Assembly: GCA_965202585.1 (NCBI GenBank)
Contig: OZ241831.1
Coordinates: forward strand, 37,386,001 to 37,450,000
Length of the DNA: 64,000 nucleotides
Origin: Thalia democratica
Lineage: Eukaryota
Reading direction: 5' to 3'
Shown: positions 1 to 64,000 of the stretch, piece after piece
Position numbering within the stretch: the stretch's first letter is position 1
Layout of the letters: each line of letters opens with the position of its first letter
Notes under the pieces: model-generated
What the model saw: the letters and a program-made list of their open reading frames with translations, nothing else
What the model was told of the DNA's origin: nothing
Databases searched by the model: none
Position numbers and translations under genes: made by a program

Positions 1-839
1 CTTTATTTAGGCCTCACGTAATAAGCTAGTTTTGTTGCTTTATTTATATATATAAGGTATAGGTTAAAAATTAACAATATTTTACTGTAAAAATAACTAA
101 GTGTTATGCCATTTTACGACTTTATCAACGCGACGCAAATATAAAAAGTATAAAAGCAGTTAAAAATACCAAAGTCAACGCTGGAATTAGAAACATAGGC
201 TCAGCAATACTAAAAATCAGTCGAAAAATAAATACTTTCTCTCATATCAAACAAAAAAGCATTACCAAAGTCGTTAGAGAGACCTCAAACGTTCCATGAA
301 AAATATAACTTGGGACTCTCAAAACATTCCAATACGAATGAAGACAATAATAAAAACTTTCACAGGCTATTTATATTAAAATAAAAGAAGTGTTAGAATC
401 TTACTTTGCTTCAACAATTAAAAAGAGCTGATAGAGCTAGTCTTTTTATGCATTTATTGAAACATAAGAAAACGAAAAGTGAGCGATTTTTTGAGGCAAA
501 AAAGTATATACTGCAGAGGAAAATTTCTTAACAACTCTGTCTTACTGGCTTCACGTTCTTTATATGTCTTTTTTTTTTTGATTACGTACTTTTGCTTTTT
601 TTTTTGTCAGAAAAAAATAGTAATCTTTTTATGATTAGAACAAATAAAATTGTTTTATGTTTAACTTTAAACATAAGTTTTAGGCGTAAAAATTTATGAA
701 TACTATTGCAATTTATAATTTTGTAAACTTTAAAGGTCAAAATATAATTTAAATTACTTTATATTAAACATTTCAAGTTTTTATTTTCTGTTACAAAAAA
801 CATCAAATATATAACACTAATTTGCGATATTTTTTGCAG

Positions 840-1069
840 CAATGAATATTTTGGTGTACTTTTGTTTGGATCTAACAGAATTGAAAAACTGTAATACTGA
901 GATGAGTATTAATAGTCATCTTAAATATTTTGAAAACGCATATTTTTTCGATGAATTTAAACCATTGTTAAACTATTATATTAAAACGATTAAAAACTTA
1001 GTCCTTTGGGAATACAGTTTGAAAAATTATCGTTTGGTGGATGTTTTTAATAATATTCAAAATATAAAA
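840..1069 (+). CDS. Exon of an unidentified multi-exon protein-coding gene (gene X)
   Basis: tttttgcAG acceptor before 840. The frame is open (ORF 842-1108: MNILVYFCLDL...NIQNIK) and ends phase 0 at a GTTTGT donor (1070), matching the phase of the next exon. No recognisable domain. Confidence 0.55.
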
Positions 1070-1282
1070 GTTTGTTTGTTTTATGTTACACTTATATATG
1101 GAGTATAATTTTGTATTAATGATATGTAGTTTTGTTTAATTATTGATTTAAAAGATCATCTACAGTGTTTAGTCGTAGCAAAAAGTTATAATTCATTCAA
1201 ATACTAAAATTAAAATTAAACTATATATTAAAAATAATGATGTTTAATCAATATAATCTCAATTAATTTAATTTAAATATAG

Positions 1283-1465
1283 GTATCTGTTGTTGAGTAT
1301 CATTACAAAGATCGAACACTAGAAATACCAGAATTATTATCTGACGTAAAAACTCTTTCTGGTTTTGCAAAAACAGGTGTTGAGTTATCAAGCTCGTTTA
1401 TATTAAACTCTTATAACACTTCTGAGTTTATGAAGTCTAAAATTGTAGAAATAATTGACAATCAG
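1283..1465 (+). CDS. Gene X exon (61 codons, phase 0-0)
   Basis: aaatatAG acceptor, 183 nt without stops (VSVVEYHYKDRTLEIPELLSDVKTLSGFAKTGVELSSSFILNSYNTSEFMKSKIVEIIDNQ), CAG|GTTAAG donor, GC above the flanks. Confidence 0.6.
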
Positions 1466-1650
1466 GTTAAGCATTACGTTTATTTTTGAAATGTGTTCCT
1501 TTAAAATGATTTTAATTAGTTAAATGCTAAAAAGTTGACGCTTTTTAAGTGTTAGTAAAATATATTTCTGGATAATTTTCTATTGTTAGTTGTTCCTATA
1601 TAATAAGCTTAAAGTTTTCTGTTCATTAGTGTTTATTAATAATTAAACAG

Positions 1651-1759
1651 GTTGAACTGGAGTATATAAAAATATATTTTTATAACAAGACTGAATTTTA
1701 CTTCAAATCAAACTATTCGTCTAAGAAAAATAAAATAATCGAAGCATTTTATACAGAAA
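1651..1759 (+). CDS. Gene X exon (phase 0-1)
   Basis: aaacAG acceptor, open frame VELEYIKIYFYNKTEFYFKSNYSSKKNKIIEAFYTE, GTATTT donor at 1760. The donor position is uncertain. Confidence 0.45.
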
Positions 1760-2039
1760 GTATTTTTGTTGTTTGCTTAACATTATTTTAAACAAAATTA
1801 TTGACTTTAGTTGCATAGGTACTAAAGGTATTTAAAACATTTTAACTTTTGATGTCTTCATAAACTAAAATTGTAAGATTTTTTTTTATTATATGCTTAT
1901 TTAGCCTAAAATTTATCTTAATTACGATTGCACAAAATTCAATTTTCTTTAAAAAAAATTCATCAACGAAAACTCTGATTTGTCTTGTTTATGTTAAGTA
2001 ATGAATTTTTTTTTGCTAACTATGGGTAGCAATTAATAG

Positions 2040-2774
2040 ATTATGATGACATAAATACTTTAAGATTTAAATCAAAAATTAAAACCTGTAATAAAAACTA
2101 CATCTATTCCAGTGCAAAAATTTTAAATAAGAACTCTAAGTTATAACATATCATAAAAAATTTAAAATGGATGATTCAAGTAACGATAACTTTTTTAAAA
2201 ACAATTTAAATTAAGTTATTTAACAACCATTTTAAAATTTTGTACATTTATATGTTTCAGTTTTTTAGGTATTCTAATTATTATCTCAATAACATTTAGA
2301 CTTTTTCTATAGAAATATATAACAATAACTATTTTATTGATAGTTTCAATAAAAAATTTTAAACTTAAGTCATATGTTTCAATAGCATTTTATATATATT
2401 TTTAATGTTTACACATGATCATAGGTTTTTTTTAATGGTTTTTAATTTTTAAGTAATAACATTTTAACTCATTTTTATTTTTCAAACAAGAAGTGTAATA
2501 CTTTTAACAAATTAAAAACTAAGGTTTTATATAATGATATCTTAATATTTTCACTTAAACTTTTGTTTTTAATGTCAGACTAAAAATTTAATTACATAGT
2601 AACAAGTTAAATGTCTTTTTAAAAAAATATTTTTAAACTACTAATAATGTTGCAAAAATAAAAAAACATTTAAAACAAATACATCAGTATTATAAAGATA
2701 TTATTTAGACACATTAACAGGTTGTACATTGAAATGTTTAAATTACAAACATGTTTGTTAGAAACTATTTATTT
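2040..2774 (+). CDS. Two tentative gene X exons (2040-2139 and 2721-2774)
   Basis: Phase-compatible open segments (YDDINTLRFKSKIKTCNKNYIYSSAKILNKNS; LYIEMFKLQTCLLETIY) with AG/GT ends. The splice sites are weak and I found no exon linking them in phase to 3298. Confidence 0.25.
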
Positions 2775-3297
2775 GTAATGGTTTAAATTTGATTTGTTGA
2801 AACACAAGTTGTCGTAAATTCATAATTTCTTTGATAACAAATAAAAGTTAAGGCTTATGTTTTTTTTAAAAATTTTTGTTTCTGAAATGATTATCCATCA
2901 CTTTAAAATTGATTAAACTAAACCCTAGCTAGTAAAACAACATCAAATGTTAAAGTAATACTTATGTTAAACTGCTTTTGATTAATTTATCTTAAGCATC
3001 TTTTTAAACAGTTGAAAAAACTTTTATTAAATACAAAATAAGTAATAAAAAGTTCAAATTCCAATGATGAATTAAGGTTATTGAAGAATAAAAACACAAA
3101 TAAGTTTGATTCACATTTTATATACACTCAAATTTTACACTAATACATATTTTTTTGTTTTTTTTTTTTGAAAAAGTCATGGATATTTTTATAAATAGAC
3201 TTAATTTATAAACTTTTTCGTATTATATTTACTTTTGTGGTTAATTCTTTTTAACAAATTACATAGTTTTAGAGTATTTAAATTTATGAATTTTAAG

Positions 3298-3545
3298 AAC
3301 ACGACGTTACATATTGTGTTCTCAAACATTGCAACAAACCCGGATTAGAAGTTACGAGAAAAAAACTAGCTAAAGAAAAACAACATGCCAGTATAAACAT
3401 AACATCTATAAGTGAGATGAACAAGTTATATCAAATGTGTATGAAAGGACTCCCAAACTGTTGTATTGGTGTTGAAGCAAATATAGATGAAAGTGATCAA
3501 ATCATTGAAATTATTATAAATTTACTGAAGCTTAGCCAAACAAAA
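3298..3545 (+). CDS. Gene X exon (phase 1-0)
   Basis: ttttaAG acceptor, 82 stop-free codons (HDVTYCVLKHCNKPGLEVTRKKLAKEKQH...LLKLSQTK), GTAATT donor at 3546. Confidence 0.6.
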
Positions 3546-3687
3546 GTAATTTTTTATTAGATTAGTGTGATAATAAAACAGATATAATGTATATCTTGCT
3601 AAGATTAGTTTCTATTAATGTTAATGCCTTTTAGATATACATGCATCGTTGTTTGATATTTGTCTAAAATTATATTATAAAAAACAG

Positions 3688-3891
3688 GTAATTACAACTG
3701 AACTCTATGGTTTTTGTCAAAAGCATTTGTTAAAGCTTTTAAAAGAATCAAGAGGACCTAAACAAATAAGTTTAGGATTATCTGCTAGAAATTTCACTAA
3801 TAAGACTGTGAAAGAGCAAACTCTTGAAGTAAAACAGTATTTATGCAATCCTATACTAGCAGACTTGATAAAGGAATCTATGTTTAAACAG
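3688..3891 (+). CDS. Gene X exon (68 codons, phase 0-0)
   Basis: Lies inside ORF 3649-3978. aaaacAG acceptor, VITTELYGFCQKHLL...LADLIKESMFKQ, CAG|GTTAGG donor. In phase with the previous exon. Confidence 0.55.
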
Positions 3892-4790
3892 GTTAGGTTT
3901 ATAAAGCTAAGTGGTTTATACCAATGCTTAAAATATTGTTATTGCTTTTTTATAAATTATTTTTTTCAAGGTTTATAAAAAAACACTATATATTTTTGTT
4001 ATAACTTTATTACTATTATTATTGCAAGTTTATTGTCCATATTATGGACTAAGGCATCAAAACCCAGGCCATTTTTACAGACATGCATCTTAGAAATACA
4101 AATAACGAAATAAATCTAAATATATCTTTAAATAAACTTAAGCACTCAAAAGCTAAATTTCCCAACTTTTTTAGTCAACTTTATAGAAACTAGTTGTTCT
4201 AAAACAATCATTTTGTTTTTATTGTAAACGTAATTTGTAGACAAAATAATTATTGTTATCATTTTTCATATTACATTACAAATACATCTATTTATGGTCT
4301 ATAATTTTTGTGTTTTGTTAGAGTTTTAATACATACCTTTGTCAGTTTAAGTTATAGTTATTTGATCACAAAAATGTTTTACCGTTATATAACTACGTTT
4401 AATGTTATTTCTTCATATTTCAAAAACTTTTTTATTCGACGATTTTCGTTCACAAATTTATCAAGAGCTCTGCAATAAGCGTATAACTATCATTTAAAAC
4501 CACGCTAATTAGCTAAAACATTACTACTACTGCTACTAGTAGTGGTAGTAGTATAGAAAACGTCGGCGAGAGTATACATAGCCTAAGCCTTGACTTTCGT
4601 AAGCCGTAAAATAAGCTCAAACTAACATTATGGTTTATTATACCTATCCGATCATCAGACCACAAGTCTACTGTAAACTGAGTCCTCACAAACACTTTAT
4701 TGTGCTTTATAATGAAAAAACCGTTTGCTAGTATTGGTCAGTGACGTCAGCTTTGTATTTTTCTGTGCAACGTTTAATATATTGTTCAAT

Positions 4791-5211
4791 AGACAAGATA
4801 GGAACGGGTCAAAATTACACTAAGATAAAATTGAACGATGTTATTAAATTGCGAGACGGGACTAAATTGCAAGAAGACAAAATTGCACGAGGGCACAAAA
4901 TTGCACGAGGGAAGAAAATTGCACGAAGACAATTTTGCTATAGTTACATTTTTACTCGAGAGTAAAAAAAAATAATTAAAAAATATTAAAACTAGAATTT
5001 AAAAAAAAAAGTTACCGACCGAAGGTAAGGGTTAGGGTAACAGTGGTAATAAAAAAAAAACTAAATTAAAAGTAATTTTATATATAAATTTTATTAAAAA
5101 AAAAAATACCGTGCAAAACTATCTGCTTGTGCAAAAGTATTTTCGTGCAATTTAGTCTCCTCGTGCAATATTGTACGCTCATACAAATTTGATAGCTACC
5201 CAGACAAGATA
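4791..5211. mobile_element. Non-autonomous DNA-transposon-like element with ~18-bp subterminal repeats
   Basis: About six AAATTGCACGA-type units at ~18-bp period (4827-4926) are mirrored by about four inverted (T)CGTGCAA units (5110-5172). An agacaagata direct repeat flanks it (4791-4800 and 5202-5211). No transposase ORF. Confidence 0.6.
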
Positions 5212-5365
5212 GCTGGTACGCTCGTTTTGATTACGATCAGAGTAAATTTCAGCAAAAGTCTGATGATAAAATAATAATAACCTAAAACTTGAAGGTTTGT
5301 CTAACTGCATAATAACTACTAGATGCAGGATCTGTAGACTTTAGCCGATATTTTTTTGATCCAGC

Positions 5366-5854
5366 TATCTTGCCTTGGTAGCTATCAAATTTGGTTAAAT
5401 GACAATTCGACAATTCAATTTCTTAAAAAAAATATTTAAAATACAATATTTCAAAAAGTAATATAAATTAAAAGAAAAAATAAATATATATGTAGATCTT
5501 GTTAAAATCAAAACGCCACTTTTTATTTTTTGCCCATCTTGAATATTTTTAAAGATATTTTTATATTACAAAAATATCTATGTTTTTTATTTTATTTAGA
5601 TTATATATCAAAAAGTACTTAATTTTTTGCAAAATTAAAAAATTGGCTTGTAGATATTAATTGGACCTACATAAGTATGTTTAATATTCGACAAATATAC
5701 ATTAATATTCTATTGGTAAACCATTCATTTTTTTTAAGATTTAGAGTTGTCAGAATTTGAATTGTCCGAATTCGAATAGTCGTGCACCTATCAAATTTGC
5801 ATGAGCGTACAATATTGACGCTCATGCAAATTTGATAGCTACCGAGGCAAGATA
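5366..5854. mobile_element. MITE-like element with 28-bp terminal inverted repeats (family unassigned)
   Basis: tatcttgccttggtagctatcaaatttg (5366-5393) versus caaatttgatagctaccgaggcaagata (5827-5854): 1 mismatch. There is an internal 21-bp-arm hairpin at 5788-5838, and the same terminus recurs at 5184-5211. Confidence 0.65.
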
Positions 5855-8800
5855 CAATACAAACGGACAATGTATTAAGCGGTAAAACACAAAGCACACG
5901 TCACTTATCCATACCAGAAAACGGTTGCTTCATGAGAAAGCCTGTTAAATCTTTTGTAGATCAACGACTGCGGCTGATTCATGAGTTTCAGTAAAAATGA
6001 AAATTTGGTTTCAGTCTACCGAAAGCTTGTAGTCTGATAACTGAATTGTTACTACTTTATATACAACTATTTTTTTTTTTTTGTTGATGATATAGGTTAA
6101 TATAATTGTTAAAATCTTCAAATCATTTTAAACCCGAATTGTTTGTTTTAAAACTAAGGATTAACTAATATCTATTAAAGTTTAAATTTGTACTATATTT
6201 TTTGTATCACTAAAATAAATGTATATAAACAACATTGCGGAAAATCGTAGTTTAAAAATATTTATTACTAATATAGCAATAATAAAAATTCTTACTATGT
6301 ACTTTGTTTTCTTGATAAACATACAGAACGATGTACATTTTAAAAAATTGAAGTTAAAAGTTTTCATTAAATTTAAAAAGCTAAAAATTTAATTAAAAAT
6401 CAAATACTTAGGTCTCTTTAAAATAAACTTAAAATATTTATAGTAATGTATTTGTTTTGTATTTGAAACTAATTTTTAAACTAGACATTAAGAAAAGTTA
6501 AAACCTTAACAAAATTTTTTTTAGACTTTATTTCTGCTGATCCTGCTTAAAGGTGCATAGTTTTGCTTTATTAAGTTATTGTCTAAGAGTCTTCTTGTAG
6601 TTAATTTAACAGGATTAAATCTATCTTAATCTAAACTTTATATTTATATTTAATCAGATTTTTCTTTCATTAAAAGTCATACTTGTATATGTATTCAAAA
6701 AAGTCTTTAAATGTAAAAAAAAGTAATTAAATGTACAAATTTAAAATGTGTAAACTAGTTAGTACACAAAACTACTAAACATGTTATTTTTAACTACAGA
6801 TTAATATTGTATTTGCAACGCACTATTTGAAATACAATGGAGAAGGAATACTTATCGACAATACGGCAACTCCTTTCATTAAGTACAGAAAAAGTTTTGT
6901 GTTTAAAGCAACATAGAATGCTGTTATCATTTAATAATTAATTTAATTTTAAAAAATAAATGCTTATAAAGATGATTTTATATTTAAAAAACATGATCAG
7001 TTATTGTATAGATTCTTTTTCAAATTAGTATTAGCTAAAGTTTACTCTCGACTATTAAAATATTACAAACAAAACTTTTTTACTATTCTTTTTACTATGA
7101 GGCACCAATTTCTTGTTTTGTATTAATAATTTACCATTTTTACTGATATTTTTCTTGTTATTAGTTTTAAGTTTTTTTTTAAGAATTTCGTTGAATATAA
7201 GTTTAAAGTTAGAAATCTTTGTTGCTTACTTACTTTCTGTTAAACGTTTCTACTTTCTGATTAACAAAACAAACTAATCAAATATAAACCTGATCAGATT
7301 TGCCTCGCTGTTATACATGTCTATTAAGTTTATTTTACTTATCATCTTTTTTTTTTTGCTTTTTTAATCTAAAAAGCTAAAACTTTTATGTGAAATAATA
7401 TAACAAGTAAACTATCTGTTTTTGTATTACTAGTATTGAAAAATCTTTACGCATTTTATTGATATAAATTTTTTTTTGAAGTATTTGTTTAAGCGTTAAA
7501 ATTTTTTTATTATAAGTTTGACCTTTTTATTCTAACTTCAAGTGTATAATTTTGTAATATACAAAACAACTACAACTGGAAAATTTATAGTCAAAGTTGA
7601 AAGTTGTACACTTTAACTTCTTTAAGTAACTTTTAGACAAACTTCAGTTTATTAAAACTTGTAAATAGGTTAGTTGCGTTGTTAAATATTACAATAGAGC
7701 TGTGTGGAATCTTTTAATTAAGCCGATCAAATAAACTTAAGAATAGCAAAAATTTTGATGTAATTGGTTAACACATGGTATAAAAATCATTGATAGTTTA
7801 TAAAAAAAGTTCTCTTGTTGTACTCTTACATTGTACAACAAAAGTTCTTTTTTAAAAACTTTGTATAAAGTACTTTTAAAGAGTTTCTTTACTTTGAATA
7901 AGTTAAATAACGAAATAATTTATAAAGTTACATAAATTCACATCTAGTTTATTTAGTTATTTAAATAAGTTGTTAAATTTATTATAATAAAAAATTTTAG
8001 CTAGAACTTTTTCCCTAAACACAGTAAGCTATGTAAACAAGTCATTTTTATGTACTATATTTTGTTTGTTTAATTTGCTAGCACTAGAATGTTATTCAAA
8101 CGACAAAACTAAACTTGTAATTAATATTTCGTTTTGATTTAACAATGTTGTAGGAAAAGTTAAGGTAAAAAGTTTTTTATTTTTCAACTATTTTATTTAA
8201 TTTTTTATCACCATCTAAAAATTTCGGTTTTATATATTTTCAAAGTACCGTTTTGCAGTTATTTAGCTAAAATCTAAAATTCAACATTTAAACATTTCGA
8301 ATAAGATAAAAATTTAAAATATTAAGCAATTTGTAAACTTTTATTAACTTCAAAACATTGTAAAATGTACACAGATAACGTAAAACTAATTATCAAAATG
8401 ATAAGTATAAAGATTATTCATATAATTCTGATTACACTTATACGATATATTTATGTATTACCATGAAAAATGTTTTTTCTTTCCATTTATACTTGGTTAC
8501 TTTATTAATTGTCAATCTACGTAACATGATATCTAAAAATAAATTTGTTTAGTTTTTTACATTCATTGGAAATTGACTTGAAAATTATATCAAGCTTTTA
8601 ACTAATATTTTTATTTTGTCTTAAAATTAAGCATAAATTATTTTATTTTATTTGTTTGAGCAATATAATTAGCACAGTTGAAATTTTGTTAGTGAAAAAA
8701 ATACAATTTAAATTATTCTTTATAACAAAGGTCAGTCTTATGTATGTAAATATGTGAACAGGAAACATTTGTACGCTATCTTCAACTCATAAAGAGTCCT

Positions 8801-11800
8801 TAAGATTTTGCGTTTGTTTAAAACATTGGTGGTAATTTTCTGTTTCTTAAGAAAAAGCGCTTATACTTTATACTATTCAAATTATTAGTGTTTTACTTAA
8901 ATAATTATTTTTTATTTGAATCAACTTCGAACGTTGTAACACTTTGAACACGCATACGTTTGCTGTAATTAAACGATTCTACTTCATAAAACATAAAAAA
9001 ACTGGTATAAATATTTTCTTTTCGAATAGAAAATTGACCTCAAAAAAAAACCTAAAAGTAATAATACTATTCTAATCACGTTTTACAAATGTATGATAAT
9101 TGACTATTAACATATAACAATGGTTAGAAACTTTCTCTTATTAACGTCATTTAATAGAAAAAAAATTAAAGTGGAAAATTTTAAGCTAGTCATAAATTTA
9201 AACGGAGTTTTTTTTCACACGTAATACCTTTGATAGCTGATAAAATTTTGAAGCTTTACCTTGGTGAGTTCATTGATAGATCGGTTTTAGACAGCTTTAA
9301 TTTCAACACTCAAAGCTTACATGCAAAAGTTGTCAGTTAAAATTTATTAAAGAAAAAAGCTTTGAACGTTACAAATGTGAATAAATAACTTTTTCTACCA
9401 AATTTATAAATTTAAACTGCTTGGATTTATTGTATATTACCTAGGCTTGTTTTTATCGTAGACAAGTAACTCGAAATAATCATAATCTTTTAGTTACTAA
9501 GTGTAATTATTTTGACTACGGTATTGATATATCTAAAATAAATGTTTTAAATGCTATACAGCTTTAACAGTGCTACTACTAATTAATTGACGAAACCCGT
9601 TTGCTTTAAATTTTTATCAGCAAGTTGATTTAAAGTAAACAAAAGAGTTCCTTTTAAATACTTGAATCAATGAATGATGATAAAACTAGCCAGAAGTATA
9701 ATTGTAATGATAAATTAGCAGTTTATCTTTGAAATTAGACAGATCACAAAACACTTTAAAACCTAAACAAGTGTTTGTTTAGTTTTTGAATGCTAGTTCT
9801 TGGCTATGAGTTCACTTTATGGTTCAACTTAATCTAAAGAACTTGTTTTTTATTGGTATTTCAGTAGGTAAAATTTTTCTAGATATGTTTTATTAATACT
9901 TATAATGGTTTTGTGTCGATGTTTTTATTTTAGTTCTAGGGTATTTTATAAAGTATGTACTAAACATGTTTAATCTTGAAATTAAAAAAGAGTTTTTCTT
10001 TTTATTTTAGTTGATTAAAGTAAGCTTACAACAAAATAATTGCAAGATTTTCGTTAAATAATTGTCTATAAAAATCATTGCTATTTACTAACAAACATAA
10101 AACAATCTTGCGAAGAAAACTTCAATGAAGCAAAATGTTTAAAGGAAAGAGTTTGGTCTACATTGCTACCACAAGTATGTTGATTAATTACATTTGATTT
10201 GATCAATTAGTATTTTTTTCTTTTTTATACAAATAATTGTTTTTTTTTTGTTTTAAATATATACACATCAAAAATAAACTATTATTTTCTAAAAGTATCT
10301 GTATTTGTTTTTTGAAAATATCATTGTAATTTTTATTCAAAATTTAAACTCATCAAATGTAATTTATTCATTTAGTTAAAGACTCACAACTAGCCAAAAA
10401 AAGCTTTTTTGATAAAGTAATAGATAGTTTACTAAATGTTAATACTTCTAAAGGCATGTGGCTAATTACCATCGGAATTTAAACTATTGACTTCATTACA
10501 TAAAAAAAAGCACTTGTATTATTAGTAAAGCTTTCTATAACTAGGGTTTTTTTTCTGCAAGTTTGTCATTGGTAAGTGTTTTAAGAAATTATGACGTAAA
10601 TAAACTTTATTTATCGAGAAACTTTAACACTTTCAAATACTTAAAAGCTAACTAACAAGTTTAATTTCTTAATTAAACAATAAACTTGAAAAATAAATTT
10701 TATTTTTTCAATACCTTAAACAACAAAAATACAAACTAGCTGCCTATATTGTCAAATCGAACATTTTTTGAAACTGACAGGAATTAAAAAGAGTATTTAA
10801 AGGCTTTGACTTCAAATTACTGTAGTTTTTGATAATCTTTTATCTACATTGTCTCTTGTAAAGTATAACAACTCGGTTTTTTTACAGCTTAAGAACAATG
10901 TATGTTTTGACATATTCAAGGGATTAAAGTAGTAATTTATATAACAATCATCAGAGTTTAGTTTATAAATCGGCAATGTAGACTTATTTTGCTGTAGCTA
11001 AGATAGAGAATGTAACATTATTGTAATTACGATCGTCGTCTGCATATAAAAGTTACGCTTATCATTCTATTGAAACTTTAATATTTTCATTAAGTTCTAT
11101 TAGATTAAAAAAAAATTCACATATATTATTAATATATTTTTAAATCGCTAATATTTAAAGGACTTAAATGTTTTAAGTAAAAATAAACAAGTAAAAAACT
11201 TAAAAATACAAAATAAAAAAATACAAAACTAAAACACCAAAACATGAAAAATTTTTTTTCAAGTTTAAGAAGTGAACTTAGTGTTTTGTTAAAAGCTAAA
11301 CATAAATATATGAACAAAGAAAAATATATACAAACTCGTACACAATTTCCTTATACAATTCAAAGAAATAACCTTTCGCTAAATTAAAAGTATTGCTGAA
11401 ACTAAATGAATCAAAATATTAACCTAGGTTTTGAATGATAGAGTTTTTTTTTTCAAAACTGTAATCAAAAATCATAGTTAAGTTATCATAGTTAACAAAA
11501 TATCTTCTGTTAATCTTTTGACTCATATAGATTTGTATTTTCATCTCAAAACTACAAGATGAATTTCAACTGATACAATACAGAGTAAATATTCTAGTAG
11601 CGAGTAATTTTGTTATAAATCAATAAGCGTGTTAAATTGATAAGATTTACATTTTGTTTAAGTTCACAATTACTTTTACGATTACTAAAATAATAATTAT
11701 TGCGATATTTTCTAACCCTAGTACGATTGGCTAAGCTTAGGTTTATGTTGATTCTTAGGTAACTGCCTTATATTAAAAATTTAATCTACCTGAACTTAAA

Positions 11801-14800
11801 CATAACATTTGATTTTGAAAAACGTACTTAACTATCTGTTAAAAAACTATCAAAACTAACATACATTAGGTTTTTCTGGAAAAAAACATTGTTTTAATTA
11901 TTTGTGGTCGGTTATCACTCTTTTGACTAATGGCAAGTTGATATTTTAAGTATAAAACGTTTTAATTTACCTAAATCAATTAGATATAATTTGTAAGAAT
12001 AACTTTCCTTAAGTAGTAATTTTTGTTCTGGAAAAAAACTTTGTTCTAATATAGTTTTTTAATATATTAAAGTTCTTTTCAATTTTTTTTGTGAAAATCA
12101 ATTGTTAACTAAATTTTAGAATTTTTTCAAATTTATATGAAGCAAATATTATAAATAAACAAAACAAAAACTTTTTGAAATAAAAATAACCAGTTGTTAC
12201 ATTTTTTAAGTGCGTATCACCTTGTATTCGTAAACACTAAAAACTTAGTTGTACTTGAATTAGTTGTAGTTTATACTTTAAATTGTAAAATTTCAACTAA
12301 AACTATATCAAGTTATTTTTTACTGATGATTATTAAAAGTTCAAAAGTTTAGAGAAATTAATTACAGTTTTGCCAAGAGTAATTGAACTCCGCCTTTTAA
12401 TAAATAGATTGTTTAACTTAGCAGCCTTTAAACTCAATTAACAAAGATAAAACACTAATTTGTCTAACTAGTTGGGTTTCTTGGCATCAAAATCATTTAA
12501 CCAAAGTACAAAAAACCAGTGATTCTATAACCTTTTTGTAGTTTTTAATTATTAAAGGGCAGGATTTTTGGCGCAGATTAGCGATTAGATTACATCTCTG
12601 TACATTTGTTTTTCTTTGCTGGTATTTTTCGTTTAAATAAATCAAATTTAAATTATTTTTATTGATGACGAAACAATTGAACGGTTTATTTGTATGCTGA
12701 GAAAATTTATTATATTTTTGCTGCTGATAAGAGTATATTGAGTAAAATTTTATCAATAGAATTTTTATCGACATCAGCAGAAAATATGTAAACTATTAAT
12801 TTCGATTTTTAATCAACAAGTAGTATTAAAGTAAATTAAACTTAAAAAATAAATTGTCATAATAAATAGAGTAAGAAAAAACTATTTATGTAAGTAAGAG
12901 AATACGACAAAAGTGAACGATTGAACAACTATCTTTTAATTGAACTAAGTATTATAAAAACAATTGTCAACACTAAAAATAGAAAAACCTAGGAAAAAAA
13001 ATAAAAATGAGTTTTTAGTAGAAACTCATAGTTTTATTTTCTTTTTAAATTTCACTACTATATTTGTCTAATTTTTTCTTTTAATTTTTTTTAGTATAGT
13101 AGTAAGTAAGATAAGCTGATGGTTAAAAAATTTGGAATTGATGTAAAACATGAAGATTAGTTTTTTATAAATCATTTTATTGAAAATCTTCTTTTTATTT
13201 AAGTTTTCCATTTCACGCCTTGGATATAGTTTTTGAACTTCTGTCAATTTTCGGGGGTTGTGGTCCATTTAATTTAAATCTAAATAAGCAATATAATATA
13301 TTATTTTAGATTTAAAAGGCTTACCATTATATCGTTTTTAATACGAATAGTTTAACGTGGATTTTAGACTATCTTCCTTAGAATTATAAAGATAATTATA
13401 AAAAATATTTTAGCTTTTTAGTAAAGATTACAATATGGACTTTTTAGATCTCAGTTGAAATTTGTACTTGGTTTTTTACTAAACTAATGATTTAAAATTC
13501 AATGTTTTAAGCTAAAATTTAATACATTAACAAACTTTGTTTTAAATATAGTTTTGATGAGATGTATTAAATTCTATATTTAAATGGCTGTAGAAATTTT
13601 ATAATAAAATTTATTATATAAAAAAAAATTAGAAATTATAAAAATATTAATTATTCTTTTTGATATTGAATTTCAGATGATAATTAATTAACAATTTGTT
13701 AAAAGGAATTACGTAGTAGTAATATAATCATATTTTTGATAAGTTTGTCTTAAACTTTTGCAAAATTTCCAAACTTAAGTTATTTTAGTTTAAACATAAG
13801 TACAAACTATCTGACTGTTTTTATCAAAATACTCAATCAATTTTCAATAAAGTCATGATACTTTTATTTTTAATATTAATATTTAAATACATCCGTCATA
13901 TACTGTGGTTCTGTAAGATTTAAAACCAAGTTAAACTTAAAATCATATCGGTTGTATATATGTGTAGTTATATATTACTTTTGAACTTAAAGAATTATAA
14001 CAATATTTGATTAAAAAACTAATCAAAACCAAACGAAACTTAAAACGAACAAAAAACTAGCCTTAACTAACGAAACCTTTACTAAAACAAAAATTGCCAC
14101 ATTTTTTATTTTCGTATATTTTGATTTCCGTGGGCCACGAGTCGTGGCCTATGTGTAAGCTTAATAACGATTATTTTAAGTATTTTAAACGTTTTGCCAT
14201 TCAACTTGAATCTTATGTATATTGTAAACGTCTTATCAACTATTTTAATTTATTTTGTTACACATGCGCTTATTCTTAATCTTTTATTTGCATTCAGGTG
14301 TAAATTAAATTTAACCAAAACTTAGTGTTAAAAAATTTTTATAGTGAAATAATAAAACCGTTTTTTACTGGTACTTTTATGCCAGTTATATTTCTATATT
14401 TAAGTTTAGTTCGTTTTAGATTATTGTCTTCATAAAAATATATACCTAGTTTTTTTATATAAATAAAAAACAATTTAGTTAGCTGTTGGAAATAAGAATT
14501 ATAAGTAAAAAAATATCAGTAATATATTTCAATAATAAAGTAACTGAGAAAATAAAACTTGCAAAGTAATCACTTTTTTTTTTTTTGAAAAACTAATTAA
14601 AAACATTTTAAGTATATACACCTTATCTTACAATTTTCTCATACTTTTTACATTACTTTTATTCGTACGAATTATTTAAACACAGTTTTTTAACTTCAGA
14701 AACTAACAAAGATGAAACTGTAGCAAAATATAAGTATAAATGCAGTTTTTGATACTTTTTTTGTATTAAAGTTCAAATTTAGTTGACTAAATGGTTGAAT

Positions 14801-15151
14801 AATATTTTAAACTAAAGTAAAAGTTGTTTTCACTTTAGTTTTTGTTTTATTTTTTATAACTTTTTTATTACTAAGTTCTTTATCAAACATTTAATGTAGT
14901 CTCAAGTAATTAGTTTTTTTTTTTCTTAAACACTTTTATTTTTTACCAAAGCATTTAAACAACTCTGTAACCGTTATGGACTTCCGTACACCAGGTCGTA
15001 GGATTAATTATACTGAGAACCTTTTTTTTTCTTTCAATAAAGAACAATAATAACTGAAATCACAGGTAATTATTGTCAAAATACAAATTGGTATGATAAG
15101 AATCAAGTTGCAATTTAACAAATAATAAAGTTTATAAACAATGCTTTAAAT

Positions 15152-15347
15152 CAGTGCTACTGAAATGAGGTTCCGCGGAACACTAGGGTTCCGCGACGCC
15201 TCTCAGGGGTTCCGCGAAGCCTTTCGAAATTTAAAAAAGAACATTTATTTAATTAAACATTTTATGTAAAAATAAAATTAGGGGTTCCGCGGAAAAGTTT
15301 AAATTTGGAAAAGGGTTCTACCACTAGAAAAAGGTTCAGAAGCACTG
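15152..15347. mobile_element. hAT-superfamily MITE (196 bp)
   Basis: TIRs cagtgctactgaa / ttcagaagcactg (1 mismatch), perfect 8-bp TSD ctttaaat (15144-15151 and 15348-15355), four GGTTCCGCG subterminal repeats. Confidence 0.9.
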
Positions 15348-18300
15348 CTTTAAATCACTTGTTCAAAAATCACTATGCTTAATCTTTTTTGATAATTTAT
15401 ATTGAATTGTATTAATCCCTAAAGTATCTAAAATAATACAAAGTGTTTCTAAAAAAAACATTATGCTTAGAAAATGTTTTTTTTTTCACTAACGTAAAAC
15501 TTTTAATAGTTAGTACAAAATGACTTAGATACAAAGATTTAAATAAATATTAATTTAACTGCTTTGTTTAGAATAAAATGACAAATAATTACATTAAGTT
15601 TAAAAAAGTTAAAAGAAATTACACAGGAATAATGTTTTGTTGGCAAAAAAAAAGTGATACTGTGACAGGAATATTTTTCTTATTATTTTAGTAAAATAAT
15701 AGTAGTTTTCTTATTATAAACACCAAAGTGTAAAAAAACATTAGCACAAGATTTTCTACATATATTTGAACGTGTTTAAGGCTGCGTACTTTTTGTTTAA
15801 AGTTTTAGTTTAAGGTTAAAAGTATGAACTCAAAAGCATACCATTATTTTTATCTAAACACTATTTAAAAGTTAACTTCATATTTCAATGAAGCTACTTC
15901 TAGCTAACAGTTTGTGTTGAAAAATGTACAAAACTTGTATCAAGTTTGCAATAGTCCACGTTTCGTAAATTGAACGTATAACATTGTTGACCACATCAAT
16001 TACAAAATTTTATTGTTGATAAAGTTTATATGTAGAAAATGTATTCATCATTGAAAGATAATTAAAGTAGTTACATGTTTTGCAAACAATTTTTGACTAA
16101 AAACTTTTATTTATAAAAAGTCCATTAAAGTTTTTGTTTTAGTCGTATCTAATGCATCGCTAAAACTTTAGTAAATAAAGACTTTATAATACATTGTTTT
16201 CTTAAGATACTTTTCACTTTTTAACCAAAAGTTTATCAGTGTTCAAAAAGCTTAAAACTTATTCTGAATGCTTGGCTTTTAAACTTAAAAGTAAAGTTCA
16301 TATTTGTTTTATTACAACCTATTTTGTGTCATATGTTTCTCACAATTATTAAATAAACATTAACATAATACAATATTTCTTCTTGTTTGTTGTTTTTAGA
16401 CATCAGAAGTGACGTATGTATTTTTCGCAAAGAAAATTTGTTTTCACAATGAAAAATCTACACTCACTAGATTCTACCACACAGATAATATAATTATACA
16501 AACAAATTATTACACTAAATAAAAAATCTGTCTTGTGTTTTTTCTAAATATTTGTTTCTTTGAAGCCTGGTAAATTTATTATAGAAGGATTTTGAGTATA
16601 AAACAGTTTTATTCATAATCTAAATAAATAATTTTGCATACAAAGAGTAGAATCTTTGTTGAGTTTTTTTTTCTTTGTAGAATAAAAATAACAAAACATT
16701 TTTATAAGTATTATTAAAAAGTGTTTAATATACAGTCTCCTTGTTTTAACTAGTGACTATTTTAAAATTATAAACCTAGCTAATGCTAGATTTGTTTTAG
16801 TAGCTTTTTTATTATGATTATTGACAACTGATAGTAAATTTATTATATTTGGTATATTTTATTTTTGTGAGGTTTTATTTACCTATAATTTATTGTTATT
16901 TATGTTATTTTTTTAGTTAACTTTATATATCTAATAGGTGTGTTTTAAACATTAATCTAAAAGACTATAATTCTTTAAGAAAAAAAAATCAATAGAAGTA
17001 TATAATCAATCATATTTATTTAGTATTGGCGCCGAAAATATTAGCATAGGAAAACACACTACAAATAATTTGTTTATTTTTTTTACCATTTTTAAATCTT
17101 TATTAACGTTCTAAATACCTTTGGTAGTAAAATTTTGAAACTCTGCGTTATATTGAAATTTTTTTAAACCTTTTTTATTTGACTATTTTTTTATAGCATA
17201 TAATTTAAATTGTGAAATACAAGCTATATTAGAAAGAAAATAAGTATAACGTAAAATTTTATAATTTATCAATTTTTAACAACATTATACTACGATTTTT
17301 TTTTTTAAATGTAAAGTTTATAACCTATTAATTTTTTGTATTTACGAATAAAACAATAATTCTTTTATTTACTTACCATATTACTTCACTTACCAAATTT
17401 AAATTTGTTTAATTTAGTTCTTTTCTGAAACTGTTTTATTTTATTGTTTTGTTATTACACATAAAACAATATTTCTTATACTAACTTACCATTACTATAA
17501 GTATGTTTTTTTTTGTATTAGCTTATCTTTACTACTTATAAAATTTGAAAAAAATGTATCAAATTGTAACTGTCCTGCTGAAAACTTTTAAGAAGTAGAG
17601 GTTAATATATAAAAGGTAAACTCAGTTATCTTTATAAGTTGTTTTTCTAGTACATTTAATATTTTAACATAAACAAACATAAAAACTGTTTATTAAAATT
17701 TTAACGTAGTTCTTGTAAAAATTAAAATGTACTTTATGAAATTATCATGCTTTACTTTAGTAAACCTTTAGTTAATTTCAAAAATAAGTCCGACTAAAAA
17801 GAGTTACAACTGAAACTTTTTTTAATTATAATAAATGATTTTTACTCTTTTCTCGAGGTACTTTAAAGTTTAGGTAATATTTAAATTACTCCCATTTAAA
17901 AATTGAATAAGTAAGGTCTTAATATCTGTTTATGAAAATATTATCTAAAATTTTTGAGATTTCCGAATTGCTGTTTTCTTTATTTGAAAGCAAACAAATA
18001 AAAGTAAAGAATTTTCTAATTGTTATTCTAATTTAGATTAAAGTAGATTAGTGTTTAAGATAATCTACACAAACCAAACAAAAACTATTCTAAGAAAACA
18101 CAAGATTTTTGATAATTGCATGCTACTTGCATACATATGAATATAAGAGTCAAGGTCCATTTGATATACTTTTAAGTACTTATAAAAATGAATTAGTTCA
18201 AGTTAAACAAATATTTATATTTTCTACTAAAGTCGTTTACAGTCACTATATTGACATAATTTAGCTTAAAGAATTAAAATCCCTTAAATTTTCATTCATG

Positions 18301-20048
18301 CAGTTAAATCTTGTACGTATAAAAACTATTTATAATCAATAACCTATAAGTTTTAAGAACTTAAATTTAGTATAAGTATATAAACAGAAAGTAATACAAA
18401 CTTTATAACAAAGTTTTTCTTTTTAATTTGCTATTTGCGTGAGAAGAATTTTAACGTGCAAACTTTTATTTAACGTCACAAAATACTGAAATCACTTGCG
18501 GTAAACTTATTTTTGTACTATTTTTCGTAATTATAAAGAGCATTTACCCTTTAAATTAAAAAGAGAAGCTCTATTATTTTTTATCGTTTTAAAAGCAGAT
18601 TAAAAAAATCATTAAATTTCTTTTAAAATAGTTTGTAATTGCGATAAAGTATTAAAATAGTTTGTTATAAAAATAACGCAGGAAAACTAAATAATTAAAA
18701 GTTAATTTAAAGCAAAACAGTTTTTAGTACTCGTATAGTTTACTTTGTTAAACTATATATTTATACTGTTTACGTTTTTTTTTTAAACTTGCAATCTTTT
18801 TCTTTGAACAAAATGATTTAAGTTATAGAACTTAAGTTAAACTGAGTTCAATTTTTTAATTAAGCTCGTAATCCTAAGAAACCAATAACCCTTTATATTA
18901 AAAAACTAAAACATTTAAAGAAAACAGCTTTAATAAAAAAGTTGGTAATGCTTGAACATCTTACAGTTTTGAATATACAATACCTTTTTTCATTTTATTT
19001 TTGTACTTTAACAATTTTTTTATATTGTGAAAAGTAAGTTAAATTTTTTATAGTTTGCTCGCATTTAAACGTTGTTCTAAGAGTTTATTCGAAACTAGTA
19101 ACAAAAGTAAAAAACACAACCAGGTTAATATAGATCTTGTAAAAAAAAGATTTTTTTTTTAATTTAAAGCTTTTTAAGTTATAAATTTAATTAGAACTAA
19201 ATGTTGACAAAACAAATGTTTTGATATAATAAATATAAATGTACCAAAACAAAATTGTTTATTAAAACTTTATATAAAAGCGACAAGAAACAATCTACGT
19301 TAAAAATCAAACAAAACCTTAAATCAATTTTATTTAACAGCAGTTCATAAAACATGTTAAATTTAAAAAAGAATAAAATTTCATTGACGCAGCTATATTA
19401 TGAGATTATACAATGATTTTTAAAATTAAGTTGCATTTTCAATAATAATTTGTCAAAAATGTTTAATTTGCAGCATTAAAATATAAAATGTCTTCACAAA
19501 TATTCAGCAGCTGATAACTTTCTACTAACATTTCTATACTAAAGATGCTATTATTTTGTAAATCTTTTAAAAAACTACTTACAATAAACTGTATAAAATT
19601 TTAAGTATAAACTGTACATAAAAAACCATCAGCGATAAAAGCGAGAAAAAGATTGTAAAACGTAACCTTGCTTTCAAACACACAAAATACAATTTAAACA
19701 ATTGTAGGAAAGCTTAAGTACATTTTTTTATATTTTGCATAGTTAAATAGACTCATAAAAAGTTGTAATACCTCTATAGTAAAATGTTATACTTAATTCT
19801 AAACCTCAAGATTAAGAAATATAAGTTTATACTTAAAGCTTTACTAAAACACACAATAAAAAAACTTGAACTAAACATAACAAACCTTGAAATATATATA
19901 ATACATTGCACTATATAAATTTAACAATTTTAAACCTTTTAGAGTTTATTAAACATTATTTTTTCAGCTTGTAATTTGATACTTAAATTTAAACTTTTCG
20001 CGAAATGATGTCTTACATTTTACTATCTTTTATTTTTCGAATGGTATT

Positions 20049-20522
20049 TTATGATTGCTGCTTAGATTTTGTTGAACTAAAATCTGTGATGGACTCTTTC
20101 TGTTGATGCTGTTAGACTCCAACACAGTCAGTCCTAATAAAAGTATAGATAACAAAAGCGTAACTATAAAGTTAAATATTTTTTTTCTCTGATACATTTA
20201 AACTAAAGTTTTAAGTAGTTTAACCTTTTGATTTAAACCTAAACAGGTTTTAAAACAGACTTTATTAAACAAATTTCATTGAACAAAAGTTATATTTTGT
20301 TGATTTAATACGGTAAGTGTTTTAATTTACTAGCTAAAGTTAATAAAGCAATTTTCATAAACTAACATGGATGACTACTTTGACTTTCAGAAAAAGACTC
20401 TATCGAATTGAACGATTGTACAGATGAGTGGGGACTTCTAGTGGTAGAAGTTTCCGGCAATCTCGGTTTAATGACGGGATGCATATCAGTACTGTAATAA
20501 ACAGAACCGTACTACTGCATCT
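20049..20522 (-). pseudogene. Pax1/9: Pax1/9 copy C: 3' relic (terminal exon 20049-20133 and 3' part of the penultimate exon 20367-20522)
   Basis: Homologous to 33559-33647 and 33834-~34000. It carries CAG>TAG, a 9-nt deletion and a 4-nt frameshifting deletion. Homology ends abruptly at 20522, and the paired box is absent. Confidence 0.9.
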
Positions 20523-20770
20523 AACAAAAATTTTTAAACGTTTTATAAACTGATATTTATAATAGAAATCTTACTAATAAATTATTTACAAAGAATAGCA
20601 TAATTGTAACTATATTATTTATTTTCCCACGCAAAACATTATCAGGTACCTTCTATTAGTCGTTTGATACATCTAAATTTGTATGTTTATCTCAAAACTA
20701 GAAGAAAAGTTTCAACTGATACAGACAAAGTAAACATTTAGATAGCGAATAAGCCTTTTGTGAATCAGTA

Positions 20771-20926
20771 ATTTTTTTATATACAAAATATTGAAGTATC
20801 CGATACTTTCTACAAAATAAAAAGTGAATCTTATTTATTTAATACGCTTACGTATTAAATAAATAAGATTCACTTTTTATTTTGTAGAAAGTATCGGATA
20901 CTTCAATATTTTGTATATAAAAAAAT
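20771..20926. repeat. Perfect palindrome, 76-bp arms and 4-nt loop
   Basis: 20771-20846 is the exact reverse complement of 20851-20926. The paralogous site at ~44410 has only one arm. Confidence 0.95.
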
Positions 20927-22126
20927 AAAAATTATAAAAAAGTAGTAATTGATTTTTTTCTAACGTTAGTAGGATTGGCTATGTTTAAGTTTATGTTTTT
21001 AAAGGTATAAAATAAATTGTTGTTTTAGATTTATAATATTAATAATTTAAACTACTTCAACTTGAACAAACTAAATTATTTTGAAAACTTACTGAATTGT
21101 TTCTTAAAAAAGCTAACAAAAATGTCATACATAATAAGATTTTTCTAAAAAATAAAACTATTTTAAATTTATATCGTTCGGTAAGAACACTTTAGACTAA
21201 TGATCGTGTAATATTCAAAGTATTAAACTTTTTTAGCTATTTGATTTTAAAATCAATTCAGAGGTATTTATAGGACTTACTTTCGTAAAATATTTTTTAA
21301 AAGCAATTTTTTTTACTTTTGTATATTTTATAGTTATTAAGATAACTTTCAAATACTTACTTTCTATGTGAAAATAAGCTAGCAACTATCTTGTCGAAAT
21401 TGTTATTATTTAATTAAAATGATATAACAAAATTTAAACATTTTTTTTTACTAAAGATAACCAGTTGTTATTTATTTAAACATGTTTTAATTTTCATTTT
21501 TAAACGTTAAAAACTCAACTGTACCTAAAACAATTGTAGTTTATATTTTTAAACGGTAGAATTTCAACTAAACCTTAGCGCTTTGTAAGTCTACTTAACT
21601 AATTAAACGTAATATTTTTGATTTTTTATGATTTTGTATTCAATACATTAGTTTTATTTTGCAGCTTTTTTACACATGACTAAGTACGTAGCACTAATAG
21701 TCAGTAGTCAAATAATCTATATTCATTTATAATACACTGTATGAATTAAACTCAATAAATTGTTATAAAACAAAAAAAAAATGTATAAAGTTTTCATTTT
21801 TTTTGTGTTTCGGTTGCTTTTGAGTAACTGTTATAATTAAAGTATAAGTATTTCTTTACGAGTAGGATCCGTTCATGGGCAAAGGCAACATCTTATTTAC
21901 TAAATAAGATATATTTTTTTAAATTTCGCTTATAAGTTTGTTTTGTATAATGAAAAACTTAAAATAAATTTAGGAAAACTATAAAGTAATGTAAAATTTA
22001 AGTTTTGAAGAAAACAAAATATAGTTAAGGGTACAAATTAAAGCTTTACTTATATTATTTTCGTAAGTTGTATAAAAAACCTGTTGTACAATTAATAAAT
22101 AATGTATTGTTATAACTGCTTGGCTT

Positions 22127-22324
22127 TTGACAGGATCCATCAACCACTTTGGCTTTGTCAGAATTTTTGAAGGGGTACTGTCAAATTTTGATAAGGCAGA
22201 CGCATTTTGTGCAGTCTTATTGGATTTAAGTAAATCATTTGATAATGTAGATAAACAAATTTTACTAAGGAAGTTGAAACTTTATAATGTAAGAGGCAAT
22301 ATGCATCTACTAAGTAGTTCATAA
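22127..22324 (+). mobile_element. Non-LTR retrotransposon (LINE) reverse-transcriptase fragment
   Basis: CAVLLDLSKSFDNVDKQILLRKLKLYNVRG matches the non-LTR RT motif (F/L)LDLSKAFDxVxHxxLLxKLxxYGIRG. Short and isolated; the clade cannot be assigned. Confidence 0.85.
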
Positions 22325-25300
22325 CTACAGTTTAATATATAAAAATTAAATCAAGTTTATGGTTAAAATAACTTCTGTATAAAGTAATAAAAATTATATA
22401 GCTTTTTTTCTATTTATTCAATTATAAGTTTCTTTAAATGTTGCATTCAATTATTAAAAAAATCAAACTTTTAACATAAAATACTGATAAAATTCAACGA
22501 AAAATAGTTTTAGCCCATTACAATTTTACCTTGTTTAAAAAGTTGTGACCTAGTTTTCAAATAATTTCATGTCTGCCATTAGTATTGTTTATCTCGTTTT
22601 TATAAATTTAGTTAAAGTTAATTTTTAAATTATAAAAATGTTCTGTACTTCTATGCTTATTATCTTAAGTTTTAGGCTTAGACTGTATTTTTATTTTATT
22701 TTTTAAGACAAGTTTTTGAATAAACTATAAATAGAATTTTCTTAAGTAAACACGTAACTTAGTTAATGTTCGTTTAATCTTTATTTTAAAATTTTATCTT
22801 ATTGATTTTTTTTTCTAAGGTTTAGAAGTTCAGATCAGAAAATAATATTTTCTTAGCTTGTAATAAATTATAAAAGCATGTGGTGTACAACTCGATAACT
22901 TAATTTTTTTTTGTTCACTAGGTCCTTAGAGCTAGACTAAACTTTTTAAGCGCCTTTTTATCTTTCAATAAACAATATATATAGCAATAATTACGTCATA
23001 TTGTTTTATGTTTTTTTGCATAACCTTTGCATCTTTGTGTACTATTTATTTTAAATTAAACAAACTCGAGATAAATACAATTCTTTTTGTCTTTATGAAA
23101 CATATGTTCTAGAATTTTAAAAATTGCATTTTACTAATAAATTATTTGAAATCCCTTCAAGTGGACTCTGTAGAAAGTGATTAAGTTTAAATAATGTGCT
23201 TAATTTTTTATTTATATATATATATTTAGATACAAACTTACGTACTTTCAGGTACTTTACTTAATTTATCGTTCTTTCTATTGTGCATTTTAAATACTTT
23301 AAATACTTAAAAACATAACAACTGAAGTAATGAACAATAATGTATATCGTACTTAAATACTTAAGTTTTGCAAAATACTCATATTTAGTCTTCCTACTAT
23401 TATGATTGAGTATCACTATAATCAAAAATCCGAACTTGTCACATCATTTTTTTAATACATTTTTGAAATACTTTCGATTTTTAACTATTTTAAAATATTA
23501 TAGTTGTACAATTATGATAAAAACAATACTTTTCTACTGAACTTACTGGTTTAATACACACTTATTTGACTTTAGATTTGTTTGTATTAATTAAGAAAAA
23601 CTATTCAAAAATATTTAACTTAAAAGAAAAATGCGACAGTTTTTATTTTGAAAGTAATTTAAAAAACTAGTTTACGACATTATGATAATTATTTTAAGTT
23701 TTAAAACGGGAACTAACAACTATTTAAGCTAAAATATAAAAAAATGTAAAAACCAAAATAAAAACTACCGTTCTAAAGAATCGCAACTTGTCCCTAAAGA
23801 AAGTTTGTATTATTTTATAAATTATAAAAATTTGAACTTATAAGTAAAGTTTAAATTTTGTTTTTTGACTAATGATTTTTCGATTTAACTTTCACTTTAG
23901 TAATATATTTCAGTACAAAAACTACTGATGGATAACTAATTGTAGACGACATTTTTTTAATACAAGATCTACAAAGTGAAAGCAAACATTTTTTAATCGC
24001 ATAATTTAGACAGTTTAATTGTAAAACTTTCAGGATTGATTATTATTTCGAGCCTTTTGTTTGAGTATCGTTTCAGGAATAACTACTTGTCACTGCTTTA
24101 TTACAGGGATCTAAGATAAAAATTATAAGATGTTGTAGCTGACATAAAAAAAAAGTTTTACTATTCATAGTAACTCGAATGCTAATTATCAGATAAGTTA
24201 TGTAATTTTTTCGGAAGAGTTAATTATTTCTATATGTAAGTACTTGTTTTGACTCTATACTTAAGTGTATACTGAATATCAAAAACAAACTTTCTTTAGA
24301 ATGTAAGTTCTATTAAAACTTTTTGTGAGACAAGCTACTATAATCTATTTGTATGGTATTTTGTTTACTTAAGCAAAGAGTATTAAAAGTTTTAAAAAAA
24401 TCAAAGAACAGTTTTATTAAAAGTTCGATGACATAACTTGAAATAAAAACCAATAAAGTACATTTAAAGTTTCGTTTATTATTTTTTTTTTTTGCACTTA
24501 ATTAATCTTGTTAATTATGCAGAGAACATCTTGTAAAAATATTTTGTTCGTCATTAAACTTTAATATAATACCATTAAATGTTATTAGCGGTTATGACTG
24601 AGTTTACTATAGCTGGTTTTTATATAAACTGCAAAAAATAGCGAAATAGCTTTTAGGATTTTGCAAATTGTTCGCTTTCAAATTAAAGTATTAAATAGTT
24701 TTGTTGCCTGTTTTCAAAGTTTTATGATTTATACTATCAGTGATACGATGACAGAGATGGAAAATAAAAAGACAATAAAAATTCAATCAAAGTTGTTTTT
24801 TTGATATTTTTTCGGTAACAATTAATTAAACTTTTTCACAATTTAGATATTTTCAAACAAATTACTTTATCGTACTTTTCAGTAAATGATTATTCGTCAC
24901 ACCTTGTTAGAACTTAATCATTAAATCTAAACTTATTTTTATGATAACAAATAAAAACAATATGTTTAGATACTACGTTTTATCAACTGCATATTATTCA
25001 AAGTTCAATTTTTTTAATTTTAGTTTAAAAAACAAAAGCAAATGTGAAATAAACATTAAAAATTTTATTTAAAGATAAGTATAATTTTAGATCTAAACTG
25101 ATTTGTAAACAGATTGTTTGTAAGACTAATTTTTAATCTCCATGTAAAGTTTAACCGATAAAATTTAGTTTAGAATAATTTATAATATTTTATATTAATA
25201 AGGTACCATGATGTGAATACAAATGTCTAATTTGTTTTTTTGGTAGCATCTTCGTACAATTTTTTTTTATCAAAATCAATTAATTTGTTATGAAATTTTG

Positions 25301-27689
25301 AGTCTAACATTTTTTGTTTTTACAATTTTAAATGTATAAATTTTATACCGACCAACTGAAAATAAAACGTTGTTGAAAAAGTTTAAACATAACAAAACAA
25401 AGATAATTTATGTTAGTTAAGATGTAAGTTAAATCATTAGTAAGTTTATTAAAAACTTTGTTACAAACTTACCGAAGTCAAGTATTTTAAACGATTACAG
25501 TTAGTAATTTGAGCACCAGGTCCTAGGACCGAATATCTTAAGCGTCTTTTGTTTTTGTCGTTTAATTAACTATAAAACTATAAAAAAAACATCAATTACA
25601 GTTAGTAAAATTAATAAACCTTTCAACAAACCATTATTTAAAAATATGATAGGTTTTTCTTTTTTTTCTTTTTTTTTGTTAAAGTTTTTGTGAAGTTTTA
25701 TTATAAAAATCAAACAAAAGAATTATTTTAGAGTATGATAAAAGATATTATGTTTTTTTTACACTAGATGTTTTTTTAATCAATTCTCGTCATCCAAAAA
25801 AAAATCAAAAGATCTGCGTTAATAACAATTTAAAAATGTCTATAAAATATTTGTATAGTTAAAAAAGTTATGATTAAAACATTGACTATTATTAAAACTA
25901 AATAAACTAAATTTGATTAGAAACATAAAATCGTATTATGTCATTTTTACTAGTGTTTTATTAACAAAGTTCAAAAAGTCATAATTTAGGGAAATTATTT
26001 ACCGATTTGCCACAAGTAATTATATTCGGCCTTTTAACATATTCTTTAGCAGCTTTCTAACTTATTTAAAAATGATAAAACACTAAGTTATCTAACTAGT
26101 CGAGTTTTTTTGGCATCAAAATCAGTATACAAAATTACAAAAGACCAGTAATTCAATAACATTTTGTAGTTTTTAGTTAGCAAGGGTCAGGCTTTTTGGC
26201 GCAGATTAGTGATTAGATTAACACTTTGAGATAACTTTGTCTTTACGGGTATTTTTTTATTAAATAAACGGCAAATTTATGTGATTTTTATTGATGTTGA
26301 AACAGTTAAAAGGTTTCTTTGTATGTTGAGTAAATTTACTATGTTTTTTTTCCTGATAATTAAAATATATTAATGTTAACTTAAATATAATACTTTATTG
26401 ATATCGATTAAAAACATATTTACTTTGAAATTTTATATATTTTTATCAACAAATAGTGTTAAAGTAAGTAAAATATGAATATGTTTTTTTTATATACTAA
26501 TCTTATTATCTAGAGAAAAACTAACGTATATTTGTATTTGTTAAAGCATACGACAATTCTGAATGATTGAACAGTTATTTTCTAAATAAACAAAACTTAA
26601 ATAAAACAGCATATTATCAATATTGTATAAGGTATAAAATTTTAGTCAGTCTTTATCAAAAACAAATATTTTCATGCTTAAATTTTATTTTATTTTTCTA
26701 ATTTAAACATTTTTCTCTTTTCCGTTTCCAATTTTGTATGTATAAAATAGTTATAAAAAATTTATATAATATCTTACTAAGTTAATTATAAATCATTTGA
26801 AACCATTCTTCTTGGTATTTTAAGGTTTCCATTTCACGCCTTATATCTATTTGATTATTTCTGACAAATTTCGGGGGACATAGTCAATTTAATTTAAATC
26901 TAAAAATGTTTAAAAATTAAATTATTTTAAATTTTTAAGGCTTACACTTTTATTGTTTTTAATATGACAAATATTATGAATAATAAAGTTAACATATGCT
27001 TTTGATTATTAACTTTTGTTCTTTGAAGATAATTACAAATAATCAATGTTTTTTTTTGTAAAGACTTTTGGATTGACTTTTAATGTTTCGATTTTATTTT
27101 CTTAAATTTATAGTCTAATTACCTAATGTTTAAAATTCATAACTTTAACCTTAACTAAGTCTGTTTTAGATAAGTTATATTTAATATTTTTTGATAAAGA
27201 TAGTGAAAATCAAGAGCTTATGAAAGTTATATGATAAAAATATTTTAACTAAAAATAAAAAATTTATTATGTTATATGATATTTAAAGTTAGAGGAAAGG
27301 TATTGGATAAAAATGATCAAAGTTGTAGTAAAGTATTTTTTTCAGTAACTATGTTTTAATTCTAAACATCTCTAAACTTAAAATGTTAAAGGTTAATGAT
27401 AGATAGAAAATATTTGATAGTTTAAACAACGCACTATAGATTGGTTTCATTCAAAAGTTTTAAAATAAGTATTAAATAAATATTCTGGTTTAGCTAGACT
27501 TATAAGCATCAGATTTACTTTAAAATATATAAAAAATTAATAAAAAAAATTTATAAAACAATAATTCAGTGCTACACCAAGACTAAATTACAAAGAAACA
27601 TTAGCATAAACAAAAACAAAAATTAAATAATCAACAACATAATGTTAAAAGACATATAGAAACTATTTAACAATTTAAGCAAGTTACTT

Positions 27690-28260
27690 TAGATTGGTCT
27701 AAGTTCAACTATGCAAAGTTTTAATTTAAGTTTTGGTAAAGGTTAGTTAAGATCTTAATGCAAATAAAAGATTAAGGATTGGCGCCTGTTTTACATAATA
27801 TATAAAGATAAATAATTTCGTTTTTAATTTCAATTGAAAACTAAAAACGAAAATATTACAGGAAGATTGTCTTATAAAAAATAAGTTTTAACATTTAAAA
27901 TACTCAAAGGTTTTGAACATTAAATTTCAGTAATGATTAATTTACATCTATATACAACTAAAAGATTAAGAATTGGCGCCTGTGTTGCCAAATAAATAAA
28001 ATTAATTGATTAAATGTTTACTATAAACAGAAGATTCAAGTTGAATGGCAAAACGTTTAAAAGATTTAAAATAATTGTTATCAAGTTCACACATAGGCAG
28101 TAATAAATCAAAATATACCAAAGCGTGGCTAGATATTTTTATTTTTTTTAAAAATTTATTTTAGTTTAGACTATTTATCTTTTCATATTTAGTCATCGTT
28201 TGGTATGGTTTGTTGTTTTGTTCAAATTGTTTGACTATGTTTTGACTACTTTTTTATGTG
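27690..28260. other. Local inversion with partial duplication, private to unit A
   Basis: 27830-28130 matches the reverse complement of 48390-48710 and of ~14100-14420, while its flanks are colinear. A second inverted copy of the same module lies at ~27690-27810. Confidence 0.8.
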
Positions 28261-28294
28261 TTAAAACCTCGCAGAACTATAATATTTAACTAAA

Positions 28295-28361
28295 AATAAA
28301 AGTTTACATAAAAATAATAGACTTAGAGTCTAAGTCTATTATTTTTATGTAAACTTTTATT
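28295..28361. repeat. Perfect palindrome, 33-bp arms and 1-nt spacer
   Basis: aataaaagtttacataaaaataatagacttaga-g-tctaagtctattatttttatgtaaacttttatt. Not seen at the paralogous position in unit B (~49640). Confidence 0.9.
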
Positions 28362-31300
28362 ATTACTAAAAGTAGTTACTAAAAGAAACATTTATTTTAC
28401 AAATAAATCTTAAAAGTCATGTTCGACTTTCAGTGCATCTACTTCTGTATAATAGCTTGTGTTGAAAGATATTTAAACTTTTATCAAGTTATACAAAAAA
28501 CCAAGTCTCGTAAATTGTACGTAATTAATTCTTCACCAAATCAAATAGAATTATATATTTTTAATAAATGAGATGTATAATATTAAATATTAAATAAATG
28601 TATAAATATCAAATAAAATATTTTTGGAAATAGTTTTTTCTAGTTCTTTCTAATTCTAATACATACTCAAAAATTAAGTTTTTAAACCGAATATTGTAAA
28701 TGAACATATGTTTTCAAGTAAATACAGGCAGCATAAAACGGTGTTCTTTTAATCTATATTTTATTTACTAACAAAGTTTATCAATTGTCTAAAAGCTTAT
28801 TGAAACTAGGTAATACTTATGATATTTGACTACTTACAACTTTGTTTCTTAATTCTTATAAAATAAACTAATCAATGACATATGTTTCTCACAACTACTG
28901 AATAAACATTACAATAAGACCTTATTTCTTCTTGTTTGTTATTTTAAATCCTCCGAAGTGCCATATGTATTTTTCACAATAAATTTTTTTTTTACCAATA
29001 TAAAATCAATCCTCACTAGATAATACCATACACACTATATTATTATATACTCATAAATTATCACACTAGATAAATAATCTGTCTTTTGTTGTTTGTCTGT
29101 GTATGTTTTTTTTTTGAAATCTTATGTATGTTAGATTACGAAAACAAAAGAGTAATTTCAAATTGTTTGATTTTTATTTATTAATACTAAAACTAGTGAG
29201 ACTTGATGTAACACACTTGTCGAAATAGTTTTGGTTTTATCATTAAGAGCTTTAAAAAAACTTCATTTAACAATTTTTTCCGAAACATTTAGAATTAACT
29301 TAGGTTAGTGGTTCCTTTTTCACATTGTTTTACAGTTCTTTTAAGTTTAACTAACTTTACCTTTTTATAATTCTAATATGTTAATAAAAGCTAGTAGTTA
29401 AAAATAAGAAGACTGTAAAAAATATTTTTTTAAATATTATAATATACATAAATTATATTACTAAATGATATTACGAAATTATATATTTATGATATTACTA
29501 AATTTAGTAAAATAAGGTATGTGCATAAGTACCTTGAAAAAATTTTATTTATATGTCAAAACAATAAATAAAAATTGTTTATATTAGCTTAATAAAATTT
29601 GCATTTAAACAAATTTACTAAAATTTTAAATAAAAGTTTTTTTCAGGTTTTACCAACTTAATTTTCAAGTTTTCTAATTTTCTGTTTTTTTTTTACAACG
29701 TAGTAAATAACACTAAATAATAATAGATTTGTTTAAGTTAAATTTTGTTTTCCAACAATGTATTTTGAAAATTCACTAGTATGCGAAACTGTTTTTATTT
29801 TTAAAGCTTCAATGAGATTTATTTACTAAAAAAAAACCATAATCTTCTATTTCAACATTTTTTAGTAAATATTTTACGATAGTTTAACATATCTTAAGAT
29901 TTTTTTTCACTAGACTTTTATAAAGATATAAAATGATTATTTTTAAATTTAGCTAATAATTCTACACTTTACCAATTACAGTCTAAACAGATATAAATTA
30001 AAACTGATTGTACTTACTAAAAAAGTTTTGGCAATTCTATCGTTTCAAAAATTGGTTTCAAAATATGTATCCAAAAGCTGTCATCATATAATAAAACATA
30101 TATTCATCTTAAATCGTTTTAACTGTTAGTAAAATAAAACTTTAAACCTAAAATGAAAAAAAATTGTATAGTATTAGATTTTTTTGCTTTTAAACAAAAC
30201 GGTTTATAAATTCTCGTTTGTCCAAACATTTATTTAAATAAAAGCCACGAAGAGTTTTGATTTTAATTTTGAAAATCAGTTATAAATAATTAAGTTTTAA
30301 ATGTATTCTTTTTAAGATAGACAACTATAAAAAAAAGGTAATAAATCCGATTTAAGAAATATAATTTATGATATGTTTTGTTTTTACTTTAAGCTCATCA
30401 GTTAATAACATTTATCTTTAGGTGTATTTCAATACCATTTTTTAAAGACAAGGAATAAATAAGTTCTTTTTTCAATAGAAACTGCATAAATCAATCATAT
30501 TTACTCAAGATTGGCGCCATAATTATTTGCATAAGAAAACACTCCGTAAATAAATTATTTAAATCTTTTAACAAGTTAAAATTTTTATTAGGGTTATATA
30601 TAGCCTTTTAGAAAAAATACTGAAGCACTGTTTGACATTGAATTTTTATAAATAATTTAAAATTGAAATTTTTTGTAGTATTTTGAAGTTATTTAACATC
30701 GAGTAAAAATTTATATCAGAATATAAAGTATGAGCTAACTTACTATTGAACAAATAGAATTAAAACAAGTTTTAGAAACTTTAATTTTTCACGATTTATA
30801 AGTATTTAATATTATTTTAAAACTTTTATTATCTGGTTGTTTTAGAATTTAAACAAATAAAATGGTTAGTAAAAAAAAATCTAAATAAAAAAAAACGTAC
30901 TTTGTTTTTAAAGTTAAAAAGTAAATAAAACTAATTTTGGTTTAAAGCTTTATACATTGTTGTTATACTGTACTGAACATTCTTCTTTAATAATAGTAAA
31001 TTTATGTTATTTAACTTTAACATGAGTATTGCTTTTTCGATGTTAATAGTTAGTAGAAATTTTATTTTCAATTTAAAGTAAATAATGGACTAAACAAACT
31101 AAAAAACTTCTAAATTTTGATTTAACTTATTTTCGATGTTTATTGAAGTTTGGAAAAGTTTTATTGCTGTAAAAAATGTAAACTACTTTATCGACTATAA
31201 TTTAGTTGTCCAGCTTATACTAAGAATTTTAATTTGTACAACATGTGTACTATACTTGTATATAGTCATTCAAATTTCTATGTACACTAAATTGCTACAA

Positions 31301-33558
31301 CTTGTATGTAAATTAAAATAAACACTTTGAAATTTGTTTTATAAACTTATCAAACTTTACTAAACTACACTTCTAAATAAAAAAAAAGACACTTTGGTTA
31401 GATTTCTATGAAATAAGTATTTAGAATAATTTTAAATAACATAAATTATGTATTTTATATGTTTTAGTTTTTTGAAAACAAATGAAGAGATCTCAATTAC
31501 TAGAAGAGAAATATATATTTATTTTTTTATACAACTAAATTTGCCTAATAAAGTATTGAAAGAATATATATAAATAACGTATAGAAAAATGTAGCTTATG
31601 ATAATTTACTTATTTTAACTGTTTAGTTTTAATAGGTTACTATTACTAGTTTTGTAAGAACTAAAAACTGATATTTTTTATTTTGATGAAAACAACTAAA
31701 ATAAAGGACTATACTTATATTTTTTTTTTAGTTTGGTTAAAGTAGATTAGAGTTTAAGATGTTCTATAAAAGGCCATCAGTATTTGTTATTTTAAACAAA
31801 CACAAAAATCCTTTGATAATTGCATGCTACTTGCAAACGTATAAATATAAGAGTCAAGGTTCATTTGATATACTTTTAAGTATTTTATACAATTGAATAT
31901 GAATTAGTTTAAGTTCAAACAAAATATATACCTATACAAAAAGTTTTTTATCTAACTTTGAAAAAAAGTCATTTAGTATAAAATCAGTAAAATTCTTTCT
32001 TTTCACTGCAAAAAATTATAATATACTGTTTATCAAAAAATAAATGCTTTGTATTAGTTTTTATATGAAGATAAAAAAGTTTACTACTACTTTGATGTTG
32101 CTTAATTTAAAGTTAAAATATTTTTTACTCTTCTTTTAAAACTAGGAAGTTTTAATAAACTAACTGTGGTAGAAGTATTTGTATTCAAAATAAAAACAAA
32201 CTTTTTTTTTAAATTGCCTGAGTAGCTTTAACTTATAAATTTCCCTTTAACATCATAAAATAATGAAATCATCTGCAGTACTTTTATTTTTATGACATAT
32301 TGAATTTTTAGGAGTATTAATCTTTTATTTTCAAAAAAAAGTTTTTCTTAATCGTCTTAAATACAAAAATACAAATTATTTCTAATAAATTTCTATAAAA
32401 TTTTTAATTGTAATAAAGCATTACAAAGTAAAACAGTAAAGTTTCAAGTTATTTTAAAGCAAAACAGTTAGTAATACTCGTTAAGGTTACTGTTCTATAT
32501 AAACTTTCTGTACATTAAGTTATGTATTTTTTGTGTTTTCTAACTTAGTTTTCTTTTATCCTTCAACAAATAATTCATGTCATCAAAATTAAGTTGAAAT
32601 GAGTTTATTATTTTACAGCTATGGCTAACCAATGTACTAAGAGTTTATCTGAAACTAGTAAGAGAAGTATAAAACAAAGGTAGTCTAATATTTTACTTAC
32701 TATACATTGGCTACAACTTTTATAAACTTTAAATGTTTTAAGTTGTAAAATTTAACTAGAATTCACTTTAGGCTAAATAAATATTATGGTATACAATATG
32801 TGAAGGTAACAACAAAAGACATGTTTATTAAAACTGTATACAATAGCGACAAAAAACAATTATCAATAAAAGTGCAATAGAAACTTAAACCGACCATTAA
32901 ACAGCAGTTTACAAAATATTTAAATCTTAAACAAATAACTAAAACAAGAGTATAATTTTGTTAATGCAGCTAAATATCAAAATCAAGCAAGTTTTTTTGG
33001 ACTAAACTAGCAACTATATATTTAATAAAATTATTTAATTTGCAGCATCAATAATAAAAAATGTATGAAAAAAAAATGCAGCTGAAAATTATTTGCTTAT
33101 TTTTCTAAACTAAAGATGCAGCTTTTTATTAAAAAATTTACAAGTCTATAAATGCTTAACTACAACATCTTAAAAATATACAATGGCGACAAAGGAATTA
33201 AAAAGGTATTTAGAATGAAGTAAAAATTCTTGCTACCAACATAACTAAATAAAATGTGAACACAATTACAAAAAGCTTAAAAAACTTACTTTTTATAGTT
33301 TGCATAGTTACATACATGTATAAAGTTTTAATATCTTAAGTGTTAACATTTTTAAGCTTAAGAAAAAAAAAACAGTTCAAGGTTTCTTGGTAAAAAATTG
33401 AACATGTTATACTTTGACCGTCTAAGTAAGATGTTATGTTATAAAGAATAAATAAATTAAAACTTTTTTAGCATTTAGTAATAATTATCTTTTTAGCTTT
33501 TATATTGATACTTTTGCTTTACCCTATCTCGCTTTGTTTACTTTTGTCTCCATGTGTT

Positions 33559-33647
33559 TTATGATTGCTCCTCAACTAGATTTTGTTGAACTAAAATCTG
33601 TGATGGACTCTTTCCATTGTTGCTGTTAGATTCCAAAACAGTCAATC
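33559..33647 (-). CDS. Pax1/9: Pax1/9 copy A terminal exon (downstream of the premature stop)
   Basis: tattAG acceptor, phase 1, LTVLESNSNNGKSPSQILVQQNLVEEQS*. Conserved in copies B and C. Confidence 0.75.
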
Positions 33648-33833
33648 CTAATAGTAAATACATAAATAAGATTCTGTAGCTTTCTAAGGTTTTAAATATA
33701 CTTTGTTTATTAATGAATTAAAACCAAGTTTTATAAAATCTAACTTTTTTGTATAAAACTGACTTAATGTTGTTGTAACAAAAAGTTTCTATTTTTAATG
33801 TTAAGATACATTAAACAACTTTTTCAAACTAAC

Positions 33834-34137
33834 TCTGTTGGCAGTTCTGACTTTCATAAAAGTCGTAAGCAGACTCCATCGAATTGAACGATTGTACGGA
33901 TGAATGGGGACTCCTAGTGGCAGAAGTTTCCGGCAATCCCGGTTGAATTACGGGATACATATCAGTACTGTAATAAGCAGAACCGTACTGCTGCATCTGT
34001 GGGTGCTGGATGTAGCTGCTAGGTGGCGCAAGGGGTGGTTGGTGGTGAAAATTGTGAGCATCGTAAACTGATTGGTTGTAGCAGGAATTTGATGGCTGCA
34101 CTGAAGTAAAAGCTGATGATGCTTGAGTTGGCGACCC
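33834..34137 (-). CDS. Pax1/9: Pax1/9 copy A penultimate exon (Ser/Pro/Tyr/Gln-rich C-terminal region)
   Basis: ttttttacAG acceptor (phase 0), 304 nt open (GSPTQASSAF...ESQNCQQ), GTTAGT donor (phase 1). Confidence 0.8.
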
Positions 34138-34363
34138 CTGTAAAAAATAAATTAAGTTGTCTCAAAAAATTTGCTATGAGTATAAAACACACTGTTAAGA
34201 TAAAAAGAACTTAAATTGTTATAAGTAAGTACATTTGTTGTCTTCCATAAATATTGAATTGACAAGACAATTATTCTATTTTGATTTGCTGTAACTAGTA
34301 AAAATACTGTTACTACACTTTGTTAGAAAAATTATTTGAAATTAGTTGAGTAAATTTACACAC

Positions 34364-34548
34364 TTATTCGCCCGATGATTTTATAGGTGTCAACTGTTTA
34401 TTCACTGAAGATTTCGTGTTGGAACTACAAGATGTAAGATCTGGTGCAAGTCCGTAATAAGCTGTTTTCCATTCTTCCTCGATTTTCGGAGCAAAATATA
34501 ACGCGTTGTTCGGCTGGTGATTGTACCCGTTAAATGGTGTTGTGTATC
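34364..34548 (-). CDS. Pax1/9: Pax1/9 copy A exon ending in a premature TAA
   Basis: ttttttaAG acceptor, YTTPFNGYNHQPNNALYFAPKIEEEWKTAYYGLAPDL...KSSGE-TAA|GTGTGT. Copy B has AAA at this codon. Confidence 0.8.
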
Positions 34549-34914
34549 CTTAAAAAACAGTTACAATTATTTTCATACCGCTAACTCTTAAATTTGTACT
34601 GATTATCGTAATTTAATTTTTCACGAAATAAGTGTAGGAAAATTACAACACCGAAAAGTTAGTAAATAAGAATTTAACTGAACTTAAGTTGTAAAAGTAT
34701 TTCTGTACAAACTGCAGTTACGCTTAATGTTGAAATTTTAAATTAGTTTTAAAGTATTAGTTTCTTACTATTTTTAGCACAGATATATTGTTACTTTTTC
34801 TTAATTTGCTTGTGCAAAATAAAAATTAGAAGGCGTAGTATTTTTTTAATTTTCAACCTCATTATATATAACATTACTAATTGAGGTTATATTTGATTAT
34901 AAATTGGAACTAAC

Positions 34915-35592
34915 TAATTTGCGAGTTGAGTATTTCAGGTATCGAGTGAGTGTAGAACTGAGACTGACTCGAACTTTTCATCGTGGAAGAATGTGAAACG
35001 TTTTCGAATTTCTGCACAGAACTCTTCATCGACACCTGAGGAAAAATAAATCCTGAAGTGTCGTTTGCGCTGTACATCGAACTCGAGCTTTGATTGGTTG
35101 ATGGCTTAACATCAGTCTGATCGCATTTCTTCACTGCTTGCGGCGGGCTCTTTTTTGCTTTGTAATTAGGGTTGAGGGGGTTTTCGGGATGCAGCACATT
35201 GCCCACTTTGTTCCTCAAAATCCTGCTTATGGAGGAGACGGAGGGAACATTGAACTTGTCGCAAACCGTGTCGCTGAGCAACCGGTCCCTGATCTCCCAC
35301 GCGAATATGCCCGGGTCGCCCACCTTGTACTCTTTTATCTTTTCCACCACTTTCGGCGTGGTCACCCTCGGCTTGCTGCCCCCTATGGCGCCCGGCGCGA
35401 TGCTTCCGGTCTCGTTGAATCTGGCCAGGATCTTGCTGACGCAACCATGCGACACCCTCAGGTTTCGGCTGATGTCGCACGGTCGCACCCCCGTCTTGTG
35501 CAGTTCGATTATTTTCACTCGCATCTGGGTTGGCAGGGGTCGGCCGTTGACGAAAACTCCCCCCAATTGATTAACTTCCCCGTAGGAACTAC
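34915..35592 (-). CDS. Pax1/9: Pax1/9 (Pox-meso class) copy A: paired-domain and octapeptide exon
   Basis: [20 protein letters not shown]...[37 protein letters not shown] is a group I (Pax1/9/Poxm) paired domain. Octapeptide-like HSIPEILN, no homeodomain. tttcccAG acceptor, GTTAGT donor, phase 1-1. Confidence 0.95.
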
Positions 35593-35949
35593 CTGGGAAA
35601 TTAATAATAAATTACTTTTCAAACTTATGAAGAAAAAATTAAAAAGCAGGTTATACATATGACATAAGTTTACATTTGATAGGACTTTAGCTTTAAATTT
35701 TTTTTGTATTGTATAAACTAGTAGTATTTTATAAATTTATATACTTAAAATAGAAATAATTTTACTGAGTCGATTGCCTTAAGCCCCATTAAAGGTTTTA
35801 ATAATCTTTCGCAAATGTAAAGTTCAAAAGTAAAAGTAAATATGCTTTATTCAACTTAATTCTATAACTTTCAATTGTTTAGATTTTTAATTGATTAACC
35901 TTTGTACAGAAATTACACAAAATAAAAACATTATGAATTCATCATGATT

Positions 35950-36420
35950 TTTCGTCCAGAACGCCGTTAGTGCAAAAAATTTGTGTAATCGACAGTGAGG
36001 ATTTTAATTATCGTCGCCACCACACGCAACAAACACTTGTGTTGAAATTTTAATCCAATCAAGTATTTGAGGGAAGATTTTCGTCTACACACAGGTAAGT
36101 AGTTTGTCGAGTGATTTATAAGTATGACGTATAACTGCTGAAAATTTTACACGCTAAACATACACTAATGCTAGTAAGGGTCGTAATTGATAGCTTTTCT
36201 GTGTTTTTACCGACGCCTTTTAATTAATGATGTGAACAAAGCTACTTGTTTTTATTGCATAATTTTTACTGGAGTTGGCAGATAGCCGAAAATGAAAATT
36301 TTTTGTTTTTAAATGTTCATAAAAACCACCCTTAACAATGGCAGAGGTAATTAATCCGATTTGTACTTGTTTGCTTTAAGCTTTTGTTTCTTACCTACAT
36401 TGTTTTCTGTTTAATTTTTT
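35950..36420. promoter_or_regulatory. Conserved intronic or upstream block (paralog 58040-58510)
   Basis: Higher GC and higher A/B identity than its surroundings, including a ~69-bp identical run (36069-36137). No conserved ORF. Confidence 0.45.
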
Positions 36421-36855
36421 CTTATACGTTTTTTTTTTGTAAAGAACTTATATAGTTTGCATATGTTCAAATTTTAACAAAGTTCGTTTATGGTACTGTA
36501 CACTTAACAACTTCTTAAAACTAGAAAAGTTAGCTTGCATGATTAATGGAAAAAATAAAAACATATTTATTGCATATTCTAAAAATCTGATAAACTAAAG
36601 CTCACAATATGAATGTTTGATTTATTTTGGCCAAAACAAAAATATGCAGGGTATTCCATATAACGCAAGATCATTTTAATTTGCAGTTAAAAATTGAGAT
36701 AACAGCTCTCTTTGCGAGAGTTTTCAATACATAAAATTCTACTTAAAATTAATTTATAAAAAACTACAAAATTGTTTTGCACCTGCAAGTAGCTCATAAT
36801 ACCAGCAGTTTTTTTTTTTTTATTAACTCGACACTTTTCACGTTTTATAGATCAA

Positions 36856-37042
36856 AACTCATTAGTATTGCAAAAGACGGCCATTGTTATGAAATCATCC
36901 GAAACGAATTTTTTCTTACGTCACGAATTCAACCCCCATTGAACGATTTGTCTCCCCATTTTGTGCTTCTCAAATTCGTGCACCCCAGATTGAAAATAAT
37001 AGAAAACTTTTCAACACGTGAGTGTGAATAGAATTACCGAAA
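36856..37042. promoter_or_regulatory. Highly conserved non-coding element upstream of the paired exon (paralog ~58946-59131)
   Basis: 137 bp identical between A and B (36856-36992). Contains TTACGTCA, CGTCACG and CACGTG motifs. Confidence 0.55.
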
Positions 37043-37935
37043 GGCAAATAAAACAGATAAGTTTTTGTACAATACCCGGTTACGTTTTCTGAATAAATAT
37101 TTTAAAATACTTTGTTGAACTTCAATCGAAATAAAATTGCTGCTTTTTACCCAAACTAAATCTTCTTTATATTACATTTTCTCAACGAATGTTTTAATTA
37201 TCAAATTGAAACTATTGCTGCACCTTGAAACTTTAAAAGCCTAGCTTTCAGGTTCGTATTGTTCTTTTCTTAAACTATTTTATATATTTAAGTATTATAA
37301 AAATGGTTTAACAAAAGTTCAATTATATATTTTAGTGAGAAGAGACTAAAGTAAATATATTTCTTAACTTAGATTAAAACTTATTGAATGTTTTATTTTC
37401 TCTCAATATTTTAAGTAAATTCTTAAGTTAAAATCTAATTTCTTTGACTATTAGTTATAATTTTTCAAAATTTTTAGTTTATTCGAGCACTGATTAGCTT
37501 ATTAAGCGAAACATTATTCGTAAAATAAACTTTAAAATTTTTGTAATTTTTTTTCTTTTTTTATAAAACGGAAATCTTTAACTTTCCCAACGACAAAAAA
37601 TAAAGTAATTGAAAAAATGTGTAGTAACTACTTTGGTCATTGAAAAAAGTATTATTATCTTAAAACCTGAACATGACATTAAACTGTATCCTGGTGTATG
37701 ACTCGATAACCGAAAAGTTTTTTCGTTCACCAGATCTTTGGAACAATTTTTTATGTTGTTTATAGTCATTATATACAATGACTATAAACAATCACACTGT
37801 TATTAATGACTACACATTTTTGTTTCTTTTTATTTAAGACAAATCTAATAATTAGTATTAATTTGAAGTAATTTAAAAATTTTGGTACTAGCTCTTTAAA
37901 TATTTATTTTAAAGTATTTTTCTATAATTACTAAC

Positions 37936-38037
37936 TATAGTAGAACCTGAACAATTAGGCATAGTAGACATCATGTTTTGATTAGCTATGGGAGTAGAGA
38001 ATCCAATATGTTGCGGTTGTGTTGGGGAATGCAGCAT
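37936..38037 (-). CDS. Pax1/9: Candidate first coding exon of Pax1/9 copy A
   Basis: ATG-initiated MLHSPTQPQHIGFSTPIANQNMMSTMPNCSGSTI with a GTTAGT donor, conserved in position in copy B. It ends phase 0, whereas the paired exon needs phase 1 or 2, so the link is unresolved. Confidence 0.4.
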
Positions 38038-41000
38038 TTTCAAACTTTTGTCTCCTGATAAGTTTAGTCATTAGGTTCAGAAATTCGACTGAAGAATTTT
38101 TTCTAGACGAAATAAATATCATACATTTTTTGTTTATATGTTAGCTTTTTAAAATGAGCTTTTAAAAATTTAGTATAATTGAAAATATTTCCTTTTAAAA
38201 AATTTTTTTAAGTATGCATTGAAATTAGTTTTTTGCAAAAATATGTTAAAACAAAACTATACTATTAAAACAAAAGTTTTAAACGTTAAAGTTTACTAGT
38301 TAAATATAACAAATTAAATTAAAATATATAGAATAAAAAGTTAATATTAATTGAATTCACAAGTCTAATCTTTTTTTTTGTTAACTTACTTTATGAAGAC
38401 TTCCGAAGATCCTTTTAGTTCTCGGTTGCTAAAGTTATAGTATTAATCAATTTCTTATTTTGGAATGTGTGAAATTGCCTTTTTTACTTTGTTATGTCTC
38501 TCAATCCTTTTTTTTTCTTGCTCGCTCAATTTGTAAAATAAAAATAAAGATTCGTAAAGCTTTAAATAAGTTTAACTTAACATAAATTTCAAACAAATCT
38601 ATAAAGTTTTAATGCAACTGTAAAACACAAAATAAACAGCACATTAGACAAGTTAAAGATTTATAATAAGTCTTATGAAGTTTTTTCCAGTGAATACACA
38701 AACTATTCTAAACTATTTTAATTTAACCCGGTGAATACAAAGCTAGGTGTTACTAAAAATGTTTATAAAGTTAAAAGACATTATTAATAAGTAACTTTGT
38801 TATCTTTTATTAAATATGTTGCTCAAGATACTAAAAAAAGCACTTCTAACAAACACTACAGTGTTTAACAAGTCAAAACAAAGTTTTACTCTAATAAAAA
38901 ACTAGTTGATTATGAATGACATGTTAATAGTAAAACTATATTGTAACTGCATTATTCTTTTTAAACACTTTTTAAATACATTTAACTGTTATCCTCAACT
39001 TGCTTATGTAGTCTGACTTTTGTTTTATTTAAACACAACCATTCTTTTGAAAAGTAAATTCATTAAAGCTTGCTATCTGTTTAAAGAAACTTAAGCAAAG
39101 TTTACTACAAGTTCTACGTAGGCAATTATGTAAATATTTCCATTCTCAAAACTTGAACTAGCTTTCAGTATTAGAAACAAAGACTAATTTACATCTCAAT
39201 GCAAATAAAAGATTATCAAAAGGCGCCAAAAACTGCCAACATATATAAAAATTGTTGATTACTATTTTACCAAAATCTGGTTATTCAATCTAAACGACAA
39301 AATACTTAAAAGCTCAAATGTAGTTGTTATTAAGCTTTAAATAATCAATCAGTCAAAATTTACTGATATATAGTTCGTGGAACTTTTCTTTATTTTTAAA
39401 GAATTCTAAAAAATTAGATTAGTTTTTCTATTCACATTCCTACTCATTATTTATCATTTGTTCGATTTTATAAACTAACTTTAATTTGAATCAATCGACC
39501 TTCTAACCTTAATTCACAATAATTAAACAAACTTTAATATGTTTTATGTGTGTTTTTGGTTTTATATTAAAATAAGTTTACAAAAAAATATCTAAAACAT
39601 TTAAATATCAATGTTTTTGTCTAACACGAACTTCTAAAAATACAAAACGTTTTACCATAACAAAAGTATTTTCATAGTAATTTCGGAAAATCGACAAATT
39701 AAAAAACTCATTTAATTTTTATTTGTTTTTTCTAAAATATTTTTATTCAGTTTTAAATTAACAAAGTTTAATATTTAACAAAGTTTTAAGTTAACATATC
39801 TATTTATTATTTACAAAAGATTTTAAGAAGGATTAGTGAAAATCCACTTTAATTTTGTCACTTTTTTGCTGTTCGACATTAAAGCCTAACTTTTAGTAAT
39901 TTTAATTAGTTTTTTTTTTCATTTCTTTCACATTTAAATAAAGTTGACCATATAAGTAACTGATAATCATAAAATTAATCATAAAAGCTGAGTGAATATC
40001 CTATATATATTTTACGAGTTCAAAAGGAGGTCACGTTTTAATAGGTTATAATGATAAACCAAAACAAAATAAAACTATTTGTAAAAGAACTTAAAAGCGA
40101 AAAAAAGTTTGTTGAATTACCGTTATTTAGTAATCAGTTTGAGATAAACTAATACTCTTGCAAAAAAAATCAAACTAGTTAGATGAAACGATTTCTAATC
40201 TTTATAAGTGAATCAAAAGTCTCCTAACTGTAAACTACCTTCAGGTTTAAATGAAAAAAGTGAAACTTATGTCAACGTACTTGTAAATAGTGCTTTTTAA
40301 CAGTTTTTAATTAATCAAGATCAAAAGTTACATCAGTAGAATATTTTTCTAGGTTTTTATTAAGTTTGCTAACATATTTTGACTTTAGTTCTATTATTAG
40401 TATAATTAAGATAATAAAAGTTAATATTATGGTTTTTAATAATTTAATTTGTACTTTGCTACTTAAATAATTTTGTTAATAAACTAATTTAATCTAAATG
40501 TCTAATCGTTTCACCCTTTATACTTTATAAGGGTTTAGTGTACATTTTTTAAATCAAATCAAACGGTTGATTAAAAGTATGTATTCGTTTAAATATAGTT
40601 GATTACTCTTTAAACAATTTATCTCTAATATTAAGAAAAATAAACAAACGTACAGTTCTTTGAAAATTACACGTTCTATTTGATTGTTAATTAAATAAAA
40701 TAAATTGTTTTTATACTTAAAAAGAACCAAATATACAACGTAAGGAACACCTTATTTAACATTATTGTTTATAAAAAGCTACTTTTTTAGTTTACTTTCA
40801 AGTTTTATAATTCCTACTTACATAAATAAAAATAAAAATTTAACTGCCATATATACCAAACATGACTAGGTTATATAATAAATTCGTCAATAAAAATTTT
40901 TCTCAATATTTTTGAATTAATTTTAGTTCAACTGTTTTTAGCTAAATTAGGCTAGTTGTCATGATCACTAATTAAAATTATTTATAATATAATAAATAAA

Positions 41001-44000
41001 TAATAACATTAATATACCAAGCAATACGCAATTTTTTTATAAAAGCAATGTAAATAAAATGAAACTTAAAGGACAAGTTACAAGTTTTAGATACTGTTTA
41101 TTAATCGGATTAATTTAACTTGAAAGTTTTAATACCTTTAAAATTTCAATCTTTATTAGTTACGCATCAGTAGATGTTGTTGCTAGAGTACAATTAATGT
41201 AAAATTTAATATATTGTATTTTGAATCAACAGAATACTTATACTTCTCTGTTTCTAGAAAAAAAACCGCTTATATTTGATATTAGTCTAACAATAAGTGT
41301 TTTACACTTTGAACGTGAATATTTTTTTGTGATAAAATAATCTACTTGAGTTTGCACAAACAACTTGAAAAAAATTGCTTTTTTTTTTTTGAATAAATAA
41401 TTGATTTTGAAAAAATATATATATACGTGTACAAGTAATAATATTACTATAATCATATTTTTTAAATGTAAGATAAATAACTATTCACATATAACTGTAT
41501 ATTAAAATTTCGCTTATTAACGTCATTTAATAAAATTGAATTGTAAACTTTCAATCCATTCATACATATAAACGAATTTTTTTCACTTGTAATATTTCAA
41601 AAAGTTCTTTAAATTTTGAAGCTTTACTTTGATGAGTTCAATACTTATTACATTGGCTATTATTCAACATTCAAAGCTTACAGCTAAAGGTAACCATTAA
41701 AAAACAATACGCAAAGCTTTAACGTTATAAAAGTGTACGAATAACCAGTTCTACGGAAACTAAAAGAAATAAACTGCTTGGATTTACTGTATATTATGTA
41801 GGTTTGTTTTTAATATTTTTTATAAAACTCAAAATCAGTTATATGAAAAAATTTACTTAGTATAATAAGTTTGACTAAAGTATTGATATATCTAAAAACT
41901 TTTATTTACATTATTTATCAATCGTACAAAAGCCATGGCTTTTATTTTTAATCAACATTTTGAATTAAAGCAAACAAAAGAGTTCATAAAGTAAGGTATA
42001 ACAATAAAACTAGCAAAATATATAATGTTACGTTATTTCGTAATGATAAATTATCAGTTTGTCTTTGAAGTTAGACAGTTTACAAAGCACTTTAAAACAT
42101 AGACAATTGTTTATTTAATTTTACATTCTAGTTCTTGGCTACGAGCTCAGTTTATGGTCAATTGAATCTTTATGATTTGTTGATTTTGGTGCTTATTTAG
42201 TTAAAGTTTTTTCAATTGTTTTTCTATAAATCTTTTTGTGTATTTGTTTAGTTTCTTTATCAAAAAATTTTATAATTTAAATGTAGGAAATATTTTATAT
42301 TCTTATTATTGTAAAAATTTAATTTTTAATTATACTGTAAAAACTTTTTTTGATATTTTTAAAGTCAATCTAACTAAGATCTCGGATGGTGTTGTAGTTG
42401 ATTGTGTGAAGTCCATTATTTATTATTAGTCAATCTAAGTTACCTTACAACAAAAATATTGTAAAGTTAAACGACAAACAGAGATTTAAAACAATAGATG
42501 TTGGTTTAAAATTTAATTGTTACAAACAGCAATCATTAAACTTTTTTGTATCGAAAACTTTGTTAAATTAAAACTTCAAGTAAAATAATTGTTTCTACAT
42601 TATCACCACAAGTATATTGATGAGTTATTTTTGTTTTAGTGCTATACAAATAACTATATATTTTTATCTTATTTATACACGTTAATATTTGATTATCTCA
42701 TTAATTAACGACTTAAAACTGTAAAATAAAGCTATATAAATAAAGTTAATAGTCAGTTTACGTAATTTTAATACAGCTTTACACAACTTTAACAATAATT
42801 ATTTATGTTAAAAGAAAAACCATATTAAGGAGTTGAGGGAAGTTCTTTATTACATGCTTGCCACAGTTAATTTATTTTAGAAACTATAACATAACGAAAA
42901 TTATCTTTTTTAGAAAAGTTTAAGTTTATGGAATATGTGAAAGTCAGTTTAAAACAGTTGATTATCTTAAACAAACACTTAAGCTGAGTGCTGTATGTTG
43001 TTTTTTTAATCTTAAAAAAAATTCAGTATGGTTATTTAGTCGAATCGACAAACTTTTAAAACTTAAAAAAATTTTTTAGTTCATTATTCATCTATTCAAG
43101 ATAAAATAACTATGTATTGAGTTAGAGAATACTTAAATGTGTTTTAAGTAGCATAAGTAATGAACAACTGTTTATTTAATCTTTGAAATAAAAATTTAAA
43201 TGTTTTTCATGTTAGTTATCTCATCATAAAAAGAAAAAAAACATATTAAGGGTGCGGCAAAGATAAAAATTGTTATTTATGTTATATATTTTATGTAAAG
43301 TTAGCTTATTAAAATCTAAATTATAAGACAAACAATCGGACTTATAAAACAAGTTTTTTATTCTCAGAAATAAAAGGTTTAGCTAAAATAAATGACTGTA
43401 ATATTGTTGAGATGACATTTTATTCGTAAAGATTCTATTTTTACTCCTTAGTTGTTTTAGACTTCGCATTTTCGTACAAGTTTATCAAAAACAGTAAATA
43501 TTTTCGACGCAATTGAAGGATATACTTTAGCTTTATACGTAACAAAAAGTCTAAGAAAAGGTAGTTAAATGATAAAATCTCATACGGTGTAACAAAATGA
43601 CTAATAATAGAAAAAAACTTTTATTTTCAAAATAAAGCTGACAACTTTCTTGTACACAACGTTTTATTAAAACTTCGAAAAAATAAAAATAAAATGCAAA
43701 CTGTAAAAGTTTTATTAAATATTTAATAAGAGCAATTAGACATTTTAAGTAGTTATAACAACGTTTAAATGCTTTTAAAAATTGTAAAATGTACTCTCTG
43801 TATATTTTAGTAAAAATACTGTTGATTTTCACTTGAAAATTATTTTAGCAAAATATGTGACCGATATTGTTGTTTATAATAAATATAAAGATATATGTAT
43901 ATATATATATTTTTAAAGTTATAATGTTAACATTTTTTTGTTATAAACTAAACGTATATACATGCTTAATAATTATATACAAATTCGCAAAAAAAATTGC

Positions 44001-47000
44001 TTATACGTTTATAAAAAATAAATTTTCACTAAAGTAAAATAGTTGCTAAAACTAGAAATTTAAAATATTAAAACTGGGTTTTAAATGATATGGAGTTTTT
44101 TAAGCATTATTTTAAACAACTATAATTAATATAATTAGTTAAGTTCGTATTAAGTATGTTTTAATAAAAAAATTAATAAACTCTGTGAACTAATATGTAT
44201 CAAAGAAATCTTAATAATACATCACTTACAAAGAATAATATCATTGTAATTTCTTGAATCGTGTTCCCACGCAAAACATTATCAAGGTGCTTTCTATTAA
44301 TCTTTTGATTCATTCAGATTTGTATGTTTATCTCAAAACTAGAAGACAAGCTTCAACTGATGTATACAAAGTAAATAAGCTAAATAGCGAGTAAGCTTAT
44401 TGTGATTCAGTAAGCGTATTAAATTGATAAGATTCACATTTTATATTCTAGAAAGTATCAATTATTTTTGCTTTGTATATAAAAAAACTAAATCTACTTT
44501 TACAAGCACTAAAAAATAATAACTAAATTATTCTAACACTAATAGAATTTGCTATGCATAAATGTTTTTTTTTGAGATTAAACACAAACTTTTTTTTATT
44601 AACAATTTAAGCTACTTTAATTTTTTTTAATTAAACATAATAACCGAATTACTGAAATCATTACTGAATCGTTTCTTAAGAAAATCAACGAAAATAGTAT
44701 ATATTTAAAATTTTGTAGAGAAAAAAACTAATTTTAGTCGGTAAGAATCCTCTTTGACTAATAGTCAGTTGATGTTTGAATAATAAAAGTTTTATTAATA
44801 ACAACTTATTTTTAAACAGTCAATAAACAGTTATATATAGGACTTATTTTTCTCAAACATTTATTATCTATTAACTGATTTAACTATTTTCTTACAACAA
44901 ATAATGTTCAAGTATACGTTTTCCAATTATTTAAAAACCTTCAAAAAACATTTTTGATGTGAAATTGAGTTACATCACTCAGTAGTAAAGAATTGTTCTG
45001 AGTAAAGTAAAATTTACGAAGGATTAAAACAGTTTTTTATTTTAAATTATAGTATAGTTATAACCACTAACCAGTTGCTACTTAAATTTATAATGTTTTA
45101 CATTGTGTTTGTAAACTTCAAAGGCTTATTCAGACGTACCTGAGTTAATAATAGATTATATTCTTAAGTTGTTAAATACTACCTGAATCTAAAAGTTTAA
45201 TTATGCTAACTAAACGCAATGTTTATTTTTATTTTATACAGAATAATTTTAATATATAATGCAGCTTTTCTACACATAATTAACTGCATTCCACCAAAAG
45301 TAAGTAGTGGAAGAGTCTGAATGGTATTATCATATACTGTATAAACTATACTCAATATTTTATCAAAAATTAAAACATGACAAAACTTATATAAATTTTT
45401 AATTTTATTTGTGTTTAGTTGCTTTTGTATAACTGTTATATTAAAACTTGAGCTAATTCTCATCAGGACGGGTCCGGTGACGGGCAAAGGCTTGCCGGCT
45501 TCTGAATTACTTTTTGCTTGTCAATTTGTTTAGTATATATAAAAAAAACAGTTATTTTACTAAAATCAATAAAGTATTGAAAAATTAAAGTTTAGAGAAC
45601 ACAAAACATTGTGTTAAGGATAAATCTAAAACATTGTTAAAATTAGTTTTTAATGAAATCGTATTTTAAAGCCTATACATTTCAACTGAATGTAAATAAA
45701 AGTACGTGTTTTCAAGCATTTCATATAACTGATATTGTTTTTATTTGTTCATTACAAATAATATTATTATATGAGAACATAATCGCATTAATGATAAATC
45801 ACGTATGCAATACTTGAATATTTAAGTTTAGCAAAAATTTCCGCTATTCAATCTTCCAACTACTATGATTGAGTATCACTGTCATTTAAAGTCCGAACTT
45901 GTCAAATTAATTGTTGAAGTACTTCCGTATGTTAACTATTATAAAACATTTAAATACATCACTTAAGAGAAAACAATATTGTTTTAACTGGACTAAGAGC
46001 TTTTTTACATACTTTATATAAATTAGATGTCATTGTATTTATTTAAAAATATATAAACCATTTTTATTAAAAAAAAAACTTTATAGTTTTTTATTAATGA
46101 AGAAGGTAACAGAATTAGCTTAGAACACAGTATAAATAGTTCCAAAGATTTAAGAACAGAAAGGTATAAATGTTTTCAATGAAAATTACAAATATATGTA
46201 TAAACAAGTTTTAAAAAATCAGTATAACTTCTCAATCTGAAGAATCAAAACTTGTACCTACAAGAATCTTGTTTCCTTTAATAAGCTTTAAAAATTTGAA
46301 ACTAGAAGTAAAATGCGGACTATATATTTTCTTGTTTCTAAAAAAACTTTAAATAGCATGCTCGTAAAGGTATTATTACAATTATTTTTTTAGTTTAAAC
46401 AAATTAATTTATTAGATATTTATTAATTATATGTTTTGATTTTTAGAAAACAACATTTTAGATACTTATTTATTGTAATAATTTCAAAATTATAAGTTTT
46501 AACCGGCCAACTAAAAAGTCTCTTTCTTATAAAAACTAAAAAAAGATAAAACGAAATAGATTCAGTCTAATTAGGACAAAAATAAATGATTAATAAAAAC
46601 CTGTCGTTTATATTCCGTTAAGAAAAGATTATTATTTTCAAATTCAATGAAATTTTTAACAAATAACTGTTCAAAAACATGATAATTGTATTTTTGTTGT
46701 TTTTTTTTTTATGAAACTTTATTCCACTAGTTAACAAAAAAACTTTTAGTTTTATGATATATTTCAAACTGGTTGTCATGATACTAAATATTTTTTGATA
46801 AAAACTTTTGATTTCTGATAAAAGTTAAAAGAGCTGCGCACTCATTAAAATAAAAAAAAATTAGTTAGTCATACTAGAGTGTATAAACAGTTAATTAAAA
46901 GATAAAAATAATATCTTGATTTACTCTTTTTTAAGTTTATTAAAATAAATTTAACATAAAAAGTAAACCTTTAGCCATATCACCACACTTTTTACTGATG

Positions 47001-50000
47001 TTTTATAAGCCTAAGTTCAAAAAGTTACATTTTAGGGAAACGAATAGATTTGCCACAAGTATTGTATACCGCCTTTTAATGTAAATTTTGTTTTCTTTTA
47101 GCGGCCTTTTAACTTATTTAACGAAGATAAAACACTGATTTATCTGACTAGTCGGGTTTTTTTGGCAATAACATCAGTTTACAAAAGACCAGTGAATCAA
47201 TAACCTTTTTGTAGTTTTTAATTATTAAGGGGCAGGATTTTTGGCGCAGATTAGCTATTAGATTACATTTATCATAGATAATTTTGTATTTAGTAGTACT
47301 TTTTATTTAAAATTACGTAATAAAACTACATTTTATTGATAATAAAACTATTAAACGCTTTTCTTTGTTATTTGAGTAAGCTAGTGATGTTTATTTTGCT
47401 GATACAAAATAAGTATTTAGTCAAATTATATTAATATATTAAGTCTTTCGACGTCGATAAAAAATTTATACTATATTAAATACATTTGAAAACCTTATGA
47501 CGTTAAGATGTATATTATTTTTATTTATTAATATTTGTTTTTATATATTAATTGAATGACACTCTTCTTTAAATTGTTATTTTTCCGTTTCTCGTCTAAG
47601 GTTTTTTTTTTCTAATTTTCTGATATTTGATGCGGATATGGTATATTTAATATAGTTAAACAAGTTGTATTATTAAATGTTTTTAAATTCAAAAGCTACA
47701 ATCATATTTATTCTAATTTAAAAATTTAATAATCAAAATTTATAAGGATTCAAGATTATCAACTTTAGCTTTTTAAAGATAGATATAAAATATGAACTTC
47801 CTAAAATATATGTTAAAACATTCTAAATAACGACTAGCTAACCTATCATTTGAAATCTAATAATTAAAAAAGTTCAATTTTGTTATATTTAGGATGAGTT
47901 TATTTTAAAACTGTTTTAAAATGGCATTCAGCTTCGTTATGAAAGTAATTAGGTTATATTACTCTTTATACCAATAAAATATTATTTGTGCTATATTGTG
48001 TATTAAGTTAGATGATCAACAATTTAAAAATAATCACAAAAGAAAAATTAAAGTAATTTTCTATTAGCTTGTCTTAACCTAATATGCAATATGTAAACTT
48101 TAAATACCTGAGTTTAAGAATAAAAAGAAATTGTTTAAGAATTTTAACAAAATACTTTAGATAGGTTTTAGTCAATCATGTTTCAACAATTTTTTCTTTG
48201 TTATATTTTTGTACTTATTATTAAGATTTATTCGTAGTCAAATGATTTAGTTCTGTAAGGTTTTAAATTTACTTTAAAACAAAAACTGTTAATGACAAAA
48301 CTTGAATAAAACAACAAATTACTACTAAACAAAGACTAAATTACAAAGAAAAACAAGCAATAACAGAAGCAGATTCTTACAAAAATCAAAAAAGCCACGC
48401 TTTGTACTTTGGTATATTTTGATTTATTATAGACTTGGGGTAGGCTTAATAACAATTATTTTAAATCTTTTAAACACTTTGCCATTCAACTTGAATTTTG
48501 TGTCTGTAGTAAACATCTGATCAATTATTTTTATTTAGTTTGTAAAATAGGCGCCAATTCTTAATCTTTTATTTGCATTCAGGTGTAAATCAATCTTAAC
48601 TTAAACTAATTTTCGAAATTATCATAGTTAAAATTTTAAAGTCTACTTCTACTGGTTCAATGTTCCTGTAATATTTTCCCGTTTAGTTTTTAGTCGGATT
48701 TCAATTATTTCATTTAAAAAAAATTCTTAGTTACTTAAATTAAAATATAAAACACTTATCTAAAATACAACTTTTTAAGACATTATTTTAAAGACGAAAT
48801 TATTAAGGTATTTTTTTTATAATGTATAAATTAAGAAAACAAAAATTGTGAAAAATCACAAAAATTATTTCTCAAATTACGTACAACTATACAAAAGTTT
48901 ATTTTGCCTTGTTTTTATTTATTTTATTTACTGTTAATTATACAAATTGTTTAAATTAGCTTTGTAAATTTCAGAAACATCCATAATAAAGATGCATAAA
49001 ACCAAACAAATCATACTAGATGTTGTTACAACTTTGATTATTAATTGTGACTTAAAGCTCAAAACTAGTTTGCTAAAATTTTCAAAATTTTTTGTTTATA
49101 ATAATTCATTTTTTTCCTGTTAGCTCCGTTATATTTGATTCATTTATGTATTATATTTTTTATGAACGATTAATGTTTTCTTCAGTATTTAACTCATGTT
49201 TTTTTTTAATTTACTACTGTTTGCAATTTATTGAGTTTATAGGAGATACTTGTTAAAACTATATTAATTTATTATCAAATTATTTGAAACTTAAAAATTT
49301 AAATAAAAGATATTTTTCAGTTAACGTTTTTGAATAGATTGGTTACCATAAATTTTAAAATTTGATAGTTTCAATTTATCTATATCGTTTTCTTGAATGT
49401 TTAAAGTAGTAGAACGTTTGTCTACAGAAATCAATAATTCTATGTTTAAGAACTTTTTTTTTTTAATTTCCTCGAAACTGTTCAATTTTCAGTACAAAAT
49501 GATTGTAGATTTAAAAAAAAAACATGTCGCTTTAAATTTTTTAATTTTGTAAATAAAAAGGTGCACGTTATTATACAATATAGCGCAAAAGCTACTACAT
49601 ATCACTTTTTATATTTTATGCTGCGTAATTTTAGTTTGATATTTAAAAAGGAGGGTACAAAAAAAAACATTTATTTTTACAAATAAATCTTAAAAGTCAC
49701 GTTCGTCTTTCATTGCACCTACTTCTGTATAATAGCTTATGTTGAAAGATACTTAAATTTTCATCAAGTTATACAAAAGACCAAATCTCGTAAATTGTAC
49801 GTAAAATATTCTTTACCACATCAAATAAAATTATATATTTTTAATAAATGAAATGAATATCATTGAAAAATAGTTAAAGTAGTCGATGTTTTGCACGCAA
49901 TATTCAACTTAAAAAAAATCTAAAAGTATAATATTTTTAAATTTTTGTTTTAGTCGTATCTAATGAATGCTAAAAAATTAAGTTTTAACAACCAAATATT

Positions 50001-53000
50001 ATAAGTGAACATATGTTTTTAAATAAATACAGGCAGTAAAAAAAAGTTTTCTAATATTTTATTAACTAACCAAAGTTAATCAATTGTCTAAAAGCTTATT
50101 GAAAAATAGGGAATACTTGTGATATTTGACAACTTAAAACTTTGTATCTTAATTCTCATAAAAAAAGACTATTTCATGACATATGTTTCTCACAGCTACT
50201 AAATAAACATTACAATAAGACGTTATTTCTTCTTGTTTGTTATTTTTAGTCGTCAAAAGTGCCATATGTATTTTTCATAAAGAAATTCATTTTGTCAATG
50301 AAAAATCAATCCTCACTAGATTATACCACACACACTATATTATTATATATTCATAAATTATCACACTAAATAAATAATCTATCTTATGTTGTTTGTCTGT
50401 GTGTGTTTTTTTTTTCGAAATCTGATATAATTAGGATGTTAAATTAGAAAAAAAATTGTTTAGAATCGTTTAATTTTCATTTATTAATACTAAACCTAGT
50501 AAGACTCAACGTAACACTCTTGTTTTGATAGTTTTGTTTTATCATTTTTAATTTAAAAAAAACTTCATTTAAGAATGTTTTGCGAACCATTTAGTGTTAA
50601 CTTAGGTTAGTGTTTCCTTTTGTACATTATTTGACAGTCCTTTTAAGTTTAACTAATTTACCTGTTATAATTCTAATATGTTATTAAAACAAAAATATGT
50701 TATTAAAGAGCTATTAGTTAAAACTAAGAGGACTGTAAAATAACTCTTTGAAATAGTGTAATACACATAAATTTTGTACCGTCGAGAATTTTATAATACT
50801 TAAGTTAGAAAAAAGGTATGTGCATAAATACCTTGAAAAATGCTTACTTATCTGTCAACACTGAAGAAAAAATGTTTATTTATCTTTTATAATATTAGCA
50901 TTTTAACAAGTGTACTAAAATTTAAAATAAAAGTATATTTTGGTTTTACCAACTTAATTTTCAAGTTTTCTAATTTTTTGTTCATATTTATGACGTAGTA
51001 ACTAACAATCTATTGTGATAACAGACTGGTTTAAATTAGATCCTATTTTCCATCAGTATATTTAAAAAATTCACTAGTATGCAAAACTGTTTTTTATTTT
51101 TAAAAACTTTAATAGATCGATTTACTAAACATTACCATAATTTTCTATTTTAACATACTTTAGTGAATATTTTATGAAAGTTTAACAAACTTTAAAGTTG
51201 TGTTTTCACTAAACTTCTATAATGATTTTAGAACTTTAAATAAAAAGATTATTTTTTAAATTTAGTTAATATTTCAACAGTTTACAAAATAAAGTCAAGA
51301 CAGATATAAACAAAACTAAATATACTTACTAAAAAAGTTATAGCAATTCTATTTTTCAATAGTTGTTTTCAAAATGTGTACCTAAAAGCTGTCATCATAC
51401 AATAATACATAAACACATATTAAATCGTTTTAACTATTAATAAACTAAAACTTTAAACTTAAAATCTAAAAGATATTTTTATAAATAGTAGTTTTTATTT
51501 TTGCTTTTAAACAAAATCAGTTTATTAATTTTTGATTATCAAATCATTTAATTAAGTAAAAGCCACAAAAAAGTTTGTTTTTAATTTTAATAAATTAGTT
51601 ATTAGTAGTTAAGTTTTAAATAGTTTTTTTTTAAGATAGACGGCTTACAATAAAAATGAAATAAAACCTATATAACATAAAACTTTATCATATGTCTTTT
51701 TATAATTATATTTTTTTACATTTAGCTTATCAGTTAATGTTATTTATCTTTAGGTGTATTTCAAGACCATTGCTTAAAGACAATGAATAAATAAGTTTAT
51801 TTTTCAATAGAAACTGCATATATCAATCATATTTACTCAAGATTGGCGCCGTAAATATCTGCATAAGAAAAGACGCTGTAAATAACCTGCTTAATTATTT
51901 TAAAAATCTATATATAACCTTTTAAGTAAAATAACTAAGCACTATGTGACATTGAATTTTTATAAATCGATTAAAAAGACAACTTTTTATATTGTAGTGT
52001 TTAAACTACGAGTAAAAACTTATTACAGTATAAAAAATATGAACTAAATTAGTATTGAACAAATCAAATTAAGAAAGTGTTCAGAAATTTTAATTTTTTA
52101 CAATTTTATAACTAATAAATTTTATTTTAAAACTTTTATTAACTGGTTTTTTTATATTTCAAACAAATAAAACTTTTTTTATAGAACATTTGTCATATTT
52201 AGGTTTGAAAAATATTCATTTTATTATTTACTTATTTAACCACTACTACTTATTTAGTGTAAAGCAAAATTTAATAAGCCGGTATGTAAAAAAACTCTAA
52301 AGGAAGAAACGTGCTTTATTTTTAAATGAAAAAGTAAACAAAAATAATTTTAATTTAAAGCTTTATAAAGTGTTGTTATAATTTACTTAACAAACGAAAA
52401 ACCTTTACAATTTTGACATACCTTATCCTAAATGTTTATTTAAGTTTAGGAAAGTTTTGTTGGTGTAAATAATGTAAATTAAATTAAGACTTTAATTAAA
52501 TTGTCTAGCTTGTACTACGAATTTAACTTTGTACAATGTATGTATTATATTTGTACATAGTGATTCAAATTTCTATGTACATTGAATTGCAACAACTTTT
52601 ATGTAAATTAAAATAAATGCTTTAGAAATAGGTTTTACAAGGTTATCAAGCTTTACTAAACTAAACTTCTAAAGAAAATAAAATTGGCTAGGTTTTATGA
52701 AAAAAGTATTAAAAATAGTTTTAAATAACATAAATTGTGTATCTTATATGTTTTGATTTTACAAAACAAATAAAGATATCTTAATTACTAAAAGAAAAAA
52801 AATATATTTATTTTATTAAGCGTTCATTATGTAAACTAAGTTTGCACGATAAACTCTTTAGAAAATAAATATAAGTTATTTATAGGATAAATGTAGTAAA
52901 TGATAATTTACTTTATAAGCTGTTATTTTTAAAAGGTATTTAATAGAATTAAAGAAAAGCGAAAACTAAGATTTGTTTTATTCAATTACTAGTTTTGTAA

Positions 53001-53986
53001 GATTTTAAAACTGATACTTTTTATTTTGATGCAAACAACTAAACTTTATGATTATATTTATTATCATTTTAGTTTGGTTAAAATAGATTAGAGTTTAAGA
53101 TAGTCTATAAAAGGCCATCAGTATTTGTTATTTTAAATAAACACAAAATCTTTTGATAATTGCATGCTTCTTGCAAACGTTTAAATATAAGAGTCAAGGT
53201 CCATTTGATATACTTTTAAGTATTTTATGCAAATGAATATGAATTAATTCAAGTTCAAACAAAATGTATAAATTTATACCTATACAAAAAAAATTTCTAA
53301 CGCAGAAATAGTCATTTAGTATATAATCAGTGAAACTTTTATTTTGACTGCAAAAAATTATAATATACTGTTTATCAAAGTGTAAATGGTTAGTATTGCT
53401 TTTTATCTAAAGATAAAAAAAGTTTACTACTACTTTGATGTTGCTTAATTTAAAGTTAAAATATTGTTTACTCTTCTTTTAAAACTAAAAAGATTTAAGA
53501 AATTAACTGTAGTAGAAGTATATTTATACAAAAAAATACAAACTAAATTCTTATTTTTTAATTTGCCTGAGTAGCTTTCAACTTATAAATTTACCTTCGA
53601 CGTCATAAAATAATGAAATCATCTGCAGTAAATTTATTTTAATTAAATATTTATTTTTTAGGAGTTTTTATCTTTTATTTTCAAATAAAAGTTTTTCTTA
53701 ATCGTCTTAAAAGCAGATTATACAAATCATTACAATAAATTTCTATAAAATTTTTAATTGTAATAAAGCATTACAAAGTAAAACGGAAAAGTTTTAAGTT
53801 ATTTTGAAGCAGAACAGATAGTAATACTCATAAAGGTTACTGTTTTATATAAATTTTCTGTACATTATGTTATGTATTTTTTGTGTTTTCTAACTTAGTT
53901 TTCTTTTATCCTTCAACAAATAATTTATGTCTTCAAAATTAAATTGAACTTAGTATATTATTTTACAGCCAAGGCTAACCAATGTA

Positions 53987-54817
53987 CAGTAGAATACCGC
54001 TTAGGTACGCAAATTGAACCCGAACAAAAAGTGCGTACTTAGCACGGGTAGTGCGTACTTTTTGACGACATAGTATAATTTGAAATTTAGTTGTTTTTTT
54101 TTTCTTTCTTACAACTAGTCACTAAATAATTAAACCAAATAAACAAGTCTTTTTATTTTAAATAATATTTAAAACATAATTCTAATCTGCAAAATTTTTT
54201 AATAGATTTTAAAATAATTTTTTTTTTTTATAAAAAGTTTCTACATAACAAATACATACATTTAATATAGAAAGACAATGTCAGTCAATGATATAAAAAA
54301 GAACATTAAGCCATATTTTCCATATTTTGTTTTAATAGAGGGAAAGTACCAAACTACATTGTATTTAACAAAATTTTCAAAACATAAATGTGTGTACATT
54401 TAAATTAAATTATGATTTAACTACATATGTTGTACATATTTGTAGGTTTTTTAACTTTGTCATCTAGATTTATTTAATAGCATTAAAGCTAAAATATCAT
54501 TATTCTTTTCACTTTTCTGTAACCACTACATAAGTATTTAGTTTGTTAACACTTAATAACAGGATTGTCACTATCACAGGCCACTTAGACTACTCAGGAT
54601 TACTCACCCTATTTTAAAAGTTGTGAAAGTCTCAGGCTAACTCAGCAGGTTGGCCATTCTACCTGGAAACATAAAATAGTCTGGAAAAACTTGATGATTG
54701 AAAACTTAAGCAAAAAAATCATAAAAAATTTAGAATTTTTTTTTGTCTTTCTGGATAAGTGCGTACTTAAAGTGGGGTGCGTATCAAAAAAGTGCGTACT
54801 TAAGCGGTAGTCTACTG
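53987..54817. mobile_element. Tc1/mariner-type non-autonomous element (831 bp)
   Basis: TIRs cagtagaataccgcttaggtacgca / tgcgtacttaagcggtagtctactg (2 mismatches), TA TSD, subterminal GTGCGTACTT repeats. The empty site aatgTActaag is present in unit A at ~32631. Confidence 0.92.
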
Positions 54818-55737
54818 TACTAAGAATTTACCTGAAACTAGTAAGAGAAGTATAAAACAAAGTTAGTCTAATATTTTACTTACTATACATTTGCTACAAC
54901 TTTTTAAAACTGTAAATGTTATAGGTTGTAAGATTTAATTAGAATTCACTACAGGCTAAATAAATATTATGGTATACAATATGCGAAGGTAACAACAAAA
55001 AACATGTTTATTAAAACTGTATACAATAGCGACAAAAAACAATTATCAATAAAAGTGCAATAGAAACTTAAACCGATCATTAAACAGCAGTTTACAAAAT
55101 ATTTAAATCTTTAACAAATAACTAAAACAAGAGTATATTTTTGTTAATGCAGCTAAATATCAAAATCAAGCAAGTTTTTTTGGACTAAACTAGTAACTAC
55201 ACATTTACCAAAAATAATTAACTTGCAGCATCAATGATAAAAAATGTAGTAAAAAAATGCAGCAGATAACTCATTGCTTATTTTTCAAACTAAAGATGCA
55301 GCTTTTTATCAAAAAATTTAAAAGTCTTTAAATGCTTAACTACAACATCTTTAAAATATACAATGGCGACAAAGGAAGAAAAAAGATATTTAGAATGTAG
55401 TATAAATTCTTGCTACCAACATAACAAAATAAAATGTGAACATAATTACAACAAGCTTAAAAAACTTACTTTTTATAGTTTGCATAGATACATACATACA
55501 TAAAGTTTTATTATCTTAAGTGTTAATATTTTTTAAGCTTAAGAATAAAAACACTTCAAGGTTTCTTGGTAAAAAATTGAACATTTTATACTTTGACCGT
55601 CTAAGTAAGATGTTATGTCATAAAAAATAATTAAAGTAAAACTTTTTTAGTATTTATTAATCATTATCTTTTAAGCTTTTAGTTTGATACTTTTGCTTTA
55701 CCCTATCTCGCCTTGTTTACTTTTGTCTCAATGTGTT

Positions 55738-55826
55738 TTATGATTGCTGCTCAACTAGATTTTGTTGAACTAAAATCTGTGATGGACTCTTTCCATTGTT
55801 GCTGTTAGATTCCAAAACAGTCAATC
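55738..55826 (-). CDS. Pax1/9: Pax1/9 copy B terminal exon
   Basis: tattAG acceptor, phase 1, LTVLESNSNNGKSPSQILVQQNLVEQQS*. Confidence 0.8.
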
Positions 55827-56012
55827 CTAATAGTAAATACATAAAAAACTTTTTGTAACTTTCTAAGATTTTAAACATACTTTGTTCATTAATGAATTAA
55901 AACCAAATTTTATAAAATCCAACTTTTTTGTATAAAACTGACTTAATGTTGTAGTAACAAAAACTTTCTATTTCTAATGTCAAGATACATTAAACAACTT
56001 TTTCAAACTAAC

Positions 56013-56316
56013 TCTGTTGGCTGTTCTGACTTTCAGAAAAGTCGTAAGCAGACTCAATCGAATTGAACGATTGTACGGATGAGTGGGGACTCCTAGTGGC
56101 AGAAGCTTCTGGCAATCCCGGTTGAATTACGGGATACATATCAGTACTGTAATAAGCAGAACCGTACTGCTGCATCTGTGGGTGCTGGATGTAGCTGCTA
56201 GGTGGCGCAAGGGGTGGTTGGTGGTGAAAATTGTGAGCATCGTAAACTGATTGGTTGTAGCAGGAATTTGATGGCTGCACTGAAGTAAAAGCTGATGATG
56301 CTTGAGTTGGCGACCC
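56013..56316 (-). CDS. Pax1/9: Pax1/9 copy B penultimate exon
   Basis: 304 nt, phase 0-1, GSPTQASSAF...ESQNSQQ, AG and GTTAGT sites. Part of ORF 56008-56370. Confidence 0.85.
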
Positions 56317-56477
56317 CTGTAAAAATAAATTAAGTTGTCTTAAAAATTTTGCTTTGAGTATAAAACACACTGTTAAGAGAAAAAGAACTTTAATTGCTAT
56401 AAGTAATTACATTTGCTGTCTTCCATAAATATTGAATTGACAAGAAAAGTATCTTTTAGTTAAGTAAATTTACACAC

Positions 56478-56662
56478 TTTTTCGCTCGATGATTTTATAG
56501 CTGTCAACTGTTTGTTCACTGAAGATTTCGCGTTAGAATTACAAGATGTAAGATCTGGTGCAAGTCCGTAATAAGCTGTTTTCCATTCTTCCTCGATTTT
56601 CGGAGCAAAATATAACGCGTTGTTCGGCTGGTGATTGTACCCGTTAAATGGTGTTGTGTATC
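56478..56662 (-). CDS. Pax1/9: Pax1/9 copy B internal exon (open)
   Basis: 185 nt, phase 1-0, ends ...KSSSEK|GTGTGT and joins the next exon in frame. Confidence 0.85.
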
Positions 56663-57007
56663 CTTAAAAACAGTTACAATTATTTTTATACAGCTAATTT
56701 TTAAATTTGTACTGATTATCGTAATTTAATTTTTCACGAAAATCAGAAGTTAGTAAACAAGAACAAGACTAAACTTAAGTTGTAAAAGTATTTCTGTACA
56801 AACTGCAGTTACGCTTAATGTTGAATTTTCAAACTAGTTTTAAAGTATTAGTTTCTTACAATTTTTAAGCACAGATATATTTTTACTTTTTCTTAACTTG
56901 CTTGTGCAAAATAAAAATTAGAAGGTGTAGTATATTTCAATTTTCAACCTCATATTCTGTAAGAACTTACTAATTGAGGTTATATTTCATTATAAATTGG
57001 AACTAAC

Positions 57008-57685
57008 TAATTTGCGAGTTGAGTATTTCGGGTATCGAGTGAGTGTAGAACTGAGACTGACTCGAACTTTTCATCGTGGAAGAATGTGAAACGTTTTCGA
57101 ATTTCTGCACAGAACTCTTCATCGACACCTGAGGAAAAATAAATCCTGAAGTGTCGTTTGCGCTGTACATCGAACTCGAGCTTTGATTGGTTGATGGCTT
57201 AACATCAGTCTGATCGCATTTCTTCACTGCTTGCGGCGGGCTCTTTTTTGCTTTGTAATTAGGGTTGAGGGGGTTTTCGGGATGCAGCACATTGCCCACT
57301 TTGTTCCTCAAAATCCTGCTTATGGAGGAGACGGAGGGAACATTGAACTTGTCGCAAACCGTGTCGCTGAGCAACCGGTCCCTGATCTCCCACGCGAATA
57401 TGCCCGGGTCGCCCACCTTGTACTCTTTTATCTTTTCCACCACTTTCGGCGTGGTCACCCTCGGCTTGCTGCCCCCTATGGCGCCCGGCGCGATGCTTCC
57501 GGTCTCGTTGAATCTGGCCAGGATCTTGCTGACGCAACCATGCGACACCCTCAGGTTTCGGCTGATGTCGCACGGCCGCACCCCCGTCTTGTGTAGCTCG
57601 ATTATTTTCACTCGCATCTGGGTTGGCAGGGGTCGGCCGTTGACGAAAACTCCCCCCAATTGATTCACTTCTCCGTAGGAGCTAC
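57008..57685 (-). CDS. Pax1/9: Pax1/9 (Pox-meso class) copy B: paired-domain and octapeptide exon
   Basis: Protein identical to the copy A exon (7 nucleotide differences, all synonymous). ttttctAG acceptor, GTTAGT donor. Confidence 0.95.
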
Positions 57686-60061
57686 CTAGAAAATTAATAA
57701 TAAACTATGTGTTGAAGTTATAAAGAAAAATTAAAAAGCAGGTTATTGATATGACATAAGTTCACATTTGATAGGACTTTAGCTTTAAACTTCTTTTGTA
57801 TTGTATAAACTTGTATTATTTTATATATTTATATACTTAAAATAGAAATAATTTTACTGAGTCGATTGCCAAAAGTCCCATTAAAAGTTTTAATGATCTT
57901 TCGCAAATGTAAAGTTCAAAAATAAAAGTACATATGCTTTATACAAATTTAACCTATAACTTTCAATTGTTTAGATTTTTAATTGATTAACATTTGTACA
58001 CAATTACACTAAAAAAACATTATGAGCTAATCATGATTTTTTTTTGTCCAGAACGCTGTTAGTGCAAAAAAATTGTTTAATCGACAGTGAGGATTTTAAT
58101 TATAGTCGCCACCACACGCAACAAGCACTTGTGTTGAAATTTTAATCCAATCAAATATTTGAGGGAAGATTTTCGTCTACACACAGGTAAGTAGTTTGTC
58201 GAGTGATTTATAAGTATGACGTATAACTGATGAAAATTTTACACGCTAAACAAACACTCGTGCTAGCAAGGGTCGTAAGTTGATAGCTTTTTTGTGTTTT
58301 TACCGATGCCTTTTAATTTATGATGTAAACAAAGCTACTTGTTTTTAATGGAAAATTTTTACCGAAGTTGGCAGATAGCCGAAAAGGAAGTTATTTGTTT
58401 TAAACGTTAATAAAGACCACCCTTAACAATGGCAGCGGTAATTAATCCGATTTGTACTTGTTTGCTTTAAGCTTTTGTTTCTTACCTACATTGTTTTCTG
58501 CTTCATTTTTTCTTATACGTTGTTTTTGTAAAGAACTTATATAGTTTGCATATGTTTAAATTTTAACTAAGTTCTTTTATGGTACTGTACACTTAACAAC
58601 TTCTAAAAACTAGAAAAGCTAGCTTGCATGATAAGTGGAAAAGTGTAAATAAATTTATTGATTATACTACAAAATAAGATAAACTAAAGCTCGTGTTATG
58701 AATGTTTGATTTATATTGGCCAAAACAAAAATATGCAGCGTATCGCATTTAATGCAAGATAATTTTTATTTGCAGTCAAAAATGGCGATAACTGCTCACT
58801 TTGCGAGAATTTTTAATTCAAAAGTTTCAATCAAAAACTTCATTTATTACAAACTTCAAATTTTATTTTGCACCTGCAAGTAGCTCAAATTACCAGCAAA
58901 ATTTCTTTTTATTAACTCGACACTTTTCACCTTTCAAAAGTCAGAACTCATTAGTATTGCAAAAGACGGCCATTGTTATGAAATCATCCGAAACGAATTT
59001 TTTCTTACGTCACGAATTCAACCCCCATTGAACGATTTGTCTCCCCATTTTGTGCTTCTCAAATTCGTGCACCCCAGATTGGAAATAATAGAAAACCTTT
59101 CAACACGTGAGTGTGAATAGAATTACCGAAACGACAAATAAAACAGATAAACTTTTATACAACGCAAGGTAATGTTTCTAAATAAACATTTTAAAAGACT
59201 TTGTTGAACTTCAGTTAAAAAAAAAATTATGCTTTTTACCCAAAATAAATCTTCTTTATATTACATTTTCTCAACGAGTGTTTTAATTATCAAATTAAAA
59301 CTATTTCTGCAACTCGAAACTTTAAAAAGCCTAGCTTTCAGGTTTAGAGTGTTCGTTTCTTAAACGATTTTATATTTATAAGTATTATAAAAATGGTTTA
59401 ACAAAAGTTCAATTATATATTTTAGTGAATAGAGACCAAAGTAAAAATATTTCTTAACTTAGATATAAACTTATTGAATATTTTATTTTCTCTCAGTATT
59501 TTAAGTAATTTCTTAAGTTAAAATTTAATTTGTTTGACTATTAGTTATCATTTTTCAACATTTTTAGTTTATTTGAGCACTGATCAGCTTATTAAGCGAA
59601 ACATTTTTCGTAGAATAAACTTTTAAGTCATTGTAATTTTTTTCTCTTTTTATAAAACACAAATCTCTAACGTTTTTTAACCACAAAACGTAAAATAATT
59701 AAAAAATGTGTGGTAACTACTTTGGTCATTAAAAAAAAGTATTATCATTTTAAAACCTGGATATGACATTAAACTGTATCCTGGTGTACACTCGATAACC
59801 GAAAAGTTTTTCATAGACCAGATCTTTGGACAAAATTTTTAGGGTTTTTCTTTCGTTCAAAAAACAATTAACCGAACAAAACTCTATTATATACAATGAC
59901 TATAAACAACCATACTGTTATTAATGACTGTACACTTTTGTTTTTTTTTATTTAAGACAAATCTAACAACCAGTAAGAATTTGAAGTAATTTGAAGTAAT
60001 TTGAAAATTTTGGTACCAGCTTTCAAATAGTTGTTATAAAGTATTTTACATAATTACTAAC

Positions 60062-60163
60062 TATAGTAGAACCTAAACAATTAGGCATGAGAGACATCAT
60101 GTTTTGATTAGCTATGAGAGAAGAGAATTCAATATGTTGCGGTTGTGTTGGGGAATGCAGCAT
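60062..60163 (-). CDS. Pax1/9: Candidate first coding exon of Pax1/9 copy B
   Basis: MLHSPTQPQHIEFSSLIANQNMMSLMPNCLGSTI|GTTAGT, with an extra in-frame ATG at 60169. Same phase problem as in copy A. Confidence 0.4.
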
Positions 60164-61166
60164 TTTCATACTTTTTTCTCCTGATAAATTTAGTCATTAG
60201 GTTCAGAAATTCGACTGAAGAATTTTCTATAGACAAAATAAATATCATACATTTTTGTTTATATGTTAGATTTTTAAAATGAGCTTTTAAAAATTTAGTA
60301 TAATTGAAAAGATTTCCTTTTAAAAACATTTTAAAGTATGCATTAAAATTAGGTTTTTGCAAAGATATGAGAAAACAAAACTATACTATTAAAAAAAAAG
60401 TTTTAAACATTAAAGTTTCTTAGTTAAATATAACAAATTAAATTAAAATATATAGAATAAACATTTAATATTAATTAAAGTCACAAGTCTAATCTTTTTT
60501 TTTTTTTGATGACTTACTTTATAAAGATTTTCGAAGACCCTTTAAGTTCTTGGCTGCTAAAGTTATAGTATTAATGAATTTCTTATTTTGGAATGTGTGA
60601 AATTGCCTTTTTTTACTTTGTTATGTCTCTCAATTCCTTTTTTTCATGTTCGCTCAATTAGTAAAAAATAAATAAAAAGATTCGTAAAGCTTTAAACAAA
60701 TTTAACTTAACAAAAATTTCAAATAAATCTATAAAGTTTTAATGCAACCGTAAAACACAAAATAAACAGCACATTAGGCAAGGTAAAGAGTTATATTAAG
60801 TGTTATGAAGTTTTTTGCCAGTGAATACAAAAACTATTCTAAACTACTTTTAATTAAACCCGGATAAATACAAAGCTAGGTGTTACTAAAAAATTTTAAA
60901 AAGTTAAAAGACATTTATATTAAGTAACTTTGTTATCGTTTATTAAATATGTTGCTCAAGGTACTAAAAAAAACTACTAACAAACACTACAGTGTTTAAC
61001 AAATCAAAACAAAGTTTTAATCTAATCAAAAACTAGTTAATTATGAAAAAACATAATAATATTAAAACTAGTTTGTAACTGTTTTATTCTTTTTAAACAC
61101 TTTTTAAATACATTTAACTGTTATTCTCAACTTTCTTATTTAGTCTGATTTTTGTTTTATTTTAAC

Positions 61167-61548
61167 TAGTGATGTACCGGACCCACAATTTTGGAACCCG
61201 GATCTGGACTTTTTTTTTCAAATTATAATCCTGCCGGAACCGGATCCGGACTTTTTTTTTTAATTAGAATCCGACCGGAACCGGATCCGGACTTTTTTTC
61301 AAATTAGAATCCGGCCGGAACCGGACCCGGACTTTTTTTTCAAATTAGAGTCCGGCCGGAACCGGATCCGGACTTTTTTTTCAAATTAGAATCCGGCCAG
61401 AACCGGACCCGAACTTTTTTTTCAAATTAGAGTCCTTCCGGAACCGGATTCGGACTTTTTTTTCAAATTAGAATCCGGCCGGATCCGGATATCAGACAAA
61501 AATGGCAATATCCGGCCGGACCCGGATAGTGAGTCCGGTACATCACTA
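61167..61548. mobile_element. hAT-superfamily MITE (382 bp) with an internal ~40-bp tandem array
   Basis: 20-bp TIRs tagtgatgtaccggacccac / gtgagtccggtacatcacta (1 mismatch), perfect 8-bp TSD attttaac, seven ccggatccggac(t)n-caaattagaatccggccggaa units. The empty site is in unit A at ~39030. Confidence 0.92.
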
Positions 61549-64000
61549 ATTTTAACACAACCATTCTTTTGAAAAGTAAACTCATTAAAGCTTGCTATCT
61601 GTTTAAAGAAACTAAAGCAAAGTTTTCTACAAATTCTACGTAGGCAATTATGTAAATATTTCCATTTTCTCAAAACTTGAACTACCTTTCAGTATTAGAA
61701 ACAAAAATTAATTTATATCTCAATGCACATAAAAGATTATCAAAAGGCGCCAAAAACTGCCAACACATATAACAATTATTGATTACTATTTTACCAAAAT
61801 CAGGTTATTCAACTTAAACGACAAAATACTTAAAAGCTCAAATGTAGTTTTCATCAAGCTTTGAATAATCAATCAATCAAAATTTACTGATGTATAAATC
61901 GTGGCATTTTGCTTTATTTTAAAAGAATTCTAAAATATTAGATTAGTTTTTCTATTCACACACCTAATCATTATTTATCATTTGTTAGGTTTTATAAAAT
62001 AAGTTTAATTTAGATAAATCGAACTTTCTAACCTAAATTAAAAACAATTAAACAAACTTTTATATGTCTTATGTGTGTTTTTGGTTTTATATTAAAAAAA
62101 TTTTACAAAACTTTACTTCTGAAAATACAAAACGTTTTACCATAACATAAGTATATTCATAGTAATTTCGGAAAATCGACAAATTTAAAAACTTATTTAA
62201 TTTTTATGTGTTTTTTTCTAAAATATTTTTTATTAATTTTAAATTAACAAAGTTTAATATTCAACAAAGTTTTAAGTTAACATCTCTATACTATTATTTA
62301 CAAAAGATTTTAAGAAAGATTAGTAAAAATCCACTTTAATTTTGTCACTTTTTTGCTGTTCGAAATTAAAGCCTAATTTTTAGTAATTTTAAGTAGTTTT
62401 TTTTTTCATTTCTTTTACATTTAAATAAAGTTGACCATATAAGTAACTGATAATCAAAAAATTTATCATAAAAGCTGAGTGAATATCCTTTATATATTTT
62501 ACGAGTTCAAAAGGTGGTCACGTTTAAATAGGTTATAATGATAAACCAAACAGAACAAAATTATTTGTACAAGAAATTAAAAGCGACAAAAAGTTTGTTA
62601 AATTACTGGTATTTAGTAATCAGTTGGAGATAAACTAATACTTTTGCAAAAAAGATCAAACTAGTTAGATGAAACGATTTCTAATCTTTATAAATGAATC
62701 AAAAGTCTCCTAACTGTAAACTACCTTCAGGTTTAAATGAAAAAAAGTGAAACTTATGTCAACATACTTGTAAATAGTGCTTCTTAACAGTTTTTATAAA
62801 TAAAGATCAAAAGTTACATCAGTAGAAAATTTTTCTATGTTTACTCTAAGTTTGCTAACATATTTTGTCTTAAGTTCTATAATTAGTGTAATTAATATAA
62901 TAAAAATATTTTTACGGTTTTCAATAATTTACTTTTGTATTTTGCTACTTAAATAATTTTGTTAATAAACTAATTTAATCAAATGTCTAATCGTTTTACC
63001 CTTTATACTTTATAAGAGTTTAGTGTACATTTTTTAAATCATATCAAACGGTTGGTTAAAAGTATGTATTCGTTTAAATATGGTTGATTACTCTTAAAAC
63101 AAATAACTCTACTATTAAGAAAAATAAACAAACGTACAGCTTTTTGAAAATCACACGATGTATTTGATTATTAATTAATTTAAATAAATTCTTTCTCATA
63201 CTTAAAAAGATTAAAAGATACAATGTAAGAAACACCTTATTTAACATTATTATTTATACAAAGATACTTTTTTAGTTTACTTTTAAGTTTTATAATTCCA
63301 ACTTAAATTAATACAAACAAAAATTTAACTGCCATATATATCAAATGAGACTAAGTTATATAATAAATTCGTCAGTAAACAGTTTTCTCATTTTTTTAAA
63401 ATTAAATTTAGTTCAACTGTTTTTAGTTAAATTGTTGTCATGCTTACTAACTAAATTCATTATTTATTATTAGTCAATCTTAGTAACATTACAACAAAAA
63501 TATTGCAAAGTTAAACAACAAACAAAGATTCTAAACTATAGATGTTGGTTTGAATTTTAATTGTTACAAACAACAATCATTAAACTTTTTTGTATCGAAA
63601 ACTTTGTTTAAGTAAAACCTTCAAGTAAAATAATTGTGTCTACATTATCACCACAAGTATATTAATGAGTTATTTTTGTTTTAGTGCTATACAAATAACT
63701 ATATATTTTTATTTTATTTATACACGTTAATATTTGATTATCTCATTAATTAACGACTTAAAACTGTAAAATAAAGCTATTTAAATAAAGTTAATAGTTA
63801 GTTTACGTAATTTTAATACAGCTACACAAAATTTTAATAATAATTATTTGTGTTAAAAGAAAAACCATATTAAAGTGTTGAGGAAAGTTCTTGATTACAT
63901 GCTTGCCACAGTTAATTTATTTAATAAATTATAACGTAATAAAAATTATCTTTTATAGAAATGTTTAAGTTTGTCGAATATATGAAAGTCAGTTTATAAA

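Follow-up and report, generated by a model that had tools for sequence, protein, structure and literature searches.

The window analysed here, a 64-kb stretch of the Thalia democratica genome, contains three collinear repeat units from a head-to-tail row of ∼21-kb units, each bearing one Pax1/9-class gene on the minus strand, as resolved by self-blastn and a finer search (Table 1). A preliminary description, made from the letters alone, had proposed a tandem array with its copies in three different states, and the self-comparison it called for bears this out, with collinear units, open reading frames and lesions all in agreement. The array begins at its left edge with the start of a leading unit, in which 8905–10785 matches 41270–43073 at 63% identity (E 5e-147) and 11492–12305 pairs with 44279–45191 in a sensitive blastn search, the same search giving no significant self-match within the window to the left of ∼8800. 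Unit C aligns with both A and B at 64–80% identity, while A 28368–42954 aligns with B 49646–63999 at 78–94%; the ∼20 kb of co-duplicated flank that had been ascribed to every copy does not extend to C, whose unit is only ∼11.5 kb long. The three tail-to-head junctions (leftmost-to-C, C-to-A and A-to-B) are mutually homologous. The last ∼540 nt of B (63458–63999) correspond to A 42414–42954, so the upstream end of B is the start of a further unit and the three copies previously counted, although all present, are a lower bound.

The GC content of the window is 22%, compared with the 37% listed for a published salp genome. No other gene was recognised in 1–9000, between the copies or elsewhere in the 64 kb, and Rfam gave no match in the window. 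In the Pax1/9 class, linkage to genes of the pharyngeal cluster, slc25a21 among them, would be expected (PMC5882950); no neighbour gene of that cluster was found in the 64-kb window.

Table 1. Coordinates of the repeat units, exons and identity tract of the Pax1/9 array, numbered from the first letter of the window.
Feature	Position	Strand	Basis or remarks
Leading unit start ('tail'), left edge of the array	8800–12305		Homologous to A 41206–45191 and C 20647–21575
Unit C	12317–23848		Head, body, gene 3' end, deletion joint 20522/20526, then the tail directly
C exon 5 relic, coding part	20049–20133	-	4-bp deletion near the end
C exon 4 relic, last 156 nt	20367–20522	-	In-frame TAG at 20514–20512, 9-bp deletion, GTTAGT donor kept
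Unit A	25944–46312		Self-comparison
A exon 5, coding part	33559–33647	-	RNA joints; read only if codon 318 is sense
A exon 4	33834–34137	-	Intron 33648–33833 set by X5 and X8 RNA joints
A exon 3	34364–34548	-	Last codon TAA (codon 318); B comparison
A exon 2 (paired domain, linker, HSIPEILN)	34915–35592	-	Pfam, spliced RNA contigs
Identity tract, 545 bp, zero differences	34938–35482 (= B 57031–57575)		Inside exon 2
A exon 1	37947–38037	-	ATG at 38037; X8 RNA joint skips 35593–37946; N-terminus aligns with P0003
Unit B, cut at the window end	46989–64000		Self-comparison
B exon 5, coding part	55738–55826	-	Gene model; stop TAA at 55740–55738
B exon 4	56013–56316	-	A/B comparison
B exon 3, ends AAA	56478–56662	-	Loose end in X8 RNA shows the B-type end of the exon, with AAA
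B exon 2 (paired domain, linker, octapeptide-like motif)	57008–57685	-	Pfam, A/B comparison
B exon 1	60073–60163	-	Extra in-frame ATG at 60169

The gene consists of five exons and four introns, the introns being confirmed by RNA contigs from the two RNA runs among those compared (X5 and X8): exons 1 and 2 are joined in an X8 contig and exons 2-3-4-5 in an X5 contig of 1573 nt, with GT..AG sites. One of these introns is new to the model, and the four-exon gene first drawn gives way to one of five, the open reading frame stop after exon 4 being intronic. Since the fifth exon is invisible from open reading frames, Pax1/9 models in this genome need RNA support.

The paired-box open reading frames (minus strand, 34910–35566 in A and 57003–57668 in B) encode a complete paired domain in both copies (Pfam PF00292, PAX, E 4.1e-64, profile positions 2–125 of 125), and the Pfam matches of exon 2 are confined to PAX and related helix-turn-helix models. 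Exons 1, 3, 4 and 5 of B match no Pfam family at E up to 1, a homeodomain included. Among the best 120 matches, every protein with a name is Pax-1 or Pax-1-like (243–248 bits), while the paired domains in the PDB score lower (Pax5 197, Pax8 191, Prd 180 and Pax6 180 bits). Judged by such match scores, the paired domain appears nearer to Pax1/9 than to other Pax classes, and we would place the gene in that class. A full paired domain, an octapeptide-like motif after the linker and the absence of a homeodomain are features of the class (PMC5333810, PMC4488758), and are the same here as in vertebrate Pax1 and Pax9, amphioxus and ascidian Pax1/9 and Drosophila Pox meso; the whole paired box lying in one exon is a further likeness. 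The octapeptide itself differs, the HSIPEILN at the end of exon 2, where the motif is expected, fitting the class pattern H[ST]V[ST][DN][IL]LG (PMC5333810) at four of eight positions (H, S, I and L), and this variant is also present in the relatives P0003, P0004 and P0010. The nearest database protein, P0001 from a Tara Oceans contig, is 74% identical, and none is identical to the exons of the window. Each of the nearest relatives P0001, P0004 and P0016 is from a different metagenome, so that they give no copy-number reading for any one relative. Relatives of exon 2 in a metagenome scan amounted to only five plant-associated loci with 82% identity over the paired domain only, which are uninformative on this species.

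Copy B is intact, as described, with a frame open over 448 codons and canonical splice sites, yet it is not a pristine copy, since at residues 12, 16 and 311 it departs from A and P0003 alike. Copy A has the same exon structure with all splice sites intact, and codon 318 reads TAA in A (34366–34364) against AAA in B (56480–56478). This stop removes the C-terminal 131 residues, including the blocks SSAF, SYNQ and LTVLE that are conserved in the nearest relatives, and the last exon junction is a further 304 nt downstream. A stop well before the last exon junction usually marks a transcript for nonsense-mediated decay; by this general rule decay of the A transcript would be expected. Copy A is a probable null allele. 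Behind the stop, A differs from B by 5 non-synonymous and 2 synonymous changes, too few to show a loss of constraint, among them the private changes Tyr412 and Cys417, neither of which occurs in any of the four runs. With the exons behind it nearly intact, the stop would seem to be young. Routes around it were considered and rejected. The cryptic donor TCA|GTGAAT, 14 codons before the stop, is present in both copies as had been pointed out, but the listed RNA contigs all use the normal donor; skipping of exon 3, which is 185 nt long, would break the frame; and recoding of TAA is ruled out by B's own reading frame, which ends in TAA.

Copy C, in agreement with the preliminary description, is a relic in which tblastn finds no paired box, and retains only part of exon 4 together with exon 5. 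These remnants are 87% and 93% identical to B, respectively, against 58% in the intron adjoining exon 4 and 58–63% over the C intron and flank. As C 19073–20522 pairs with A 32633–33998 and C 20526–20771 with A 44168–44413, the two sides adjoining in C, the equivalent of A 33999–44167 is missing, a deletion of ∼10 kb.

The 226 residues encoded by exon 2 are the same in A and B. The identical paired domain reported for the stopped copy therefore holds for the protein, while the paired box DNA carries 6 synonymous differences near its 5' end. Across exon 2 there are 7 synonymous and 0 non-synonymous differences, compared with 5 and 15 in the other exons (ratio 0.81), and the introns are 7.5–10% different. 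All 7 fall outside the 545-bp tract, 6 of them within 110 bp on one side; shorter identical runs occur at 33932–34141 and 34426–34551. By simple arithmetic the chance of such a tract is ∼2e-5, even if only ∼122 synonymous sites were free to vary. A sharp-edged tract of identity far longer than the divergence around it would permit is what interlocus conversion should leave; on this pattern, gene conversion between A and B is its probable origin. Over a larger scale, A-B identity climbs gradually towards the gene, starting at 0.79 and reaching 0.96, with kilobase indels. At the unit heads, measured over shared ungapped columns, it is 0.771 for A-B, 0.788 for C-A and 0.773 for C-B, and in the gene 3' flank 0.924 for A-B versus 0.659 for C-A.

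Sequencing runs were compared as assembled contigs, which drop rare variants and cannot separate alleles from paralogues; one of the runs, X3, carries another organism label. In X1, contigs exactly matching A have a word depth of 33–34 and B-like contigs one of 200–225, A thus standing at ∼1/6, and the sum of 34 and 215 approximates the 248 of the shared exon 2 contig. At most diagnostic sites the A-type letter was not seen in the contigs of X3, X5 and X8, and of the 40 differences from A listed in other runs, 30 have the letter of B. At 34030, 34033 and 34514 the common B-like type has letters found in neither window copy, so the assembled haplotype is not the common one in these runs. Listed RNA contigs all bear B-type letters, and the sole one to read codon 318 (X8) has AAA, leaving the dosage or dominant-negative effects previously suggested without support.

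We consider that the locus is probably a real tandem Pax1/9 array, in which B or a B-like copy works, A has been stopped and C is a deletion relic, with later exchange between A and B. All units would derive from one ancestral unit with a five-exon, minus-strand gene of the Pax1/9 class, and would be old, their heads now being only 77–79% alike, whichever two are compared. Unequal crossing-over or gene conversion between A and B would afterwards have homogenised the gene-bearing bodies to 80–96%, the most recent event giving rise to the tract in exon 2. The working gene would be B itself or a copy like it, judging from the open frame, the canonical splice sites and the B-type spliced RNA. A would have been disabled by a single A-to-T change in the last codon of exon 3, which looks young and may be rare. 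C would have been long under selection before one deletion of ∼10 kb took exons 1–3, half of exon 4 and the upstream region, what remained then decaying. The anatomy of the array, its lesions, the splicing and the identity tract are observed, and from them we infer this order of events, conversion as the cause and the null state of A. The birth-and-death evolution that had been suggested is supported by the sequence, in that open, nonsense and deletion-relic copies stand in a structurally coherent array and the relic exons have stayed closer to B than the DNA around them.

The best-placed of the alternatives, though in our judgement unlikely, is an assembly artefact in which A and B are very divergent alleles of one locus placed in sequence, so that a haplotype would hold one working gene and the relic C. 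The low depth of exact A contigs in X1, the match of the summed depths to shared exon 2 and the A-type letters missing from X3, X5 and X8 would all fit, and an uncollapsed haplotype in a long-read assembly likewise gives a false duplication, with two similar blocks side by side. However, the window is free of gaps and Ns throughout, the A-to-B junction has homologues in the two other junctions, and the gradual rise in A-B identity is accompanied by kilobase indels. Unlike in a false duplication, the blocks are split by a diverged spacer with its own older homologues, and at the block heads identity drops as low as that of the oldest unit. Indeed, the head of B is as far from that of A as C's is, which argues that B is an old third unit rather than an allele. 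A depth of 1:6 also misfits the 1:1 of two alleles of one animal. On sequence grounds this favours A and B being paralogues. The depth counts against a real array too, as 1:1 would be expected if A and B were fixed in a single diploid animal.

We also think it unlikely that A and B are both normally functional, TAA in the assembled haplotype being a null variant that is private or rare, or else a base error, and the usual array holding at least two working Pax1/9 genes. At 34372, six bases from the stop, the A letter makes up ∼35 of a depth of 181 in X1 and only the B letter occurs in X3, X5 and X8; abundant X1 contigs with A letters at 33931 (198/413) and 38648 (203/320) suggest a second common type, A-like in places; and changes in the exons behind the stop are few. 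Against this, 34366 is not among the sites listed, so these figures do not give the frequency of the stop directly, the contigs do not tell alleles from paralogues, and Tyr412 and Cys417 of the A lineage, behind the stop, are missing from every run. There is a similarly slim chance that a larger Pax1/9 cluster, in which exchange is still going on, has its left end in the window; copy number and paired-domain-only members would then vary between individuals and could tune dosage, perhaps with several B-like copies per haplotype. An exon 2 depth ∼7x that of the rarest exact contigs (depth classes, two runs) would fit, as would the unit start at the right edge of the window. It is very improbable that A is a working paralogue whose shortened protein of 317 residues, with the whole DNA-binding part and the octapeptide, competes with B or represses its targets: although the identical exon 2 protein, the intact splice sites and a stop in the exon's very last codon could be read in this way, the identity comes mostly from a tract in which synonymous changes are absent too, a sign of conversion and not of selection on A, no A-type contig was found in the two RNA data sets (as assembled contigs), and the stop is apparently young and so placed that decay of the transcript would be predicted.

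As a real tandem array, the locus would differ from the Pax1/9 class elsewhere in having several copies instead of one gene. Cephalochordates are described as having single genes per Pax class (PMC4488758), Pax1/9 is handled as a single gene in a comparison of tunicate genomes (PMC5882950), and we found no report in the literature of tandem Pax1/9 copies in thaliaceans or other tunicates.

Birth-and-death evolution with interlocus gene conversion is familiar from the globin, MHC and olfactory receptor clusters. The array resembles these in its tandem units of differing age, its open, nonsense and deletion-relic members and its mosaic identity with an exon-centred zero-difference tract, and A keeps its introns and flanks, as an unprocessed pseudogene would. 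Unlike in those families, the units are ∼80% non-coding and the gene encodes a dosage-sensitive developmental transcription factor rather than a member of an environment-facing family. The Pax1/9 array is an ordinary kind of gene-family turnover, in a regulator for which reviews give non-vertebrate chordates a single gene per class.

If A and B were joined haplotypes, the locus would be useful as a test case for false duplications in assembly. In deuterostomes, Pax1/9 acts in the patterning of pharyngeal pouches and gill slits. A real cluster would provide a natural series of working, freshly stopped and decayed copies on the tolerance of a dosage-sensitive regulator for duplication, and would bear on how conversion maintains uniformity in a DNA-binding exon as the tails drift; were the cluster larger and still exchanging, the dosage of a pharyngeal patterning factor could be tuned in a planktonic lineage.

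Comparison of the window with itself by blastn gave a tandem period of ~21 kb. Positions 28368-42954 of unit A align with 49646-63999 of unit B as six blocks (78-94% identity), and a set of segments in unit C (12317-23848) matches both at 64-80% identity and is older. A more sensitive search found 8800-12305 homologous to 41206-45191 in unit A and to the tail of unit C itself, and gave no match to the array in the window left of ~8800. The final 540 nt of unit B (63458-63999) match 42414-42954 in unit A, that is, the beginning of another unit, and the array therefore extends past the window. The three Pax1/9 copies counted in the preliminary description are all seen, although as a minimum, the right end being open; its tandem array with co-duplicated flank is borne out, save that unit C is shorter than claimed. 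Rightward of the window, one or more additional units are expected, which may hold a further copy of the gene. A 1.4 kb stretch of unit A (41011-42414) is absent from unit B, and since the leftmost unit has it the absence is a deletion in unit B. A minisatellite at 61193-61490 (41-bp unit, 7.2 copies, 87% match) with many CCGGATCC-type palindromes is found in unit B only, with a gap at the corresponding place in unit A. Left of the array, a small tandem repeat at 4804-4932 (52-bp and 18-bp periods) lies in a slightly G+C-richer patch, 4.5-6.0 kb, in which no gene was recognised.

Features of the Pax1/9 array (window positions; copies are the minus-strand genes of units C, A and B)
Feature	Position	Remarks
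Leftmost unit start	8800	then copy C gene region
Unit C deletion joint	20522/20526	equivalent of 33999-44167 in unit A removed
Unit A	25944-46312	
Unit B	46989 onward	
Copy C exon 4 remnant	20522-20367	last 156 nt; CAG to TAG at 20514-20512; 9-bp deletion
Copy C intron 4		donor and acceptor retained
Copy C exon 5, coding part	20133-20049	4-bp deletion
Copy A exons	38037-37947, 35592-34915, 34548-34364, 34137-33834, 33647-33559	minus strand
Copy B exons	60163-60073, 57685-57008, 56662-56478, 56316-56013, 55826-55738	minus strand

A long minus-strand open reading frame in each of copies A and B encodes a full paired domain (Pfam PF00292, E 4e-64); a Pfam search of the remaining exons found neither a homeodomain nor any other family. 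Among the best 120 of 5840 matches in the protein collection every named protein is Pax-1 or Pax-1-like (243-248 bits), with solved paired domains of other classes lower (Pax5 197, Pax8 191, Prd 180.5 and Pax6 180 bits). Exon 2 ends in the octapeptide-like HSIPEILN, common to the nearest relatives, which is a variant of the class octapeptide pattern (PMC5333810). From database matches rather than a full tree, and with the octapeptide feature present only in part, we file the gene as Pax1/9-class. The window is ~22% G+C over 64 kb, with zero N, and its G+C-rich spots are confined to 34-36 kb and 56-58 kb, the coding exons of copies A and B. Third-codon G+C reaches 0.78 in the paired-box part of exon 2 (57200-57590, 35110-35500), against 0.48 to 0.75 among relatives; this might stem from GC-biased conversion, were the exon a conversion hotspot.

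The outgroup protein P0003, a full-length relative whose contig is JGI-sourced and whose whole reading frame is uninterrupted, suggested a short first exon (MLHSPTQ...), which was located in both copies, and splice sites were checked by placing public contigs on the copy A gene. A contig from X8, a marine metatranscriptome, skips 35593-37946 (the exon 1 to exon 2 joint), and a spliced contig of 1573 nt from X5 joins exons 2, 3 and 4; this splicing suggests that X5 is a transcriptome of organism A. Both runs splice an intron that was not predicted and is seen via RNA contigs only, 33648-33833 (55827-56012 in copy B), so that what looks like a stop following exon 4 is intronic (its donor, GTTAGT, recurs at the exon 2 end). 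Without it the gene would seem to finish in exon 4; the fifth exon, which these contigs add to the structure first described, contributes 29 residues starting RLTVLES and matches the P0003 C-terminus (...PGLTVLE). Copy B is an open gene of 448 codons, with all introns GT..AG.

The three states reported for the copies, an intact B, a stopped A and a relic C, were all recovered. Copy A has five exons and splice sites as in copy B, with TAA in place of AAA at codon 318, the last of exon 3. From this reading frame, its product would end after 317 residues with the paired domain and octapeptide kept, losing 131 residues that include the SSAF, SYNQ and LTVLE blocks conserved with P0003 and another near relative, P0010. 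The stop sits 304 nt 5' of the last exon junction, and by the usual rule a stop so far ahead would trigger nonsense-mediated decay. Skipping of exon 3 would shift the frame, and the cryptic donor earlier put forward is unused in all RNA contigs shown. In copy C the paired box is absent. Its exon 4 remnant and exon 5 are 87% and 93% identical to copy B, against 58% for intron 4 and 63% for the 3' flank, which argues that selection or conversion protected copy C over most of the period following separation of the units, and that it died late.

Of the internal evidence on duplication versus joined alleles, we give most weight to identities computed for the three units over the columns they share. 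In the unit head, identities are 0.788 (C-A), 0.773 (C-B) and 0.771 (A-B), the distance from B to A being the same as that from C to A. They are 0.687, 0.709 and 0.843, respectively, at the start of the body, 0.796, 0.796 and 0.908 in its middle, and 0.659, 0.658 and 0.924 in the gene's 3' flank, and A-B identity rises from 0.79 to 0.96 toward the gene. The junction between A and B has homologues in those between C and A and between the leftmost unit and C. Two alleles joined by the assembler would not yield a third head and junction that are old and diverged, and we regard such an origin of copies A and B as improbable; two old paralogues whose bodies had been homogenised would explain the head, the gradient and the junction alike.

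Within the genes, exon 2 differs between copies A and B at 7 synonymous and 0 non-synonymous positions, in agreement with the identical paired domain described earlier; in the other exons there are ~5 synonymous changes against 15 non-synonymous ones (pN/pS 0.81). Both lineages contribute to the changes in these exons, copy B departing from the outgroup at residues 12, 16 and 311. Introns are 7.5-10% different. There are zero differences over 545 bp (34938-35482 = 57031-57575), and 6 of the 7 exon 2 synonymous differences are packed into the 110 bp preceding this tract. By our own arithmetic, assuming only ~122 synonymous sites free at the intron rate, the probability of no difference in the tract is ~2e-5, and we read it as a probable recent gene conversion. 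Exon 4 has a further identical run of 210 bp, and exon 3 one of 126 bp. A 137-bp identical run in mid-intron 1 (36856-36992 = 58945-59081), on a background ~10% different, may represent either conversion over a small tract or a non-coding element under conservation.

All public runs were placed on the copy A gene as assembled contigs, which drop rare variants. In X1 (organism A), three stretches of intron 1 (246, 387 and 224 nt) are covered at word depth 33-34 by contigs identical to copy A; depth is 200-225 for B-like contigs and 218-248 for the shared exon-2 contigs. Depth in X3 (organism B) ranges from 52 to 445, with two types at 33620-33913, one with 11 differences from copy A (depth 200) and one with 25 (depth 52). 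Copy B letters account for 30 of the 40 best-supported differences from copy A; the other 10 are letters in neither window copy (e.g. 34030, 34033, 34514). The common sequence in the samples thus reads as B-like, yet different from the assembled copy B, with the exact copy A type apparently present but minor. We read the depth ratio of 1:6-7 as matching neither two alleles nor two fixed paralogues of one diploid; it could reflect a mixed sample or several B-like copies per haplotype, the latter agreeing with an array that continues rightward. Summed contig depth in X1 over exon 5 and the 3' UTR (33300-33660) is 430-850, above the rest of the gene and with several contig types, and 3' ends of the gene may outnumber 5' ends in the genome. 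A short element in copy A intron 1 (37644-37824, core ~37666-37733) has word depth ~3e5 in X1 and 4.6e5 in X3 between flanks of a few hundred, and hundreds of contigs break off at its boundaries; the element is a dispersed repeat of very high copy number, which may be a MITE or SINE.

Spliced contigs of X5 and X8 have B-type letters at 33843, 33857, 34372, 34387 and 37964, and an X8 contig end over the exon 3/4 joint has the B-type exon end, AAA. No A-type RNA contig is shown in either run, which does not prove copy A silent, since contigs drop rare variants. The X8 exon-2 contig differs from both copies at 14 of 560 A/B-identical places, so its source is a somewhat different population; that it sides with copy B at diagnostic sites suggests the copy A letters, TAA included, are derived.

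We therefore favour, as the probable reading, a genuine old tandem array in which copies A and B still exchange sequence. The bodies of units A and B would have been homogenised by continued exchange, copy A would have gained a young, possibly rare, nonsense mutation, and copy C would have been reduced late to a deletion relic. Cephalochordates have one gene per Pax class, according to reviews (PMC4488758), and a tunicate genome comparison handles Pax1/9 as one gene of the pharyngeal cluster (PMC5882950); our literature searches turned up no tandem Pax1/9 copies described from thaliaceans or any other tunicate group. The process would be a known one, clearly displayed here by a gene in which it is unusual.

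Follow-up and report, generated by a model that had tools for sequence, protein, structure and literature searches.

Paired-box genes and their genomic context

The analysed stretch of DNA (hereafter the window; 64,000 nucleotides, C7:37386001-37450000) is very AT-rich, with a G+C content of approximately 22%, and contains two islands richer in G+C (34-36 kb and 56-58 kb). In each island a single minus-strand exon codes for a complete paired domain, and these exons belong to two genes, referred to as copies A and B. Both had been recognised in the preliminary description and are real, but the array to which they belong consists of five copies rather than two, and one of the five is plainly dead. 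A search of the genome placed them in tandem on C7, about 22 kb apart, with A and B in the window followed by C, D and E. The array lies in a Pax1/9-like cluster of about 600 kb (C7 36.92-37.51 Mb). At least a dozen more diverged paired-box matches (50-82% identity) are located within the same 600-kb stretch, and a few further ones were found on C355, C696, C5 and other contigs. We found no literature on arrays of Pax1/9 genes in thaliaceans, salps included.

The predicted protein matches the paired-domain family of Pfam (PF00292) with residues 3-126 aligned to positions 2-125 of the 125-position profile (E=4.1e-64). All copies and the relatives P0001, P0003, P0004 and P0010 carry the octapeptide HSIPEILN, which is encoded at the end of exon 2. 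No homeodomain was detected: neither exon 3 nor exon 4 gave any Pfam family at E<=0.1, and exon 5 encodes just 29 amino acids. Nearly all named matches are annotated as ‘paired box protein Pax-1’, with 74-81% identity over the paired domain. Judged by its domain, its octapeptide, the lack of a homeodomain and its best named matches, the gene is classified as Pax1/9-type. It resembles vertebrate PAX1/PAX9 and Drosophila Pox meso in the first three of these features and differs from them in its amplification to five tandem copies within a larger cluster, and in its lineage-specific tail, the elements of which (SSAFTSV, LTVLE) otherwise occur only in proteins from marine metagenomes and transcriptomes. 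Pax1/9 is normally a single-copy gene that patterns the pharynx, and its expansion at this locus is unusual.

Non-exon DNA differs between any two of the five copies by 6.7-8.8%, in a roughly star-like fashion, which identifies them as true, old paralogs and not haplotigs. The closest pair is A and E, and a 67-nt segment of intron 3 is common to these two and missing in B, C and D. We considered a haplotig or another false duplication and rejected it on account of the 7-9% non-exon divergence, the regular 22-kb period and the assembly itself, in which no second version (haplotig) of copy A was found.

Copy B (55738-60163, minus strand) is intact and encodes 448 amino acids in exons 60163-60073, 57685-57008, 56662-56478, 56316-56013 and 55826-55738; it has the same structure as copy A and lies approximately 22.1 kb further on. 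In B, D and E the reading frame is open from exon 2 to exon 5. Copy C (C7:37460000-37469999; exon 2 at 5259-5628 and exon 4 at 4243-4551 therein) is a pseudogene, in which a 308-nt frameshifting deletion in exon 2 has removed most of the paired box and a CAA codon in exon 4 has become TAA. Copies thus do die in this array. In copy E (C7:37505000-37514000) the homology to A extends upstream of exon 2 for about 1.5 kb, and no first exon was found in the 3.9 kb of upstream DNA examined. The first exon or the promoter of E may differ from those of the other copies, though the transcript recovered from run X5 (see below) is of E type.

Exon structure of copy A

The gene model of copy A rests on splice signals, on comparison with the relatives P0003 and P0010, and on RNA contigs; all its exons lie on the minus strand. 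Exon 1 (37947-38037) is a prediction: it begins with an ATG at 38037, reads MLHSPTQPQHIGF... and ends in phase 1 at the donor CAG/GTTCTA, and its N-terminus resembles that of P0003 (MLQSPTQMQQIGF). Exon 2 (34915-35592) encodes the paired domain, the linker and the octapeptide HSIPEILN and ends in phase 1 at the donor A/GTTAGT. Exon 3 (34364-34548, 185 nt) contains the conserved motif FAPKIEEEWKTAYYG, ends in phase 0 and has a stop at its end. Exon 4 (33834-34137, 304 nt), which opens with GGG at 34137, is open in this frame up to a donor A/GTTAGT at 33833, placed directly before an in-frame TAG.

That TAG (33831-33829) looks like the stop codon of exon 4 and is in fact intronic. A fifth exon is revealed by contigs from two runs, X5 and X7, in which 33834 is joined to 33647 across a GT..AG intron; the junctions 34915/34548 and 34364/34137 are present in a spliced, E-type RNA contig of X5. 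Exon 5 (33559-33647) encodes RLTVLESNSNNGKSPSQILVQQNLVEEQS followed by the real stop (33561-33559) and is the true final coding exon. Its product ends in LTVLE, the sequence that also terminates relative P0003. With the frame traced across all exons in this way, the start codon, every splice site and the downstream frame were found intact in copy A. The corrected five-exon model is directly useful for annotation.

In all copies the 30 codons of exon 1 evolve rapidly. Between A and B seven of its 91 nucleotides differ, and these differences touch six codons, five of them with an amino-acid change. This makes exon 1 the best copy-specific tag for expression work.

A private nonsense codon at the end of exon 3

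The last codon of exon 3 in copy A, codon 318 (34364-34366), is TAA, whereas B, C, D and E all have AAA at this place. In A the exon ends ...TCG GGC GAA TAA and is followed by gtgtgt, so that 34369-34358 read GAA TAA/GTGTGT; in B it ends ...TCG AGC GAA AAA before the same gtgtgt, and the difference that creates the stop is at 34366. The preliminary description had given these letters and coordinates correctly to the base. The change is a substitution inside a run of five A.

The predicted product of copy A has 317 amino acids, compared with 448 in intact B. It retains the paired domain and octapeptide and lacks 131 residues, in agreement with the earlier estimate of about 130. The lost tail comprises islands (SSAF-S/T-x-V, SSYNQ and LTVLE) that are conserved in relatives of about 68% identity, which suggests that the tail matters in the intact copies. 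In a spliced message the stop would lie 304 nt before the last exon-exon junction, compared with the >50-55 nt that the exon-junction rule asks for. Copy A had earlier been named a candidate for nonsense-mediated decay, and with the fifth exon supplied by the RNA contigs its anatomy fits. Escape from decay, with exon 4 as the last exon, was also considered and was overturned by exon 5 (joint 33834/33647).

The upstream GTGAAT and the canonical donor

An in-frame GTGAAT (34400-34405, minus strand; Val305-Asn306) deserves separate treatment, as it had been proposed to act as a cryptic donor that bypasses the stop. The layout of this proposal is accurate: TCA/GTGAAT lies 42 nt upstream of the exon end in phase 0, its GT occupies 34405-34404, copy B has GTGAAC, and a splice from 34406 to 34137 would drop exactly 42 nt (14 codons), the stop included. 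The rescue suggested on this basis is not supported. GTGAAT is common to A, C and E, with GTAAAT in D, and is consequently ancestral, the GTGAAC of B being derived. By comparison of the five copies it is an ancestral Val-Asn codon pair that has been neither gained nor strengthened in A.

The canonical donor of intron 3, GTGTGT (34358-34363, minus strand), is identical in all five copies, and in A the only change is at -3, from A to T. It matches the consensus at six of nine positions in A and at seven of nine in B, against five of nine for the GTGAAT site, which lacks G at -1 and +5. The predicted U1 duplex energies, a heuristic in which the register was not enforced, are -3.0 kcal/mol for GTGAAT and -5.1 (A) and -4.2 kcal/mol (B) for the canonical donor. 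In A the alternative donor is not strengthened, and the canonical one, its core unchanged, is not weaker in its predicted U1 duplex. GTGAAT is the only phase-0 GT in exon 3; every Val codon is a phase-0 GT, so that one within the last 20 codons is unsurprising, and the presence of such a site is no more than chance would give.

Contigs from DNA and RNA runs

The stretch occurs in marine metagenomes, in metatranscriptomes and in sequencing runs of two coded organisms. We compared the contigs of four of them over 33600-35200: X1 and X3 (DNA-like), X5 (RNA) and X7 (metatranscriptome). X5 was assigned to RNA as a 47-Mb contig set that includes a spliced contig. This contig, 1573 nt in length, has the junctions 34915/34548, 34364/34137 and 33834/33647; it matches copy E at 34448, 34514, 34063, 34001 and 33979, and the sites private to A are reversed in it. 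By its diagnostic letters it is an E-type transcript. In X7, loose ends reading ...ATCGAGCGAAAAA are joined to exon 4, which gives AAA and the canonical junction. The spliced contigs, derived from the E-type copy and from wild variants, all have AAA and all use the canonical junction.

Neither the joint 34406/34137 nor 34915/33647 occurs in X1, X3, X5 or X7, the RNA contigs at these places being non-A. Likewise, none of the four runs has a contig with the letter of A at 34372, 34387, 34417 or 34425. The interval 34342-34411 is covered solely by the majority, non-A path in all four, and the T of 34366 is accordingly absent there; the depths across 34302-34409 are wholly accounted for by that path. 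Since Logan contigs lose minority paths where copies are nearly identical, the missing A path is not evidence against A. A depth of 37.8 in the bin 34302-34355 was at first a candidate for an A-specific signal and was rejected, as it equals the 14-nt overhang of a shared contig (14/54 x 145.7). An exact A-type contig does exist in X1: it extends over 34120-34259, spans several A-private intron sites and has a depth of 38.6, i.e., single-copy, whereas shared stretches reach about 200. Copy A is hence present in the DNA of this run.

Pattern scans of metagenomes with the end of exon 3 carrying either allele, and with the conserved core of exon 3, gave no matches. A protein search with exon 4 of A, aimed at open reading frames downstream of the stop, returned no candidates.

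Gene conversion and private substitutions

The paired box is strongly constrained in all copy pairs (dN/dS of about 0-0.05). A 545-nt tract of exon 2 (34938-35482 in A; 57031-57575 in B) has the same sequence in copies A and B and almost the same in E, while it has a dS of about 0.13 against D and the introns differ by about 8%. This contrast points to gene conversion, and the intact paired box of A therefore says little on the constraint acting on A itself. The tract ends approximately 570 nt upstream of the TAA. Exon 2 of A has one private change, and it is synonymous.

A different picture is seen in exons 3-5, where changes were polarised by the majority of the five copies. Copy A has one synonymous, six nonsynonymous and one nonsense private change; the dead copy C has four, six and one. 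Nonsense changes are absent from the other three, which have three synonymous and two nonsynonymous (B), three and two (D), and four and one (E). Seven nonsynonymous or nonsense changes against one synonymous in A compare with five against ten in B, D and E together (Fisher p=0.027, uncorrected for the choice of region and with eight events in A). The nonsynonymous changes of A are N298S, A301T and A311P before the stop and S412Y, S417C and Q446E after it. Relative to non-exon DNA, the private rate in exons 3-5 is 0.54 in A and 0.66 in C, against 0.25-0.35 in B, D and E. The numbers are small, and the pattern hints at relaxed constraint on the C-terminal half of A over a sizeable part of its history, and not at a rescued tail under selection. 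The openness of the downstream exons had earlier been taken to fit either rescue or a very recent mutation. However, just four private substitutions, three of them nonsynonymous, have accumulated in the 393 nt after the stop, and with so few an open frame is expected by chance.

Evolutionary state of copy A

With five copies, one of them plainly dead, redundancy and birth-and-death evolution provide the natural frame for the stop. We consider it probable that copy A is a redundant tandem paralog with a real nonsense mutation and at an early stage of decay, spliced in the canonical way and with its paired box kept by conversion. In such a course of events a private AAA to TAA change would have arisen at codon 318 in copy A of the five-copy Pax1/9 array. 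For the A pre-mRNA, if made, we infer splicing at the unchanged canonical donor, as in the sister copies. The resulting message, with its stop 304 nt ahead of the last junction, would either be degraded or give the 317-amino-acid protein, which would keep the paired domain, the octapeptide and FAPKIEEEWK and lose the conserved 131-residue tail. This loss would be tolerated with three intact sister copies nearby; the C-terminal half would now be in early pseudogenisation, and gene conversion from the neighbours would keep the paired box pristine. A disabling mutation in the company of intact paralogs, as expected of a young pseudogene, is provided by the TAA that the assembly gives in A only.

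It is unlikely that the stop is not fixed in the species and represents either an error of the assembly consensus or an allele that the sequenced individual carries privately or in the heterozygous state. Such a reading would agree with the lack of any contig from X1, X3, X5 or X7 with the A letters at the four sites around the stop, and hence at 34366, and with the metagenome pattern scans that gave no match; these absences mean little, however, as Logan contigs drop minority paths. Errors of long reads in homopolymer runs are usually changes of length, while the change at 34366 is a substitution in the A5 run. Furthermore, the TAA sits in a haplotype with several other substitutions private to A, and an exact A-type contig adjoins it in intron 3 at single-copy depth. 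That copy A encodes a functional truncated paralog, a stable 317-amino-acid Pax1/9 protein with a competing, repressing or dominant-negative effect on its sisters, we regard as unlikely. Its start codon, splice sites and paired box are intact, the private change in exon 2 is synonymous, the truncation point retains the octapeptide and the conserved FAPKIEEEWKTAYYG motif, and the array would provide full-length partners. But gene conversion with B and E accounts for the clean paired box, and the 20 codons before the stop, which such a protein would retain, have three private nonsynonymous changes and no synonymous one, as fits relaxed constraint. With its stop 304 nt ahead of the final junction, an A message would tend to be degraded if the exon-junction rule applies, and no A transcript is found among the RNA contigs of X5 and X7, although contigs drop minority variants. 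The more specific scenario, in which A has been kept as a truncated Pax1/9 that tunes or opposes the full-length sisters of the same array, seems quite improbable; if true, A would be a genomically hard-wired dominant-negative isoform that originated from a nonsense mutation and not from alternative splicing.

Restoration of a nearly full-length protein by splicing, either through the donor at 34406/34405 or by joint skipping of exons 3 and 4, is in our view very improbable. Both routes keep the frame (42 nt; 185+304=489 nt), the exon 2 donor A/GTTAGT has the same phase as that of exon 4, exons 3 and 5 both start with GA, the 14 codons concerned show little conservation in P0003 and P0010, and the downstream exons are open. 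Against this, GTGAAT is ancestral, present also in copies without the stop, and has the weaker predicted U1 duplex; the E-type transcript also contains GTGAAT and is spliced at the canonical donor; neither of the two joints (34406 to 34137, 34915 to 33647) was seen in the four runs; and the region of A downstream of the stop has three nonsynonymous private changes and one synonymous. Skipping of exon 3 by itself was rejected as a rescue, since 185 nt is not a multiple of three.

Early decay of a redundant copy, the reading that we favour, resembles birth-and-death arrays in several respects: the copies are equally diverged, C is dead, A has a single nonsense codon and a neutral-like spectrum of changes, and conversion tracts are present. 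What differs is that the gene is a developmental transcription factor, usually found in one or two copies, and that the paired box of A is intact. In humans, where PAX9 is a single-copy gene, its nonsense and frameshift alleles cause tooth agenesis, chiefly through haploinsufficiency. Pax isoforms that are truncated at the C-terminus and lack the transactivation domain also exist. The predicted product of A is the same in kind, a paired domain without the C-terminal tail; unlike with human PAX9, three intact sister copies remain here, and the truncation is a prediction from sequence. The locus also resembles nonsense-associated altered splicing in having an in-frame GT upstream of a stop, the use of which could remove that stop, but here the canonical donor is undamaged, the alternative site has gained no strength in A, and the four runs contain no junction of this kind.

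Where five tandem copies are redundant, gene loss is expected to begin with just such a lone nonsense codon in one of them. Of greater value than the stop itself is its context: a large and actively turning-over Pax1/9 cluster in a pelagic marine animal, in which copy A would represent a dated intermediate between the intact B, D and E and the dead C. It would also exemplify gene conversion keeping a DNA-binding domain intact while the tail decays.

Other features near copies A and B

A G+C-rich minisatellite is located at 61193-61490, approximately 1 kb upstream of the start codon of copy B. It consists of 7.2 copies of a 41-nt unit (...GGAACCGGATCCGGAC followed by a run of T) and has no counterpart in the corresponding upstream region of copy A (38000-39500). 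A relic of the 3' end of the gene, some 13 kb downstream of A, was found at 20044-20139 and 20381-20522; it lacks exons 1-3, and its exon 5-like and exon 4-like parts are 88% and 86% identical, respectively.
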